Below, piece after piece: positions 1 through 64,000 of a stretch of 64,000 bases of DNA. The position numbers and the translations under genes are program-made. Source of the DNA: Marsupella aquatica. Its lineage: Eukaryota; Plantae; Marchantiophyta. Each line of letters opens with the position of its first letter. The first letter of the stretch is position 1. The notes under the pieces were generated by a model. It searched no databases. It worked only from the letters and a program-made list of their open reading frames with translations, and was not told the DNA's origin. The stretch covers positions 4,216,480 to 4,280,479 of the forward strand of contig OZ316898.1 in assembly GCA_973895155.1 (NCBI GenBank). The letters are read 5' to 3'.

Positions 1-515
1 AATCATTTCGGTAGCTGGTTTGTTGTCGAGTGTGTAACGAGTACGTCACAATGAGCAAAAGAAGCGTTCTGATTTTTTGACCGGCTATGGAGTCTTCTTT
101 TGCCTTAGTGGGGTTTCTTGTTGTTGCAATCGACTCGGAGGGAGAAGCGTCAAGTGTTTTGACTCAACGTAGAGATTGAGGCAAGACAATTGCTTTGAGT
201 CCGGGATTGGCTCTTGATGCGAAGAGGAAGGCTAAGAAAAATCATTTACCTTGTTGGACTTGGTGATGGCATCGAGTGCACGCAATTCATCAACATTCGT
301 TGTTGACAAGCATTGGAAAACTAGGCTCGTGGGCTACGTGGCAGTGATAACCTTTGAGTTTTTTGAGAAGTTAAGAAAAACGTCATTTTTTCTTGATTTC
401 TCACATGAGTGACTTGGAGGAGAGTTCTATTGAGTCACCGGAGAGAACAGAGGAGGAAGCAAAAGATCTAGCGGAATTGTGGTCACCGGTATTGCGGCGA
501 GTGACAAGAAAAAGG

Positions 516-1380
516 ATGGGGACAATCAAGCTTGGAGGTCCCAAGTTTGAGGTTACAAAATACGATGGCCGCACGGACTACTTGTTGTGGGAGTGACAAG
601 TGAAGGGGGTACTCCGTGCAACCGGGCTTGGGAAATTGCTGAAGGACCAGCCAAATGATGTCGACAATGATGATTGGCAGGACATGCAGGAGCAGGCTGT
701 GAGCACCGTGATGCTCTATCTTCAGCCTAATGTCATCAAGCAATTGGCAGACCATGTCAATTGTGCATCATTGTTTGCCGCGTTGGAGCAAAAGTACCAT
801 CAAAAGGAGCTATCGAATCAGCTCTACACATCTTTGAAGCTTATGAGCTTCAAGATGAAGGAGGGAAGTGCAAAGATTCAGGACCATAACGATGGTTTCA
901 ACGACCTGGTCATTGATTTGCAAAATCTGGGGGAGGATTTGAGTGATGAGCGGCAGGCTCTTCACTTGCTTAGCTCTTTACCCTTGTCGTATCAGTCATT
1001 GTCACGAGTGCTGCTTCATCGTGACAGGAAGACTATCACTTACAATGAAGTTGTAAGTGCTCTGTTGACTGATGACTTGCAATGGAAATTGACCATGCCC
1101 TCTCAGCCATCATCGTCGTCTGGTGCTGCCTTGAATGTGAATCGTGGGAGGTCATAGAAGCATCCAGAGCACCACACGAATGGCAAGGGAAGAAGTAAAT
1201 CTAGGACAAGATTTGCTTCAAGGGGAAAGTCCCAAGAGAGGAAGCCGGTGGTATGCTGGAAGTGTGGCAAGACTGGCCACATTAAGAGGGATTGTAAGGG
1301 TAAGGTAGCTGAATCTTCATCAGCCAATGTGGCTAGTGTTGATGGAGAAGTTGATTTACTCAACGATGAGTATGTTTTAT
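516..1380 (+). pseudogene. gag: Copia gag with CCHC zinc knuckle, in-frame stops
   Basis: KFEVTKYDGRTDYLLW (Tnt1-like N-terminus), LLSSLPLSY, CWKCGKTGHIKRDC at ~1254-1295; stops at 594 and 1155. Confidence 0.88.
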
Positions 1381-1427
1381 GAAGTCAGGAGTATGCCCTG
1401 TGCACATCATCTAGGAGAGCAAATAAT

Positions 1428-2711
1428 GTGTGGATTCTTGATTGTGCTTGCTCCTTTCACATTTGTTACATTCGCGAGTATTTCAATTCTTATTCTGTGT
1501 CAAACGGTTCAGTTTTGATGGGAAATGATCACTCCTGTCAAGTTGAGGGTATTGGGTCTGTAAAGATTCAAATGTTTGATGGCATTGTGCGCACAGTGTC
1601 CGTACCTGGCATGCATAAGAATTTGATTTCACTTGGTGTGTTGGATACAAATGGTCATCAATGGCGAGTAATTGATGGTGAACTTCAAGTCATGTCGGGA
1701 GAGACAGTGATTTTGAAGGGGCGTAGACAAAAGAATTTGTATGTGTTGCAAGGCAATACAGTATGTGAAGAGGCCAATGTGACCAAGTTTCACGAGGAAA
1801 TGACTCAACTGTTGCATTCACGGCTAGGCCACATGAGTGAGAAGGGTTTGGCTATCTTGCAGAAGAATGGGCTCATTTCTGATTTGCAATCTTGTAAATT
1901 GGATTTCTGTGAGTATTGCATTTTTGGAAAGCAGCATCGTCGTGCTTTCGGTGTTGGAACTCATCATTCCAAAGCGGTTCTTGAGTACATACATAGTGAT
2001 GTGTGGGGACCATCCCCGACTCCCTCACATTCTGGAAAATTGTACTATGTATCCTTTATTGACGATTACTCAAGATTTGTATGGATTTATTTCATGACAC
2101 ATAAGTCTGATGTCTTGTCCATTTTTACAAAGTGGAAGGACCAAGTAGAGAATCAGACAGGAAACATGGTTAAGTGTTTGGATACAAGGGTGAAGAGTCT
2201 AAGGTCAGACAACGGCGGGGAGTACACTTCAATAGAATTTGAAGAGTACTGTGCAGAACAGGGGATAACTCGTCATCTCACCATAGTTTATATTCCACAG
2301 CAGAATGGTGTAGCTGAGAGACTCAATCGAACACTATTCGAGCGGTCATGGAGTATGCTGAGCCAATCAGGTTTACCACAGGAATTTTGGGCAGAAGTTG
2401 TCAATACTGCAGCTTATTTGGTAAATCTTTCTCCTTCTAGTGCAATCAATTTCAAAACGCCGTTTGAAATGCGTTATAAGCGACAAACAGACTATCATCG
2501 CTTGGTAGTTTTTGGAAGTGATGCATATGCTCTCACACCAAAGCAGAATAGGACCAAGTTGGATCCTACGTCCAAGAAATGTATTTTTCTTGGGTATCAG
2601 AGTGGTGTGAAGGCCTACAGGTTATGGGATCCTATTGCCTGTAAGCTCGTTGTTAGTAGGGATGTTTCTTTCAATGAATCCAGATTATTGAAGGAGGGGG
2701 AGAATACTTAG
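1428..2711 (+). pseudogene. pol: Copia protease and integrase
   Basis: WILDCACSFH (protease), HSRLGHMS..CEYC, HSDVWGP, LRSDNGGEY, PQQNGVAER, KCIFLGY. Confidence 0.92.
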
Positions 2712-5700
2712 GTCTCCCGTACTGACAAAGGAAAATCTCCTATCCCGGATCTCGTTGAGGGGGAGATTGATCATGAAGTGCATGATCGGAGAGAAGGAGG
2801 TGCTCCAAGCATGGAGCTGGTTCCTGTGCCAGAGGAACAAAAGGAGTTTATTGATGTTGGTGAGCAGCAAATGGATGCTGCTGAGCTTCAAATTGTACCA
2901 GTAGACACAATTCAACCGGAGTCATCGGCTAGAAGAACATCTGGTCGTATTGTACGCGCTCCTCCTAGGTATGGACAGTGGGTTGATTCATCTCAATTGC
3001 AAGAGGATGATTTTGCAGCTGATGATGAGGGTGATGCGTTAATTTTGGAAGAAGGGGAACCTTCTTCATTTCATGAGGCCAGTGCTTCAAAGGAGAAGCA
3101 GAAATGGACTGCAGCAATGCAAACGGAGATGCAGTCACTAAAGGACAACAAAACTTGGGAGCTTGTTAAGCTGCCTAAGGGTCAGCAAGTGGTGGACAAC
3201 AAGTGGATTTACAAGCTGAAGGATAATTCCACAGGAGGTGGATCAAAGGTCTACAAGGCTAGGTTGGTAGCAAAGGGATTCACACAAGAGAAAGGTGTGG
3301 ATTACAATGAGGTCTTTGTGGTATAGCCGGAAGAATTGAAAGTGACACTTTTCACTTAAAGACCAAGGTTTCGATCCCTTTAAGAACAAAATAGGAATGG
3401 ATTGAATGATTATAATTGTTTTTAAGACTTAAGAGTATCACTCAACCAAATCTCCAAACAAAAGAGAAACAAATGGATAAACTAACAAAATGAACAGAAA
3501 AGATTAATTCCCAAGTCATGGATTATGGAAAAGCTTTTAGAACCAAGGTCCAATGGATTGAATCTCCACCAGCCACTCCTTCAAAAAGGATTCTGGTCTT
3601 GTCGTGTTAACAAGATTGCAACAAATCTTGCCTCAATTGCTCTTCTCCATCACCATGAAAATATAAACAGAAAGGGTAAATGCTCACAAACACCAAAGTA
3701 GCTTTCTGGTGACCGATATAATGATACTCACTAAAATGCCGTCAACATGGATAGAACTTTGGCGATACGCAACTCCGATCTATCACTAGTGGGTATGCCA
3801 AAGTAAGGGTAACGGTACTAACTATTCTGAAATCAGAATCTTGCTCCTTTTTATCCACATTTATCATTGAATCCTTAGCGATTCTTGACCCACAAGCAAT
3901 CCTAATTTGAATTCATCTGATCTTGGAAATTTGTAATGAAAACTCAGGCACCAACAGGAATAAATTCATTACATCACAAAGGAAGTGTTTTACTTCATTC
4001 ATAAATCATTCTCGAAAGCAATGATTACAAAGGAAGTAGGGAAACTTGCAAAAGTTTGCAATACTGAATACAAGCTTCACTGAAAAACAAAAAGGAAAAC
4101 AATAATCTTATAGGTCTAAGTGGAGCATAAAAAGGGGAAATGAAAAGTCATGCCTTTTCAAAACTTAGAAAAAAAGTAATAAAAATTGAGTACTAAACTA
4201 AGGTAGAAAAAGATCACTAAATAACTAGGGTAAATGGGTAACAAAAATCTGTCTTCGAACTTCCGCCGAGTATCGTCCTTCATAAGTTTGGTCTCCATGG
4301 GACACCTCTCAGAAGCGTCCTTCATAAATATTGTCAGCAAGGTAAAGTTGGGCATTTGGGTACCAAAATGCAATTAATTCGTGAACTTTGCATCTTATTT
4401 CCATCTTCCATTGATTTTGCGAAAAATTCAGGTGTCACAGTCTTCTCACCAGTTGCTAAGTACTCTACAATACGACTATTGTGGGTACTTGTTATAATGT
4501 TTGGTCTGCTGTTAGATCAGATGGATGTTCTCACAGCTTTCCTCTATGGCACATTGGAAGAGGTGATCTTCATGAGACAACCGCTAGGTTTTGTGAAGAG
4601 AGGACAGGAGGAATTGGTTTGCAGATTGCTGAAATCCTTGTATGGGTTGAAGCAGTCACCAAGACAGTGAAACAAGCGGTTTGACGATTGGATTCAGTCA
4701 CAAGGTTTTCACAGAAGTGTATTTGACCCTTGTGTGTATTTGAAACCGGTGAAGAATGTTGTCTTTGGGTTCATTGTTTTAGTACTTTATGTGGATGACA
4801 TGCTTATTGCGCCCAAGGATAGGTCTGAGATTGTTAAGCTTAAGGCACTGCTCAGTGCAGAGTTTAAGATGAAGGACCTAGGGCCAGCTAAGAGGATTTT
4901 GGGTATGGAGATCACTAGGGACTTGGAGGCTAGTAAGCTATGGTTGACACAGAGCAGTTATGCGAGGAAGGTAATTGCTAGGTTCAACATGGGGGATAGC
5001 AAGCCAGTAAGTACCCCTTTGGCTGCATACTTCAAAATATCATCAGCTTTCTGTCCCACAGATGCGATAGAGAAGAGGCTGATGTCAAAGGTTCCTTATG
5101 ATAAGGCAGTGGGAAGTCTCATGTATTTGATGACTTGCACTAGACCTGATCTTGCCATGGCTATGGGCAAGGTGAGTAGGTACATGTCAAATCCAGGGAA
5201 GGTACATTGGAAAGCAGTGAAGTGGATTATCAGGTACTTGAAGGGTACCGTGGATCATGGTCTTTTATTTGATGCGAATGCAAAGAATGCTAGATCATTG
5301 ATTGGCTGTAGATTCTGACTATGGACAAGATTTGGACCGAAGGAGATCAACAACAGGATACGTGTTCACACTTGGCGGTGGATGCATAAGTTGGAGGTCT
5401 ACTTTGTAGAAGTGTATTGCTCAGTCTACTACAGAAGTGGAGTATATTGTAGCTACGAAAGTAGCAAAGGAAGCAATTTGGTTGGATAGACTTATCACTG
5501 AAATGAGATTGCCACAGGGGAATGTGAAGCTCCATTGTGATAGTCAAAGTGCGCTCCACCTTGCTGTGAACCAGGTGATGGACACCAGAGTGAAGCACAT
5601 TGACGTCAGGTACCATTTTATCAGTCAGGGTGTGTCTGATAATTTGTTTGAGCAGCTAGTCAAGATTGATGGTAAACTCAACCCGGCTGACACATTTACC

Positions 5701-5757
5701 AAAGTGATTCATTTGGAGAGTTTCTCTAGACACCGTGACGTATTGCAGGTTTTGTAA
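2712..5757 (+). pseudogene. pol: Copia reverse transcriptase and RNase H, split by a solo LTR, with stops and a frameshift
   Basis: YKARLVAKGF..VDYNEVF|SPVAK across the insertion, [44 protein letters not shown]. Confidence 0.92.
3317..4439 (-). mobile_element. Solo LTR (1123 bp) inserted in the copia RT
   Basis: TG..CA termini; 5-bp TSD GTCTT at 3312-3316 and 4440-4444; removing it restores VDYNEVFSPVAK. Strand inferred from the TGTGAC start shared with the other LTR families here. Confidence 0.9.
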
Positions 5758-5949
5758 TTGCATCACAAGTAGAGTTTTCTTAACATTCATTGTAATTACT
5801 GATATATGCTCTTCCTCATTCCTATGTATAAGGCTACGGCTTAGTTCTGGTTTGCTCTAGTTAGAGAGAGAAACCGGTTTGGTTTTTGTCCAGAACTTCC
5901 CGTTGAGGGATCATATATATTGGCAGTATTACTCTCCCCTAGACCAGAG

Positions 5950-5962
5950 TCAAGGGGAAGAT
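5950..5962 (+). promoter_or_regulatory. Polypurine tract of the copia element
   Basis: TCAAGGGGAAGAT immediately before the LTR start. Confidence 0.8.
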
Positions 5963-6437
5963 TATTGGGTATTTACTCTTATGTCTAGGTTAGGTATGAC
6001 GTGGTTGGTACAACAACGTGGGTTGGTACAACAACATGGTTTGGTACAACTATGTGGTTAGGTACAACTACGCGATTAGGTACAACAATGTGGTTAGGTA
6101 CAACTACGTGATTAGGTACAACAATGTGGTTAGGTACAACTACATGATTAGGTACAACAATGTGGTTAGGTTAACTAAGTTGCACACTATATCATAGGAG
6201 GCACGTGTGCTTGGAGAGAGAGAACCAAGGCTCATTGTTATGGAGCCACTTGAGAGATAGGGAGAGCTTACATTGTGGAGACTCGGTATAGCCGACGGGC
6301 TTAGAGTTCAGTAAAGCTCTCTTGTGTGTTCCCGTGGACGTAGCCTCAAGGAGGTGAACCACGTATCTCTTGTGTCGACTACTTGCATGTTGGATATGTC
6401 ATGTGCTTACCATTGTGATTATCGTCTATACTCAACA
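5963..6437 (+). repeat. Copia 3' LTR (~475 bp)
   Basis: Starts TATTG (decayed TGTTG) after the PPT, ends CTCAACA; contains CCCGTGGACGTAG..GAACCACGTA, typical of plant copia LTRs. Confidence 0.8.
5998..6172 (+). repeat. 18-19 bp minisatellite in the LTR, ~9 copies
   Basis: Repeated GTGGTTAGGTACAAC(A/T)A(C/T). Confidence 0.9.
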
Positions 6438-7354
6438 CTTATCCACATGTTTAGGAGTTAAGTCGGGAGTTGAGTAAATGTTGGGCCGGGATCTTTGGGC
6501 CCAACTTGGTTGAGGTTCTGGGATTGATGGGGATCCATAGATCAATCTCACATAGATGGACAAGATTACTTTTGAATTCCTTTGGATCAAACGGCCAGGT
6601 ATGAGGCCCTTGATGAGACCAGGTGTGTTTGTGTGTGGAGGGGTGTACTCCCTTGATCATTGGGGTGGGGGGGGTATCGGGTGCTCAGACAATGTTTATT
6701 ACAGTTCGATCTTAGTAGTCATTTTTTGGTATTATCAATACTTTGTGTCTAAAATATATGATTAATGTGTGGTTTGATGTGTAAGGTTACTTGAAAGAAG
6801 CTACCAAAACTCTACTTATCATAATTTGGTGTTCATTGTTGATGCCATATCCTTCTTAGTCAAGATAAAAGATAAAATAATTTAACAATTAGAGTTTACA
6901 TAAGTAGCATACATGCAATTTTCCCTCTAGGGATATAGCATAGCATAATATTTTATTTGTACTAGTTTAGTTTATCTCTATTAGGTCTACAAGTTACCAG
7001 TGTCACAGTCACATACTATAGGAATAACTATAATTCTCTAGTACTAATTTTGTTTATGATCTATATAAAATATGTACCATGAACATCAGGCGTAACATAC
7101 AGGTCCCCTATACAAAATAAAATCTTATATGTTTCATGATTATGATATTTGCAATTTTAAAAAATTCAAGAGTATTATTTTTCAATTCCTTCAAAAACTC
7201 TGTTATAATTTATAAGAGGATAAAATTTAATAGGAAAATTTAATATTTTTACATTAACAAGGGATTTTTTTGTGAATAAAATATTAAGAAGGTGTACACC
7301 GGGGGGTGTCTGTTCTCAAGGGGGTTCACTCAATATAGTAAGAGTGAGGGCCCA

Positions 7355-8069
7355 GGGAGTCCTTCATCTTAAACTTTGCACTCAGTAATGTCTTGAGCTT
7401 AACAATCTCATATCTATCATTGGTTGCGATAAGCATGTCATCCACATAAAGCACTAAAACATTGAACTCAAAGATAACATTATTCACCAATTTCAGATAA
7501 ACACAAGTTAGGATCAAACACAAAACTATGAAAACCTTGTGCATGGATCCAATCATCAAACAATTTATCTCATTGTCTTGGTGATGCTTTAACCCATTTG
7601 GGGATTTTGGCAATCCGCAAAACCAATTGCTCCAAGTTGCATTTTCTTCACAAAACCTAACGGCTGTCTCATGAAGATCATCTATTCCAAGATGGGCCAT
7701 AGAGAAACGTTGTGACAACATCCATCTGATGTAGCAACAGACCAAACATCATAACAAGTACACACCGTAACCGTATTGTAGAGTATTTAGAAAATTAATG
7801 AGAAAACCCCATTGTAATCCACACCTTTAGTCTGTGCGAATCCCTTGGCTACCAATCTAGCCTTACACATAGACCTTCAATCCATGTCCTATGAATGGGC
7901 CTATGAACTGATCCTTCAACTTGTGTATGCACTTGTTCACCCTCAAGTAGCTTGACAAGCTTTCATTCAAGTTTTATAGTCGTTCAGTAATTGGACCTCC
8001 ATTTGCATTGCTTCAGTTCACTCTTGCTTCTCCTTTCAAGCACTTGCTTCATAAAATGAAGAAGATTCT
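7355..8069 (-). pseudogene. Heavily decayed copia RT fragment, related to the element at 1-6437
   Basis: VLVLYVDDMLIA..EIVKLKTLLSAKFKMKD; DNA resembles ~3060-4880; cut at 8070 by family B copy B1. Confidence 0.85.
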
Positions 8070-8437
8070 TGTGACGCCGCCGGTACGGCGGGTAATGAGT
8101 AATTCGGTCTAACCGCACTTAGCACGCGTATTAGGGGTATCTTAGGCCGTTATTATTAGCATAATGACAGTACTTAGGTAGCCATTATGAGTAGGAAATC
8201 ATTAGTCAATAAGGGGAATCCATGTTAGGGCTGGCGACGGGTCACCATTCACACGCCCGGGGTGCGAGCGTGTCATGGGCCCTTTTTCCCCCTCCCTCGG
8301 GTCCGTATAATGAACTCCGAGAGGCGGTCACTGACACGAGCTGACCCGGACTGGAGAAGGGGCCAGTACACTGCGAGCATGATAGGCTCGACCTATAAGC
8401 GACGAGGAGGCGTCGGGCAATCGACGAGCTCTCAGGG

Positions 8438-8445
8438 TATAAAAA
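8438..8445 (+). promoter_or_regulatory. TATA box upstream of the family B ORF
   Basis: TATAAAAA ~107 bp before ATG 8545; conserved in B2 (54644) and B3 (~59910, minus strand). Confidence 0.7.
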
Positions 8446-8544
8446 GGGGGCCGATCCTTTGCAGTGCACCAAGCTCTCCAATCCACGCGCCAGCTTCGAT
8501 CCCAGCTCTCTCGCTTTTCCTTAGTCACCTGCTATCTCCTCTGA

Positions 8545-11127
8545 ATGTCGCACACGATCCTTTCCAGTTCGGCCATACGATTCTGGACTCAGTTCCTATC
8601 TATCGGAGGACACTTGGCCGACTCATTGAAACATGCCAACCCGCGCCGTTATGAGATCGAACGCAAATACGAGAGAGCCATCCGCCTAGCAGGACGACAC
8701 CATTATCTCCTTAACTTTGACTACCCGTCCCAGAGCGAGCTTTACCGACCCGAAGAGGTATCAGGGTACTTCTTCGACGGAGGCAATTACATTGGCTTCT
8801 GGGAGGCACTGCTTTGGCTTCCGGACGAGGTCTTCAATATTCTGGGCATAATCGACCTATAGAGGCACCACTTTGACCACATCCCCGCTCGGGTCCGGGC
8901 TATCATCAATGGTGAGTTCAACACTACCCGGTCGATAGGACCATCTCCACTTGCATCGGAAAACCTCCACCCGCACTTGCAGAACTTCATGGCAACTCTA
9001 CCATCAATGACCAGTGCCGGCCAACCCGTGCCTGTACCCGCACCTACACCTCCTCGGCCTCAGCCAAGCCGGTCCCCGCCACCGGTTCCACCTCCTCTCC
9101 GAGTACGATCCGTGGTGAATGCGTTACATATCAGCTCCAAAGATGAGGAGGCTCACCCTCCTGTGAATCGATGACCGTGGGGTACGAACAACCCCACACC
9201 ACCCCAGCAAGCCCGAGGGGACAACACGGTAATGCTAGTGGCCCCGACACCAATACTCACAGCAGTCGCGCTACCACCACCTGACCGAGAGGATGGAGAG
9301 ATGTCCCCTTCTTCTAGTCACCCCGGGAATCAGTCTCGGGGTAGGAAGAGGAAGGAGCCCGTAGCCGTATCCGGGTTGCCTTTGGCCACGGTTGCGGTAG
9401 CCAAGTTGACCATGCATCGCATGGGGGACAACGTTCACAAGAATATCCTCCACCCCAAGCATGCATGCTATCTGAAGACCCAGGGGTTTGAGCACCTCGC
9501 CTCTCTCCCTTGGAACGGGAGCAGGTATTACGGGCAGGATATGACGGAGTTCATTCAGAACTTTGACAAGGCCCGTCAACAAACCCGAGCGCACGGGAGA
9601 GTGATGTGTCTCGATGAGGCACGTCTGAAGATGATTTTTGGCTTACCCGAGGGGATAAAACGGGTAGAGTCATGAGCTCCTGGGGGCAAGAGAACTAAAT
9701 ACCAGTCCTCTAGCTTCCCGGCCGAAGGGGTAGTGGACAATGGGTTCTTAATGAGAACGTGCCTCATCCCGGAGGTAGCAAAACGCCTAGAGTTCCAGCG
9801 GTATGCCCTCCACATGATGGAACCTAGAGGAGAAATATTGGCCGCTCAAGTCATTCAGGTGGAGAACTATCGGCCCAGGAAGTGGGCGTCCTTCTTCGTC
9901 AAGAAGTTCCACAAAGAGATGCAGCAAAGAAGGAAGACTTTGTACCTTGGTGGGAGGGGGTACTTCGCTAGCCACGTCAAAATCATCCTCGAGTGGTACG
10001 CTCGTTTTGACCGCCGGAGCCTCCCGCGTCTCAATGAGCCCGAGCTGACCCCGCCAAAATGGGTGTTCCCAGCCCAGGTAAGGCAACCACAGCCCAAGGC
10101 CCGAAGTCTGGCAGCTGCAAGTCCTGCTACCCCGGCCCCGCAACCCGCCGCTACCGCCCTGCCAGGCATACCCATTGACGTTATCGCGACCTTAGACGCA
10201 ATCAATCGGGACAATGCCATCGAAGCCAGGCCGGATGAAGCAAATGCCATGGTAGCCGGGGAGATTCCTCCACTCCCCGCGGTTGTGTAGGAGAACCACC
10301 CACCTCCAGTGGAACCAGCCCCTTCGACCGACTTACCTCAAGGGTTGGATGTGTCCACTCTTACTCCCGCACGGGTTGGAGTCTGCCCGTGCCCGAATCC
10401 CGAAGGACATAGGCTAGACCATCCGGAACTCTTTGCGTCGGGCACATTTCTGAATGGGTTGTTGGGAGATTTCTCGCAACAGATCTCTCGGGACACCGGG
10501 GAATACATGGCCCGAAGGGTGGCCTACTTCTTCAACCAGGAGTTGGTTGTGGCAGTAAGGGCAGGACATGCACAGGCAGAGACCGCGCAGAGAATAGAGC
10601 GATATCGGGTTGAGTCTGCCTACCTGAAGGACAAAGTGGCAACCCTGGAGGCTGAACTCCAGCAACTACGGCCTCAGGTAACGGCCACGGAAGACCAGGT
10701 CGCCGAGGCTAGAGCCCAAGCAGCGTTGGTAGTACAGGCCGAGCTCGGAAAGGACGTCGAGATTGCGCGGCTCCGAACCAAGATTGACGGTTTGCAGGGG
10801 CAAGCCGTCAATTGGCAAAAGGATATGGAGGAAGCTGACTCCAGGTCTCAGCGGGACACAGCCGAGATTGACGCCCTGAAGGCAAAGGTGGCACGGCTTC
10901 AAGGAGAAGCCACGAAATAGGCCCAGTTGGTGGACAAGCTGACGAGCGACACCCAACAACTAGAGGAGGCATGCCAGGAGGCCGCGGAAGAGGTAGACGC
11001 GGCGAAGTGAGAAAACGAATCTCTATTGGATCAGGTCCAGCTACTCAAGCAGGACGCCGACAGGCTTAGAAGGCAGCGGGATAGCCGTTCCCACTCAAGC
11101 GGCTCTGGCAAGCGTGCCAGGCATTAG
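8545..11127 (+). pseudogene. Family B ORF (861 codons; plant-transposon-protein-like core plus C-terminal coiled coil), six in-frame stops
   Basis: ORF pieces at 8545, 8977, 9232, 9733 and 10309 are all in one frame ending GSGKRARH*; homologous to 54752-56839. Confidence 0.85.
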
Positions 11128-11598
11128 CGGCGGAGTAGGATTAGAGTAGAGTTAGGAATAGCTCAATTAGGCTATAGGGACAAGAAACTGCCCTAGTTAG
11201 CGCAGCACTACCATGCTGTACAACCTGCGTAGATTAGGATCTTCTAATAAGACAAACCATTTTCCGGCCTGACAACCAACTTAGTTAGGACCTTAGCTAG
11301 CAAATCTTTGGGCGCGAGGGCACTCTGTTCCTCGGCCCTTAGTATTTAGTGCACCCCTTGGTAGAGGCAGGGGGATTTTTAGTCTCAATGTTGGACATCC
11401 GCGGTATGTGCGGGGAGTCCCCGACCTCTTGGAGTGAAAGAGTACCAAGGGGAGGGTGTAGGACTAAGCTCGTTGGGCGAGTGCGAAGCCGGGCTCCGTT
11501 GTAGTGTACATCCTCGGCCTCGGACCTGTTCATTCCAGGGCTTTCGGGTCAACTAAGTGTACGCATATGTCTCCTATGTAGTAAAATCCTTTCCCACT

Positions 11599-13397
11599 AT
11601 CTTGCTACCCTGCCTGTAAGGTCCGGCTTATTTACTAGGTACTTCAAACTTTCATGATCAGTATGAAAGATTACCTTCTACCCTAGTAGATAATGCCTAA
11701 ACTTTTTACATGAATAAATGACTCCTAATGCTTCTCTTTCTGTGGTGGAGTAGTTTTGTTCGGCATCGGCAAGCTAGCGGCTTGCAAAGTATATGGGATG
11801 GTCCCTTCCTTTCTCATCCAACTGACTTAGTACTGAGCCGATACAGAAGCCTGAGACATCTACAAAGACATGAAAATCCTTGTTCCAGTCTGGTGCTATC
11901 ATGACTGGGGCCTCTACTAACATCTGCTTCAATTCCACTACTGCTGTTACTCGTTCTGGTGTGGGTTCGAAGTCTGCACCTGCCTTGAGCATGTTGGTTA
12001 ATGGTAAGGCTAGCTTGGCAAAATCCTTGATGAACCGGCGATAATAACCAATGCACCCCAAGAAGGATCTCACATCTTTTATGTTCTTAGGTTGCATGAT
12101 ATCTAGCCACACTGCTAGCTTACCTTTGTCAATCTCAATACCCTTCTTTGATACCTTGTGACCTAGTAGCACACCCTCTGTTACTCCAAAGAAACATTTA
12201 TCGGGGTGTAACTTGAGACCTACCTCTCTGCATCTCATGAAGGTTTTCCTGAGGTATTTAGCATGTTTCGATGCCTTCCCAAACACTGCAAAGTCATCAA
12301 TGAAGATTTCCATGAATTTCTCAAGTAGTCATGAAAAATGTTCACCATTAATCGTTGGAACATAGCTGGTGCGTTATAGAGTCCAAACGGCATACGATTG
12401 AAGACGTAAATCCTCCATTCCGTGATGAAGGCTGTCTTGATTTGGTCCTCTTGCCTAATCCTGATTTGGTTATAACCAGAGTACCCATCCATGAATGAGT
12501 ATAGTTCATGACGGCTACCATGTCTAACACCATATCAATAAAGGGTAAAGGAAAATGATCTTTCAATGTAGCCTCATTCAACTTCCTGTAATCCTCACAA
12601 ACACGGATCTTTGGTTTACCATCGGGTCCAGCTTTCTTGGGAACTATCACAATTGGAGACACCCAGTCTGAATGCAGGACTGGAGTGATGAATCCGGCTT
12701 CCACTAGTTTATCGATTTCAGCCTTGACCATCAGAGAATACTTAGGGTTCATCCTTTGAATCGGTTGTCGAAATGATTTGGCCCCTAACATGAGATCAAT
12801 TTGGTGTTCTCCTAGTTTTGGGTCTACTCCCTTCAGATCTTGGTGACTCCAGGCGAACACATCCTAAAATTCAATTAGTAATTCACTGATCTCTTTCTTG
12901 AGCTCAGGTGCTAGGTCCCGCCCCAAATTCAGTTCCCTTCCTTCTCCCAAGTTGAGCTTCCGGTATTGCCGTGCTTTAATCATATTAATCTGCTTCTTCA
13001 AATTTGGGTCCAACCCGGCCTCCAGCCTCTCCAGTCTCATACCTCCATAGACTGGAATCTCGGCGGTACTAGCCAAATTGGTTGACTGGAGTTCTCCCTG
13101 GTTATTAACAGACTGTTCCCTTACCGTTCTGCTTGGTTTTGCATTGGTTGTCGGCTCCCCTTTCTGACTCGGCTCTGGTTTCTTTCCGTGCATCTTATCT
13201 ATTCCTGTTTCCTGAGGGTCAGGCCATCGTGCTCTTCCGGCTTCTAGTAGGGCCTCAATTTGTTCTGCCCTTGTGATCGGCTTGTAAGCCGATCCTTTGG
13301 TATTTAGTTTGTTGCCGATGATAGACGGCGTTGTGGATCCTGTCGGCTCTGCCACAATGCCCGAGGAAAATCCACTATCTCTGGTGTAGCTCCCCAC
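11599..13397 (-). pseudogene. pol: Gypsy RT-RNase H, frameshifted and truncated
   Basis: WVSPIVIVPKK, DHFPLPFID, MDGYSGYNQI, FIDDF, HPIYFASR. Confidence 0.93.
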
Positions 13398-16295
13398 CTA
13401 GCCGTTTCTAGCCGATCCGCCTCTTGTGTCTCCTCCGGAATTGAAGCTAAAAATGTTGACTCTATGGCAAAGCAATCCTCAGTCTCTTCTTCTCCTTCCT
13501 CCAGGTTACTCTCCATAGGTTCGTGCCATAGTCCGCTGGGGGGTACCTCCGATCCAAACACACTTTCTTTGGTTAGGTCAGTGAGGCATTCTAACCAATG
13601 TACTTCATCGGCTGACTCGAGTCCACTACTCGTACCCATCTACTTCCCTGATGCATTTCCTACAGTCATCCTTAGTGTCCCAGGACACCGTGATAGAGGG
13701 GGTCCCAAAAGTGAACTCCTTCTTACCCCAATCTTCTATTACCTTGGCTATGTACAGCCATGGCCTGCCAATTAATAGTCGGAACGACGTAGGATTTACT
13801 GGCTTCATTACTACATAGTTAATGCTAAAGAAGATACCTCCTATCTCAGTCTTGATGCCAGTTAACACCCCCGTGAGAATGACCTGATACCCATTGGCCA
13901 TGTTTAACACTCTTCCAGTCATCTCCGACGTTAGACCCCATCCTTTTGCTGTTGAATCAATCATAATACATACCTCGGATCCTCCATCAATGGGTACCCG
14001 CAATAATATTTCTCCTTGAATCATTAATGGTAATGTTGGGGCTCCTTGATCTTCTTCTATCATCAGCACATCGGATCTGGTTGCTACCTTGGGTAATCTC
14101 GGTTTGCCGAGAATCGCCTTCCTTAACTGCTTCCGGAAGTACGGGCTATTTTTCAATAGTTGACCTACGGTTGCCGAGACTCTAGATTCTAGCACATCTT
14201 TAGCCAAGTCATAGGGAACTATCGGCTTCTCTTCTGGCGGTGTCTTCATCTTGGCTTCGGCCTGTTTCTTCACGCTGGTTTCCACAGCCGTTGGATCCTC
14301 CGAAGCAAACAGTGATTTTGCTCGTTCCACATCCTTGGCTATGGCTTTGGTATTCTCCAGGGTTTATAATTCTCGCAATTGTTCCTTAACACTAGCCGTA
14401 ATAGCGGGGTAGAACAACTTAGGGTGATCTCGATTGAAATCGCTGTCCTGTGAAGGATTGGGGTCACTGGTGAGCTCATGGCTTACCTGTGTTGCCGGCG
14501 CCTTTCCTTCTCCTTCCGTCGACATTGACGAAGAGTTGATTCTTTCTTCCTTATCTTTCCCTTTATTTTTGGCCAGCCCCTCCCACCTTTCCTTCCTTCT
14601 GGTAGAGCGAGTAGAGACCCGGTAGCAATCATGATCCAAATCCTCCTCTGAGAAGGTTGATAGGGCCTCGGCCTCATCATCAGATGGTCCGAACTCTGCT
14701 TCGGCATCCGTTTGCCATCCGAGTTCGATGTGGTTGATTTGAACTCCTCCGAGGGTAGTACCTGGTGGTAAAACTTTTACTGGCAAGAGCTTATGATTTG
14801 TGGCCAGGCCTGCCAACTAAGTAGGACATTGTCCTAGCATGTGACCCTCCTGTCGGCATCCCATACATAGCTGAGCTGGTTGTCCATCACCTTGTTTGCG
14901 TGCATTCGGGCATTCTCTAGCAAAATGACCAGGTTGACCACAATTATAGCATGCCACAAATCTTTGCACATTCGGCCTAGGAGGTACTGACGGATTTTGA
15001 ATAATCCGAGGATACATCTCTCCCGCATTGTTCCTTAATCCTGACCAGAGAGATGCAGGTCTGTTGGATAAGTCTCGTGCTCCAGTCTCACTGATGCCAA
15101 AAACACTATCAGCGGCATCCCCTAAAAAGTACTCTACTTCTCCCTGACATGGTCTAGCCTCAGCCACATGCCGAACATGACTAGTATTAAGTTTAGGACA
15201 CGCATCCTTATGGTGTCCGGTTTTATAACATAAGGCACACCATACAGAGCTATCCTCCTGTACTACCTTCTTCTTTGGTTTTACCTCTGCTATTATAGCC
15301 TTAAGCTGCTCGGTAAGGGCTACGATGTTATCTGGTGTTTTAGCCTCCAGTTTGACTTTCAACTTCCCCCTCCTTCTGCCCTTCTTTTTCCTAGTTTTTT
15401 CTTCTTCTGAACTAGAAGATGACTCACTCTTGCTACTTCCACTATCCGAGCTTGAGTTATCACTTCTCGACTTCTTAGAATGTTTCTTTTTCTTATCTTT
15501 TTTCTTATGGGGTGATCCTTCCTCCGATGAGGAACTCTCAAACTTAAGCTGTTTCTTCCGGCTTGTGATATCTGCATTAATATATAATTGAATATCCTTA
15601 ATTGCCTCGGCTAAAGTCTCTGGGTTCTCCTTCCTAATTGCAAAACTCATCTTTTGTGGCAAAGCATTTACTAACCATTGAAGTTGCATACCTTCAGATG
15701 CATTGGTCTTTGTACGTCTTACCAACTTTTGGAAGCGTTGCAAGAACTTCCTGAAGGATTTGTTCTCCTTGAACCGAAGTCGTCCCAACTTCAGCACTGC
15801 TAACTTTGAAGTTCCAATGGGTCAAAACTCCTTGACAAATAGTGATCTGAAAGTATTCCATATGGCTTGATCTTCCACATCCAAGGCTCTGTACCAAGGC
15901 CTAGCCTCACCTTTGAACAGGCCGGGAAGGATTTGCATCTTGATGGCCGATTCTCCATTTGTTGCAGCACTTCCTTCGAAGTCATCCAACCATTCGTCCG
16001 GATCCTCATCTCCTCTACCATGAAAGGCCTTGTAATGAATGCGTGACTGTTGGCTCAGTCTGGTCCCTGGCCTCTCGTCTGGCCGTGCCTCTGGTTCCCC
16101 CATGTCGGTTGGAGACTCACTTCTCCTTACCGACTCTTCTTCTGGTATGTCTTCTTCGATGCCACTTTCAGTTACAAAGCGACTAGCTCTTTCTGCCCCT
16201 CTCAGTCGCTGTGTATCATGCCACCCGGTGAGCTGCTGCAGACGAGCTCTCTCCCGTTGAATCGCTCTTTCCTCCCTCGGCGTAGGTTTAGTCAT
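13304..16295 (-). pseudogene. gag: Gypsy gag-protease, disrupted
   Basis: Fragments match the intact 34347-37340 ORF; three CCHC knuckles; VPIDGGS. Confidence 0.92.
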
Positions 16296-16364
16296 TACCT
16301 ACGCTTCCTTCCTAACTTCATATCTCACGACTTAAGAAATGCCCCCTCCATCTAGCGCCAAAAA

Positions 16365-19300
16365 TGTGTGCGTCCCATGGCTCCCCAAACCCAAGAAACC
16401 CCCCCGCACAAGCCGATTCCCGCAGGTTTTGTGCTCGGCGAGGCCGTTTCCGTGGCTTAGCGGCATGGGACATTGCTAACTTCCTTCTACTACTACTATT
16501 AACATTTTACACACATATACTGGACAGATCCTTCATCGGGTCATGAGATACGTAGCCGGCCTAATCTAGGCCTTCTCTTGTCTTTCCCTCTTGTTGGTTG
16601 GGTATATTTGGATTCCGCCGCCGGAATGATCCCCAATTGGCTTGGTTAAGCTGCTAAGACCTCTCTCAGCTCGACACATCCAACTCTCACTCCCTTGCTT
16701 ACTTCCCTTCTACTTGTTGGTGTGGGCACTCTTCACACAAGTTAATGCGACACACAAATAGCAAAATGACTCCTTCTGACTGAGTTATACCATGCACTTG
16801 TAATACAAATAGTACATCTCATACACAAGCTCTGCGAACTAAGCCGTGAGGCCAACTCTATTCAGCTCTTAGGCATGAGGAAACATGAATATACACAAGA
16901 GTCACTGTATAACTAACCGAGAGCTTCTCTTACTACTTGATCCCAGCCCTGCTGGTGCAACTAAAAACTTGCTAAAGAAGAGGCCCTGAACTCCCCACAG
17001 CCCAGGTACTTATCCTGGTTGTGGATCCGCCTGATTCCTTGCAGCGTAAGCCTAATCTACTATAATCTACCTAACTGTAGTCTACCTATGTACAGCGAGG
17101 GAGGAGCACAAGTGTCGCCCTCATCCGTGGATCTGAAATCCCACTAATCTAAGTGTCAGGGCCGTCTCCTAGTCCTGATCCTAAGTCTAAACTTGGAGAT
17201 CAGCACCCGCCCTGTCCACTCACGCCTCCTACCTCCACGTCCGCCCTCCCTAAAAGGGACGACGCCCTTACACCGTCACGACACCGGTGGCTGGTCCTCA
17301 ATGGATGCCCCCAATGCTTCCTCCGCAGCCACTGCCGTTGGTCCGTCTTCTGACAGATTACCTGCCCCTGACCGAGTCAACTCTTCATCGGCCTGACTGG
17401 GTCCACCCTCGGCTTTGGCCTCAGCATCGGTCACGGCCTCTGATACGGCTACGGCCTCCCCGGCATGTTCTAGTGGAGGATCCGGTACCTCGGCAGCATT
17501 ATTGGTTCTCCCAACCTCGGCCTTGCCATCTCCACTTCCTAGGATTGGTGGATTCACCGCCGTGCCGATACCGGAGGTTGGTGCCGGGTTTATCTTCTCG
17601 GTCATAACGGCTTGAGAAGCCGTATAACTCCCAGACCTAGAAGGCTTTCGCTTCTTCTTCTTCCCTATTTCGACAGCCGGTTCCTTCCCCTTGCCACTTA
17701 CCTCCGGCACCGGGGTGAGTGTTATGGCTTGTCCTTCGGCCAATACTACCCCTGGTAACTGGGTTCCCCCAATTGGAGTTGGACCTGATGAAGCCAAGCA
17801 TTTAAATACTGTGGCTTGTGTCTTCAGCCGCTCCGTTTGGTTGTCGGCCCGCCGCTGTAGGTTCTCCATCTTCCTTGTGATTTCCTCCAACTCCTCCTGG
17901 GTCTCGTCCAGGTCCTTGCGCGCCTCCTCCAACTCCTTATTGGCTTCCTCCAATTCTTTCTTTAAGGTAGCCCTCTCCTCCTGGGTTGCTCTTAGCTCCT
18001 TGTCAAGCTCCACTACGACCACAGACTCCATCTTATTCATCTTGGCATAAGTCTGGTCGAGCTGGTCATCCTTTTCATGCAGGTCGGCCTTGAAGCTGGC
18101 CGTCAGGGATGCAAGCTCTTGCTACAGCGCAATAATCCCTTGATAGGATTTCCCTAACTCTGCTTCCTTCTGCTCAAGGGCTCCACGGATATCTTCGAGC
18201 TCTCCTTTCAACGCCCTCTCCCTTCTCTGAGTCTCCGCCATGGTCCGGTTGTTGGCGGTTAAATGGGCCTCCTCTGCGTCCCTTAGCTCCCGCTTCCATT
18301 TCTCTCTTTTTTTGACTGCGCCGACCAACTCTCCTTGGGTCCGAGTCAGTTTATCTTTGATAATCTGACTGTCACACTTAGCGGTATCCAACTGCCCCTG
18401 CATGATGTTTAGCTCATGCCGTTTAATCCGCAACTCATCTTGGGCTTTCTTGGCCGCCTGCAGGACTTCCACCTCGGCTTCCTTCTCCCTAAGCCACCGG
18501 ATGACCTCGTCCTTCTTGCTTCTCTCCAAAGTCACCGCTTCTTCTAATCGGTGCTTTTCCATCATCTCCCTCTGGAAAAAGGGTCCGTGCTCCAACTCCT
18601 CCCCAAAGATGTTGAGCGCCAGGTCCCCACACATCTCCCCGTACTCCATGGCTCTATCCTTAGCATAGGTGGAGTAACCTAGAAGTCATTGGCATCAACC
18701 ACCGTGGCCTCTGCTCCCAAGCCGTCTTGCGGATTTCTTCTACGATGGCAAGAGGATTGCTTCTTTTTTCGGTAAGCTGCCTGATGTCCTCCGGCCAATC
18801 TCCTCCTAGTAAATCCTTCTCCCTAGCTAGGGCTGCTCTCTCTTCCTCCCTAAGTCGCTCCTGAAATTCTTGTGCCGTCTGCTTTATGCCGTCAAAGCTC
18901 GGGGGAGCAACCTCTGGTGGGGGAGACTCGGGGTTACTCTGCTGGGTGGGGTCCCCTCGAACTACTCTTGGAAGTGTGGGGATAAATCGGTCACAGGTCC
19001 TTACTCCTGGAACATGATGATCCGACCCATAGCCGGAGTTATCATTGCTGTAGTCCTCCACCGCCTCCTCCACTACTTGGACTCCCGGCTCCTCTGCCTC
19101 TGATTCGGGGCTTGAGGCTCCCACGTACATTCGCACTCCCGGCTTGTGTTCCGGCCTCAATCTCTCCTTGGTTCCGGTAAAGGGGTCTTCCCTTCTGAGT
19201 CGGCTTAGGCCGACCTCTGGGGCAGCGTCCTGTGCCGTTGCTGTTGTTGGAACCGTTCTTTTTTCCTTCTCCAGCAATTTCAGCAGATTTTGCATGCCTG

Positions 19301-20974
19301 GTTGCTGCATCGGCAAGTCTTCTTTCCTTGGCCTAAACACCTGCTCGATCATCAGACTGTCGGGCTGGTTGGGCTTCTCTGGTGCTGGCCTCTGCTCTGG
19401 GACCTCCTCCGGTGCCCTTGCCGATAGGGGAAGTACTAGGGCAAAGATTTGACTTTTGGCATACCGGCACAACAGTGGCATGTGATAGCCAAGCCGGGAC
19501 ACGCTTCCCACGCCGATCACCTGCTGTTCCTCCTTCAAGATCTTCTTCAGTTGGTTGAGGAGGTACCCGTTGTAATCCCGGCTTGGGCCTGGCCTTTCTG
19601 CCAGGTAGACCTGAGCCTTGCCGATCTCTGCCCTCGGCAAGTTACAGTGCATGATCACCCGCAAGAAATCGATCATCTCTCCGATGTGCGGGTTGGTGCA
19701 GGTGTTCCGGAAGAAGCCATTCTTCGTTGATGGTCCTGGGAACGACCGGAACTCCTTGTCAGGTAAGGTCTTCCTGGTATCAACCTTGGTCTTATTACCC
19801 ATTGGCAAGCCAAACACCTCAGCAATCACTCGGGGAGTGAGATAGAAATCCTTCCCATACACCCTCGTGGAATTGGTCTCGGGTTCCCATGATCCCACGA
19901 ACTCTAATAAGTCTGAGTCCGGCACCTCCGGCTTCAGCCATGGTAATCTTACGAAGGCTTCCAAGCCGGATCCGGCCATGAAGCCTTGATACTTCTTGGT
20001 CTGCATGGCCATAAAGCATGCATCCTCCTCCCGTGCAAAGTGTAATTGCACTTCCTCCGGTAGGGTCGCCGCCCAGCCTTTCCAGGTGTCATTGTTTGTT
20101 GGAATGGCATTGATGGGATCAACCTCTTCCTCTTCGGCTTCTCCCTGCCTCCTGCCCTGCTGCTCTGCTGGCTTCCTTGGTTCCCCCGACCTCGTTCTTT
20201 TTGCCGGGGTGGCCTCTTCATTGATGATTCCTTTCCTCTTCATCTCGGCTGCCATGGATGTTTCTCCTAGCAAGGTTGCCTTCGTCCACCCCTCTGTGTT
20301 ACCCTTCAACTCCCAGTGTAGGTCGTTGCAGCGATTGATGGCTTCTCGGATGCCGACGATTTTGTTTTTGCAAAACAGAAGGTCGTCGAGCTGATTGGGA
20401 GTAGGAGTCCACAAGAACTCGGCCTTGATAAGTTCTCCTCCTAAGAAAGCCGTCTTCTGCAGTTCCCAGAGCCGAGCTAGCTCCTGCCGTTCTCGAGTTG
20501 CTCTCTCTGATTCTTTGTCTTCGTAAGTCCTGACGTACTCACCTGCCCGTTCGAACAGGCATCCACAAAAATGTGCCGCTTGATTGACGTTGCTCATACC
20601 CTCCTTGAGTCGATCGTTGGTATCTGTTCCCACCCCGAGCGCTTGCCTAAGCAGCTGACAACATTTGGCCTCCAGTAGTCGTTTGCCCAGTTTGTTCTTG
20701 CAAATGAGCCGCTATACCTCATGAGCGGTCCTTACCCCTCTCCTCCTATGGTCTTCCCACCCGTTGGTCACCCCTAGCCGCCGACGCTTAGCACGCCCTA
20801 ACCCTAATCGTATTCTCTCCCTTGGGGTCCTTACTTCCGGCCTCGGCCCGGGTTCCATAGTCACCCTTAATTGTTTATATTTTCCTTGTCTTGTTACTAT
20901 ACTAAGGTGTTTCCAGGGTACACTCCTGCTTTTACCATGTAAACCGGCCTAGTGATTCCTGGCTAGGCATCACA
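16365..20974 (-). repeat. Giant LTR (4610 bp) of A2
   Basis: TG..CA ends matching the A1 LTR ends; PBS 4 nt inside. Confidence 0.92.
17276..20858 (-). pseudogene. LTR-encoded ORF of A2 (~1190 codons), disrupted
   Basis: 657+175+254 aa pieces homologous to 27470-31109; core domain plus coiled coil. Confidence 0.85.
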
Positions 20975-23419
20975 CCTGTAGACCCAGATGAGCTAAGGAG
21001 GATGTAGCCCTCCTTGAGAGCTTTCCAACGCACCCAAGAAGTCCCCCAATGGACTTCTTGTTGGGAAGTTATCGTCATTTCCGTTTGACATTTTCCCTTA
21101 GTGTCGTGACCACCGCGGCTCACGACTTCGGCTCACCCTTAGCCCCCAAGGAGACACCACTCCCCTCATACATGCTTTTGAAGACCTGCCACCCCAAGAC
21201 CAACTATGGTCCCAAATTTTTGGCCCCGCACCTGGACCCCAACCCGCATGTCTGGGCGCGCCACCAATTGGCAATGCCCATAACTTTCTAGTTAGACGTC
21301 CGCAAGCGGAGTGCCTTAGCCCGTTGTGATCAGGCCAACCCAGTGCTCATGCCTAGACCCTCAAATCCCATCGTTGCTTGGGACCCCCGATCGGCCAAAC
21401 CCGGATCGGGCTATAACTCGTGCCCCAAGCGTCTATTGCCCATCATGGCGTAAACTCCATTGGCCTTGGGCCCCAAGAGGAGCTCTCACTCAAGCCCTAA
21501 GAACTCAAAGTCTGTCCTGGGGTCTGGACGATCAACCTTGAGCCCGACCCTTTTCCCCTTGACCTGACCAACCCTCGGCTAGTCTAAGTCGTTAGTGTGT
21601 GCCACCAGCTTAGCGCATTGCCTTTGCCAGTGTCACACCCCATTGCCCACAAGTCTCCCCATGCTAAGTCCTCCCCGAATGGCTTATCCGGGCCTGGACC
21701 ATAGGGGAGCTCGACGTCGGAGTCAACGACGCTGGAGCTAAGTGTTAAGGTAGTTCCACGATTGAGGGAGTCAGGGATCAATGGACCCCCCACATACGCC
21801 ACTATGTACATTCTCAAGAATCAGTTTGGAACAATGAATTCTAACACAAAATCTTGTCTATGTTGTTTTGCAAAAATGCAATGCTCACAAAAATCTAATT
21901 TGCAGGACTACAAATCAAAATTAGTCCATTCTTTTGCGAGATAGCCAAAATTTTCTCATTTATGTGGCCTAGCCGTGAATGCCATAGTCCCAACCACAAT
22001 TGAGTCATCTCGTCGTGAGACTTGATTACATTGGCTTTTCCACACACTATATTGCTATTGCCCTACAACACATAAAATTCTTTTGTCTACTCCCCTTTAA
22101 AATCACCATCTTTCCCAACATGACTTGATGTTCCCCATCAATTAATTAATTATTGTGTTTGCAAACCAGGACAGGCTGTGGCTCACTTTTTGGAAGGAGG
22201 GACACGTATAGAGGGAATGAGAGGGGGTCAACATGTGCATACACACACAACACTCTGGCTTGAAAATATGCTGATTTCCACACCTTGCCACTTGTCAATT
22301 CCAAGAAGGAAAGTGACAGCCCCAACATGAAAAAGTTGCAGAAATTCTCCCGTGTTGTCGGCACGTCCAACAGCACAAAAGTTTTGTTGCATCTCCCTCT
22401 CTTTACATCAAGTGTCAATTTTGGACTCAAAATGACAACTTTACCTCAATCTCTCTGCTGAGTCCTAGCACTTCGCATTTCCTCCTCTGAGACAATTTAT
22501 GTGACAAAGAGAAACCCAAGTCAATCAAAACCAAAGTCCATAGCTTGTTCAAAAACCAGAACACAGCTTTTGCTCGTCCCGTTGCACTCGTTATGCAAAT
22601 GTCAGCAAACTAGGTTAGTACCAAAACAACCCCCAAAAATGACCACCTCATCTTTGTAAACGCATGGAGCTATAGCATGCAATGGCTCCTTTGCCATAGA
22701 GCTCACACCATAAAGAAAAGTGTACTCTGGTCCCTCCTTCAAAACACTTTGAACACGAAACTTCACATGATAATCCTAGAACAATAAGAACTTTAATTCA
22801 TTTGTACCACCGAGAGCAAATAATGATTTTTATGCATTGTTAAAAAGACCTTTCTACCAATATATCCACTTAGCCCATAACCTCCAAGTTCCATGCGACA
22901 AAACTTTGGAAAAATCCAATGAGACTTAACGCTGGAAAACCATCACAAGAAAATCAATCATGACCTCATAGGCATACTCTAATACCAGTTATTGAGCAAA
23001 GCCAACATTCACAATGGCAAGCTGCCCATGATCACCCAAAAAATAAATAGTTGGCAAAGAATTATATGTGGTTCACCTCAGCTGGGGCTACATCCATGGG
23101 GACACACAAGAGCTTTACTACACTCTAGGCCCGTCGGCCATGCCGGGCCTCATAGTAAAGTTCTCCCTATCTCTCAATTCATTTGGCTCTGTAATAACGA
23201 GCCTGAGTTCTTTCTATCCAAGCAAACACCCTTTTGGATATAGTGTGCAACATGACAAACCAAACCAAGTCCGCGACTAAGGTTAGCTTCTATGATTGCA
23301 GTAATAAGGTCCCTAGACTTAAGAATAAATGTCTAACAATAGGACCCCAAAATTGTAAGTTGTCCAGGCATGGCATTTCAAACATTGAATTATTTGACCA
23401 ATGGAATTTGATGAATAAC

Positions 23420-23441
23420 ATCACTATATGCATTAAAACTG
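23420..23441 (+). repeat. Left terminal inverted repeat
   Basis: ATCACTATATGCATTAAAACTG; reverse complement of 51804-51825 at 21/22. Confidence 0.88.
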
Positions 23442-24011
23442 AAATTATAAAGGATATAGGGAAATTTGGCGATTTAAAAACATAGTTTTAGGCATGAAAA
23501 TTGTAAATTTGGAAGATGAAAAATTAAAATTCAAGCATCATTAAATGTAAATTTGGGGACAAAAAAATGAAATTTTGGGAAAGTAAAATATTAAATTGGA
23601 TGATATTAAAAAACATTTGGGTGATAAAAGTGTTCATTTGGTTGGAAAATAGATAGAATCTAGTAATAACATATAAGCTTGGATAGCATCTATATTCAAA
23701 ACATTTAGCTTGAGTAAGATATCTAACTAAGCACCAATACAATGGAATGACTATAGTGTCTAGACAAAGTTAACTAGGATGATATCCAACCTACTAGAAG
23801 GAATGAAATGGCATCATTTTCTAGAATTAAAATATACTAAGACAAATAAAATAATAATTATAAGAAAGTCCATTCAATAGCTTTGAGAGATCATAGAGTA
23901 TTAATTTGATTGTCTTGTTCTCTCACTTTAGACCAACGCATGGAAATCAACTCGACCCTCTTAATCACAAGTCATTTGAGTGGAGACTTGTAACCTACGA
24001 GTTCTATCAAT

Positions 24012-26548
24012 CTACTCATCAATTATACCTTCCATGTAAATTTTGAGAGTTTTCAAAACATTCTTAGGAATTGTCAAACCTCTATCCATAATATTTTGTT
24101 CTTTAGCACCTGACTTAAACCCATACATTGCAGAATTTGCAAACTGCCAACTTTGAGTAACATTGTCAAACCCAGGATCCAGCTCCCAAGTCTTAGTGGT
24201 TTGAAAGCAACGTTCATATCGAACATCATCCTTTGCATCATGCTTACCATGTTTAGGCCTCCACCATTGTACTTGGAACATAGGAGCATTCCTAAGAGGA
24301 ATGCTCTCAACAGACGTTGAAGAAGACCCTTCAATATGTTGCAAATCTGTTGAGGGAACCTCATGGTTTGGATCCACACCACCCAAAGCTCGAACCAACC
24401 AGAAACACCCTTTGCCATTTTCTTGTTCCCATTCATCCTCTGGATGTAAAAATACAAAGGGACCTTCTTGAATATCTTGTAGAGGAATCCAACGTGCAGG
24501 TTCTCGCTCTTGTCGTGCACCAACAAAGGGTGCAGCTTGATCTTCCATCTCTTCCATGTACTCATTTTGAAGGTCCATCATCTCTGGATTTTGAGAAGGT
24601 TCACTTGACGGCGGAGATGTCCCCAAAATCATCTTGTAACCTGTGCCATGGTTAGTCTTTGGCCAAAAATCAGTTGTCAATGGCAAATGTCTTTCCCCCT
24701 CCCCTTCTATTGTAAGTTCCTCGGACAGTGCTTGCACAAGATTCTCCCAATATTTGACCAGAGGAAATCTCTCTTTATATGCTGCAGAGGTCTCATCCTT
24801 ACAACTTTTCTTCAAGAAATCAATATAGCGATTAAGGAATGGGATGATTTCTCCAGCCTTCTTTTGTACATCCCCAGATATAGGTTTTGCAAATGGTTGG
24901 CCTTCCGGTAAAATGAGCGCATTTGTGATGGGATCAGTTCTCCAAATGGACCTCCCCATTGCCGGAAGCCAAGGTTGCTTGACATGTGCTTTATATTGAT
25001 ACACTGGCACATTATCCCTCATGGAGAAAAGAAATGCCACTGGTTTTGAGTGACCTTCTATCTCTTTCACCTGGAAAGTTTTCAAATACTCCTTGTAAGA
25101 TGCAACCTCTTGAATCAATCATGGTACAGGATGAATGCTTTCACACTCCCAAACCTCAGCCATCAACCCCAAGAGGGTAGCAACCTCTTTGTATCTGACC
25201 TATTTGGATACTTGAGAAAATAATGCATCCACATCTTCATGGGTGTGGCCAACCATGAGGAATGACATTTGCACAGTTTCAAACACCCCCTGCTAACAAG
25301 CTCAGTGCAAAATGCCATCACATATTGATTTTTGTTATCTTTCCCTGAATTGTCCATCTGCAACGTTAGGTGCCTTGGTAAGGGCTTGAAAGAGCCCCTA
25401 GTAGTCTCAGGATCATCCTTAGAACCAACATCCACTGTGCTTGACTTTTTAGTCTCCTGACCATCTTCAATGCCTTGAAATCGAACAATTGAAACATTTT
25501 TGGGTTCCAAGTAAGCGGCCATAAATGCTTCAAAGTCTAGAAGGGACTGAAATATTGGCCTAGTTGCATTCCAATTCAATCCCTCAAGAAGGTCTCCAGT
25601 TTTGTCTCCTGTGTAATCTTCCAAATCTCGGAGGCATTTGGCCAAAGATGTCACGGTAAAGTCTGCATCTCCAGGCCAAAGTCCAGTCAAACTGAAATGT
25701 GTTAACATCTCAGTAAGAGCAATAGGCAAAGGCTGACCACTACCAGAGAGGGATTTTGGAGTGGGGACCAACCTGGGGATCCAAGTCTTGGCTTGATCCA
25801 TCTTATCGTGAATAATGCAAAGATAGTTTTGAGGATCCTTCTTTGCAAGAACCCTATGAGCATAGTAAACATATATTCTTGACATTTGTTCACGAAGATG
25901 TCGCGCTCTTTTCTCTTCAATCTCTGCACGCTCTTTTTTTCTCTTCTCCCGCATCAATTGATCTTTGAACTCAGTGCAAAATGTGCACTTGGCAAATGCA
26001 CTTCCCTTGTGAAAGTCAAAATTATCAAATGAGTTTTTCCAGATGTTGTACATAGTAACTTCAGTAACCTTAGCAAACCCATCTAATTCCATCTTAGTAA
26101 ACACCTCTTGGAAAATCTCCTTCTTAGTAAAACAAGATGGGAGCCGATATTCAATAGTGTCAGTGCCGTTGGACCCACCATAGGGAAGATGTGGCATTGG
26201 TTCCCCATTTTGGATTAAAATGGACTCCAACAAGGCGCGAGCGTGCAAAGTGCTTGATCGTGTCTTCCGTTGTCCCTGATTTCCATGGAAACCAATTATG
26301 CAACCAGCTTTGTATTGATTTTTGTAGTCATAGTACTTTGTTGTACTGAACCCATGCATTTTAATAAATGCATCTTTACAACCACACGTCCCTTTAGAAC
26401 AAAAAATCCCTTTCTCTTGACTTGCTCCTCTTTACACCCAAAGAGACTAAAGATGTGACTTGTTTTGTTGTCACTTGACATTCCATGGTATTCCCTCCTC
26501 ATTGCCTCTAAGTCCTCCCTAGGCATGTTCAAGCAACACTTCAGCTTG
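24012..26548 (-). pseudogene. Transposase, central and C-terminal part (DDD catalytic core), with frameshifts and stops
   Basis: CC..LKCC, (V)CKDAFIKMHGFS, FAKCTFC..H, IIHDKMDQ, LQMDNSGKDNKN, and after a frameshift at ~25290 FLMVGHTHEDVDALFS. Confidence 0.85.
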
Positions 26549-29500
26549 TGTGGTGCGTCCCATGGCTCCCTAAACCCAAGAAACCCCCCAGCTCAAGCCG
26601 ATTCCCGCAGGTTTCGTGCTTGGCGATGCCGTTTCCGCGGCTTAGCGGCATGGGACGCTGCTAACCTTCTACTACTACTATTAACATTTTACACACATAT
26701 ACTGGACAGATCCTTCATCGGGTCATGAGATACATAGCCGGCCTAATATAGGCCTTCCCCTGTCTTCCCCTGTCTTCCCCTCCGTCTTGTTAGGTATGTT
26801 TGGATTCCGCCGCCGGAATGATCCCCAATAGGCTTGGTTAAGCCGCTAAGACCTCTCTCAGCTCGACACATCCAACTCTCACTCCCCTGCTTACTTTCCT
26901 TCCTTCTGTTGATGTGGGCACTCTTCACACAAGTTAATGCGACACACAAATAGCAAAATGACTCATTCTGACTGAGTCATACCATGCACTTGCCATACAA
27001 ACAGTACATCTCATACACAAGTTCTGCGAACTAAGCCGTGAGGCCAACTCTATTCAGCTCTTAGGCATGAGGAAACATGAATATACACAAGGGTCACTGT
27101 ATGACTAACCGAGAGCTTCTTGTACTACTTGATCCCAGCCCGGCTGGTGCAAACTAAAAACTTGCTAAAGAAGAGGCCCTGAGCTCCCCGCTGCCCAGGT
27201 ACTTATCCTGGTAGTGGATCCGCCATTCTTTGCATTGTAAGCCTAATCTACTTAACAGTAATCTACTTGCCCGAATCTACCTATGTACAGCAAGGCAGGA
27301 GCACAAGTGTTGCTCCTACCAGTGGGACCGCAATCCCACTAAGCTAAGTGTCAGGGCCGCTCCTGGTTCTGATCCTAATCCTAAACGTGGAGATCCGCGC
27401 CCGCCCTGCCCACTCACGCCTCCTCCCTCCACGTCCGCCCTCCCTAAAAGGAACGGCGCCCTTGCACCGTCACGACACCGGTGGTGGATCCTCAATGGAC
27501 GCCCCCAACACTTCCTCCTCAGCCACTGCCGTTGGCCCGCCTACTGACAGATTACCTGCCCTTGACCGAGTCAACTCTCCATCGGCCTGACTGGGTCCAC
27601 CTTCGGCTTCAGCCTCGACACCGGCCTCGGCAATACCCACGGCTTTGGCCTCAGCCACTCCCACGGCTTCGGCTTCAGCCACTCCCTCGGGTAGTTGGAT
27701 CCTTAGCCGTGACCCTGTCTGGGGTCGGTGCTGGGTCTACCTCCTTGATCACCACGGCCTGTGAAGTCGTATTACTCCTTGACCCTGAAGGTTTCCGCTT
27801 CTTCTTCGTTGGTGGCTCGGCAGCTGGTCCCTTCCCCTTCCCACTTACTTCCGGCACTGGTGCAGGTGGCGCGGCTTGTCCTTCGGCAATTACCACCCCT
27901 GGTAACTGGTTTGTCCCAACAGGAGATGGACCTGCTGCAGCTAAGCATTTAAATACTGCGGCTTGTTTCTTCAGCCGCTCTATTTGGTTGTCGGCCCGCC
28001 GCTGTAGGTTCTCCATCTTCCTCATGATTTCCTCCAACTCCTCTTGGGTTTCATCCAGGTCCTTACGTGCCCCCTCCAGCTCATTTTTGGCCTCCTCCTG
28101 CTCCCTGTGGGCTTCCTCCAATTCCTTCTTCAAGGTAGCCCTCTCCTCCTGGGTTGCTCTTAGCTCCTTGTCGAGCTCTGCAATGATGACAGACTCCATC
28201 TGGTTCATCTTGGCGTAAGTCTGTTCGAGCATCTCGTCCTTCTCCCTTAGGTCGGCCTTGAAGCTGGCCGTCAGGGACGCAAGCTCCTGCTGCAACGCCA
28301 TAATCCCTTGATAGGATTTCCCTAACTCGACCTCCTTCTGCTCAAGGGCTCCGCGGATTTTCTCGAGCTCCCCTTTCAACGCCCATTCCTTTCTTTGGGT
28401 CTCCGCCATGGCCCGACTGTTGGCTGTTATGTGGGCCTCCTCTGTATTCTTCAGCTCTTGCTTCCACTTTTCCCTCTCTTTGATCGTGTCGGCCAACTCT
28501 TCCTGCGTCTGAGTCAGTTTATCCTTGATATTCTGATTATCAGCCTGCACGGCGTCCAACTGCCCCTGCATGATGTTCAGCTCATGTCGTTTAATCCGCA
28601 GTTCATCTTGGGCTTTCTTGGCCGCCCTTAGATCTTCAATCTCGGCTCCCATCCTCCTAAGCCGCCGAATGACCTCGTCCTTCTTGCTTCTCTCTAAAGC
28701 CACCGCTTCTTCTAATTGGTGCTTCTCCAACTGCTCCCTATGGAAAAAGGGTCCTACCTCCAACTCCTCTCCAAAGATGCCGAGCGCAAGTTCCCCACAC
28801 ATCTCACCATACTCCATGGCTCTATTCTTAGCGTAGGTGGAGTAAGTAGAAGTGATCGGCATCGCCCATCGTGGCCTCTGCTCCCAAGCCGTCCTGCGGA
28901 TCTCTTCAATCGTGGCTAGAGGTTTGCTTCCTTTTTCGGCTAGCCGCCTGATGTCCTCCGGCCAATCTCCTCCTGGTAAATCCTTTTCCTTAGCCAGGGC
29001 GGCCTCTTCCTCCTGCTTGATTCGCTCCTGAAATTCCTGCACCGTCTGTTTTATGCCGTCGAAGCTCGGGGGAGCAACATCTGGTGGGGGAGACTCAGGG
29101 CTACTCTGCTGGTTGGGGTCCCCTCGCACTACCCTTGGAAGTGTGGGGACAAACCGGCCACAGGTCCTTACTCCTGGAACGTGATGGTCCGACCCATAGC
29201 CGGAATTATCATGGCTGCAGTCCTCCACTGCCTCCTCTACCTCTTGGATTTCCGGCTTCTCCCTCTCCTCTTCCTCGGTAGGAGCTTCAGGCAATTCTGC
29301 CTCAGATTCGGAGCTTGAGGTTCCCACGTACATTCGAACACCTGGCTTGGATTCCGGCCTGATTCTCTCCTTGTCTCCAGCAAAGGGGTTTTCTCTTGTG
29401 AGCCGGTGTAGGCCTACCTCTGTAGTAGTGTCCTGCATTGTTGCCGTTGCCGTTGTTGTTGCCGATGCCGATTTCTTTTCTTTCTCCAGTAGTTTCAGCA

Positions 29501-31185
29501 GACTCTGCATGCCTGGTTGCTGCATCGGCAAGTCTTCCTTCCTGGGCCTAAACACCTGCTCGATCGTAGGACTAACAGGTGGTTGAGGCTTCTCAGCCAA
29601 CGGCCTCGGCGTTGGAGCTTCCTCGGGTGCCCTTACCTGCAGGGGAAGTACCGGGGCAAAAGTCTGACCTCTGGCATACCGGCACAACAGCGGCATGTGA
29701 TAGCCAAGCCGCGACACGCTCCCCATGCCGATTACCTACTGCTCCTCCTTTAAGATCTTCTTCAATTGGTTGAGGAGGTACCCGTTGTAGTCCCGGCTTG
29801 GGTCTGGCCTTTCTGCCAAATAGACCTGTGCCTTGCCGATCTCTGCCCTCGGCAAGTTACAATGCATGGTCACCCGCAAGAAGTCGATCATCTCTCCTAT
29901 GTGCGGGTTGGTGCAGGTGTTCCGGAAGAAGCCATTCTTCGTTGATGGCCCGGGGAACGACCGGAACTCCTTGTCAGGCAAGGTCTTCCTGGTATCAACT
30001 TTGGTCTTATTGCCCATCGGCAAGCCAAACACTTCGGCAATCACCTTGGGAGTAAGATAGAAATCCTTCCCATATATCCTCGTGCAATTGGTCTCGGGTT
30101 CCCATGACCCCACGAATTCTAATAGGTCTGACTCCGGTACCTCCGGCTTCAGCCATGGTAATCTTACAAAGGCCTCCAAGCCGGATCCGGCCATGAAGCC
30201 TTGGTACTTCTTGGTCTGCATGGCCGTAAAGCATGCATCCTCCTCCCGTGCAAAATGTAGTTGCACCTCCACCGGTAGGGTTGCCGCCCAGCCCTTCCAG
30301 GTGTCATCCCTGGTTGGAATGGCCTTGATGGGATCGACCTCCTCCTCTTCGGCTTCTCCCTGCCTCCTGCTCTGCTGCTCGGCTGGCTTCTTTGGTGCCG
30401 CCGACCTCGTTCTTTTTGCCGGGGTGGCTTCATCGTTGACGGCTCCCTTCCTCTTCATCTCTGCTGCCGTGGAGGTTTCTCCTAGCACCGTTGCCTGGGT
30501 CCACCTTTCCGTGCTACCCTTTAATTCCCAGTGTATGTCGTTGCAGTTCTTGATGGCCTCTCGGATGCCGACGACGCTGTCTTTGCAAAACAGAAGATCG
30601 TCGAGTTGATTGGAAGTAGGCGTCCACAGGAACTCGTCCTTGATGAGTTCGCCTCCTAAGAAAGCCGTCTTCTGCAGCTCCCACAATCGAGCGAGCTCCT
30701 GCCATTCTCGAGCTGCCCTTTCTGACTCCTCGTCCTCGTAAGTCTTGATGTACTCAGTTGCCCGTTCGAACAGGCATCCCCAGAAATGTGCCGCTTGATT
30801 GACGTTGCTCATACCCTCCTTAGGTTGATCGTCGGTATCTACTCTCTCCCCGAGTGCTTGCCTAAGCAGCTGACAGTAGTTGGCCTCCCGTAGTCGTCTG
30901 CCTAGTTCGTGCTCGCAAATGAGCCACCATCTCCTGCAAGCGCTCCTTACCCCTCTCCTCTGCCGGTCCTTCTTCCCGTTGATCCTTCCTAGCCGCCGAC
31001 GCTTAACGCGCCCTAACCCTAATCGGGTTTTCACCCTCAGCCTTACCTCCGGCCTCTGCCCGGGTTCCATGGTTGCCCCTAATTGTTTATATTTTCCTTG
31101 TTTTGTCACTATACTAAGGTGTTCCTAGGGTGCCTTCCTGCTTTACCCACTTAACCGGCCGAGTGATTCCTGTCTAGGCATCACA
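26549..31185 (-). repeat. 3' LTR of A1 (4637 bp)
   Basis: Sense TGTGATG..CACCACA; duplicate of 37410-42046. Confidence 0.97.
27470..31109 (-). pseudogene. LTR-encoded ORF (~1200 codons), one in-frame TAG (29736-29738) and a late frameshift (~27680)
   Basis: 457-aa and 683-aa ORFs are in one frame; first ATG ~31070; core LEAFVRLPW..LLEFVGSW..VYGKDFYLTP..VFGLP; long coiled coil; KKKRK. Confidence 0.88.
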
Positions 31186-31200
31186 TAGCTCCCCACTTAA
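31186..31200 (-). promoter_or_regulatory. Polypurine tract overlapping the integrase C-terminus
   Basis: AAGTGGGGAGCTA directly before the LTR TG; the integrase stop lies inside the LTR (31174). Confidence 0.75.
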
Positions 31201-34200
31201 TTGTGAAGCGTCCTCGCGAACAACTTCATCTTCGTCCATATAGTATTTCTTGAGGCGGTCATAATGGATGCGAACTGGATATACCTCTCCCGTAATGTTG
31301 GCCAATTGCACGGAGCCATTGGGGAACATCATGGTTACTCTAAAGGGTCCTAACCAGCGAGTGTAAAGCTTTCCTGGAAACCTACTATACCTACTGTCAT
31401 AAAGTAGCACAAGATCACCGGTATGAATACTAACTACTTTTAACCTTTTATCATACTGCTGCTTCATGATATTCTGTCTATATTCTACTCTCTCGGCTGA
31501 AATCATTCTCGCTTCCTCTAAAGCTTCTAACCTATATTCTCGCTCCTTTAGGCTCTCCTCCGCTCAGGCTCTTTCCTCAATTGTAACTTGAAATGTCGGT
31601 ATCTCAAGTTGCATGGGTACCAAGGCTTCTTGTCCAAAGGTTAAGAAGAACGGTGTATGACCGGTAGTGGATTTATAGGCCAGATTGTAAGCAAAAACAG
31701 CAGCAAACAATTTATCATCCCAATCGAGTTTGTTCTGAGCTACTGTCTTGTTCAATATCTTTCCTATGATTCCGTTTGCTCGTTCTGTCAACCCGTTTGC
31801 CTTTGGATGGTAGGGAGTAGTAGGCCTATGTTTAACTAAATACTGCTTATTTAAACGACTAATTATATCATTCAAAAAATGGGTTCCTCTATCACTAACT
31901 AATTCTAGGGGTGCTCCATACCTGGTGAAGATCTGCTCATACATGAATCTAGCCGTAGTAATTGTATCATCCTTCGTTGTTGGTCTGGCCTCTACCCATT
32001 TAGTTGCATAATCCGTAGCCAGGATTATGTACTTGTTCCGTCGAGGGTGGGTCAGTGGTTTCAGAGGTCCAATGTAATCAATACCCCACTTCTCGAATGG
32101 TGCTAGAGGTAGAATAGGGTGCAGTGGATGCCTGGTGGACGCCCTTGGTCCTCCCGCTCGTTGACAAGGATCGCATTGTTTGATAAACTGATAGACATCT
32201 TTGTGCAAGGTGGGCCACCAGTAACCGGCATTTAATATCTTCTTAGACGTGGTTACTGGGGCAAAATGTCCTCCGGCCTCCTCTCCATGCATGGCCCGTA
32301 GGACTCATTTTACCTCTCTCTTCTCCAAACACCTTTGAATCGTGCCGTTGATTCCATGCTTGTGCAGTATGCCTTTAATGCACTGATACTGTCTGACCTT
32401 CCGCACAAAGACTGCGGCTTGCTCTCGGCTTAATCCTGGCTATAATCTGGAAGTGCTGAGAAATTGTAAAATCTCAGGGTACCATGTACCAGCTATTTCC
32501 ACAACGAATAGCTCCTCGTCGGGGAATCGATCATCAATGCAATCCGTGGCAGGTTTACCTGTGATCCTTGAAAAGAAGTCGGCGTTGGCATGTAACTTTC
32601 CTGGCTTGATCCTCAGCTCATAGTCAAACTCCTGTAATAGCAAAATCCATCTTGCTACTCTGCCTGTAAGGTCCGGCTTATTGACTAGGTACTTCAAACT
32701 TTCATGATCAGTATGAAAGATTACCTTGTACCCTAGTAAATAATGCCTAAACTTTTTACAAGAATAAATGACTCCTAATGCTTCTCTTTCCGTGGTAGAG
32801 TAGTTCCGTTCGGCATCGGCAAGCTGACGGCTTGCGAAGTATATGGGATGGTCCCTTCCTTTCTCATCCAACTGACTTAGTACTGAGCCAATACAGAAGC
32901 CCAAGACATCTACAAAAACATGAAAATCTTTGTTCCAGTCCGGTGCTATCATGACTGGGGCCTCTACTAACATCTGCTTCAATTCTACCACCGCTGTGAC
33001 TCGTTCGGGTGTGGGTTCGAAGTCTGCTCCTGCCTTGAGCATATTGGTTAATGGTAAAGCCAGCTTGGCAAAATCCTTGATGAACCGGCGATAGTAACCA
33101 ATGCATCCCAAGAAGGATCTTACATCCTTTATGTTCTTAGGTTGCATGATATCTAGCCATACTGCTAGCTTACCTTTGTCAATCTCAATGCCCTTCCTTG
33201 ATACCTTGTGACCTAGTAGCACCCCCTCGGTTACTGCAAAAAAACATTTATCTGGGTGTAACTTGAGACCCACCTCTCTACATCTCATGAAGGTTTTCCT
33301 GAGGTATTTAGCATGTTTCGATGCCTTCCCGAATACTGCAAAGTCATCAATGAAGATTTCCATGAACTTTCTCAAGTAATCATGAAAAATGTTCACCATT
33401 AATCGTTGGAACATAGCTGGTGCGTTGCAGAGTCCAAACGACATACGATTGAAGACATAGATCCCCCATTCCGTGATGAAGGCCGTCTTGATTTGGTCTT
33501 CCTGCCGAATCCTGATTTGGTTATAACCAGAGTATCCATCCATGAATGAATATAGTTCATGACTGGCTACCATGTCTAGTACCATATCAATAAACGGTAA
33601 AGGAAAATGGTCTTTTAATGTTGCTTCATTCAGCTTCCTGTAATCCTGACAAACCCGGATCTTGGGTTTACCATCGGGTCCAGCTTTCTTGGGAACTATC
33701 ACAATTGGAGACACCCAGTCTGAATGCAGGACTGGAGTGATGAATCCAGCTTCCACTAGTTTGTCGATTTCTGTTTTGACCAGCAGGGAATACTTCGGGT
33801 TCATCCTTCGAATTGGTTGTCGAAATGATTTGGCTCCTAACATGAGATCAATTCGATGTTCCCCTAGTGTTGGATCTACTCCCTTTAGATCTTGGTGACT
33901 CCATGCAAACACATCCTGAAATTCAATCAATAAGTCACTGATCTCTTTCTCGAGCTCAGGTGCTAGGTTTCTCCCTAAGTTCAGTTCTCTTCCCTCTCCT
34001 AAGTCGAGCTTCCGATATTGCCGTGCTTGGATCATATTAATCTGCTTCTTCAAATTCGGGTCCAGTTCGGCTTCCAGTCTCTCTAATCTCATACCTCCAT
34101 AAACTGGGATCTCGGCTGGACTAGCCGAGTCGGTCCCTTCCTTGGTGTCCATAGATTGTCCCCTTACCGGTCTATTCGGTTTTGAATTAGTGGTCGGCTC

Positions 34201-34346
34201 CCCTTCCTGCCTTGGCTCTGGATCGTGTCTGTCCATCTCATCCACCTCTTGCTCCTGAGAGTTAGGCCGCTGTGCTCTCTCGGCTTCTAATAGGGCCTCA
34301 ATTTGTTCTGCCCTCGTAATCGGCTTGTATGCCGATCCCTTGGTAT

Positions 34347-37340
34347 TTAATTCCTTGCCGATGATCGATGGCGTTGTGGACCCCGTCGGCTCTGCCACAA
34401 CGCCTGCAGAAAATCCACTGTCCCTGCTACTGCTCCCCACTTAGCCATTTCATCCAATTGGTCTACATCCTTAACTTCCTCCGGAATTGCAGCTAAAAAG
34501 GTGGATTCTATTGTAAAGCAGTCCTCGACCTCTTCGTCTTCTTCTTCCAAGTCACCTTCCATTGGTTCTTGCCATAATCCGCTGGGGGGTACCTCTGGTC
34601 CAAAGACACCTTCTTCGGTTAGGTTAGTGAGGCATTCTAACCAACGTACTTCATCGGCTGACTCCAGTCCACTGTCGTACCCATCTACTTCCCTTATGCT
34701 TTTCCTACGGTCATCCTTAGTGTCCCAGGATACCGTGATAGAGGGGGTCCCGAAAGTGAACTGCTTTTTACCCCAATCTTCTATTACCTCGGCTAGGTAC
34801 AGCCATGGCCTACCAATCAATAGCCGGAATGACGTAGGATTTACCGGCTTCATTACTACATAGTTAATGCTAAAGAAGATACCTCCTATCTCTGTCTTGA
34901 TGCCGGTTAACACTCCCGTCGGAATGACCTGATATCCATTGGCCATGTTCAACACTCTTCCAGTCATCTCCGGTGTTAGACCCCACCCTTTTGCTGTTGA
35001 ATCAATCATAATACATACCCCTGATCCTCCATCGATGGGTACCCGTAGTAATAATTCTCCTTGAATCATTAATGGTAATGCTGGGGCTCCTTGATCTTCT
35101 TCTATCATTAGTACGTCGGATCTGGTTGCTACCTTGGGTAATCTCGGCTTGCCGAGAATAGCCTTCCTTAATTGCTTCCGGAAGTACGGGCTATTTTTCA
35201 ATAGTTGACCTACTGTTGCCGAGACTCTAGATTCTAGTACATCTTTAGCCAGGTCATAGGGAACAATCGGCTTCTCTTCTGGTGGTGTTTCCGTCTTGGA
35301 TTCGGCCAGTTTTGCCACGCTAGTCTCCACAGCTGTTGGGTCTTCCGAAGCAAACAATGCTTTTGCTCGTTTTACATCCTTGGCAATGGCTTCGGTATTC
35401 TCCAGGGTTTCTAATTCTCTTAGTTGTTCCTTAACACTAGCCGTAACAGAGGGGTAGAACAACTTAGGATGATCTCGATTGAAGTCGCTATCTTGTGAAG
35501 GATTGGTTTCACTGGTGGGCTCATGGCTTACCTGTATTGCCGGAGCCCTCCCTTCTCCTTCTGTTGATGTTGACGAAGAGTCGATCCTTTCCTCCGTAAC
35601 CTTCCCTTTATTTTTGGCCAGCCCATCCCACCTTTCCTTCCTTCTGGTAGATCGAGTAGAGACCCGGTAGCAATCATGATCTAAATCCTCCTCTGAGAAG
35701 GTTGATAGGGCTTCGGCCTCATCATCAGATGGTACGAACTCTGCCTCGGCATCCTCTTGCCATCCTAGTTCGATGTGGTTGATTTGAACTCCTCCGGGGG
35801 TAGTACCTGGCGGTAAGATCTTGATCGGCAAAAGCTTATGATTTGCGGCCAGGCCTGCCAACCAAGTAGGACATTGCCCTAGCATATGACCTTCCTGTCG
35901 GCATCCCATACATAGCTGAGCTGGTTGTCCATCACCCTGTTTGCGTGCATTCGGGCATTCTCTAGCAAAATGGCCAGGTTGACCACAATTATAGCACGCC
36001 GCAAATCTTTGCACATTCGGCCTAGGAGGTACTGACGGGTTCTGAATAATCCGAGGATACATCTCTCCTGGATTGTTCCTTAACCCTGACCACAGAGATG
36101 CAGGTCTGTTGGATAGGTCTCGTGCTCCAGTCTCACTGATGCCGAAAACACTATCAGCGGCATCTCCCAAAAAGTACTCTACTTCTCCCTGACATGGTCT
36201 GATCTCGGCCACATGCCGAACATGATTAGTATTAAGCTTAGGACACGCATCTTTATGGTGTCCGGTTTTATAACATAAGGCACACCATACAGAGCTATCC
36301 TCCTGTACTACCTTCTTCTTTGGTTTTACCTCTGCAATGATAGCCTTAAGTTGCTCGGTAAGGGCTACGATGTTATCTGGTGGCTTAGCCTCCATCTTGA
36401 CTTTCGTCTTCCCTCTCCTTCTGCCCTTCCTTTTCCTAGTTTTTTCTTCTTCAGAACTAGAAGATGACTCACTCTTGCTACTCCCACTATCCGAGCTTGA
36501 CTTATCACTTCTAGACTTCTTGGAATGTTTCTTCTTCTTATCTTTTTTCTTATGGGGTGATCCCTCCTCTGATGAGGAACTCTCAGACTTAAGCTGTTTC
36601 TTCCGGCTTGTGATATCTGCATTAATGTATAATTGAATATCCTTAATTGCTTCGGCTAAAGTCTCCGGGTTCTCCTTCCTAATTGCAAAACTCATCTTCT
36701 GTGGCAAAGCATTCACCAACCATTGAAGTTGCATACCTTCAGATGCATTGGTCTTTGTACGTCTTACCAGTTTCTGAAAGCGTTGCAAGAACTTCCTGAA
36801 GGATTTGTTCTCCTTGAACCGAAGTTGTCCCAACTTCAGCACTGCTAGTTCTGAAGTTCCAATGGGTCGAAACTCCTTAACAAAGAGTGTTTTGAAGATA
36901 TCCCAGATGGCTTGATCTTCCACATCTAATGCTCTGTACCAAGGCCTAGCCTCACCCTTGAACAGGCCGGGAAGAATCTGCATCTTGATGGCCGATTCTC
37001 CATTTGCTGCAGCGGTTCCCTCGAAATCATCCAACCATTCGTCCGGATCCTCATCTCCTCTCCCATGAAATGCCTTGTAATGTATGCGCGACCGCTGGCT
37101 CAATCTGGTCCCTGGCCTCTCGTCTGGCCGTGCCTCTGGTTCCCCCATGTCGGTTGGAGACTCACTTCTCCTTACCGACTCTTCTTCTGGTATGTCTTCT
37201 TCGACGCCACTTCCAGTTTCGGAGCTACCAGCTCTTTCTGCCCCTCTTAGTCGCTGTGTATCATGCCACCCGGCGAGCTGCTGCAGTCGAGCTCTCTCCC
37301 GTTGAATCACTCTTTCTTCCCTCGGCGTAAGGTCAGTCAT
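34347..37340 (-). CDS. gag: Gypsy gag-protease polyprotein (997 aa, intact)
   Basis: EDPDEWLDDFE gag motif; three CCHC knuckles; protease VPIDGGSG..LLIGRPW. Confidence 0.93.
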   Translation of the reverse strand: MTDLTPREERVIQRERARLQQLAGWHDTQRLRGAERAGSSETGSGVEEDIPEEESVRRSESPTDMGEPEARPDERPGTRLSQRSRIHYKAFHGRGDEDPDEWLDDFEGTAAANGESAIKMQILPGLFKGEARPWYRALDVEDQAIWDIFKTLFVKEFRPIGTSELAVLKLGQLRFKENKSFRKFLQRFQKLVRRTKTNASEGMQLQWLVNALPQKMSFAIRKENPETLAEAIKDIQLYINADITSRKKQLKSESSSSEEGSPHKKKDKKKKHSKKSRSDKSSSDSGSSKSESSSSSEEEKTRKRKGRRRGKTKVKMEAKPPDNIVALTEQLKAIIAEVKPKKKVVQEDSSVWCALCYKTGHHKDACPKLNTNHVRHVAEIRPCQGEVEYFLGDAADSVFGISETGARDLSNRPASLWSGLRNNPGEMYPRIIQNPSVPPRPNVQRFAACYNCGQPGHFARECPNARKQGDGQPAQLCMGCRQEGHMLGQCPTWLAGLAANHKLLPIKILPPGTTPGGVQINHIELGWQEDAEAEFVPSDDEAEALSTFSEEDLDHDCYRVSTRSTRRKERWDGLAKNKGKVTEERIDSSSTSTEGEGRAPAIQVSHEPTSETNPSQDSDFNRDHPKLFYPSVTASVKEQLRELETLENTEAIAKDVKRAKALFASEDPTAVETSVAKLAESKTETPPEEKPIVPYDLAKDVLESRVSATVGQLLKNSPYFRKQLRKAILGKPRLPKVATRSDVLMIEEDQGAPALPLMIQGELLLRVPIDGGSGVCIMIDSTAKGWGLTPEMTGRVLNMANGYQVIPTGVLTGIKTEIGGIFFSINYVVMKPVNPTSFRLLIGRPWLYLAEVIEDWGKKQFTFGTPSITVSWDTKDDRRKSIREVDGYDSGLESADEVRWLECLTNLTEEGVFGPEVPPSGLWQEPMEGDLEEEDEEVEDCFTIESTFLAAIPEEVKDVDQLDEMAKWGAVAGTVDFLQALWQSRRGPQRHRSSARN
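34357..34416 (-). promoter_or_regulatory. Candidate -1 ribosomal frameshift signal
   Basis: G_GAT_TTT, 5-nt spacer, 10-bp stem GGCGTTGTGG/CCACAACGCC, loop GCCGA able to pair with downstream TCGGC; conserved at 13314-13373. Confidence 0.72.
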
Positions 37341-37386
37341 TACCTACGCTTCCGTTCTAACTTCATATCTCACGGCTTAAGAAATG

Positions 37387-37405
37387 CCCCCTCCATCTAG
37401 CGCCA
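37387..37405 (-). promoter_or_regulatory. Primer binding site
   Basis: TGGCGCTAGATGGAGGGGG, 4 nt from the 5' LTR; identical in A2. Confidence 0.82.
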
Positions 37406-37409
37406 AAAA

Positions 37410-40400
37410 TGTGGTGCGTCCCATGGCTCCCTAAACCCAAGAAACCCCCCAGCTCAAGCCGATTCCCGCAGGTTTCGTGCTTGGCGAGGCCGTTTCCGCG
37501 GCTTAGCGGCATGGGACGCTGCTAACCTTCTACTACTACTATTAACATTTTACACACATATACTGGACAGATCCTTCATCGGGTCATGAGATACGTAGCC
37601 GGCCTAATATAGGCCTTCCCCTGTCTTCCCCTGTCTTCCCCTCCGTCTTGTTAGGTATGTTTGGATTCCGCCGCCGGAATGATCCCCAATAGGCTTGGTT
37701 AAGCCGCTAAGACCTCTCTCAGCTCGACACATCCAACTCTCACTCCCCTGCTTACTTTCCTTCCTTCTGTTGATGTGGGCACTCTTCACACAAGTTAATG
37801 CGACACACAAATAGCAAAATGACTCATTCTGACTGAGTCATACCATGCACTTGCCATACAAACAGTACATCTCATACACAAGTTCTGCGAACTAAGCCGT
37901 GAGGCCAACTCTATTCAGCTCTTAGGCATGAGGAAACATGAATATACACAAGGGTCACTGTATGACTAACCGAGAGCTTCTTGTACTACTTGATCCCAGC
38001 CCGGCTGGTGCAAACTAAAAACTTGCTAAAGAAGAGGCCCTGAGCTCCCCGCTGCCCAGGTACTTATCCTGGTAGTGGATCCGCCATTCTTTGCATCGTA
38101 AGCCTAATCTACTTAACAGTAATCTACTTGCCCGAATCTACCTATGTACAGCAAGGCAGGAGCACAAGTGTTGCTCCTACCAGTGGGACCGCAATCCCAC
38201 TAAGCTAAGTGTCAGGGCCGCTCTTGGTTCTGATCCTAATCCTAAACGTGGAGATCCGCGCCCGCCCTGCCCACTCACGCCTCCTCCCTCCACGTCCGCC
38301 CTCCCTAAAAGGAACGGCGCCCTTGCACCGTCACGACACCGGTGGTGGATCCTCAATGGACGCCCCCAACACTTCCTCCTCAGCCACTACCGTTGGCCCG
38401 CCTACTGACAGATTACCTGCCCTTGACCGAGTCAACTCTCCATCGGCCTGACTGGGTCCACCTTCGGCTTCAGCCTCGACACCGGCCTCGGCAATACCCA
38501 CGGCTTCGGCCTCAGCCACTCCCACGGCTTCGGCTTCAGCCACTCCCTCGGGTAGTTGGATCCTTAGCCGTGACCCTGTCTGGGGTCGGTGCTGGGTCTA
38601 CCTCCTTGATCACCACGGCCTGTGAAGTCGTATTACTCCTTGACCCTGAAGGTTTCCGCTTCTTCTTCGTTGGTGGCTCGGCAGCTGGTCCCTTCCCCTT
38701 CCCACTTACTTCCGGCACTGGTGCAGGTGGCGCGGCTTGTCCTTCGGCAATTACCACCCATGGTAACTGGTTTGTCCCAACAGGAGATGGACCTGCTGCA
38801 GCTAAGCATTTAAATACTGCGGCTTGTTTCTTCAGCCGCTCTATTTGGTTGTCGGCCCGCCGCTGTAGGTTCTCCATCTTCCTCATGATTTCCTCCAACT
38901 CCTCTTGGGTTTCATCCAGGTCCTTACGTGCCCCCTCCAGCTCATTTTTGGCCTCCTCCTGCTCCCTGTGGGCTTCCTCCAATTCCTTCTTCAAGGTAGC
39001 CCTCTCCTCCTGGGTTGCTCTTAGCTCCTTGTCGAGCTCTGCAATGATGACAGACTCCATCTGGTTCATCTTGGCGTAAGTCTGTTCGAGCATCTCGTCC
39101 TTCTCCCTTAGGTCGGCCTTGAAGCTGGCCGTCAGGGACGCAAGCTCCTGCTGCAACGCCATAATCCCTTGATAGGATTTCCCTAACTCGACCTCCTTCT
39201 GCTCAAGGGCTCCGCGGATTTTCTCGAGCTCCCCTTTCAACGCCCATTCCTTTCTTTGGGTCTCCGCCATGGCCCGACTGTTGGCTGTTATGTGGGCCTC
39301 CTCTGTATTCTTCAGCTCTTGCTTCCACTTTTCCCTCTCTTTGATCGTGTCGGCCAACTCTTCCTGCGTCTGAGTCAGTTTATCCTTGATATTCTGATTA
39401 TCAGCCTGCACGGCGTCCAACTGCCCCTGCATGATGTTCAGCTCATGTCGTTTAATCCGCAGTTCATCTTGGGCTTTCTTGGCCGCCCTTAGATCTTCAA
39501 TCTCGGCTCCCATCCTCCTAAGCCGCCGAATGACCTCGTCCTTCTTGCTTCTCTCTAAAGCCACCGCTTCTTCTAATTGGTGCTTCTCCAACTGCTCCCT
39601 ATGGAAAAAGGGTCCTACCTCCAACTCCTCTCCAAAGATGCCGAGCGCAAGTTCCCCACACATCTCACCATACTCCATGGCTCTATTCTTAGCGTAGGTG
39701 GAGTAAGTAGAAGTGATCGGCATCGCCCATCGTGGCCTCTGCTCCCAAGCCGTCCTGCGGATCTCTTCAATCGTGGCTAGAGGTTTGCTTCCTTTTTCGG
39801 CTAGCCGCCTGATGTCCTCCGGCCAATCTCCTCCTGGTAAATCCTTTTCCTTAGCCAGGGCGGCCTCTTCCTCCTGCTTGATTCGCTCCTGAAATTCCTG
39901 CACCGTCTGTTTTATGCCGTCGAAGCTCGGGGGAGCAACATCTGGTGGGGGAGACTCAGGGCTACTCTGCTGGTTGGGGTCCCCTCGCACTACCCTTGGA
40001 AGTGTGGGGACAAACCGGCCACAGGTCCTTACTCCTGGAACGTGATGGTCCGACCCATAGCCGGAATTATCATGGCTGCAGTCCTCCACTGCCTCCTCTA
40101 CCTCTTGGATTTCCGGCTTCTCCCTCTCCTCTTCCTCGGTAGGAGCTTCAGGCAATTCTGCCTCAGATTCGGAGCTTGAGGTTCCCACGTACATTCGAAC
40201 ACCTGGCTTGGATTCCGGCCTGATTCTCTCCTTGTCTCCAGCAAAGGGGTTTTCTCTTGTGAGCCGGTGTAGGCCTACCTCTGTAGTAGTGTCCTGCATT
40301 GTTGCCGTTGCCGTTGTTGTTGCCGATGCCGATTTCTTTTCTTTCTCCAGTAGTTTCAGCAGACTCTGCATGCCTGGTTGCTGCATCGGCAAGTCTTCCT

Positions 40401-42046
40401 TCCTGGGCCTAAACACCTGCTCGATCGTAGGACTAACAGGTGGTTGAGGCTTCTCAGCCAACGGCCTCGGCGTTGGAGCTTCCTCGGGTGCCCTTACCTG
40501 CAGGGGAAGTACCGGGGCAAAAGTCTGACCTCTGGCATACCGGCACAACAGCGGCATGTGATAGCCAAGCCGCGACACGCTCCCCATGCCGATTACCTAC
40601 TGCTCCTCCTTTAAGATCTTCTTCAATTGGTTGAGGAGGTACCCGTTGTAGTCCCGGCTTGGGTCTGGCCTTTCTGCCAAATAGACCTGTGCCTTGCCGA
40701 TCTCTGCCCTCGGCAAGTTACAATGCATGGTCACCCGCAAGAAGTCGATCATCTCTCCTATGTGCGGGTTGGTGCAGGTGTTCCGGAAGAAGCCATTCTT
40801 CGTTGATGGCCCGGGGAACGACCGGGACTCCTTGTCAGGCAAGGTCTTCCTGGTATCAACTTTGGTCTTATTGCCCATCGGCAAGCCAAACACTTCGGCA
40901 ATCACCTTGGGAGTAAGATAGAAATCCTTCCCATATATCCTCGTGCAATTGGTCTCGGGTTCCCATGACCCCACGAATTCTAATAGGTCTGACTCCGGTA
41001 CCTCCGGCTTCAGCCATGGTAATCTTACAAAGGCCTCCAAGCCGGATCCGGCCATGAAGCCTTGGTACTTCTTGGTCTGCATGGCCGTAAAGCATGCATC
41101 CTCCTCCCGTGCAAAATGTAGTTGCACCTCCACCGGTAGGGTTGCCGCCCAGCCCTTCCAGGTGTCATCCCTGGTTGGAATGGCCTTGATGGGATCGACC
41201 TCCTCCTCTTCGGCTTCTCCCTGCCTCCTGCTCTGCTGCTCGGCTGGCTTCTTTGGTGCCGCCGACCTCGTTCTTTTTGCCGGGGTGGCTTCATCGTTGA
41301 CGGCTCCCTTCCTCTTCATCTCTGCTGCCGTGGAGGTTTCTCCTAGCACCGTTGCCTGGGTCCACCTTTCCGTGCTACCCTTTAATTCCCAGTGTATGTC
41401 GTTGCAGTTCTTGATGGCCTCTCGGATGCCGACGACGCTGTCTTTGCAAAACAGAAGATCGGCGAGTTGATTGGAAGTAGGCGTCCACAGGAACTCGTCC
41501 TTGATGAGTTCGCCTCCTAAGAAAGCCATCTTCTGCAGCTCCCACAATCGAGCGAGCTCCTGCCGTTCTCGAGCTGCCCTTTCTGACTCCTCGTCCTCGT
41601 AAGTCTTGATGTACTCAGTTGCCCGTTCGAACAGGCATCCCCAGAAATGTGCCGCTTGATTGACGTTGCTCATACCCTCCTTAGGTTGATCGTCGGTATC
41701 TACTCTCTCCCCGAGTGCTTGCCTAAGCAGCTGACAGTAGTTGGCCTCCCGTAGTCGTCTGCCTAGTTCGTGCTCGCAAATGAGCCACCATCTCCTGCAA
41801 GCGCTCCTTACCCCTCTCCTCTGCCGGTCCTTCTTCCCGTTGATCCTTCCTAGCCGCCGACGCTTAACGCGCCCTAACCCTAATCGGGTTTTCACCCTCA
41901 GCCTTACCTCCGGCCTCTGCCCGGGTTCCATGGTTGCCCCTAATTGTTTATATTTTCCTTGTTTTGTCACTATACTAAGGTGTTCCTAGGGTGCCTTCCT
42001 GCTTTACCCACTTAACCGGCCGAGTGATTCCTGTCTAGGCATCACA
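37410..42046 (-). repeat. 5' LTR of A1 (4637 bp)
   Basis: Duplicate of 26549-31185; about a dozen substitutions seen by eye, no indels. Confidence 0.97.
38331..41970 (-). pseudogene. LTR-encoded ORF, 5' LTR copy
   Basis: Same 457+683 aa ORFs and the same TAG as in the 3' LTR. Confidence 0.88.
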
Positions 42047-43202
42047 TCTTGCAACAACCTTCTCTTTGGATGGAATCAATGGACTCCTCGTTAATTTTCA
42101 AAAGTGCCCTCGACTCCAAATGCCTTTTCTTCCTCTCCTCAAGATCAAATTTTGTCCTCCTAATGAAATTGTATGGTCTTTTTGTAGGTTTACCATCACC
42201 ATCCGAATCCGGATCGCCCTTAGTTCGACCCGACTCCATCCACTTCTCTAAAACTTCCTCAAGGATATCCCCAAGAAACCTTTGAGACGAAATCAATAGA
42301 AGGGATTTGATTTCCCACCTCACCAAGCTAGGGGTACCAACACGGATATTTGGAAATAATCCGGGTTCATTGATATTCACAACAGCAACACCAACATGAT
42401 CTGCACCAAGAAGTTCATCGTCAACGGCACCTGTTTCAAATGGGATCGTGATAACACCTGTTGCAACCTTTCGACAATGAGAAGCGTCATACAAATCAAC
42501 CTCCTCCGCCATCCAGTTGGAACGTAGTGTAAAATCTTTTAATGGAAGATCATTGAAAATATTTGAACTACCAAACACGCCAAAATCTCGTAGAGTGCCC
42601 TTTCTAGAAACATGCGCAACATCCCAGATAACCCAGGTATGCAAGGCCTCTTCTATTGTATCAGCTCCAGGGTGCGAGTATGGCAATTTTTGATTTCCCT
42701 TAACAATATCAAATATTCTTATACTAATGCGACCAACCCCGAGTGTTTCAGTATGACAAATATCCATCGGATTTGTCTTGAAAATGACTCCATTTGCAAC
42801 CAACTGATCAAAAATGAACATCTAAACTTCATCTCCTTCCTTGAACACGTCCTCTTCAACCCTTGCATCAATTTTGGATTTATCATTTCCAGCATCTCCA
42901 GCCAAAGAGAAATCATCGACATTGATTCTTCGGCGCAGAGTTGATGACCTCAAGTATGCCAATGCACAATCCCAAATCACGCAGGAGTCAATTGCCTCAG
43001 CCAATGTAGAAAATTTGGGCGAAGGAAATGGAAGTTGACGCAATGCATCAAAACACTTTTCGATCAATACCCCAATTCGATTGTCCCCTAGACAAATATT
43101 CTGTATAGTATCCTGGGGGTCAACCTTTTGAACTATCCCAATTGCCGTTTCAAATCCATCGATCACCAATGACACTTCATCCCCTCGTGTAAAATTGATC
43201 AT
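42047..43202 (-). pseudogene. Transposase N-terminal part with three tandem Tnp1/En-Spm(TnpA)-like beta domains; one in-frame stop (42822)
   Basis: Three repeats of GDEV..VA.G......LG....V.......LP.P....T..EA....VIW; continues in frame across the Gypsy insertion. Confidence 0.75.
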
Positions 43203-43324
43203 GATAGCGGACTATCTGTATTCAAATAAAGTTAGAAATTGTTAAGTTCCCCATGTTACAATCATGTTTCAAAATCTGGACTCTCCTCCAAAAAATATTG
43301 TAAAATCACTCAAAACCCTAAATA

Positions 43325-43660
43325 CATTCAAGTCGGGTCGGAATTATTTCGACCCTCCTCCAACATTATGTCTTGAAATGATTGAATTGACTAAACATTT
43401 ACAAGTCGGGTTGGAATTATTTCGACCCTCCTCCAACAATATGTCTTGAAATGATTGAATTGACTAAACATTTACAAGTTGGGTCGGAATTATTTCGACC
43501 CTCCTCCAACAATATGTCTTAAAATGATTGAATTGACTAAACATTTACAAGTCGGGTCGGAATTATTTCGACCCTCCTCCAACAATATGTCTTAAAATGA
43601 TTTAATTGACTAAACATTGATAAGTTGGGTCAGAATTATTTCGACCCTACTCCAACTATT
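43325..43660. repeat. 73-bp tandem array (~4.6 copies) with an imperfect palindrome
   Basis: Units start at 43330, 43403, 43476, 43549 and 43622; core GGGTCGGAATTATTTCGACCC; inverted core at ~43759-43775. Confidence 0.92.
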
Positions 43661-45214
43661 AAGTTGAAATTATGTCAAAACTATTTGTGAAACTATCTTG
43701 CTTATGCTTTTATATACCAGTTTAAAATGCTAGTTAAGATGACATAGTCAGGTCGGCACGAAATAATTCCGACCCACTTCTAGAAACTATGTTAGTAATC
43801 ACATAAAGGGGTACAGTAAGTTCTACACATGCTAGAATGTGGATAAAGGTCTAGAATGAGTAAAATATATGATCTAGAACCTAATGTGTAAATCTTAATC
43901 TAGGTTTGGCTTAAAGGTATTGAATTAGATGTACTTGAGCTAGTACTTCTAAGATAAATAAATAAAATCACTAACCTGCTCCGCAATATATCTCTGTCCA
44001 CCCTTGTACAAGCTAAATGGGTACCTTGGATGCCAGCATTGTAACTCTTAGCACCACAGTGCTCACCAGTGCCCTTACTAAACCTTGCATTCAACCATGC
44101 GGACCTAAACAAGGCACTCGGACAGAGGAGAGTCAGTGATCGTACCAATCACTGTCTAAATGACAATGAACCAAAAAATGGATTGTGGGAGGTCTATACT
44201 CAGTTTGAGAGGCAAAAAGCTTACACATTACCCAGCACACGAGTGGACACCAACAGATCGGGCACGGGTGGATGAGGCACGCACCCAGCACACAAGTAGA
44301 CATCGGATAGGGTGTCAGCCAATCACTCACGAGTGATAGGTGAGTTGCGAGCACACACCGCTGACAGCTCGGAAATTTAAAATTGGTAGGTGAGTCGCGA
44401 GTGGTCGTGAGTGGTCACACCATCGGTGACTCACGATCACATGCACCGAGGAGGGTCTCCATCATTGGCGCGCATTGATGCCTCCGTACCCTCTCGGATC
44501 CTTGCCTCCTTGGACTCCTCGCTCACAGGGGGTATAGGAAGGCAGGCCTTGCGCTTGAGGCCTCATTTCCTTGCCTCCCTCTTGCCTCCTCTCTCGTCTC
44601 CTCACTCCTTGCCTCCCTCTTGCCTTGCTCTAGGGCTTTTGTTTTTGCCTCGCTCTTGGGATTTGTTTTCCGCCTCGCTCTAAGGCTTTTATTTCCGCCT
44701 TGCTCCCTTCCCTTTTGGGTCGCTCCCTCGATCATTGTTTGCCTGTTAGTGCCCTCTTGCAGCCTGTGGCATTCTCCATTGCTACCACGTGTCATCTTAA
44801 ATCTCACTCGCCCCTTACAATGTCTACTTCCTCCAGTTCTGAAGCTTCCACCACCTCCGCCAGTTCTCAAGAGTCATTGAACTTCAATTATAACTCTCTG
44901 TATGAATATGACCCTGAAGACCCGAATGTCCAAAAATTGGTTAACAATGCGTTGGAGGCATCAAAGAAAGCCCAGTTAACTTTTCCACGTAAGGCACCAC
45001 CTGCTTCAACTTCTTGCCTCGCCCTAAGGGCGAGGCAACTTTACTTTAATTTGGATTTCAAACTTCTTATTAGGAAAATTTCTATATTCCTTTGCAGTCG
45101 CCTCGCCCCAAGGTCGAGGCGACGTCTACTTCATTCTAGATTTCTTGTTGCTCCGAAGGCGTATTGGACCTTGTATCTTACATTAATAAAGGATCTTTAG
45201 CTATATTCTATTTT

Positions 45215-45648
45215 TTGCCTCGCTCTTGGGACGAGGCGATGTCGTCTGCATTCCTCAAATGTAGTCTACATTCCCAGAAGTTGCCTCGCCCTTGGGACGA
45301 GGCGATGTTATCTGCATTCCTAAATGTTGTCTGCATTCCCAGAAGTTGCCTGGCCCTTGGGGCGAGGCAATGTCCTCTACATTCCTAAATGTTGTCTGCT
45401 TTCCCAGAAGTTGCCTCGCCCTTGGGGCGAGGCGATGTCCTCTGCATTCCTAAATGTTGTCTGCTTTCCAGAAGTTGCCTCGCCCTTGGGGCGAGGCGAT
45501 GTCCTCTGCATTCCTAAATGTTGTCTGCTTTCCAGAAGTTGCCTCGCCCTTGGGGCGAGGCGATGTCCTCTGCATTACTAAATGTTGTTTGCTTTCCTAG
45601 AAGTTGCCTCGCCCTTGGGGCGAGGCGATGTCGTCTACATTCCTAAAT
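45215..45648. repeat. 64-66 bp tandem array (7 copies) in intron 1, each with a hairpin palindrome
   Basis: GCCTCGCCC-TTG-GGGCGAGGC (some copies degenerate) at 45217, 45283, 45348, 45413, 45477, 45541 and 45606. Confidence 0.93.
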
Positions 45649-46794
45649 AATGTTTGATTGCTTGGATGAGGTGGCAGGGCTAATTGCACTAGGAGCAAAG
45701 AAGATTTTGCAATCTTCTATTTGTCGCCTCGCCCCAAGGGCGAGGCACCTTGAAAGTTTTCCACATGTCAATGTTAAAAATATGATGCTGACCATTTTGT
45801 TTTCAATGTTTCTTACCAGGAAAAAATCTTGAGAAGCCGGAGTTAAATATTATGGACGAGGATATCAAGGACTTTGTTTTCCCTGACCAAGATACTCCAG
45901 GATTTAGATGGGCACTAGAAGTTGGGGTGTCGGCGGAAGGCAGTCTCTTGATTTGTTTCAAGGGCCTCACAAGTCAATTGAATGACCGCAAGACAATTGT
46001 TACTCTAGGTCCAGTCATCCTTGTGAACACGGACAACAACCGCAATGCAATGATTATTGTTGAGTCCAATGAGAAATCTCAGTGGATGAGACTTCTAGTG
46101 CCAATAAAACTCTACTCGACTTTACTGAATGTTGAGTGGATGGCTCGATTGGAGATAAGCGTAGCTGATATGGGATTCTTCCCAGATGGAGTAACAATTG
46201 ATCAGATGTTTGAGAAGTCGCGTTCTCAAATAAGTGGAGTTGACCTAGTGTTTGGATTTCTCTACGTAAAGAAGCACATGCATGACAATGCGGACAGTGT
46301 GGACCCTCCGTCTACTTGGATAGTTCAAAGGATGATTGATAAGGCACATTTTTCATACGAGCAAGCAATCGACAAGAGTTTCATTTTTTGTCCAGAGTTT
46401 CAAGAGGCCGTGTGCCGGACGTGGATTTCAGAGATGAAGAAAAAAGAAGCAAAGCATAAGGCAAAGGAGAGAAAGAAGACAGTGGAAAGAAGTGCGCAAT
46501 CAAAGACAGAGAAGAAATGAAAGCTTCAAGAGCCGGTTGTTCAACAAGAGAAACAATCTGGGAGTTCACGCCGTAAGCAGATGGCTAAAAAAAATGAAGA
46601 TGATGAGGGCCCCCAAAAAAAGCAGACAAAGAAGGCAAAGGTTGTGAAATCAAAACCAATGTCAGGGTCGACTTCAAACTTTGTCTTGCATCCAGAGAAT
46701 GATATGTGTCCGACAGAAGGACCCAAAGAAGATGATGTGCTCAAAGGCCAAGAGGTTTTGCGTAATATTGAGCAGTATTATACTTTTGGCATCC

Positions 46795-47160
46795 GCGAAG
46801 TTTTTGATATTCCTGTAAAAAGTATTAATCCGCCATCGGCCGTTTTTGTATATCGAATGTTCAATCTTTCGCATGCAATGGAGATATCAAAGTCTATGAT
46901 GAAAAACCCTAGACAGGAACCACAAGTTGCTGATTAGATTCCGTATCGCGAGAGCACTAAACAGTTGCTTCATTATGACAACACACCTCAGGATAGGAAA
47001 GAGTTTTTGATTGGTGTGAAGAAGCATGAGATCCAATTCCTTGCCATCAGTGGCCAGCATTCTGCAAGAGCTGCCCAATGGATCCAAGGGTGGGCCGAGA
47101 CTGACGCCAAGCTGACAAATCTTGCCAACAAACTAAAGTATAGGAAAGCAAGGATCCTAT
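46795..47160 (+). other. ParB/Srx-like domain
   Basis: VFDIPVKSINPP...YR.....H..EISKSM...FLAISGQHSARAA resembles the ParB/Srx GxHRxxA signature. Confidence 0.6.
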
Positions 47161-48369
47161 CTGACCTCACTCCGAAGACAATTTTGGTTGAGCATTCAAG
47201 TTTATCGAATGCTGTCAATGATACTATGCAATTTAAGTCTTGTTTTTTAGAGACTATTGTTCATGCACGAAGGCAGTTTGAGGAGTGCGGGAAACCGCCG
47301 CGTCCAGGGATTGGGACCAATCAAAATACAGACAGGAAAAACTATCAGGTACATGTTGGAGCAACGCAAACTATTCTTGATCCGCTTTGTTTAAAGATTG
47401 TCAATGGTAGAGGTTTGCCTCGCCCCAAGGGCGAGGCTGCCTTTTCTTGTTTTCCTTGGTTAGAAGATTAAAGCAAATGTTTGCCTCGCCCTGAGGGCGA
47501 GGCAACCTAGACTAGTCTCTCTAAGAATAATTCCCTAGTTCCGTTTCAGTCAATTGCGGTTAGATGTAGAGGTTCGCCACGCCCTTGGGGCGAGGCGGCT
47601 TAGCCTGTTTCAAACATAGGTATAAATTTTCTAACATATGCATTGTACCCTGAAACTAATGTCAAGTCCATTGGATATGCAGGATTGGTTTGCCCTGGCA
47701 AAGGTTACAATGGGGAAGTCAAGCCTAAAGAGCATTTATTGGTTACTTTTTGCCGAAGATGAGCTCTTTGAATTATGGCAGAATGTGTGTGCAAAATGGT
47801 TGAGTGGGAAGCTCCAAGACGGGGCTGGTGGGTATGGAGGGCCAAGACCCCCAAAATTGATCACTCTCAGTACCTTTCGATGTTTTGAAGGAGAGATTAG
47901 TAGCAAACAGATAATTGAGATCTTGAAGGACGTTGAAGAGGAGCGTGTCTTGCTGAAGAAGGATATCACCAACAAATCAGAGCTTGTCGCAATGGGAGAC
48001 TTGGCCCTTACAATCAAGATAATGTCCAAATTGAGAACAGTCATTATTGGCTATTTCGTGGAAAAGTATCGTGAGAAGTTTCCTGTTGGCACATCTTGGG
48101 AGTCTCTGGTGATATTGTCGCCTTCCTTGAAATCTGAGCTTGAGATGACAAAATTGAGGAGAGCAGCAGGTGAGGTTTACCTCAACAATTCATTGAAGAA
48201 GAATGTGGTCAAGGAGAGTTTCCCACAAAGTCTGATGGTCAGACTAGATGGGTTGTATTGTAAAGAATTTGGTGGGATTGGTCGTTCTCGCATGGAGCCT
48301 TTCTTGACATTTTTTAGTGAGAATTTGATGAAGACGACCGTGCCGGAAATGCTACAAGAGCCTTCGCCT

Positions 48370-49085
48370 TTGTGTCCTCTTGCCATTGTTGACTTCAGTA
48401 GGCTCCGACAACATGTTTGGACCGATGCTGAAATTATTGCATTACTGCAATACATTGTGGATCTTCCAAGAAATCCAACAATTGTTGTTGTCATGACTGT
48501 GCATCCGGGGCCACTTGCTGCAAACATTTTGAGTGCCCTTAGGAAATTGCAACATGAAAAGGGAATGGACATCCACGTCGACTACGGGAGCTATCGACGG
48601 AGTGATACACCAGTTCCAGAGGGCTTACTTTTCAGTTGTGGTATGGAGGAGATAATCTTTGCAGGAATCACCACTGAGGAGAAATTTGATTGGAAGCAAG
48701 TGTTCAGGCCTGGATTTAATTGCCAATTTTCTTACAATTCGGCGATCGACCCTGATTTCCAAGTGGAAGACAAGACGGAGAAGCGAGATAAGAATAAGAG
48801 TAAGACAAGTAAGGAGACAGAGACTGAGTCAACTTCGGCATTTCACATTGGAGATTTCTTACAAAAGGCTCCCATGTTTGAGATGGTGGGAAGTAGAGGT
48901 GGCTTTGTGAATATTCACGCTAAGCCAAAATGTATGCTGCAGAGTATTATTGAATTTTTTTCGGCTGAAGGGGAGACTATACTTGACTTTTTCTCAGGAG
49001 GACAGGTTATGAAGGTGTCATTGTTGTGTTTCAGAGAATGCTTTGCGTATTCAAACACTGAGGATGAATATGATTTCACTCAGGC
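48370..49085 (+). other. Beta-class N6A/N4C methyltransferase-like domain with degenerate motifs
   Basis: NIHAKPKCMLQSIIEFFSAEGETILDFFSGG (motif X-I) C-terminal to LAIVDFS (motif IV position). Confidence 0.7.
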
Positions 49086-50314
49086 ATATGGAAGGTTTCT
49101 CTGCGAGAAAGTTCCTTCCATAATGAGTGACCGGATGGGCAGTTCCAAATTTGGTAGAGCTCGCAATGGGGTTTCCGAGCATGTTGGTGCCAAAGAAGGT
49201 GTACACCAGGGCGAAGATGATATTGAGGAAGGAGAATTGGGTCACGACACAGACGACAGGGTCACCCGAAATTTGGATGAACGTGGAACACAAGTGGTAG
49301 GTATTCCCTACTTTGGTGTGGGGTTGGCTGATGTTGTGGGTCGACCTGAGGGCGACGCACCAAGAAATCCCTTTGCCGGTGTAGAGAATTGGATGCACCA
49401 ATCGGACCCAGATCTTACATCGTCCACATCGGACGCACATTGGAAGGCAACCGCAGATGGTCTAGGCAATATTGACGTAGTAGAATTGGGAGAAATGTCA
49501 GACATTGTGCTTGCAAAGGAGGATGATCGTCAAGTACCTGAGACCGCTGCAAATGAAGAAGAGAAGGCAGGTGCTTCAAATCCTCCCGTCTCCTCTATAT
49601 TGCTCATCAGAGACTAAATTGGTTTTTACAAGTGCTTCTACAGGAAGCCCCGTAGTATCATCATTTTCACAAAATTCTGGATCCGAGATCGACAGGACTG
49701 GATATATGAAAACAGTCCGTCCTGCAACTCATTTTATATGGAGAAATGGACCAAAGGTTGGAATGATAGAATCACTAGACGATGCTCCAAAGATAATGGC
49801 AAAATCAGATTACGAAAAACTGAACTTGAGACTGAGCCCAGTTTTTGCACCCCCATCCTTTGAAGAGCAACTTCCCAGTGGTATCAATTCCGAGATACAG
49901 AGTGTTCTAGGTGATCAAACAATAGATGAATTTGGGCATTTTAGCATTGGAAATTATTAGCCCTTTCTTTGGTTCTTGGTATTTTAATGATAATCTAAGC
50001 TTTATCTTTGTAATAATATACTTTTTTACAGACCAAAGTTCCGTCGTAGAATCTCCTTCCTCAAAGAATTTTGTTGGCATTCCCTTGGAAAGCGTTGCTG
50101 TGGAGGAAGGGTTTGACCCAGGTATACTTTGGATCTAAAAAATGGCAATTGAATGTAATTAATGTTTTTCTAGGAGGGTCGCCCCAGGGTCGTTCCTCTC
50201 TACTTCAAATGCTATAACAAAGTTTGTTTGATTTCAAATTTTGAGAGTTTTCCTCTGTAGTAATTGTTTAAACTTTGAGTCGCATTGACTAAGGGCTTAT
50301 GTTAATGTTTCCAG

Positions 50315-51354
50315 AATTCACTCCAATACTACACTCTCCGATCCGGCGAAAGCTCTTGGTTCTTGACCTTAACAAGATTTGTTGGGATTGCATTAAGACC
50401 AGAAGCTCAGGACCATGGCGAAATCAGACAAGTTTACGTGGTGTGCACTGGGGGAGACGTGGAGGGTTTAATTTCATGTATGTGGAGCGCCCATACCTCC
50501 ACGAATTTCTATATGCAGCTTTCATGGTTTTTGACGTCGCAATTTGGACCTGTGCAAGGAGGCCAAAAACAATGGACTTAATGGAGTTGATTTTCACTGA
50601 GGAGGAGCGACAGAAGTTCAAGTTTGTCTTTACTCAAGAAGATACCTTTGATAGTTGCATCCAAAGGCCAGATATAACAGATGGGAAGGCCAATTTACTT
50701 CTGAAGAATTTGCAAACCATTTGGGACCGTTTTCCAGAAAAATATGATGCTTCTAATACAGTTCTTATTGATGATTCTCCATTGAAGGCATTTTTGAATT
50801 ATGACGTGAATGGATTGTTTCCAAATCCATTTACTCACACAGCTTCAAATGACACTTTTTTGCCCGAGATATTATGGCCGTATCTTTGCAAATTGAGAAA
50901 GGCTTACTGCGTTCAACATTATATCACTGTCAACAATCCAAAGTGGTCTGTTTTCAATTTATTAACAAGCAAGGAGGATCATGCTGCCATCTATGCTCTT
51001 TTGGAACAGAAGTGGGGAGATTGTCGTTGTATCCATAGGGAGTTTGGAACCATCTTGGATGTGACTCCTGAAGAGATTCCTTGGGACGGAAAGAACGAGG
51101 TGCAGCATTACCCACCATTGGAGACGTGGACCACGGATGAGATCGAAGAAACTGCAAACGTAATACTTGGAGACAACTATTCTAGTCCTCATACACAAAA
51201 TGGAAGGCATTTTATTTGGAAAGTTCTCAGAACTAGGGATCTCACCAATAAGTTTAAGAACCACCATGCGAGAGATACTTGCAACCGTGACATCCGCTAT
51301 GATAAATCAGGAAGCAGACTTTCTTGTTCAAATGAGTTTTGTCTTGATCATTAG
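50315..51354 (+). CDS. Last exon: FCP1/NIF-like HAD phosphatase domain, open frame
   Basis: RRKLLVLDLN, ERPYLHEFL, FDVAIWT, LLKNL..IW, NTVLIDDSPLKA..N. Confidence 0.85.
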
Positions 51355-51803
51355 GAGATAGGGTTGCTCTAGTGCCTACCCTGAATTGTACATTCATATT
51401 ATGTCTTGAAAGGATATGTTTTGAACATGTAGGATAAAGTAAATAATTAGGATATATGCTTAGTGTGAGGCTCTCTCACTGGACTGGACAATTTAATAAT
51501 TATATAGTGGGTCAATCTCATTTTGACCCTTGATTTATGACCATCTATATTTTTTAATTTATAGATGGTCTGAGTGGTACTGGCCTCTGATTTTTGGACT
51601 AAATTAAATTTACTCTAATTTTTAAATTAATTAGAATATATGATTTAAGTTATTATTAAACATTTGGGTGAAAAAAAACAAAATTTTGGGCGTTCAAAAG
51701 TGTATATTTGGGCTGAAAAAAATTAGCTTTTGGGAATGCTTTAATAGAAATTTGGCCTGAAAAAAAATAACTTTAGGGTTCATCTTATGGACTTTTAAAA
51801 GTA

Positions 51804-51825
51804 CAGTTTTAATGAATATAGTGAT
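51804..51825 (-). repeat. Right terminal inverted repeat
   Basis: CAGTTTTAATGAATATAGTGAT followed by TAAC. Confidence 0.88.
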
Positions 51826-54285
51826 TAACTTAAAATAACTTGCTGGCCAGTACTATAGTATTGCCATCAAGAATAGCACCCTTATTACGAGAAAATCATA
51901 ATAAAATTGTGCCTAAAGCACATTGGTTTTTGGTTTTCTCCTGATTCTTTGGGGCATTTGTGTGCATTTCTTATTTTGAGCAAAACTTTCAAGTAACACC
52001 TACTCCAACAATTCTTGCAGACTGCCCCTTTGGAGCTGTCTATAGTAGTGCAAAATGTGACAATGACACATAGATTACAAATTTCATGTAGGGCCCTTGA
52101 CCCAAAATATGCTATGGAATTGTGTTATCAATTCACCTATTTGTATTGTCAAGCTTCAGTTGATGAGTCCTTTCTAGCGTCTTTCTTTCCAAATCTTTCC
52201 TCAAATCAAGCAAGAATTATCTAAGGTTAAGGAGGTTTATGGTTAAGTTTCATGCAAGAGTTTTCTTTAATCTTTCTAGATTGTTTTTAAAAATAATTTA
52301 ATTTAATTTAAACACCAATTTAGGGAGGGACAAAGCCCCAAAACACCCCCTGGGGATGAAAGCCACCCAGAGAGAACTGCGGCCACACGGCAAACAACAA
52401 CAAAACCACTAATCAGGCCAGGGGTCAAAGGAGCACCACCCTAAAAGGGGAATCATCAAAGTCCAGTGGTGGTTTTTGTCATTTCTCCACGGCCAACGTC
52501 TTTTCCTCCTGTCATTGCTATCCTGTCCTACATCTCTCACTTTATTATATCTACTGTCCTGTCTTCTCTTGTTCGCTGGATCCAGGGTCGAGTCGAGGCT
52601 CTTGTAACTAGTCTCAGTGGTGACATGCAAATCCCAATGGCCACCCTGGAAGAGCTCCAATTTGACTCTGTTATCTACTGTTGTCTTCTTCATCAGATAT
52701 CAGATTAAGTGCGATCGGGCTTTCAGTTTTCTCCCAGGGTTGTAGGACCACATGCCGCGACCACATGGAGTTGACAACCAAGAGTGATTCTGAGTTGTTT
52801 TCCTTTCTTAGATGTTCAAGTGCAAATGTGTCACGCCATCGGCCTAGCCCTTAGGCCAATCTACGTCTAAGACAAACACTTCCCTTGCCAGTATTCGGGT
52901 TCGGGCAAGGAGGGACGTGCGGAGTGTGTGTAATTCTCCCAAACTAGCACTAAGTGCGCATACATTTACTTACAAGCACGCTTAGGTATGCTTTGTGTTC
53001 CGCCGCCGGAACGTACCTTAGTCGATACGGGGTCGACCTCGGCTTACGGGCTTCTAAGCCTTTGTGTTACCGCCTTTGATCCGGATCCATTAGTACAAGT
53101 GCTCAACCCTGGCTCGCAACCCCGTACCCGTAACCTACACCCCATGCACGTTTGGCATAATGTGTTCGGCCCGACATTGATACTTGCACACGAGACTCAT
53201 ACATGCATTCATACATAACAGAAATCTCGATTTACACGAAGGAATTGAGGGGAAAGGATTTCATTCATATATGATCCTACACTTACGATTGGGTGACCCA
53301 ACACCTCGTGAATGAACGGGCCCAAGGCCGAGGAGTATACACTACAACGGAGCCCGGCTCCGCACTCACCCGACAAGATTAGTCGTATACCCTCCCCTTG
53401 GCACTCTGGCACTTCACCGAGTTTGGGACTCCCCGCACGTACCACGAATGGCCAACTTCTGAGTCTAAAATCCCCCCCCGTGCCTCTACCAGGGGGCTAC
53501 TAAATACTAAGGGCCAAGGACCAGCCTGGCCTCATGCCCAAATCTACGCTAACTTATATCCTCGCTAAGCTGGTTACGGCTTGTCCTATCAGTCTAACCT
53601 ATTCTACACAGGCTGGCTAATGTGTCAGCGCCGCTATCTTTTGGCCGGCACTTGTCCTAACAGCCTATTTTAGCTACTCCTATTTCTATTCTAAGCCTAA
53701 CCCTCCGCTAATGCCTGGTGCGCTTGCCAGAGCCGTCCGAGTGGGAGCGGCCATCTCGCTGCCTACGGAGTCTGTCGTTGTCCGTCTTGAGGAGCTGGAC
53801 TTGGTCTAGCAGAGATTTGTTCTCTTGCTTTGCCGCGTCCGTCTCCTCAGTTGCCTCTTGGCATGCCTCTTCTAGTTGATGGGCGTCGCTCGTCAGCTTG
53901 TCCACCATCTGGTTCTGCTTCTTGGCTTTGGTTTGAAGCCGCGCTACTTCACCCTGTAGGGCGGAAATCTCCGCAGTGTCATGTTGGGCCCGCTCTTCGG
54001 CCTCCTCTAGGTCTTTCTGTCAGATGATAGTTTGATTCTTCAAACTGTCAATCTGGGTCCGGAGCCGTGCAATCTCGGCCTCCTTCCCAGCTTTGGCCTA
54101 TTCGGCTAAGGCGGTAAGGGCGTGCGCATTTGCTAACAACTCATCGGCGACTGCAACCTTGGGTCGTAGTTGCAGAAGCTCAGCCTCTTGAGTCTCAATT
54201 TTTCCCTTTAGGTACACGGACTCAACCCGGTACCGCTCTATCCTCTGAAGGGCCTCCAACTGGGCCCGGCCTGCCTTTACTATGG

Positions 54286-57200
54286 TGTGACGCTGCCGGT
54301 ACGGCGGTTAATGAGTGATTCAGTCTAACTGCGCTCGGCACGCGCATTAGGTGGGTCTTAGGCCGCTATTATTAGCATAACGACAGTATTTAGGTAATCA
54401 TTAGGGGTAGGACATCATTAGGCAATAAGGGGGACTTCAGGTTCGGGCTGGCGGCGGGTCGCTATTCGCACACCCGGGTTACGAGCGTGGAGGGGCCCCT
54501 CCCTCGGGTCCGTATAACGAACTTAAGGAAGCGGCCACTGACGCACGCTGACTCAGACCGGCGGAGTGGCCGGTACACCACAAGCGTGAGCGGTTCAACC
54601 TATGGGCGTCGAGGAGACGTCGGGGATCGACAAGCCCTCAAAGTATAAAAGGGGAGCCAACCCTTTGTAGTGCACCAGTCCATCAGTCCGCGCGCCAGCT
54701 TCGACCCCAGCTCTCTCGTTCTCTCTAGGTCGCCACTACTATCTCCTCTGAATGTCGCACACGATCCTCTCCAGCTCGGCCATTCGATTCTGGACGCAGT
54801 TCCTATCTACCGGAAGGCACTTGGCCGATTCATTGAAACACGCCAACCCGCGCCGATACGAGATCGAACGCGAATACGAGAGAGCCATCCGCCTAGCAGG
54901 ACGACACCACTACGTCCTTAACTTTGACTACCCATCTCAGAGCGAGCTTTACTGACCAGCTGAGGTATCTGGGTACTTCTTCAACGGAGACAAATATATC
55001 GGGTTCTGGGAAGCATTGCTTCGGCTTCCGGACGAGGTCTTCAATATCCCGGGTACAATCGACCTGCAGCGACATCACTTCGACCACATCCCTGCCCAGG
55101 TTCGGGCTGTCATTAACGGCGAGTCCAGTACCAACCGTTCGACAAGGGCGTCCGCACTCGCTTCGGAGAACTTCTACCAGCACCTACAGAGCTTCATGGG
55201 AACTCGGCCATCAACCAACATGACCAACTCAGCCGGACCCGTACCCGTACCCGTACCCGTGCCCATGCAACCTCAGCTTCAGCTTCAGCCTCAGCCGCAG
55301 CCTAACCAAACCCCACCACCTATCACCCAGCCAGCACAGGTACGCTCCGTCATCAACGCTGTGGATCTTAGCGATGACGACGAGGCTACCCCACCCTTGA
55401 CCAGGCGGCCCAGAGGAACAAGCGCTCGGGGATCAGTGGACAACGGGTTCGTGATGAGGACCTGCCTCATGCCCGAGATAGCTGAGCGGCTGGAGTTCCA
55501 GAGGTACGCTCTCCACATGATGGAACCTTGGGGGGAGATCTCCGCCGCCCAGGTCATCCAGGTCGAGAACTATCGACCTAGGAAATGGGCGTCGTACTTC
55601 GCTAAGAAATTCCATGAAGAGACGGAGCGGCGAAGGAAGACGCTGTACATTGGCGGGAAAGCGTATTTCGCTAGCCACATCGAAATCATTCTTGAGTGGT
55701 ACGCCCGGTTTGATCGACGAACCCTTCCCCGCATCAACGTTACAAAGCTGGTCCCAGCTAGGTGGGTTTTTCCGGCATTGGAGAGACGGCCCCAACCCGA
55801 GGCCCGAAGTCCAGTGGACACGCCAGCTTCACCCACCCCACCTCCACAAATAGCTGTAATCGTAACCGAGGAGGTGCCGGAGGGGTCCGTCGTCGCAACC
55901 GTTGATGCGACCCAACTAGCCGGGCTAAGTACAGAAGTTGGTACGGCAGAGGTCTTACCCGAACCTGGGTCTCCCAAGGACCCGCCGGTGGCAATTCCGG
56001 AGAACCGGACATCGCTGCAGGAGGACACTCCTGCCCCTTCCAACGTTATGTCCCCAGGGCTGGACGTCACTGCCCCGGCCCCTGCGCGTGTTGATGTCTG
56101 CCCGTGCCCAAATCCGGACAGGCACAACTTGGACCACCCGGAACTCTTCGTACAGGGTACGTTTCTGAACGGGCTTCTGGGAGATTTCTCTCATCAAATT
56201 GCCTGGGATACCGGGGAGTTCATGGCCCGGAAGGTAGCCTGTTTCTTCAATCAGGAGTTGGTTGCCGCCGTAAAGGCAGGTCGGGCCCAGTCGGAGGCCC
56301 TTCAGAGGATAGAGCGGTACCGGGTGGAGTCCGTGTACCTAAAGAACGAAGTGGCGGCTCAAGAGGCTGAGCTTCTGCAACTACGACCCAAGGTTGCAGC
56401 CGCCGATGAGTTGTTAGCAAAGGCGTACGCTCTTACCGCCCTAGCCGAACAGGCCAAAGCTGGGAACGAGGCCGAGATTACATGACTCCGGAACCAGATT
56501 GACAGTTTGAAGAAACAAGCTGTCACCTGGCAGAAAGACCTGGAGGAGGCCAAGGAGCGAGCCCAGCGGGACACGATGGAGATAGCCACGCTGCAGGCCG
56601 AGATGGCGCGGCTCCAAACCGAGGCCGAGAAGCAGGACCAGCTGGCGAGTAAACTGATGAGCGACGCCCAGCAGCTGGAGGAGGCATGTCAGGAGGCAGC
56701 AGAGACGGACGCGGCGAGGCGAGAGAACGAATCTCTGCTGGACCAGGTCCAGCTCCTCAAAGCGGACAATGACAGGCTTCGAAGGCAGCGGGATGGCCGT
56801 TCCCATTCGGGCGGCTCTGGCAAGCGTGCCAGGCATTAGCGGCGGAGTAGGAATAGATTAGGATTAGGATTGGCTTAGTCAGGCTCTTGGGACAGGCACC
56901 TGCCTTAGGTATAGCAGCGCTGCCCTGCTGTCCAGCCTGCGTAGATTAGGATCTTCTAATAAGACACAGCCGTTTTCCGGCTTGACTGTCAGCTTAGTTA
57001 GGACCTTGGTCAGCGGATCTTCGGCGGGAGGACGCCCCGTTCCTCGGCTCTTAGTATTTAGTGCACCCCTCGGTAGAGGCAAGGGGGGGGGTTTTTAGTT
57101 TCAGAGTCGGACATCCGCGGGACATGCGGGGAGTCCCGACCTCTGGGAATGACAGAGTACCAAGGGGAGGGGGTAGGACTAAGCTCGTCGGGCGAGTGCG

Positions 57201-57740
57201 GAGCCGGGCTCCGTTGTAGTGTGCACCCTTGGCCTTGAACCTGTGCATTCCAGGGCTGTCGTGTCAACTAAGTGTACGCATATATTCCCTTTGTAGTAAA
57301 ATCCTTTCCCATCATTTTTCCTTCGTGTAAATCGAGATTGTATGCATGTGTGCGCATATGTGTGTGGGTTTCTCGTATATGGGTGGCAGCGTCGGGCCGA
57401 ACGCACTACCCGAGACGTGCACAGGGTGCAACCTGCGGGTAAGTGGTTGCGAGCACGGGTTGAGGACCTGTATCATCGAATCCGGATCGAAGGCGGACAG
57501 CACGAAGGCTTAGAAGCCCTTAAGCCGGGGTCGATCCTGCTATCGACTAAGGTACGTTCTGGCGGCGGAACACAAACCATACCTAGGAGGTGTCTGTATT
57601 TAGCAGTATGCGCACTTAGCGCTAGTTTATGAGAATAAGGTGCATTACGTGCTTCCCTTCCTGCCCGAACCCTCAGATTTACGAGGGATGTGCCCGTCTA
57701 AGCTGAAGTCTGAGTTAAGGCCGAAGCCTACGACGTGACA
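54286..57740 (+). mobile_element. Family B unit, copy B2 (3455 bp), nested in B3 in opposite orientation
   Basis: TGTGACG..CGTGACA; 5-bp TSD TATGG at 54281-54285 and 57741-57745. Confidence 0.94.
54752..56839 (+). pseudogene. Family B ORF in B2 (696 codons, two stops, in-frame internal deletion)
   Basis: 54752, 55016 and 56507 pieces in one frame; TGA at 54953 and 56483. Confidence 0.85.
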
Positions 57741-60266
57741 TATGGTAACCAACTCCTGATTGAAGAAGTAGGCTACCTTTCGAGCCATGAACTCCCCGGT
57801 GTCCCGGGCATCTGTTGGGAGAAATCTCCCAAAAGCCCCTTCAGAAATGTACCCAGTACGAAGAGTTTCGGGTGGTCCAGGTTATGCCCGTCCAGATTTG
57901 GGCACGGGCAGACGTCAACTTGCACAGGAGCTGGGGTAGTGACATCTAGCCCTAGGGATGTAGTGTTGGAAGGGGCTGGATTGTCCTCCTCCATCATTGT
58001 GCTGTCCTCTAGAATAGCCACCGGTGGATCTTCTGGACCCACGGGCTCGGTCAAAGCCTCCACCGCCCCGACTTCTGCACTTGGCCCGGCCTGGTTGATC
58101 GCGTCTAAGGTTGCGATCATTGCCTCATCTAGTACCTCTTTGGCCACGGCTATGGCTACTTGTGGAGGTGGGGTGGATGAGGCCTGCGTGGCTGCCAGGC
58201 TTCGGGCCTTGGGTTGAGGCCGTCTCTCCAAGGCCGGGAAGACCCACTTAGTCGGAACCAACTTAGTTCCGTTGGCCCGGGGAAGGGTTTGTCGATCGAA
58301 CCGGGCGTACCACTTGAGAATGATCTCGATGTGGCTCGCAAAATATGCCTTCCTGCCGATGTACAGCGCCTTCCTTCGCCGTTCCATCTCTTCATGGAAC
58401 TTCTTAGCAAAGTACGATGCCCACTTCCTAGGTCAATAGTTCTCGACCTGAATAACCTGGGCAGCGGAGATCTTGCCTCGGGGTTCTATGATGTGGAGGG
58501 CGTACCTCTGGAACTCCAGCCTCTCGGCTATCTCGGGGATGAGGCAGGTCCTCATCACGAACCCATTGTCCACTGACTCCTCGAAGGGAAAACTCGAGGA
58601 TTGGTACTTGGCTCCTTTGCCCCTGGGAGCCCATGATTCGACTCGTTGATCTCCCTTGGGTAGCCCAAAGATCATCCTGAGCCGCTCCTTTGTGAGGGAC
58701 ATATTCCTCCCCTGTACCTGAGTTTGCTGACGGACGTCGTCATAATTCTTGACGAACTCCGTCATGTCCTCCCCGTAATACCTGCAGGTGTTCCAGGGGA
58801 GAGAGGCGAGGTGCTTGAACCCCTGAGTCTTCAAGTACACCGCCTGTTTGGGGTGGAGGATGTTCTTATGCACGTTCTCCCCCATGTGGTGCATTGTCAC
58901 CTTGGCCGCAGCTACCATGGCCATGGTTAACCTGGATACAGCTGCGGGTTCCTTCCTCTTCTTTCCTCGAGACTGGCTCCCGTGATGGCTCAAAGAGGGT
59001 GACATCTCCCCATCCTCCCGATCGGGTATGGGTAGTGCCACCGCCGTTAGTATTGGGGCCGGGGCGGCTACGGTCACCGTGTTGTCCACCGGAGCCACTA
59101 CTCGGGTCCGGGCCTGGGGAGGGGGCGATGTAGTGTCGGCTCCCTGGGTGCTCGCTCCTCTGGGCCGCCTGAGCAGGGGTGGGGTATCCTCGTCGTCGTT
59201 GCTGAGGTCCATAGCGTTGACGATGGATCGCACCTGTACAGGCGGGGCGACCAGCGGTGGGGATCGGGTAGGCTGAGGCGGAGCCTAAGCCTGAGCCGGT
59301 GTTGGTGCGAGTACGAGCATGGACTCGGCTGGGCCGGCACCGGTGGTTGACAATCTGGTTCCCATGAAGTTCTGCAGGTGCCGGTAGAGGTTTTCCGAAG
59401 CAAGTGTGGACGGCCTTGTCGATCGGGTAGTGTTGAACTCGCTGTTGATGATGGCCTGGACCCGAGCGGGGATGTGGTTGAAGTGGTGCCGCTGTAAGTC
59501 AATCGTGCCCGGGATAGTGAAGACCGCGTCCGGAAGCCAAAGCAATGCCTCCCAGAAGCCGATGTATTTGGCCCCGCCAAAGAAGTACCCTGATATTTCT
59601 TTGGGTCGGTAAAGCTCGCTCTGGGATGGGTAATCAAAGTTAAGGAGATAGTGGTGGCGGCCTACTAGGTGGATGGCTCTCTCGTACTCGCATTCGATTT
59701 TGTATTGGCGCGGGTTGGAGTTTTAATGAGTCGGCCAAGTGCCCCCCGATAGACAGGAACTGCGTCCAAAATTGTATGGCCGAACTGGAAAGGATCGTGT
59801 GCAACATTTAGAGGAGATAGAAGATGACTAAGGATGGGCGAAAGAACTGGGGTCAAAGCTGGCGCATGGACTGAAGAACTGGTGCACTGCAAAGGATCGA
59901 CCCCCTTTTTATACCCTGAGAGCTCGTCGGTCGCCCAACGCCTCCTCGTCGCTTATAGGCTGAGCCTTTCACGCTTGCAGTGTACTTGCCACTCCGCTAG
60001 TCCGGGTCAGCGCGTGTCAGTGCCGTCTCCCAGAGTTTGTTATACGGACCCGAGGGAGGGGGGCCCATTACATGCTCGCAACCGGGCGTGCGAATGGCGA
60101 CCTGCCGCCAGCCCGAACATGAATGCCCCTTATTGACTAATGATTCCTACTCATAATGGCTACCTAAATACTGTCGTTATGCTAATAATTACGGCCTAAG
60201 ATACCCCTAATGCGCGTGCTAAGCGTGGTTAGGCCAAATCACTCATTACCCAGGCGTCACAAAATG

Positions 60267-60900
60267 CCCAGCATCGACCGCAGGTGCCTCTCAGTGTATC
60301 TAAGGACCACCCATCCGGGTAGCCGTCACAAGAAGTGAGAGTAGATGGCAGCGTTGCATTCTTTCCAAATGCTAGAGCACAGTTCCATCACAAGGATCAA
60401 CGGCCCAGGTCTTCTCTTCTGCAGACGGATAGCGTCGACAAGAGTCCTGGTCAGGAAGGCGAGGGCTGGGCGTCCCCAAACCAGCTGCTGGGCTTCCTTC
60501 CACCTCTCACAAACCTTGCTGCAACTGAGAAACATATGCTTAGTGTGCTTGCAACAAGATTTGCACTTACTGCAGGTTCCATCGCAAAATTTCCAGTGGA
60601 TTCCACAGGAGTACGTACTCAGTTGTCCCTACCTCCTGTTGATCTTGGTGATGTCCATGGTCTCCGGTAGATTGCACTCTGTCCACACTTTATTGGGGAA
60701 GGTCCAGCCCTGATTCCTTCCTTTCCACCTCCACTGCCAACCTTCGCAGTCTTGCAGTTTGTTATCACTGAGGCCTGGGCATCATGATCTTAATTGGTTG
60801 TAGAAACTGGAGAATTTGGACTGTCTATTGGGTCTGTTACTCCTAACTCTTGAATGAAGCTCTCCTTCATGAATCCATCCCCCCTGAGATGTCCATAAGT
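60267..60900 (-). pseudogene. Decayed LINE (L1-like) ORF2 C-terminus; probably continues left of 52824
   Basis: DGTCSKCKSCCKHTKHMFLSC..W...IWKECN resembles the L1 C-terminal CCHC and IWKERN motifs. Confidence 0.55.
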
Positions 60901-62914
60901 CAGCAATCTTCCTGATTCTACGAGTGGCCATGTATCTTCTCAACGTCGCTTTCTAGATTGCTAAGTTGTGTTATCAATGCAAGGGATTTCATTGTCCTTT
61001 TCTCTTTTGTCATTTACTTCAGGTTTCCACTCATTGCTCCTTTCATGTATTTGTACTATTCACATTTTACAGAGATTGTTTATTCTTCTTTCCAACTAAA
61101 TAAATTTATTTTTTCATGCTTTCAGTCCAAGCCTATTCAATTTGTTCCCTGTTTGGCTACAAATAAAAATATTTAAGAGCATATTTTGTTTGCCCTTCAG
61201 AATTTTTATCTTTTACGTTCATATTTTGATGGCAGTTCTGTAGGTCCAATTGAAATACAAACATGTAGCCTGATCGAAGATGCATGTTAGGCACTTGAGG
61301 GGCAAACTCTTTGACTACCAGTGTATAGTTTCTAGCCCTGACTACCTGTTCTTTGAACATGAATAGACGGGAGGACAATAAATATATCACCAAAATATAT
61401 ACCCTACTCACATTCTTTGAATGATAAAAAATAATCATGCATGTCATCATTTTAATAATCATCCATAACATATCAGACTCTTTTCTATGCATATCCTTCT
61501 TTCTATATATGCACATATGTTATGGTGTGGGCATAGAACCCATTTTTTTAATACAAATAGAAATCATGACAAAAAGTATACATGATTATCATTTGACATA
61601 CATCATAGTCATGTCATGAATTTTGCATCCACATGATGAGCCATGGAGTTATAGTCTCTAAGAGACTTCATTCTAGAAGCCTAGGCCACAACTCTAGCTT
61701 ATAATTGAAATTTTATAAGTTAGGTATAGTACCAACAGCTATTGTAGGCGCCAATGTGCCTAACCTGGAAATGGGGGCAATGCCAATGTTTGGGTAACAA
61801 GGAAATGGGGGCAAATAGGTGATACTATATTCATTTTTGGTTAATCATTCTAAGATTCTTCTCAATTCAGTAGTTACATTAGATGATATTTATATTAATA
61901 ATATATATATATATATTTCTAATAAATATTAAATTATTATTTAATCTTATCATAAACAAATAACAAAAGTTGTACATGTAGGTTGCCTATTATAACAAGA
62001 TAATGTTATATCTAAAATAAATAATAACATCATCTTATAAGTAAAAAGTATTATCCAATAATAAATATAACAATTCTTATAATATTATTATATTCTACTT
62101 AAAAAATAGGGTTACATTTGTGAAACCTCACAAAAAGGGAACAATCAATCAAAACAGTTGAACTCAAAACCTATTGATCTCCACTCAAGTGAGTTACAGC
62201 ACACCCTATTGTTTTTCTTGGGGCCCTTTCCCCTCTTTTCCTTCTTGGGTTGCTTTGCCTTTGGGATCATGTGTCCAGGGTTCTGCCTTTTTTGCCCTTG
62301 GGCAGTGTGATATATTGATCTCCACTCAACACTGCCTTTGTCAGAATAGCTCGCCAGCTTATTTAGAATAACTGTAATCTTTTGTAATAAGTTACCACTG
62401 TCTTACTACTGTTAGTATCACACTAAGTTATCCAAGGGCTCCCACAATGACAAAGGAAACTGACTGTGACTAAGTTTGGGGCACAATGATGGACTCTGCA
62501 AAACACTGTCTTTACATATGGGTCTCAAGCACCACTGTCAGGATGAGCCATATTTAATAACTCCGTAGAGGGAATGATTTGGTGTGCAGGGTGAGTGTAC
62601 TGAGAGTTTAGTTGTCACTCTTCAATGTTGGAACAGTAATTAGATATAAATTATTCTTACCATCTTCTCTTTCAAAAGGTTACATTACCCACCTTGGCTA
62701 GAGAGGAAAAACTTAAAAATACACTGGTGCAAACATTTTTAAACTTTGGCTTCTTCTGTCAAGGGTTTTTATATGTATTTCATTTCATTTTCAATTCATA
62801 TTTGGGTGTTGAGTGTATTTCCGAGACGCAAAGGCCCTCTAATTATATTTCTCACACAGCCAAAACACACCAAAGCAGACCAACCGCAAAACGCGATCCT
62901 GCAGGCGAGAGACT

Positions 62915-63148
62915 CAATAGAGGGAGGTAACAAGACAACCCCTAGGAAGACCAAAGAACCAAAAAGCCCTTCCAATTTGCTTTGCAATAAAGAGTCAAAA
63001 GTGCCCCAGGTATATGTTGAATGGACCCAAATAGAGGGAGGTAACAAAGGAACCCCCTAGGGAGACCAAATATCCAAAAAGCCATTCCGATCTGCTTTGT
63101 AATAAAATAGTCAAAAGTGCCCCAGGTATATGTTAAGTGGACCCCAAA
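62915..63148. repeat. Two-copy ~114-bp tandem duplication
   Basis: AATAGAGGGAGGTAACAA..GTCAAAAGTGCCCCAGGTATATGTT repeated. Confidence 0.8.
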
Positions 63149-64000
63149 ATGAAAATGTGACCCCATAAATGATCCATACCGTTGATACCTGGAATCAAGT
63201 ACCCGAAACCTCAACGATTGGTTGGGAGAAAACTTTTGCTTTGGGGTCCATCAGGCATATACGTCCAAGTGCCCCGCATCTTGTAAAACTACTCCTTTTC
63301 ATTCATCCCAATTTGAGAAAAGTGGTCACCTGAACAGTCCGCCGCCAAATTCCTGCAAAGCCTGAAAAGGCACAAAGGCACAAAGTCACAAAGTCACAAA
63401 ACACAATATGGTTTCCTGAGGGCGGGCAGGCCACGCCGGGTCCAACTGGACGGGCAGTTCAATAAACTTAATGATAACTACAATTCAGACTGATTGCTCT
63501 CGGGCTGTGCGGGCAGTCCGAAGTGGCCTGCTCTGTCGAGAGGGCAGCAGGGCGGGCAGGGCCAACTATAATACAGACACGGGCCATTGGGCCAACCTCC
63601 TGCCCGTTGGGTCAAATGGGGAGAAAACACCGCAACAAGTCCGGGCAGCCCGGCGGGAGTGTGCAGGCTATTGTCGGCGGGCAGCGTGGACAGGATGGGA
63701 TTGTAATGTATATAATAATTAAACTTATTATATACTACTATCAGTGATGAGAAGCGGTCAAGCCGCGCCGGGCAGGACAGCAAGAACGAACTCGAGGGAC
63801 ACAGCTGACGGCGGCGATGAGATCGCAGATTCGAGCCAGTTAGCCAACGAAGCGCGCAAGCAACCACGCGGTGAGTCATCTAGGCTACGTCGACGGTGGG
63901 CAGGAGGACAGCATAGTAGATTGGTAGCAGCAGCAGCACTATGGCCCTATGGCCCTATGGGACTGGGACGACGGTCGGACCGGCCACCCGTAAGGAACGG

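Follow-up and report, generated by a model that had tools for sequence, protein, structure and literature searches.

A probable Sola1-type DNA transposon of a bryophyte-related lineage carrying a ParB-like/methylase-fold gene and a NIF phosphatase-like gene

The whole stretch of DNA analysed here (64 kb, hereafter the window) holds, at positions 23420-51825, what is very probably one old copy, now dead, of a large cut-and-paste DNA transposon of the Sola1 type. Its family has 22-bp terminal inverted repeats (TIRs) starting ATCAC, 4-bp target-site duplications (TSDs) and three products, namely a transposase, a two-exon ParB-like/methylase-fold gene and a NIF gene. The family transposase is a predicted protein of ∼1,250 aa with three conserved acidic motifs; it lies on one strand and is assigned to Sola1 by motif comparison by eye. 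On the opposite strand, the two-exon gene encodes a ∼1,300-aa protein in which a ParB/sulfiredoxin fold and a beta-class amino-methyltransferase fold are combined, and the NIF gene lies downstream of it. What is new in this system is its occurrence in a bryophyte lineage, the conservation of the NIF gene and the alteration of the motifs.

The ends of the element can be read directly. Two 22-bp TIRs, at 23420-23441 on the plus strand and 51804-51825 on the minus strand, agree at 21 of 22 positions, with a single G/T mismatch. A search of the whole 64 kb allowing up to three mismatches returned these two sites only (0.00 expected from shuffles). The bases TAAC adjoin the left TIR (23416-23419) and recur beyond the right one (51826-51829), so that the TIR pair ∼28 kb apart and the TAAC repeat proposed in an earlier, sequence-only reading are indeed present at 23420 and 51825. 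Sola elements, as summarised in PMC10741241 from Bao et al. 2009, have a 4-bp TSD, a DDD transposase and TIRs of 11-1124 bp. The 22-bp TIRs found here are conserved in five loci (the window, L001, L004, L006 and L010), and 4-bp TSDs occur both in the window (TAAC) and in locus L001 of the liverwort Calypogeia fissa (ATAA). Inward of the left TIR, the subterminal region (23442-24011) contains AAATTTGG-like motifs at 23462, 23505 and 23549, spaced ∼43 bp apart, which are candidate transposase-binding sites. The right subterminal region (51355-51803) also contains AAATTTGG-like motifs.

Much of the interval between the TIRs is a younger guest. A Ty3/Gypsy LTR retrotransposon, 15,498 bp long and nested in the element (26549-42046, minus strand), is recognised by its LTRs, its target duplication and its ORF order. 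The two 4,637-bp LTRs (26549-31185 and 37410-42046) are 99.76% identical, and between them the minus strand has ORFs for gag, RT, RNase H and integrase, in that order. The flanking 5-bp duplication, GCTTG/TCTTG (26544-26548 / 42047-42051), is alike at four of five positions. The Gypsy within the transposase gene is a young insertion. Excising 26549-42051, that is, the Gypsy plus one duplication copy, leaves a Sola1-type unit of 12,903 bp, across whose join the 5′ part of the transposase reads on in frame into 26547. The LTRs and this continuity of frame bear out the earlier proposal of a hidden 12.9-kb unit masked by a 15.5-kb Gypsy within its transposase.

The transposase is a minus-strand pseudogene in two pieces. 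Its 5′ part (42052-43202) encodes the N-terminal region, in which two modules resemble each other, and is interrupted by a stop at 42822-42824. The 3′ part (24012-26548), identified by Pfam DUF7869 and by reading the frames, encodes a core with the three acidic motifs and a C-terminal domain. It is broken by frameshifts within 26374-26413 and 25277-25292 and by stops at 25200-25202 and 25119-25121, and ends at the natural stop 24012-24014. In total, two frameshifts, three in-frame stops and the Gypsy insertion disrupt the gene. The window pieces nonetheless cover residues 1-1248 of an intact 1250-aa relative, P0015 (tblastn), and DUF7869 matches with E=2e-11. Among cluster representatives, this DUF7869 transposase has 881 relatives. 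Three Asp-containing blocks are kept in the window pieces and 20 relatives (alignment), consistent with a DDD transposase as in Sola. These are the motifs HDKMD / QMDN..NKN / GHTHEDVD that the sequence-only reading had singled out on this strand, and its label of Sola-like can probably be narrowed to Sola1 by the motif blocks and the 4-bp TSD.

The plus-strand genes recur with the element elsewhere. Calypogeia fissa L001 is a 13.9-kb element with transposase, A, B and NIF (A and B being the two exons of the ParB-like gene) in the same order, near-identical TIRs at 1267 and 15178, and a flanking ATAA duplication. Besides the window and L001, the cargo order is found in seven contigs, among them a second C. 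fissa locus (L010): A-B-NIF in L006, L007, L008, L009 and L010, B-NIF in L003 and B-C48-NIF in L004. In the window, L001, L004, L006 and L010, a TIR with near-identical termini lies 380-720 bp beyond NIF. The cargo loci comprise the window, the two C. fissa loci and several metagenome contigs, and protein identity among them is only 36-48%. Because the full arrangement exists in C. fissa and the order recurs in seven contigs, the accessory genes are carried along by the element and have been maintained as proteins. The earlier proposal of non-transposase cargo, divergent from the transposase, is matched by conserved genes in the same order in L001. That locus also decides in favour of the earlier reading its own refuting condition, a transposase unlinked to cargo or TIRs, since it links all three; the protein searches found no host ortholog of the cargo outside such contexts.

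Two alternatives bear on what the element is. The transposase might belong to another superfamily (CMC/EnSpm, Sola2 or Sola3), a possibility left some room by Pfam, which gives DUF7869 only, and by a Sola1 likeness that is read by eye. We consider it very unlikely: the TSD is 4 bp in two species, and a Pfam search found no CMC domain. On visual comparison, the residue pattern of the CxxC block and of each of the three acidic blocks is close to that of the curated Sola1-1_Ec32 transposase in the published supplement, whereas the blocks of the Sola2 transposase DFa-2 differ. The plus-strand genes, for their part, might be host genes lying between transposon ends, or a one-off capture outside the mobile unit. 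Around the more distant DUF7869 transposases of Riccia, 10 kb of flanking sequence contains no cargo, and in L010 the cargo and right TIR occur with no transposase within 7.5 kb upstream, as this explanation would allow. However, the genes, their order and orientation, and the TIR at 380-720 bp beyond NIF are shared across loci despite the low protein identity, and the three cargo protein searches gave only 9, 4 and 12 relatives, none of them named as a host gene. A host origin or one-off capture of this kind is most improbable and close to refuted.

The Sola1-type unit has cargo of its own, and it is organised differently from what had been supposed. A divergent spliced gene of ∼6.5 kb had been read on the plus strand; the strand and one real intron hold, but the coding part spans 5.5 kb (45852-51354) and contains two genes, the other reading-frame breaks in it being mutations and not introns. 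The supposed two-gene system is one of three, with the NIF phosphatase-like gene standing apart from the transposase and the ParB-like/methylase-like gene. Exon 1 (A; 45852-47348, plus strand) codes for a ParB/sulfiredoxin-fold domain preceded by a lysine-rich linker and, at the N terminus, a domain of no assigned fold. It carries in-frame stops at 46518-46520 and 46935-46937, and its counterpart in L002, L006 and L007 is one ORF of 514-577 aa. The plus-strand intron (47349-47682; GT...CAG, phase 0 at both ends) has a junction common to L001, L002, L006, L007 and L009, which is also used by the C. fissa gene model P0002. Exon 2 (B; 47683-49960, plus strand) codes for a beta-class N4/N6 DNA-methyltransferase fold set between a helical domain and a conserved C-terminal domain, with one frameshift within 49505-49617 and the natural stop at 49958-49960. 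With two stops and one frameshift, this copy of the gene is broken as well.

The fold of domain A comes from structure prediction. The top Foldseek matches in the PDB are Noc, ParB, sulfiredoxin, PadC and KorB (probability 0.91-1.0, E 0.009-0.05), for a model with a mean pLDDT of 50 and values of 63-93 within the matched part. Sequence searches of Pfam and of the PDB detected no ParB fold in this domain, and we assign it to the ParB/sulfiredoxin fold with moderate confidence. The GxxR arginine motif of ParB, associated with CTP binding or nuclease activity, is absent from the alignment: the family has SGQHS, and the next Arg is not conserved. Domain B matches M.PvuII, CcrM, M.MboIIA and M.RsrI in Foldseek (E 2e-7 to 1e-6), and its profile matches M.RsrI at 6e-7 across the NPxxKP...DFFxG region. 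Pfam N6_N4_Mtase scores below its gathering cutoff here and mostly so among relatives. In the alignment of relatives, the SAM-binding motif I region DFFSGG is invariant and the NPxxKP block is also kept, so that domain B agrees with beta-class N4/N6 enzymes in fold and motif I region. Catalytic motif IV, (D/S)PP(Y/F/H), is absent; its site, placed by position in the predicted model (after the expected strand), reads DFSR, or DFGR, DFTR or DLLR, in nine of nine relatives.

The NIF gene (C; 50299-51354, plus strand) is an intact ORF of 351 aa, FCP/SCP-type phosphatase-like, with a cysteine-rich C-terminal tail. Pfam NIF matches it above cutoff at 1e-16, and its profile matches UBLCP1 at 4e-11 and CTDNEP1 at 1e-4. 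The NIF domain is thus present, but the DxDxT catalytic motif is altered: LDLN in the window aligns with LDLD of CTDNEP1 (DLDETL), so that the motif reads DxN. The second Asp is Asn in seven of the nine aligned sequences covering the motif, the exceptions being P0183 (lacking such a residue in the column) and L004 (EVE). The remaining phosphatase motifs are kept, namely the motif II Thr, the motif III Lys and the motif IV Asp-Asp. Given that the changes from DPPY to DFSR and from the general-acid Asp to Asn are both kept throughout the family, the two accessory proteins may be binders or scaffolds, or may use altered chemistry, in place of working as standard enzymes.

Repeat arrays lie between the divergent genes, as the earlier reading had noted. 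A 73-bp tandem array of 4.5 copies (43329-43656) adjoins the transposase start, and a hairpin-type inverted repeat, GGGTCGG...CGACCC, is found in each of its units. A second region (45016-45746), upstream of the ParB-like gene, has ten 9-3-9 palindromes of the form GCCTCGCCC NNN GGGCGAGGC and includes a 65-bp tandem array (45215-45648). Three further copies sit inside the intron, at 47417, 47483 and 47576. All 13 matches to this palindrome in the window fall within the element; 0 are expected. Equivalent arrays with other sequences occur in L001, L002, L004, L006, L007 and L008. In at least seven lineages the arrays occupy the same two places, one upstream of the ParB-like gene and the other within the intron, while their sequences differ.

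These observations suggest a tentative mechanism, possible but short of probable. The lineage-specific palindrome arrays, which precede the ParB-like gene and also occupy its intron, may be to the ParB-like domain what parS is to ParB, a sequence that it recognises. In this way the methylase-like module would be recruited, possibly along with the NIF-like protein, to the element's own DNA or to its transcription machinery. The likely purpose would be to regulate the element or to shield it from host silencing. It is plausible that the cargo may act on chromatin or silencing, which matches what the papers on algal transposons suggest. More speculatively, and on balance unlikely, the bryophyte Sola1 lineage may keep a whole self-recognition cassette: a ParB-like domain, co-evolving parS-like arrays, a methylase-derived module and a ‘substrate-trapping’ CTD-phosphatase-like protein, which together would mark its own chromatin or transcription, or resist silencing. 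If true, a plasmid-style ParB/parS module would have been reused within a plant transposon.

Large DNA transposons often accumulate internal tandem repeats, and the palindrome arrays may be unrelated to the ParB-like protein. They could be transposase-binding sites, promoter or terminator elements, or simply such accumulated repeats. Since cargo-less Riccia copies carry a palindrome array of their own upstream of the transposase (L005 13435-14652), arrays of this sort might have a role for the transposase or be internal repeats of the usual kind; the second array type in the window, moreover, adjoins the transposase start. Against this stand the constancy of the two places by the ParB-like gene in at least seven lineages despite sequence change, and the red-algal Plavaka elements, which likewise pair a ParB-fusion gene with inverted-repeat arrays (10.1101/2025.02.11.637652). 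An unrelated origin of the arrays accordingly deserves attention without being the probable one. A stronger case, though still somewhat short of even, can be made that the accessory proteins have lost catalysis and instead bind DNA or protein or serve as decoys or dominant-negatives; they might, for instance, keep hold of a phosphorylated target or sit on the element's DNA. The replacement of (D/S)PP(Y/F) at the motif IV place in every relative, the Asn in most NIF sequences beside otherwise intact phosphatase motifs, and the unconserved ParB arginine motif all argue for it. The invariant DFFSGG and the retained NPxxKP block argue against it, and conserved substitutions may equally mean a changed substrate or chemistry. 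Loss of catalysis departs from recruitment by a palindrome-reading ParB-like protein only in the last mechanistic step.

The architecture had been thought undescribed, but the first reports of ParB-methylase-type cargo date from 2025 and concern transposons of algae (PMC12477816; 10.1101/2025.02.11.637652). Sola1-1_Ec32 of the brown alga Ectocarpus has an opposite-strand ParB-methylase gene, and its authors suggest that the protein binds and modifies its own transposon (Genome Biol 2025, PMC12477816). The window element resembles it in the transposase motif blocks and 4-bp TSD, while differing in size and ends: 12.9 kb, 22-bp TIRs and ATCAC termini here versus 21.5 kb, 282-bp TIRs and AACCG termini there (PMC12477816). 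Neither a NIF phosphatase-like gene nor palindrome arrays, both present here, are reported for Sola1-1_Ec32 (PMC12477816), with whose accessory protein ours was compared by published description. Giant elements of Ectocarpus often hold nested insertions and pseudogenised transposases (PMC12477816). The red-algal Plavaka (EnSpm/CACTA) giant transposons carry accessory genes PAG1-3, with ParB-fusion genes beside inverted-repeat arrays (Petroll et al. 2025, bioRxiv 10.1101/2025.02.11.637652). They are similar in having a conserved accessory cassette, an N6A-methylase-type accessory protein and mostly degenerate copies, like the dead copy here. However, their transposase is of a different superfamily, the fusion partners are a 2OG oxygenase for ParB and a SET domain for the methylase, and there is no NIF (10.1101/2025.02.11.637652). 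In both algal papers, action of the accessory protein on its own element is a hypothesis only (PMC12477816; 10.1101/2025.02.11.637652). With these giant ParB-fusion transposons the window element shares an accessory gene inside the TIRs, a ParB-like domain fused to a nucleic-acid-modifying fold, and tandem inverted-repeat arrays beside the ParB gene. The closest named relatives being liverworts, the class is extended to a bryophyte-related lineage.

More distant systems offer further parallels. Bacterial and phage ParB-methyltransferase fusions (ParBc + N6_N4_Mtase) exist, and M.RsrI, CcrM and M.PvuII are beta-class enzymes. The order of a ParB-like domain followed by a beta-class methylase is the same here, and the fold and motif I region match; unlike the bacterial enzymes with their (D/S)PP(Y/F) motif IV, the present gene has DFSR and an intron, encodes additional domains at both termini and resides in a eukaryotic transposon. 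Fungal KDZ/Plavaka elements carry TET/JBP genes, and VANDAL (Mutator) elements carry the anti-silencing VANC, whose function was shown by experiment. These too are DNA transposons in which a conserved gene is known or presumed to affect the epigenetic state of the element itself, but their transposases and cargo proteins are unrelated to ours, for which function is inferred. The NIF gene has the domain and motif II-IV residues of FCP/SCP phosphatases, of which UBLCP1 and CTDNEP1 are the nearest solved, and differs from them in the DxDxT substitution, a family-specific C-terminal cysteine-cluster extension and its location on a transposon.

It is rare for a transposon to carry conserved genes directed at its own DNA or chromatin, and the class combining ParB with a modifying enzyme has so far been mentioned briefly, in algae only. 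Matching TIRs, a conserved intron, arrays that change in sequence and not in position, a third conserved gene and catalytic-motif replacements now form a comparative set that makes a vague idea testable, through binding of the element's own palindromes, SAM binding and what the NIF-like protein holds. For annotation, these three ORFs in bryophyte assemblies are to be treated as transposon genes and not as host genes.

The ends of the element are marked by a 22-bp terminal inverted repeat (TIR), whose left copy (23420-23441) agrees with the right copy (51804-51825, reverse-complemented) at all but one of its 22 positions. TAAC is read directly on both flanks, outside 23420 and 51825. No other site in the 64-kb window matches the 22-mer with three or fewer mismatches, and shuffled sequence gave an expectation of 0.00. 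Between these ends lies a nested Ty3/Gypsy retrotransposon with LTRs at 26549-31185 and 37410-42046, each 4,637 bp long and 99.76% identical to the other. Its ORFs run along the minus strand in the order gag, RT, RNase H and integrase, and it is bounded by a 5-bp target duplication (GCTTG/TCTTG). Excising the Gypsy together with one copy of the duplication leaves 12,903 bp, and the transposase reading frame continues uninterrupted across the join. The sequence-only reading had described TIRs flanked by TAAC, a Gypsy masking the unit and repeat arrays separating two gene blocks; each of these is present, and its structural interpretation is right in outline. An Rfam search of the whole window returned no match.

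Two further features of this region are recorded here. A 457-aa ORF without a Pfam match lies in each 4.6-kb Gypsy LTR (at 40597-41970 on the minus strand, and at the corresponding place in the left LTR). It is unusual for an LTR to be this long, and also for one to contain an ORF. Both subterminal regions of the transposon carry AAATTTGG-like motifs at a spacing of ∼43 bp (23462, 23505, 23549 and 51748, with nearby variants), which may be transposase-binding sites.

The transposase gene runs from 43202 to 24012 on the minus strand around a core that matches Pfam DUF7869, a name for which a literature search gave no match. Scanning the cluster representatives in full with HMMER gave 881 relatives (E up to 0.001), among them intact proteins of 1,101-1,250 aa, and DUF7869 was present in every relative checked. 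Where a source is named, it is the liverwort Riccia sorocarpa, a nemertean or a sea urchin. Across 20 aligned relatives there is a CxxC block, together with three blocks that each keep an Asp; these three are the acidic motifs that had been picked out from the window sequence beforehand. The window gene is complete in extent but dead, because residues 1-1248 of P0015, an intact 1,250-aa relative, are covered by tblastn in four pieces and three frames. Besides the Gypsy insertion, its lesions on the minus strand are stops at 42822-42824, 25200-25202 and 25119-25121 and frameshifts within 26374-26413 and 25277-25292.

Sola elements have DDD transposases, 4-bp target duplications and TIRs between 11 and 1124 bp; they may be longer than 15 kb, and the moss Physcomitrella contains them (PMC10741241). 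All of the Sola features that could be tested are found in the window element. Four motif blocks of the Sola1-1_Ec32 transposase from Ectocarpus (PMC12477816), compared by eye from the supplement sequence, are the same as those of the window protein. The blocks at those places in the Sola2 DFa-2 transposase (PMC3627910), also compared by eye, are clearly unlike the window's. On this comparison of motifs by eye, the element is taken as probably Sola1-type. Identity as a CMC/CACTA element was considered and ruled out by the lack of any CMC/CACTA domain and by the 4-bp length of the duplication.

The cargo belongs to the mobile unit. Its linkage to a transposase and to these TIRs, on which the sequence-only reading depended, recurs in a Calypogeia fissa locus (L001) that carries all of the parts with near-identical TIRs. 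There, the transposase lies on the minus strand and both exons of the accessory gene plus a phosphatase-like NIF gene on the plus strand, in the same order as in the window and with protein identities of 44-65%. The L001 unit is 13.9 kb long, with TIRs at 1267 and 15178 that show few differences from the window TIR, and is flanked by an ATAA duplication; its transposase also carries stops. The order exon 1-exon 2-NIF is seen in L006, L007, L008, L009 and L010 (the last also from C. fissa), exon 2-NIF in L003, and exon 2, a C48 (Ulp1) protease ORF and NIF in L004. In the window, L001, L004, L006 and L010, NIF is followed after 380-720 bp by a TIR of the same kind. Among 5.8 billion proteins searched, the three products had only 9, 4 and 12 relatives, and no relative is named as a host gene. 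None of eight window ORFs had an exact counterpart in the protein collection.

Transposase and cargo also occur apart. In Riccia sorocarpa (L005), tandem DUF7869 transposase copies ∼40% identical to the window protein lie at 9338-12720 and 14779-19619 without cargo genes. No cargo was detected within 10 kb of the Riccia relatives. For these copies the search for a left TIR partner gave none, and their ends could not be placed; their weak TIR-like matches may be due to chance. In L010, a cargo-only copy (7558-13747; right TIR at 14451-14472) has no transposase within 7.5 kb upstream; beside it is another copy that consists of a transposase (17022-20697) and has its own TIR at 21133-21154. Compared with L001, the L010 transposase DNA is 90-96% identical and the cargo only ∼80%, so at least two subfamilies coexist.

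Intact relatives revise the gene count on the plus strand, which had been read as one multi-exon gene of 6.5 kb. They have a single intron and a separate NIF gene, which rules that model out. The stretch 45852-47471, previously divided into several exons, is a single ORF of 514-577 aa in the metagenome contigs L002, L006 and L007; the in-frame stops at 46518 and 46935 in window exon 1 are therefore mutations. In relatives the second stretch is likewise a single ORF (664-901 aa), and the window copy is frameshifted within 49505-49617. At six of six loci examined, a codon-boundary GT directly follows the conserved end of the first stretch and a CAG directly precedes the conserved start of the second, which places the window intron at 47349-47682 on the plus strand. 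This junction is also the one found in the C. fissa gene model P0002. Given these conserved junctions and P0002, the two stretches are most likely two exons of one gene encoding ∼1,300 aa. Search results for this gene come from single ORFs or intact relatives.

The exon 1 product has moderate support as a ParB/sulfiredoxin fold, on the strength of a structural model. Its AlphaFold prediction is poor overall (mean pLDDT 50) and confident in the C-terminal part (63-93). The top Foldseek matches in the PDB were Noc, ParB, sulfiredoxin, PadC and KorB (probability 0.91-1.0, E 0.009-0.05). A PDB sequence search with the exon 1 profile returned low-complexity noise only, and the ParB-like pieces matched nothing in Pfam even at E=10. 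The ParB arginine motif is replaced in this product. For exon 2, the family profile picks up M.RsrI, a beta-class adenine methylase (6e-7); the matched block takes in the SAM-binding motif and the part in front of it. Its model matches M.PvuII, CcrM, M.MboIIA, M.RsrI and a rotifer N4C methylase at ∼2e-7 to 5e-5 in Foldseek. In all relatives, DFSR or a near variant stands at the expected place of the catalytic (D/S)PP(Y/F).

The NIF-family (FCP/SCP-type) phosphatase-like gene at 50299-51354 on the plus strand has an intact ORF (Pfam 1e-16). The nearest solved relatives of its product are UBLCP1 (4e-11) and CTDNEP1, and the product retains the Thr, Lys and Asp-Asp motifs. Seven of the nine aligned sequences that cover DxDxT have Asn instead of its second Asp; the exceptions are P0183, which lacks such a residue in that column, and L004, which reads EVE. 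In FCP/SCP phosphatases this Asp is the general acid, and turnover would probably be slowed or blocked by its replacement. The additional L004 ORF, a Peptidase_C48 of the Ulp1 SUMO protease type, lies at 4275-5030 between the methylase-like gene and NIF. Proteases of this type are known to be carried by Mutator and CACTA elements of plants.

Palindromes occupy 43335-43623 and 45016-47596 of the window. A 9-3-9 palindrome occurs in 13 copies, all inside the element: the intron of the ParB-like gene holds three, and the other ten lie upstream of that gene. The C. fissa palindrome differs and sits at the same places as well as before NIF; its outer six bases are those of the window version and the inner three differ on both arms. 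Each of L002, L004, L006, L007 and L008 has a version peculiar to itself, in front of exon 1, within the intron or at both places. Conservation of position with turnover of sequence is in keeping with binding by a sequence-specific dimer. The putative ParB-like domain, whose gene is preceded by the arrays, is the most obvious candidate for that role. Binding by the transposase or a host factor is a real alternative, since the cargo-less Riccia copies also have a palindrome array upstream of the transposase. That array consists of five copies of GTAAGGAC N4 GTCCTTAC at 13435-14652, between the tandem transposase copies. Outer half-sites are reused across loci: GCCTCG in the window, L001 and L002; TTTCAC in L006 and L008; and GGGTCG in the window's transposase-side array and in L004.

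The architecture had been put forward as one without prior description, which proved wrong, since accessory-gene transposons have already been described (PMC12477816; bioRxiv 10.1101/2025.02.11.637652). Sola1-1_Ec32 of Ectocarpus encodes a 1,104-aa ParB-methylase protein on the strand opposite to its transposase (PMC12477816). The Plavaka elements of Bostrychia have a set of three accessory genes. No function is known for PAG1, PAG2 combines an N6A-methylase with a SET domain, and PAG3 fuses a ParB-like domain to a 2OG oxygenase and is adjoined by tandem inverted-repeat arrays (10.1101/2025.02.11.637652). The present family fits this class of ParB-type accessory-gene transposons. The ParB-plus-modifier class is already flagged in the literature, and the window copy is dead. 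Within the limited literature covered, we found no description of its presence in a bryophyte-related lineage, of the conserved NIF-like gene, of the conserved DFSR and DxN replacements, of the short, strongly conserved TIRs, or of a conserved intron holding palindromes. Repbase may already list the family as a Sola1 entry. Even with a dead copy in the window, comparing the family across lineages offers clear experiments.

The surrounding DNA is also rich in repeats. A second, related Ty3/Gypsy copy (11599-22000) is found immediately upstream of the element. Over its internal part (11599-13929) it shares 92-94% identity with 32649-34974, and over an LTR-like stretch (16572-19532) it shares 75-92% with the nested Gypsy LTRs. 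GC-rich repeats (0.54-0.57), 72-92% alike and inverted, flank the region at 8090-11508 and 53338-60251 and are probably another transposable element family. Further internal inverted repeats lie within 53.6-59.7 kb. Two inverted pairs are 84-89% complementary (1669-1878/21918-22144 and 4453-4877/7359-7793). The first, with arms ∼20 kb apart, brackets the upstream Gypsy and could represent the ends of another interrupted DNA transposon. Finally, an 18-bp tandem repeat of ∼11 units lies at 5989-6186.

Follow-up and report, generated by a model that had tools for sequence, protein, structure and literature searches.

An accessory gene under purifying selection within the LTRs of a Ty3/gypsy element from Marsupella aquatica

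Can a retrotransposon's long terminal repeat (LTR) be a gene in its own right and, if so, what would its protein do for the element? LTRs are usually regarded as non-coding, and the formation of solo LTRs as a route by which the host disarms its elements. In a 64-kb window of the M. aquatica genome (the whole stretch of DNA analyzed here), the initial annotation pointed to a gypsy element, A1, whose two LTRs each appeared to encode a large protein. Extra ORFs of the Athila and Ogre type are known from the internal region of retrotransposons; in A1 the gene lies inside the LTRs, a layout of which we found no description in the literature.

The element and the gene within its LTRs

A1 is a young Ty3/gypsy element of 15,498 bp (26549–42046), located, like all of its features given below, on the minus strand. 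Its 5' LTR (37410–42046) and 3' LTR (26549–31185) are 4,637 bp long apiece and differ by 11 mismatches and no indels. The termini are TG..CA, and the flanks CAAGA (42047–42051, 5' side) and CAAGC (26544–26548, 3' side) agree in four of five letters, which makes a 5-bp target site duplication (TSD) likely. The LTRs account for 59.8% of the element, in line with the roughly 60% noted initially, and the internal part of 6,224 bp is indeed nearly pure gag-pol. The primer-binding site (PBS; 37388–37405), which begins with TGG 4 nt past the 5' LTR, is one that we take to be of the tRNA-Asn type; no tRNA genes for typing it were found within the window. The gag ATG follows 69 nt past the LTR end and about 46 nt past the PBS. 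The gag-protease frame (34347–37340; Retrotrans_gag and zf-CCHC) overlaps the RT-RNaseH-integrase frame (31174–34440) at a slippery-type heptamer, GGATTTT (34410–34416), which also occurs in a second copy, A2, and is followed on its 3' side by a predicted hairpin (−23 kcal/mol); a −1 frameshift between the two frames is likely at this site. At the other end, the polypurine tract (PPT; 31189–31198) lies within the integrase coding sequence, 3 nt short of the 3' LTR, and the integrase frame crosses it to terminate at a stop 10–12 nt into the LTR. The pol frame contains three premature stops (32440–32442, 32305–32307, and 31564–31566). The domain order is gag-PR-RT-RH-INT, as in Ty3/gypsy, with RH directly adjoining the integrase; the protease had no Pfam match and was assigned from position and motif. 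Neither a chromodomain nor an extra RNase H was matched in gag-PR, RT-RH, or the integrase core; the C-terminal part of the integrase was inspected by eye, and its ending resembles the integrases of relatives. In an RT tree (FastTree, built without REXdb references), A1 fell into a bryophyte-type clade (support 0.99 with Riccia), with the angiosperm group as sister.

The frame in each LTR runs over 1,131 codons (3.4 kb) from its first ATG to the stop. We rejected this ATG as the gene start, because codons 1–86 evolve neutrally between A1 and A2 (dN/dS 1.07). The likely start is M87 (41673), which gives a gene of about 1,045 aa (3.1 kb), or 68% of the LTR. Copy 1 then spans 38536–41673 and copy 2 spans 27675–30812, while the in-frame upstream extension (41674–41931), with two GTAAG donor-like sites (41907 and 41811) that are both retained in A2, is likely a 5' leader. 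A premature TAG interrupts the frame in both LTRs (40597–40599 and 29736–29738). Of the single ORF of about 1,200 aa and 3.6 kb per LTR proposed initially, the sense frame therefore stands, at about 1,045 codons and split by a TAG in both LTRs. This stop is specific to the copy. In the public runs, the alternative letter holds 277,675 of 281,742 depth (X1), 590,843 of 606,454 (X2), 337 of 344 (X3), and 28 of 28 (X6); programmed read-through of the TAG was rejected, since A2 and most of the run depth lack it. Antisense frames were likewise dismissed, as a probable by-product of coiled-coil codons.

The predicted protein consists of an N-terminal domain, a conserved core (aa 251–470, numbered from the first ATG), an acidic/Pro linker, a long coiled-coil-type region (K/R/D/E 40%, Pro 1%), and a basic tail; the linker, coiled coil, and basic motifs (PAKRTR and PTKKKR) described in the initial annotation were thus recovered. 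The term env-like has been applied to sense-oriented extra ORFs in Athila and SIRE (PMC7264820, PMC6317226), so that an env-like or cell-to-cell movement protein has to be considered. We regard it as very improbable, given that no membrane segment was found in the LTR protein (best 19-residue hydropathy 0.9), that its basic motifs are of nuclear type, and that its coiled coil is highly charged.

Copy A2 (11599–20974, minus strand; 87% identical, cut off at 11599) comprises a 5' LTR (16365–20974) with the LTR gene, a PBS, gag, and part of RT. Its gene has no TAG at the A1 stop site but is broken by an insertion of 1 nt near 18679 and by a stop in codon 927. Between A1 and A2, dN/dS of the LTR gene was 0.29 (bootstrap CI 0.23–0.37) over 1,105 codons, whereas the other two frames gave 0.99 and 1.10. 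Counted from M87 it was 0.26 (1,020 codons), and in the core 0.11; the corresponding values were 0.15 (gag-PR) and 0.11 (RT). The copies also differ by in-frame indels inside the ORF (12, 36, and 21 nt). These ratios, far below 1 where a value near 1 had been named as the outcome that would speak against a gene, indicate that the LTR gene is held by purifying selection in family A, and they bear out its reported protein-level conservation in A2.

A homologous gene is found in a second family of LTRs in the window, family B. B2 (54286–57740, plus strand; TSD TATGG) and B3 (52829–60261, minus strand; TSD CATTT), which is interrupted by the B2 insertion, are true solo LTRs with TG..CA ends and perfect 5-bp TSDs; both contain a decayed homologous gene, in B2 with an internal deletion. 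The third copy, B1 (8070–11598, plus strand), is truncated at its 3' end and has a homologous frame of 860 codons from 8545 with 6 stops. For the family B gene, dN/dS was 0.20 over 829 codons, against 1.17 and 1.53 in the other frames. In two public runs mapped on B2, the B2 PBS and PPT were absent among the 12 loose ends listed out of 885. The proposal that the gene is left intact in solo LTRs holds in so far as B2 and B3 retain it; intactness was not seen, each of the six copies of the LTR ORF in the window (families A and B) being broken.

This decay is what might recommend reading the repeats as a one-off duplication, an assembly artefact, or a functionless passenger. We consider this reading to have next to no likelihood. 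TSD, PBS, and PPT border the repeats, the LTRs differ at 11 positions, dN/dS is 0.2–0.3 in two families, solo units have TSDs, and two distant relatives described below share the layout. Moreover, the summed contig depth over the ORF, which is not a copy number, is not below that over the LTR leader and tail, and contig joints in the public runs sit at the exact LTR termini, so that a one-off duplication among short-LTR relatives was not borne out. The dN/dS and contig-depth results already contradict this reading. Short LTRs flanking an internal ORF were also rejected: the ends of the 4.6-kb unit share no repeat. LTR anatomy and dN/dS together support the notion of an accessory gene within true LTRs that is doubled at every insertion. 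Because the selected gene fills two-thirds of the LTR, solo LTRs begin as gene copies.

Relatives and predicted RNA layout

Among 46 metagenome loci, only two, L001 and L002 (RT 56%), extend into a recognizable 3' LTR of the clade. Both likewise begin an ORF inside the LTR, and both have the PPT and the TG immediately 3' of the integrase. A TATA-like word precedes the ORF in each case (+430 and ORF from +661 in L001; +331 and ORF from +515 in L002). In A1, TATAAA at LTR position +95 (41947–41952), identical in A2, is the likely promoter, and family B has TATAAAA at about +360 in three of three copies, 5' of the ORF and as the single TATA of the LTR. Because a TATA box lies 5' of the ORF in all of them, each LTR probably forms a transcription unit of its own, which would be complete for the accessory gene. 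On the 3' side of the ORF, a T/GT-rich stretch (37780–37960) that is highly conserved in A2 is likely the poly(A) region. Transcription would start past the TATA at +95, traverse the ORF, and terminate in this tail, so that most of the LTR would be R. To yield genomic RNA, transcription would have to continue past the 5' poly(A) region; the gag-pol message might arise by splicing the ORF out from the leader donors. The predicted layout, with a very long R and read-through at the 5' poly(A) region, is unusual.

Alternatively, in an arrangement of the MMTV sag type, U3 might be expanded and contain the ORF, with a promoter of its own upstream, and a second promoter in the LTR tail might give rise to genomic RNA. 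Such a layout would result if an extra ORF of the 3' Athila type had been enclosed in the LTR once the PPT shifted to the integrase end. MMTV sag is located in U3 with a U3 promoter (PMC9412291), and extra ORFs are most frequent between pol and the 3' LTR (PMC7264820). Consistent with a separate promoter downstream, L001 additionally contains TATAAAAG, a second TATA-like word at 150 nt from its LTR end. However, this tail TATA has an AATAAA and a T/GT-rich stretch upstream of it, and there would then be no R. The only tail candidate of family A (37611) is not retained in A2, family B has one TATA per LTR, 5' of the ORF, and none of the 46 loci, a small sample, showed a relative with the ORF between pol and a short LTR. 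We therefore view the U3 layout as a tentative possibility. Being a matter of position alone, it can be combined with either protein function discussed below. The analogy to MMTV and nef drawn initially is accordingly uncertain, the only clear TATA box being upstream of the ORF and favoring a very long R.

Candidate functions of the LTR protein

The core is likely a remote relative of Athila ORF1 and Transposase_32, and we would group it with the Athila ORF1/Transposase_32/PMD domains. In the ESM Atlas, the L002 ORF reached 0.91 to Transposase_32 and ATHILA clusters (recognition 2785), and the A1 core 0.84, which is under the reliable level. HHalign related the L002 ORF to the core profile with a probability of 53% (E 1.3e-4, 106 columns), while HMMER gave only an iE of 0.19, and the core profile had no significant match in any of the 46 metagenome loci. 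In Pfam (E up to 1), no family matched the core or 31 aligned members, including PF03078, PF20167, and PF10536 (0 matches); the core profile found none of three PF20167-bearing proteins, and hhalign was negative. For the suggested Transposase_32/PMD link, the Atlas values are thus weakly positive and the Pfam, profile, and hhalign searches negative. A PDB sequence search had 0 matches at E 10, and a word-index protein search gave 0 matches with the LTR ORF and one with alignment A3. Scans returned 0 relatives from genome contigs and 0 loci from viral contigs; P0010 was dropped as a low-complexity match (bacterial Ig domains). AlphaFold2 models of the core were of low confidence (pLDDT 45.1 with 20 rows, 45.9 with 31 rows); a helix-hairpin-helix pattern is seen in one of them. 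In fold searches with these models (PDB, viral), nothing passed E 0.001 or Z 8, the best matches being unrelated helical chains (Z 3.8 and 5.1), a result that speaks neither for nor against a VANC21-like (DUF1985) fold.

VANC and MAIL1, relatives of these domains, act on chromatin. The candidate target word CGGC makes up 146 of 435 CpGs in A1 and 116 of 345 in A2, compared to a share of 0.18–0.20 in family B and 0.09–0.14 in the rest of the window. Dinucleotide and synonymous shuffles were used; an order-3 Markov test masked the words, its background containing them. Under synonymous shuffling, CGGC was enriched in the LTR ORF (z 5.7) and gag-PR (z 3.7) but not in RT-RH (z 1.7) or the integrase (z 0.3), and CCGGA was enriched in L001 and L002 pol (z 7.9 and 11.6), both words having been picked from the sequences tested. 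In the window's copia and DNA-transposon ORFs, neither word was enriched under this shuffle. CpGs within the word were retained more often between family A copies (101/137 vs 152/247, p 0.018; in a second comparison 96/114 vs 158/228, p 0.0026), as were CCGGA CpGs between L001 and L002 (72/86 vs 155/314, p 4e-9), conservation that codon constraint may inflate. The CpG observed/expected ratio in family A is 0.63–0.72, so the family has lost CpGs all the same.

The enrichment of CGGC in family A and of CCGGA in the relatives fits sequence-specific anti-silencing. The motifs bound by VANC are family-specific (PMC5735166). VANC has a domain similar to the MAIN/MAIL1 PMD, and oligomerization through coiled coils has been predicted for it as well as for the Athila domain (PMC13547354). 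We thus propose, with a confidence that falls a little short of probable, that A1 is an Athila-like element with a selected gene in both LTRs, whose protein is a nuclear oligomer that binds a CpG word against silencing. The protein would be a nuclear coiled-coil oligomer, would bind its putative family-specific CpG word along the element and counter silencing, and would be supplied in trans to CGGC-rich family members by full copies as well as by fresh solo LTRs.

The same gene might instead serve replication or targeting, as a coiled-coil scaffold for the particle, in nuclear import, or in tethering integration to heterochromatin. The CpG word would then be due to something else, for instance a site for a host factor or methylation that depends on context. 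The integrase without a chromodomain match and the frequent nested insertions (joints at termini; B2 within B3) would suit such a role, as would the accessory domains of Athila and ATLANTYS, which are predicted to oligomerize and contact host proteins (PMC13547354), and family B, which carries the gene with no strong word enriched. Yet two gene-bearing lineages have two different words, neither of which is enriched in copia or DNA-transposon ORFs, and a particle protein would presumably profit little from persisting in solo LTRs. We consider this role possible but less likely.

Within one genome, at least two families have two-thirds of the LTR taken up by a selected gene, as do two relatives that are more distant, and with a candidate target word for each family (CGGC, CCGGA) the anti-silencing idea is open to direct testing. 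A more doubtful generalization is that an old lineage of bryophyte Ty3/gypsy elements has made its LTR a self-contained gene (promoter, ORF, and poly(A), with an R region of several kilobases) for a sequence-specific anti-silencing protein, with co-evolving CpG words and with solo LTRs, ordinarily a dead end produced by host recombination, as trans-acting helpers. If true, VANC would have a counterpart among retrotransposons, and the Athila/Transposase_32 extra ORFs would gain a function; CpG words would be written even into gag-pol codons, one per sub-lineage. For annotation, solo LTRs are liable to be called as host genes, and some Calypogeia 'unnamed protein products' may be examples.

Comparison with known systems

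Athila (REXdb non-chromovirus/OTA/Athila) shares with A1 its large size, a 5-bp TSD (a likely one in A1), and the lack of a chromodomain and an extra RNase H. Its PBS is of the Asn/Asp type, as we presume for A1; the REXdb table gives Asp 72% and Asn 12%. The Athila extra ORF (PF03078; PF20167) resembles the core in language-model cluster features, and both proteins have a coiled coil. However, it lies between pol and the PPT, whereas the A1 ORF lies within the LTR, twice per element; the internal part of A1 is almost pure gag-pol, its core has no Pfam match, and its RT groups among bryophyte sequences, sister to the angiosperm group. Phygy and Selgy are, like A1, non-chromoviruses of non-seed plants with a polyprotein across nearly the whole internal part (PMC6317226). 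They have a 4-bp TSD, a Trp or Ala PBS, and mean lengths of 8.6 and 5.0 kb, and an extra ORF is not listed for them, unlike A1 with its likely 5-bp TSD, 15.5 kb, and LTR gene.

The extra ORFs of Ogre/Retand (PMD PF10536, Transposase_28) and ORF0 of Retrosat2/RIRE3 are comparable as large, conserved accessory ORFs of elements with long LTRs (over 3.2 kb in Retrosat2, up to about 5 kb in non-chromoviruses). These ORFs are internal, upstream or downstream of gag-pol, and many are antisense; Tat elements (Ogre, Retand, TatI-III) also have an extra archaeal-type RNase H, which A1 lacks. MMTV sag/naf parallels A1 in that a protein gene lies in the LTR, at both ends, with an LTR promoter, but it is a retroviral, U3-located gene for an unrelated protein, while the A1 ORF takes up 68% of a 4.6-kb LTR. 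Finally, VANC of the VANDAL (MuDR) elements is likewise an accessory protein with a coiled coil, and its elements are enriched for a short motif that differs between families, as are family A, L001, and L002 for their words but not family B. Its motifs are 8–9 bp long and form non-coding tandem arrays (PMC5735166), whereas the words of family A, L001, and L002 have 4–6 bp and are scattered in coding DNA. VANC has a PMD-like domain, a proven activity, and a DNA transposon as its host; the A1 protein is a putative counterpart predicted from sequence.

Architecture of A1 and its surroundings

Self-comparison of the window revealed a direct repeat of 4,637 bp (26549-31185 and 37410-42046, 99.76% identity) that bounds the Ty3/gypsy element A1 (26549-42046, minus strand). 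Both repeats start with TG and end with CA on the minus strand, with CAAGA and CAAGC as their outer flanks. A PBS beginning with TGG is located 4 nt past the upstream repeat, and 3 nt separate a purine tract from the start of the downstream one. The internal part of 6,224 bp encodes gag (Retrotrans_gag, zf-CCHC), a protease region, RT, RNase H, and integrase, the frame of which crosses the PPT and reaches its stop codon within the 3' LTR. The same self-comparison found no resemblance between the start and the end of the 4.6-kb unit; because these do not match, short LTRs enclosing an internal ORF were ruled out. The 4.6-kb repeats are true LTRs and account for 59.8% of the element, in line with the roughly 60% estimated in the initial annotation.

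The copy is defective, as pol contains three premature stops (31174-34440, minus strand), and a fourth stop is common to both LTRs. Since the LTRs differ by only 0.24% despite these stops, A1 likely descends from an already defective parent and was moved in trans. In A1 and the related copy A2 (11599-20974, minus strand) alike, gag-protease and RT lie in different frames, and a GGATTTT heptamer (34410-34416, minus strand) is accompanied by a predicted hairpin; a -1 frameshift is likely, placed at the protease-RT boundary and not at that of gag and protease.

A1 is flanked by DNA-transposon-like frames at 24012-26431 (-), 42042-42821 (-), and 47635-51354 (+) (DUF7869, E 2.5e-11), with a weak N6_N4_Mtase match at 47635-49617 (E 0.0025) and an NIF phosphatase match at 50293-51354 (E 1e-16). 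The window also holds a decayed Ty1/copia polyprotein (597-3326, plus strand; Pol_BBD, gag_pre-integrase, rve, SH3), tandem arrays at 5989-6186 (18-bp unit), 43279-43673 (73 bp), 45206-45724 (65 bp), and 62916-63147 (~115 bp), and inverted repeats at 4453-4877/7359-7793 and 1669-2037/21754-22144.

A selected gene within the LTR

The LTR frame runs from a first ATG at 41931 to a stop at 38536 (1,131 codons) and is interrupted in both A1 LTRs by a single TAG at codon 445. Between A1 and A2, which are 87% identical, dN/dS is 0.29 (CI 0.23-0.37; Nei-Gojobori over 1,105 codons after exclusion of stops and gaps), compared to 0.99 and 1.10 when the two remaining frames are read, 0.15 in gag-protease, and 0.11 in RT. 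The proposed conservation of the ORF at the protein level in A2 is thus borne out. As dN/dS is 1.07 over codons 1-86 and 0.26 over the remainder, the gene likely begins at M87 (41673) and would encode ~1,045 residues. The initial annotation was right about a sense frame in each LTR, but the ~1200 aa and the single ORF it described do not hold for this copy. Residues 251-470, the core, are best conserved (dN/dS 0.11) and are followed by an acidic, proline-rich linker, a stretch of ~270 residues composed like a coiled coil, and a basic tail; no membrane segment was found in the protein. A2 lacks the A1 stop but carries a frameshift and a stop of its own. When four public sequencing runs were mapped onto the A1 internal region and 5' LTR, nearly all depth at the A1 stop position showed another letter in four of four, and therefore this stop is peculiar to the A1 copy.

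Ahead of the ORF lies a TATA word in A1 and A2 (+95), in each of the three family-B copies described below (~+360), and in the metagenome contigs L001 and L002, which carry related elements. Past the ORF follows T/GT-rich, poly(A)-type sequence, in family A 450-540 nt from the LTR end. The simplest reading of these signals is that each LTR would comprise promoter, ORF, and poly(A) site, i.e. a very long R, which reverse transcription allows because strand transfer can happen anywhere in R. A live alternative places the ORF in U3, with a second promoter near the LTR end: L001 has a second TATA-like word there, whereas the sole tail candidate of A1 is absent from A2. Under the long-R reading, the gag-pol message could lose the ORF by splicing from two donor-like GTAAG sites in the leader; both sites are kept in A2, a weak indication given that six of eight such words across the LTR are kept. 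Telomere-like words occur in the leader (TTAGGGTTAGGG, 41860-41880, minus strand; kept in A2) and near the LTR end (TTTAGGG, 37425-37440, minus strand).

Occurrence in family B, public runs and relatives

A core profile search identified three further homologues in the window (26-29% identity), which define family B. B2 (54286-57740) and B3 (60261-52829, interrupted by B2) both run from TG to CA, are flanked by exact 5-bp TSDs, and contain the homologous gene but no gag-pol; they are therefore solo LTRs that retain the gene. B1 (8070-11598, plus strand) is truncated; between B1 and B3, dN/dS is 0.20 (829 codons). All three gene copies are broken, so that the expected persistence of the gene in solo LTRs applies to its retention but, in these copies, not to its intactness. 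B1 and A2 both end at one junction (11598/11599), pointing to a deletion that fused two elements.

The window is partly present in 14 of 16 listed public runs, none recorded as RNA. In run X1, summed depth, which is not a copy number, was 285,000-752,000 in 12 LTR bins, 55,000-177,000 in 16 internal bins, and 19,000 in the flank bin. Depth over the ORF bins was not below that over leader or tail bins and, read no further than such depth allows, gave no sign of a large class of ORF-less LTRs. At least four joints fall exactly at 37410 or 42046 (among the joints listed: 15 of 205, plus 12 rows), as expected for family-A insertion into its own copies.

Among the matches listed, the nearest named RT relatives are from Riccia (56%) and Marchantia (50%). 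In an RT-RNase H tree of 102 of 120 listed matches (at least 380 residues covered) with A1, L001, and L002, A1 grouped with the two contigs (support 0.997) and then with Riccia (0.989), and this group was sister to angiosperm sequences, a placement that makes a liverwort host likely. In L001 and L002, drawn from 46 metagenome loci, the 3' junction consists of integrase stop, A1-like pre-PPT motif, PPT, and TG, and in L001 the beginning of the LTR matches, in inverted orientation, the LTR end preceding the PBS. Because both also start an ORF inside the LTR (515-661 nt in, continuing past the contig end), the layout is older than one family. Together with the family-B solo LTRs, this contradicts the one-off duplication considered initially. 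The L002 ORF is likely, not certainly, homologous to the core, judging by its alignment to the core profile (HHalign probability 53%, E 1.3e-4; HMMER only 0.19).

The pre-PPT motif TTCGCG..GAC/GTC..TCACA.TT (A1 31199-31220, minus strand; L001 7338-7373; L002 6113-6147) likely serves as a cis-acting signal, either in priming of the plus strand or in integration. The database integrases P0047, P0049, and P0052 share the VREDA terminus of A1. A HMMER scan of 1.84 billion representatives yielded 21 matches at E 0.001; most are fragments without a name, and those that have one come from the liverwort Calypogeia fissa. Its 'unnamed protein products' P0012, P0019, P0150, and P0151 are homologous to the core; they may represent genes of LTRs that the annotation assigned to the host.

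Protein identity, CpG words and known systems

Pfam and PDB sequence searches returned no match for the LTR protein, direct profile tests of the core against three PF20167-bearing proteins gave none, and two predicted core structures, both poor, found no match in fold searches. Language-model features, a single source, linked the A1 core (0.84, a lead only) and the L002 ORF (0.91; eight of its ten best named matches agree) to ATHILA ORF-1 and Transposase_32. By eye, we take the core motif (W-E-P-E-T, a hairpin, and L-T-x-x-x-I-A-x-x-F-G-L-P) to resemble the plant mobile domain (PMD). Overall, a remote relationship to Athila ORF1/PMD is probable.

In shuffle tests (60 dinucleotide shuffles; three control regions and three B copies for comparison), CGGC ranked first among 4-mers in the A1 internal region (57 vs 22.7 expected), the LTR ORF (63 vs 24.4), the non-coding LTR (27 vs 12.1), and A2 (118 vs 45.4). 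Top 4-mers in the control regions and B copies reached z ≤3.6, and the three B copies had no strong word. Under synonymous shuffling the enrichment held in the LTR ORF and gag-protease and was absent from RT-RNase H and integrase. The word of L001 and L002 is CCGGA, not CGGC (188 vs 34 and 189 vs 30); TCCGGA occurs 57 times in L001 (1-8242) and 56 times in L002 (1-7517) against 4-5 expected (z >20), in LTR and gag-pol alike. CpGs within a family's own word were more often kept between copies than other CpGs, and the retention test for CGGC was flat in family B and in L001/L002. Although chosen post hoc, such family-specific words would fit a system like VANC, the anti-silencing proteins of VANDAL transposons. 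A host factor could also underlie the enrichment. Anti-silencing by the LTR protein is our best guess, held tentatively.

A VANC21 structure was reportedly described by Tanaka in 2026. Published work links VANC to the PMD fold (PMC13547354) and describes its binding to family-specific motifs (PMC5735166); the literature covered also comprised PMC12885004, PMC7466625, and bioRxiv 2024.04.02.587720, 2024.09.27.615353, and 2026.08.24.746577. Our search, mostly outside subscription journals and judged in part by titles and abstract openings, found no paper on an LTR-encoded ORF in a retrotransposon; the element tables of PMC6317226 may list some. The LTR-gene layout is well supported, and we regard it as almost certain: the accessory gene encoded in these LTRs is genuine and under selection, and the lineage that carries it is Athila-like and of bryophyte type. 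In the literature covered (PMC6317226, PMC7264820, PMC3485330, PMC5418596, and the papers above), extra ORFs of plant elements lie in the internal region, up- or downstream of gag-pol, LTRs of up to ~5 kb are on record, and MMTV sag is a gene located in an LTR (PMC9412291).

Follow-up and report, generated by a model that had tools for sequence, protein, structure and literature searches.

Is the plus-strand series of coding regions at 44820-51354 of a 64,000-nt stretch of the Marsupella aquatica genome (here called the window) a host gene of this liverwort? A preliminary description had read it as one spliced host gene in which ParB/Srx-like, beta-class methyltransferase-like and FCP1-type phosphatase domains are fused. 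The ORFs do lie in order on the plus strand, where two stops and a single frame break interrupt the reading frame, and the three fold assignments held up on analysis. The gene is not a host gene, however, but lies inside a multi-copy transposon that is bounded by TIRs and TSDs and has its own transposase.

A transposon encloses the gene

Window positions 23420-51825 very probably represent a single, dead copy of a cut-and-paste DNA transposon that carries a ParB/methylase-like accessory gene. Its parts outside this gene are the following.

23416-23419: left TSD, TAAC (4 bp)
23420-23441, plus strand: left TIR, ATCACTATATGCATTAAAACTG (22 bp), with a homologous TIR in Calypogeia fissa locus L001
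24024-26359, minus strand: transposase module, a DUF7869-family protein with 58-66% identity to the DUF7869 ORF of the C. fissa element
26042-26547, minus strand: C-terminal part of a TNP1/EnSpm-like protein (residues 333-501 of the C. fissa protein)
26549-42046, minus strand: nested Gypsy LTR retrotransposon, its limits agreeing with the break in the TNP1-like alignment
42039-43193, minus strand: N-terminal part of the TNP1/EnSpm-like protein (residues 1-336, 44% identity)
51804-51825, plus strand: right TIR (22 bp), complementary to the left TIR at 21/22 positions
51826-51829, plus strand: right TSD, TAAC

The assignment to the TIR (cut-and-paste) class comes from the TIRs, the TSD, the enclosed transposase gene and the multiple copies. 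The DUF7869 protein between the TIRs is recognised by Pfam (1.6e-37), and up to 4427 contigs from one run are at least 90% like the window; all contigs found to carry it are of DNA. The element spans 28.4 kb because the Gypsy element is nested inside it, separating the N- and C-terminal parts of the TNP1-like gene; a gag/zf-CCHC ORF at 34350-37340 agrees with this placement. The full-length element would be roughly 13 kb, with the DUF7869-family transposase and the TNP1/EnSpm-like protein on the minus strand and the accessory gene diverging from them on the plus strand.

The same gene set occurs in C. fissa L001 within homologous TIRs (25/26 nt matching, TSD ATAA), and 18/22 TIR bases are common to the window and C. 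fissa elements. The divergent order of modules, transposase and TNP1-like protein (minus) followed by ParB, methylase and NIF (plus), is shared by the window, C. fissa L001 and Riccia sorocarpa L006. A second C. fissa locus (L003) has its transposase module on the downstream side and in the opposite relative orientation, which would mean that two elements adjoin at this locus or that the arrangement varies.

The superfamily EnSpm/CACTA is defined by CACTA termini, a 3-bp TSD and a Transposase_21-type DDE transposase. It was rejected, as the TIRs start with ATCACTA or ATCACAG and the TSD is 4 bp, seen twice (TAAC in the window and ATAA in C. fissa). The match to TNP1 (PF03017) is weak, with E values of 4e-4 to 3e-3 that are under the cut-off. 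A 4-bp TSD (Repbase classification) and a Sola-type DDE transposase characterise the Sola superfamily. DUF7869 is not mentioned in the papers found by a literature search. The Starship accessory family DUF3723 (PF12520) was also dismissed as a relative, with no Pfam match in any member and an ESM-Atlas feature similarity of 0.96 as the sole link.

Structure and decay of the accessory gene

The ORF pieces, all on the plus strand, are at 45852-46520, 46581-46937, 46965-47471, 47638-49617, 49505-49960 and 50299-51354. They fall into the following features.

44820-44988, plus strand: proposed exon 1; it has an ATG and an open frame, and no homologue elsewhere
45852-47348, plus strand: first conserved coding exon, with an N-terminal domain (unknown fold), then a K-rich linker, then the ParB/Srx-like domain; contains both stops
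about 46755-47348, plus strand: ParB/Srx-like domain, motif SGQHS at 47049-47063
47349-47682, plus strand: intron 2, GT..AG, phase 0
47683-49960, plus strand: second conserved exon, with a helical region, the methylase-like domain, an acidic disordered linker, the deletion site and a C-terminal domain
48292-49125, plus strand: beta-class methylase-like domain, DFSR in the DPPY place at 48391-48402, DFFSGG at 48985-49002
49961-50314, plus strand: spacer without conservation that separates the NIF exon from the methylase-like ORF; the proposed 90-nt mini-exon lies in it, as does an acceptor (phase 1) at 50314
50315-51354, plus strand: NIF/FCP1-type HAD-like exon

The exons were analysed one by one, by reference, and not as a joined protein; the single frame of ~1680 aa is a model rather than an observation. 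All four proposed introns have GT..AG ends. Intron 2 is also backed by homology, since '...SRFQ|DWQVLAK' is joined there in P0002, a gene model of C. fissa, and a gap is found in L003, L004 and L006. Homologue support is lacking for three other parts of the proposed splicing. No counterpart of exon 1 or of the mini-exon (50032-50121) was detectable in related loci, and positions 44820-44988, whose coding status is unsupported, may be 5' UTR. The homologues begin about 20-25 residues upstream of a 'W.[LI]E.G' motif, which agrees with the ATG at 45852. The third part, the donor at 49911, was rejected as it would excise the motif 'IDE[YF]GSF', which is translated in every homologue. The Gly codon that supplies its GT is GGT in only 3/6 loci, and the window has no GT between this motif and the stop. 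The second exon ends in a conserved domain of ~110 aa with IDEFGHFS as its last residues and a stop at 49958-49960.

In place of the CGA and TTG of other copies, the window has in-frame stops: TGA at 46518-46520 and TAG at 46935-46937. The frame break near 49587 is a 2-bp deletion; other copies have an additional CT after 49587, which gives back 'GASNPPLSPLYCSS'. The preliminary description would have repaired the break with a 40-nt intron at 49571-49610. This proposal is wrong, since other copies carry the CT; the intron would also remove a conserved 'AGASxxxSPLxCSS' segment. All three lesions are private to the window copy, which has undergone C-to-T decay with a CpG bias: among the 29 transitions listed for it, 15 are at ancestral CpG and 8 at CHG. 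Judged by its sequence, the window copy of the accessory gene is a pseudogene and the element is dead, because the transposase module is split and the accessory gene has two nonsense codons and the 2-bp deletion. A comparison of copies had been suggested, and dN/dS between two C. fissa copies is 0.14-0.36 over all four coding parts. These ratios indicate that the accessory protein is maintained by purifying selection inside cut-and-paste elements.

One gene or two

The NIF domain is clear at the family level, with a Pfam score of 61.4 bits (E 1e-16; gathering threshold of PF03031, 21.8 bits) and a match to UBLCP1 (3shq, E 1.7e-9). Its join to the ParB-methylase ORF is unproven. There is about an even chance that it belongs to a separate second accessory gene, or is the last exon of another one such as a Ulp1-NIF gene, co-carried by the transposon. 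By analogy with TnpA and TnpD of En/Spm, the two products may come from one transcript that is alternatively spliced or polyadenylated. The conserved stop codon past the GSF motif favours separate genes. So does locus L005, where a Peptidase_C48 ORF (6e-35) lies directly upstream of NIF with a gap of 107 nt, as does the unequal dN/dS across the parts (0.14 and 0.23 versus 0.36). On the other side, no upstream ATG exon for NIF was identified in the window, and the spacers are short.

The reading of the preliminary description, a single spliced gene of ~1680 aa with three domains in one polypeptide, is held only tentatively; intact copies may produce it as one isoform or more. In 6 loci of distant lineages, the methylase-like ORF has a NIF ORF downstream of it on the same strand. 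Gaps are as small as 107-340 nt, and therefore leave no room for an independent NIF promoter. The NIF ORF of L002 and L003 lacks an ATG in frame ahead of the domain. A phase-1 polypyrimidine-AG acceptor precedes this ORF in both loci and in the window, where the 49911 donor and the 50314 acceptor, both in phase 1, can be joined without loss of frame. However, each homologous ORF ends 2 to 18 codons past GSF or a degenerate GTN/GSH, which looks like a true C-terminus. The fusion to a phosphatase fold is thus called into question, whereas the prokaryote-like order of ParB and then beta-class methylase stands. The defects of the 49911 donor, the non-conserved mini-exon, the C. fissa and Riccia annotations that stop the gene before NIF, and the Ulp1 peptidase ORF between the methylase-like ORF and NIF in L005 also argue against a single gene.

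The ParB/Srx-like domain and the palindrome arrays

The ParB/Srx fold was modelled on the L004 homologue (52-55% identical) because a stop breaks the window copy. The AF2 model (pLDDT 92.7) matches ParB 7bnk with a VIA Z of 10.1 and an rmsd of 2.3 Å over 95 residues, and every one of the best 29 structural matches is a ParB, Noc, KorB, PadC, SerK, SbnI or Srx protein. The arginine of GxxR / GERRxR is absent; the motif reads A-I-S-G-Q-H-S-A with Ser at the Arg place. Across 48 sequences the H of SGQHS is invariant, and G and Q are nearly so. The expected ParBc match of Pfam did not appear in these 48 members, nor in full N-terminal proteins at E up to 10. ParB proteins recognise palindromic sites through an HTH beside the ParB domain. 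In the liverwort protein a helical region follows this domain (residues 1-196 of the second-exon model, pLDDT 80-90).

Introns 1 and 2 contain short palindromes.

45016-45746: ten 21-nt palindromes, GCCTCG-N9-CGAGGC, in a 65-nt tandem repeat of intron 1
47417, 47483 and 47576: three further palindromes, in intron 2

These 13 palindromes compare with 0.07 expected in the window. In C. fissa and L004 the outer arms and spacing are the same as in the window and the inner arms are different; Riccia has another palindrome at the same relative places. They are found in the 5' region, intron 2 and the pre-NIF spacer in C. fissa and Riccia, and in the 5' region and the pre-NIF spacer in L004. Dyad symmetry is retained even though the inner bases differ.

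It is unlikely that the palindromes have nothing to do with the protein and are MITE-like hairpin insertions, or recombination-prone tandem repeats, that pile up in introns. Such an origin would suit the tandem arrangement, with a copy number that varies (481-488 nt of the array are absent from contigs of other runs), and the failure to see any palindrome in L002 and L005. It fits poorly with the placement of 13/13 window matches in non-coding parts of the accessory gene against an expectation of 0.07, with the same relative positions in C. fissa and Riccia, with palindromes that flank the ORFs in L004, and with the kept symmetry.

The methylase-like domain and catalytic motifs

The methylase-like domain matches CcrM 6pbd (Z 17.0), M.MboIIA (15.9), M.RsrI (15.7) and rotifer N4CMT (15.1), with a Foldseek E of 2.4e-7 and a profile E of 2.5e-9 to M.RsrI. 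The topology is beta-class, the motif IV region (DFSR) lying ahead of motif I (DFFSGG). D-F-F-S-G-G-Q-V and N-P-x-A-K-P align to M.RsrI with the second Gly shifted (reference motifs D-P-F-x-G-S-G-T-T and HPTQKP). The proposed tie to N4C methyltransferases of Marchantia or rotifers amounts to a shared fold.

The catalytic tetrapeptide (D/S)PP(Y/F) is absent, and no PP[YF] occurs anywhere in this domain of the window or its homologues. The window and most homologues that cover the motif IV region read CPLAIVD-F-[SGT]-R; P0008 has DLLR, and the stretch in Riccia P0062 is non-alignable. Whereas NIF passed its Pfam threshold, the N6_N4_Mtase family (PF01555, gathering threshold 26.7 bits) was missed by both the window (18.2) and the best homologue (L004, 25.9). 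It is very improbable that the domain is active as an N6A/N4C DNA methyltransferase by means of a non-canonical catalytic loop, the retained fold, SAM-side motifs (NPxAKP, DFFSGG) and purifying selection being outweighed by the replacement of (D/S)PP(Y/F) in most homologues covering the region and by the sub-threshold Pfam scores.

Motif I of the NIF domain is DLNKI in the window (D at 50365-50367, N at 50371-50373), D-L-N-K-I/V in the window, L001, L002 and L003, and E-V-E-K-V in L005, all departing from DxDx(T/V). The Thr of motif II, the Lys of motif III and the DD of motif IV are retained and the general acid/base Asp is missing. As the ParB-, methylase- and NIF-like catalytic motifs are all degenerate, no activity can be assumed; on these residues, methyltransferase and phosphatase activities are doubtful.

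A possible self-recognition system

Very few transposons are known to carry accessory genes that recognise their own element: the one case known to be proven is VANC in Arabidopsis, and the PAG cassette of red algae has been proposed as another. In intact copies of the liverwort element, the accessory protein may serve in DNA recognition, its catalytic function being absent or altered. Its targets would be the 21-nt palindrome arrays of its own element, bound much as parS is by ParB or the VANDAL repeats by VANC, and the methylase-shaped and CTD-phosphatase-shaped modules might then shield the element from silencing or help its transposition. In its strongest form this is a transposon-borne eukaryotic ParB/parS-like system that nucleates on fast-co-evolving palindromes. 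Its methylase-shaped domain would read DNA and not methylate it, and a CTD-phosphatase-shaped pseudo-enzyme, replaced by a Ulp1 protease in sister lineages, would counter Pol II/IV/V or silencing by chromatin, with an effect confined to the element itself; we regard it as a speculative possibility. If true, sequence-specific anti-silencing would have evolved twice independently in land plants, once as VANC and once as this system.

Liverworts would be a second land-plant lineage with a candidate self-recognising accessory protein, here of ParB-fold/methylase-fold type. Transformable models exist among liverworts, for example Marchantia, so effects on binding, DNA methylation and silencing are directly testable.

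By its described features, the closest published analogue is Plavaka PAG2/PAG3 of red algae (bioRxiv 10.1101/2025.02.11.637652). Large cut-and-paste transposons carry them as accessory genes, one ParB-like and one with a PF01555 DNA methylase domain; tandem inverted-repeat arrays adjoin the ParB-like gene, self-binding was proposed by the authors, and the cassette moves across transposon superfamilies (bioRxiv 10.1101/2025.02.11.637652). The best HHpred match of the PAG ParB-like protein, 7BNR, is the second-ranked entry for the liverwort domain. Unlike PAG, the liverwort family has the ParB-like and methylase-like domains in one protein, with methylase motif IV lost. Where PAG is accompanied by SET or 2OG-oxygenase, the liverwort family is accompanied by a NIF-like domain or Ulp1, and it is carried in a liverwort host by an element that has a DUF7869 transposase and a TSD of 4 bp.

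Prokaryotic ParB-methylase fusions such as Bacillus cereus Bce_0392 occur on mobile elements, with an N-terminal ParB/Srx domain followed by a beta-class amino-methyltransferase (PMC5512222). They keep the active-site Arg and DPPY, with nicking and methylase activity, where the liverwort family has SGQHS and DFSR. The latter also has introns and additional N- and C-terminal domains, and its ParB domain escapes Pfam ParBc detection.

VANC of Arabidopsis VANDAL elements (PMC5735166) likewise pairs a transposon-encoded accessory protein with element-specific short-motif arrays in non-coding regions, and its motifs differ among related families. The likeness would be functional, with no relationship in sequence or fold. 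Set against FCP1/SCP/UBLCP1 phosphatases (PF03031; 3shq), the liverwort NIF domain is transposon-borne and altered in motif I. Repeated cassettes of this kind should not be named host 'DNA methyltransferase' or 'CTD phosphatase' genes in annotations, because they lack the catalytic motifs and are decayed in most copies.

Structural features of the transposon and its accessory gene

A row of long ORFs occupies the + strand of the window from 45.8 to 51.4 kb. The preliminary description interpreted these ORFs as one spliced fusion gene that might link DNA recognition with the control of transcription. They are not a host gene of that kind: they belong to a transposon, as an accessory gene in a dead copy, situated inside terminal inverted repeats (TIRs) and a target site duplication (TSD).

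Features of the transposon and its accessory gene (window positions)
23420-23441 and 51804-51825: 22-nt inverted repeat, 21 of 22 positions matched, flanked by TAAC on both sides
24024-25654, - strand: DUF7869 homologue, by match to the Calypogeia fissa protein
42039-43193, continuing at 26042-26547, - strand: TNP1-like homologue, by match to the C. fissa protein
26549-42046: nested Gypsy element, splitting the TNP1-like gene
45852-46520, 46581-46937 and 46965-47471, + strand: ORFs in a single common frame, interrupted only by two stops
46518-46520 (TGA) and 46935-46937 (TAG), + strand: the stops between these three ORFs
47638-49617, + strand: ORF of 659 aa, running into the next ORF
49505-49960, + strand: ORF in a different frame from the 659-aa ORF
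50299-51354, + strand: NIF ORF, starting 340 nt after the ORF that ends at 49960

In C. fissa the accessory gene adjoins a 4-kb segment with two coding regions, one for a protein of DUF7869 (Pfam 1.6e-37) and the other for a TNP1/EnSpm-like protein. The TNP1-like protein of the window is found in two pieces because its gene has been split by the nested Gypsy. This Gypsy carries two pairs of ORFs of equal length at its ends (683 aa at 27675-29726 and at 38536-40587; 457 aa at 29736-31109 and at 40597-41970), so its LTRs are unusually long and coding.

A C. fissa locus (L001) has a homologous TIR of 26 nt (1267-1292 and 15153-15178, 25 of 26 matched) flanked by ATAA, and its TIRs enclose the gene set of the window in matching divergent order. 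The module order is the same in the Riccia sorocarpa locus (L006). Without the Gypsy insert the element measures approximately 12.9 kb in the window, and it is 13.9 kb in C. fissa. Membership of CACTA/EnSpm fails on the length of the TSD. A 4-bp TSD would fit the Sola superfamily; a literature search on DUF7869 and on the Sola TSD rule found nothing usable.

At a second C. fissa locus (L003, 14400-21431) the transposase/TNP1-like module is downstream of the accessory gene, in a relative orientation opposite to that in the window and L001, and there are palindrome arrays on both sides. Because these arrays dominate both flanks, a TIR search at this locus gave no usable result. The arrangement could represent two abutting elements or one rearranged element. 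In the window, a 73-nt tandem repeat (43329-43656, 4.5 copies, 95% matches) sits in the divergent intergenic region from the TNP1-like gene to the ParB-like gene. Downstream of the transposon, a GC-rich block (0.57) contains a 489-aa ORF (55016-56485) with no Pfam match.

Decay of the window copy

Public contigs were aligned to window positions 44750-50700. This sequence is highly repeated: a single run contributed as many as 4427 contigs, at 90-100% likeness. All matching contigs are DNA since the introns are covered, and a search of sequencing runs matched no RNA run. The joints in the aligned contigs are indels within repeat arrays, and none is a splice joint.

The other copies have C at position 46518 (CGA, versus TGA in the window) and T at 46936, giving TTG for the Leu in a conserved ADLIPY (versus TAG in the window). 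They also carry an additional CT after 49587, which restores GASNPPLSPLYCSS. A 40-nt intron (49571-49610) had been offered as a repair of the frame break, which we reject: the break is a 2-bp deletion, and homologues read through it ('...AGASxxxSPLFCSSxDKLV...'). Because the two stops and the frameshift are absent from the other copies, all three lesions are private to the window copy. Most remaining differences are A/T in the window and G/C in the family. Among 29 listed differences, 15 fall at ancestral CpG and 8 at CHG. A methylated repeat decays in this pattern.

Domains of the accessory protein

The preliminary description, which is confirmed in part, proposed ParB-like, methylase-like and NIF domains. 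The folds were identified correctly. NIF (PF03031) is found in the last ORF (61.4 bits, E 1e-16). The 659-aa ORF has a below-threshold match to N6_N4_Mtase (18.2 bits), and the remaining ORFs of the row have no Pfam match.

The ParB-like domain was modelled on the homologue of a related public contig (L004) using a 48-sequence alignment drawn from the full HMMER scan (119 matches). The model has a pLDDT of 92.7, and every one of its top Foldseek matches is a ParB, Noc, KorB, PadC or sulfiredoxin structure. It superposes on Myxococcus xanthus ParB (7bnk) with Z 10.1 and an rmsd of 2.3 A over 95 residues. Pfam searches of the N-terminal proteins and 48 family members, at E up to 10, returned no ParBc and no DUF3723, so the ParB assignment is a structural one. 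Sequence comparison of the N-terminal protein with the PDB gave nothing meaningful. The signature is SGQHS and the Arg of GxxR is absent.

The methylase-like region (47683-49137; model pLDDT 70) resembles beta-class enzymes: CcrM (Z 17.0), M.MboIIA (15.9), M.RsrI (15.7) and rotifer N4CMT (15.1). The family profile matches M.RsrI at E 2.5e-9 across the NPxAKP and DFFSGG part. The catalytic DPPY is D-F-S-R in the window, with close variants in most homologues. The NIF domain retains the Thr of motif II as well as the Lys and the DD, and its motif I is DLNKI. In a metagenome scaffold (L005) motif I is EVEKV, so that even the nucleophile Asp is lost. With SGQHS, DFSR and DLNKI, a canonical catalytic residue is missing in all three "enzymes".

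Homologues of the 659-aa ORF, 37-48% identical, occur in C. fissa, R. sorocarpa and Logan/ENA/JGI contigs; a third search for homologues, for which the query was the methylase alignment, added Riccia proteins only. The dN/dS comparison suggested in the preliminary description was computed for four parts of two C. fissa copies: 0.14 for the ParB-like, 0.23 for the methylase-like, 0.33 for the C-terminal and 0.36 for the NIF domain. Two more domains of the accessory protein are conserved, an N-terminal one of approximately 200 aa (45852-46517) and a C-terminal one of approximately 110 aa (49590-49945) that terminates in IDE[YF]GSF.

Gene structure and the relationship to the NIF ORF

Intron 2 (47349-47682) is supported by a C. 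fissa gene model (P0002), which joins the exons at the identical residue, and by a gap in L003, L004 and L006. The putative exon 1 (44820-44988) and the putative 90-nt mini-exon (50032-50121) have no counterpart in related loci. Homologues start 20-25 residues ahead of a W.[LI]E.G motif, consistent with the ATG at 45852.

The linkage between methylase-like and NIF ORFs is conserved: in the window, two C. fissa loci, L002, L005 and Riccia, six loci in all, the NIF ORF is downstream of the methylase-like ORF and on its strand. Physical fusion of the two exons in one protein, as first described, is possible, though we lean against it. The NIF ORF is without an in-frame ATG in L002 and L003, and a phase-1 acceptor precedes it in three loci. 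However, a donor at 49911 would cut out the conserved IDE[YF]GSF motif, and every homologous ORF ends 2 to 18 codons past GSF or a degenerate version of it. In the window no GT lies between the motif and the stop, and only three of six loci have a GT in the Gly codon. In L005 (3562-6237) a Ulp1 peptidase ORF (Peptidase_C48, 6e-35) lies between the methylase-like and NIF ORFs, and a 107-nt gap precedes the latter; two repeated ORFs of about 90-105 aa are located there too. A metagenome scan with the NIF alignment yielded 23 loci, all ordinary NIF proteins, with ParB-like or methylase-like pieces in none of them. All searches used single exons.

Palindromes associated with the accessory gene

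The cognate 21-nt palindrome of the window is GCCTCGCCCTTGGGGCGAGGC. The 64-kb window has 13 occurrences of the pattern GCCTCG-N9-CGAGGC (0.07 expected), and all 13 are in introns 1 and 2. C. fissa and L004 have palindromes with the same outer arms and spacing and with inner arms that differ yet are symmetric; those of C. fissa are located in the 5' region, in intron 2 and in the pre-NIF spacer, those of L004 in the 5' region and in the pre-NIF spacer. Riccia has a different palindrome, T[CG]GGGAC-NN-GTCCC[CG]A, in equivalent relative places: an array of 129-nt period between the two gene modules (L006 5124-5633) and single copies in intron 2 (11157) and ahead of the NIF ORF (13699). Such a pattern would be expected if the palindromes were binding sites co-evolving with a DNA-binding protein that the element itself encodes.

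Relationship to known systems

Prokaryotic ParB-methylase fusions have their domain order in common with the liverwort gene (PMC5512222). Among published eukaryotic systems, the nearest analogue is the accessory cassette of red-algal Plavaka elements. Its PAG3 is ParB-like and has inverted-repeat arrays beside it, and its PAG2 combines a PF01555 methylase with SET; the cassette reportedly hops among transposon superfamilies (bioRxiv 10.1101/2025.02.11.637652). VANC/VANDAL provides a functional precedent for sequence-specific self-recognition (PMC5735166). This kind of accessory gene has been recognised only recently, and its liverwort form is new.

DUF3723 is an accessory gene family of the Starship giant transposons. 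No HMM-level link from the ParB-like domain to DUF3723 was found. The nearest ESM Atlas neighbours of the ParB-like domain of L004 (1895-2467) are fungal DUF3723 proteins (score 0.96, 188 shared features).
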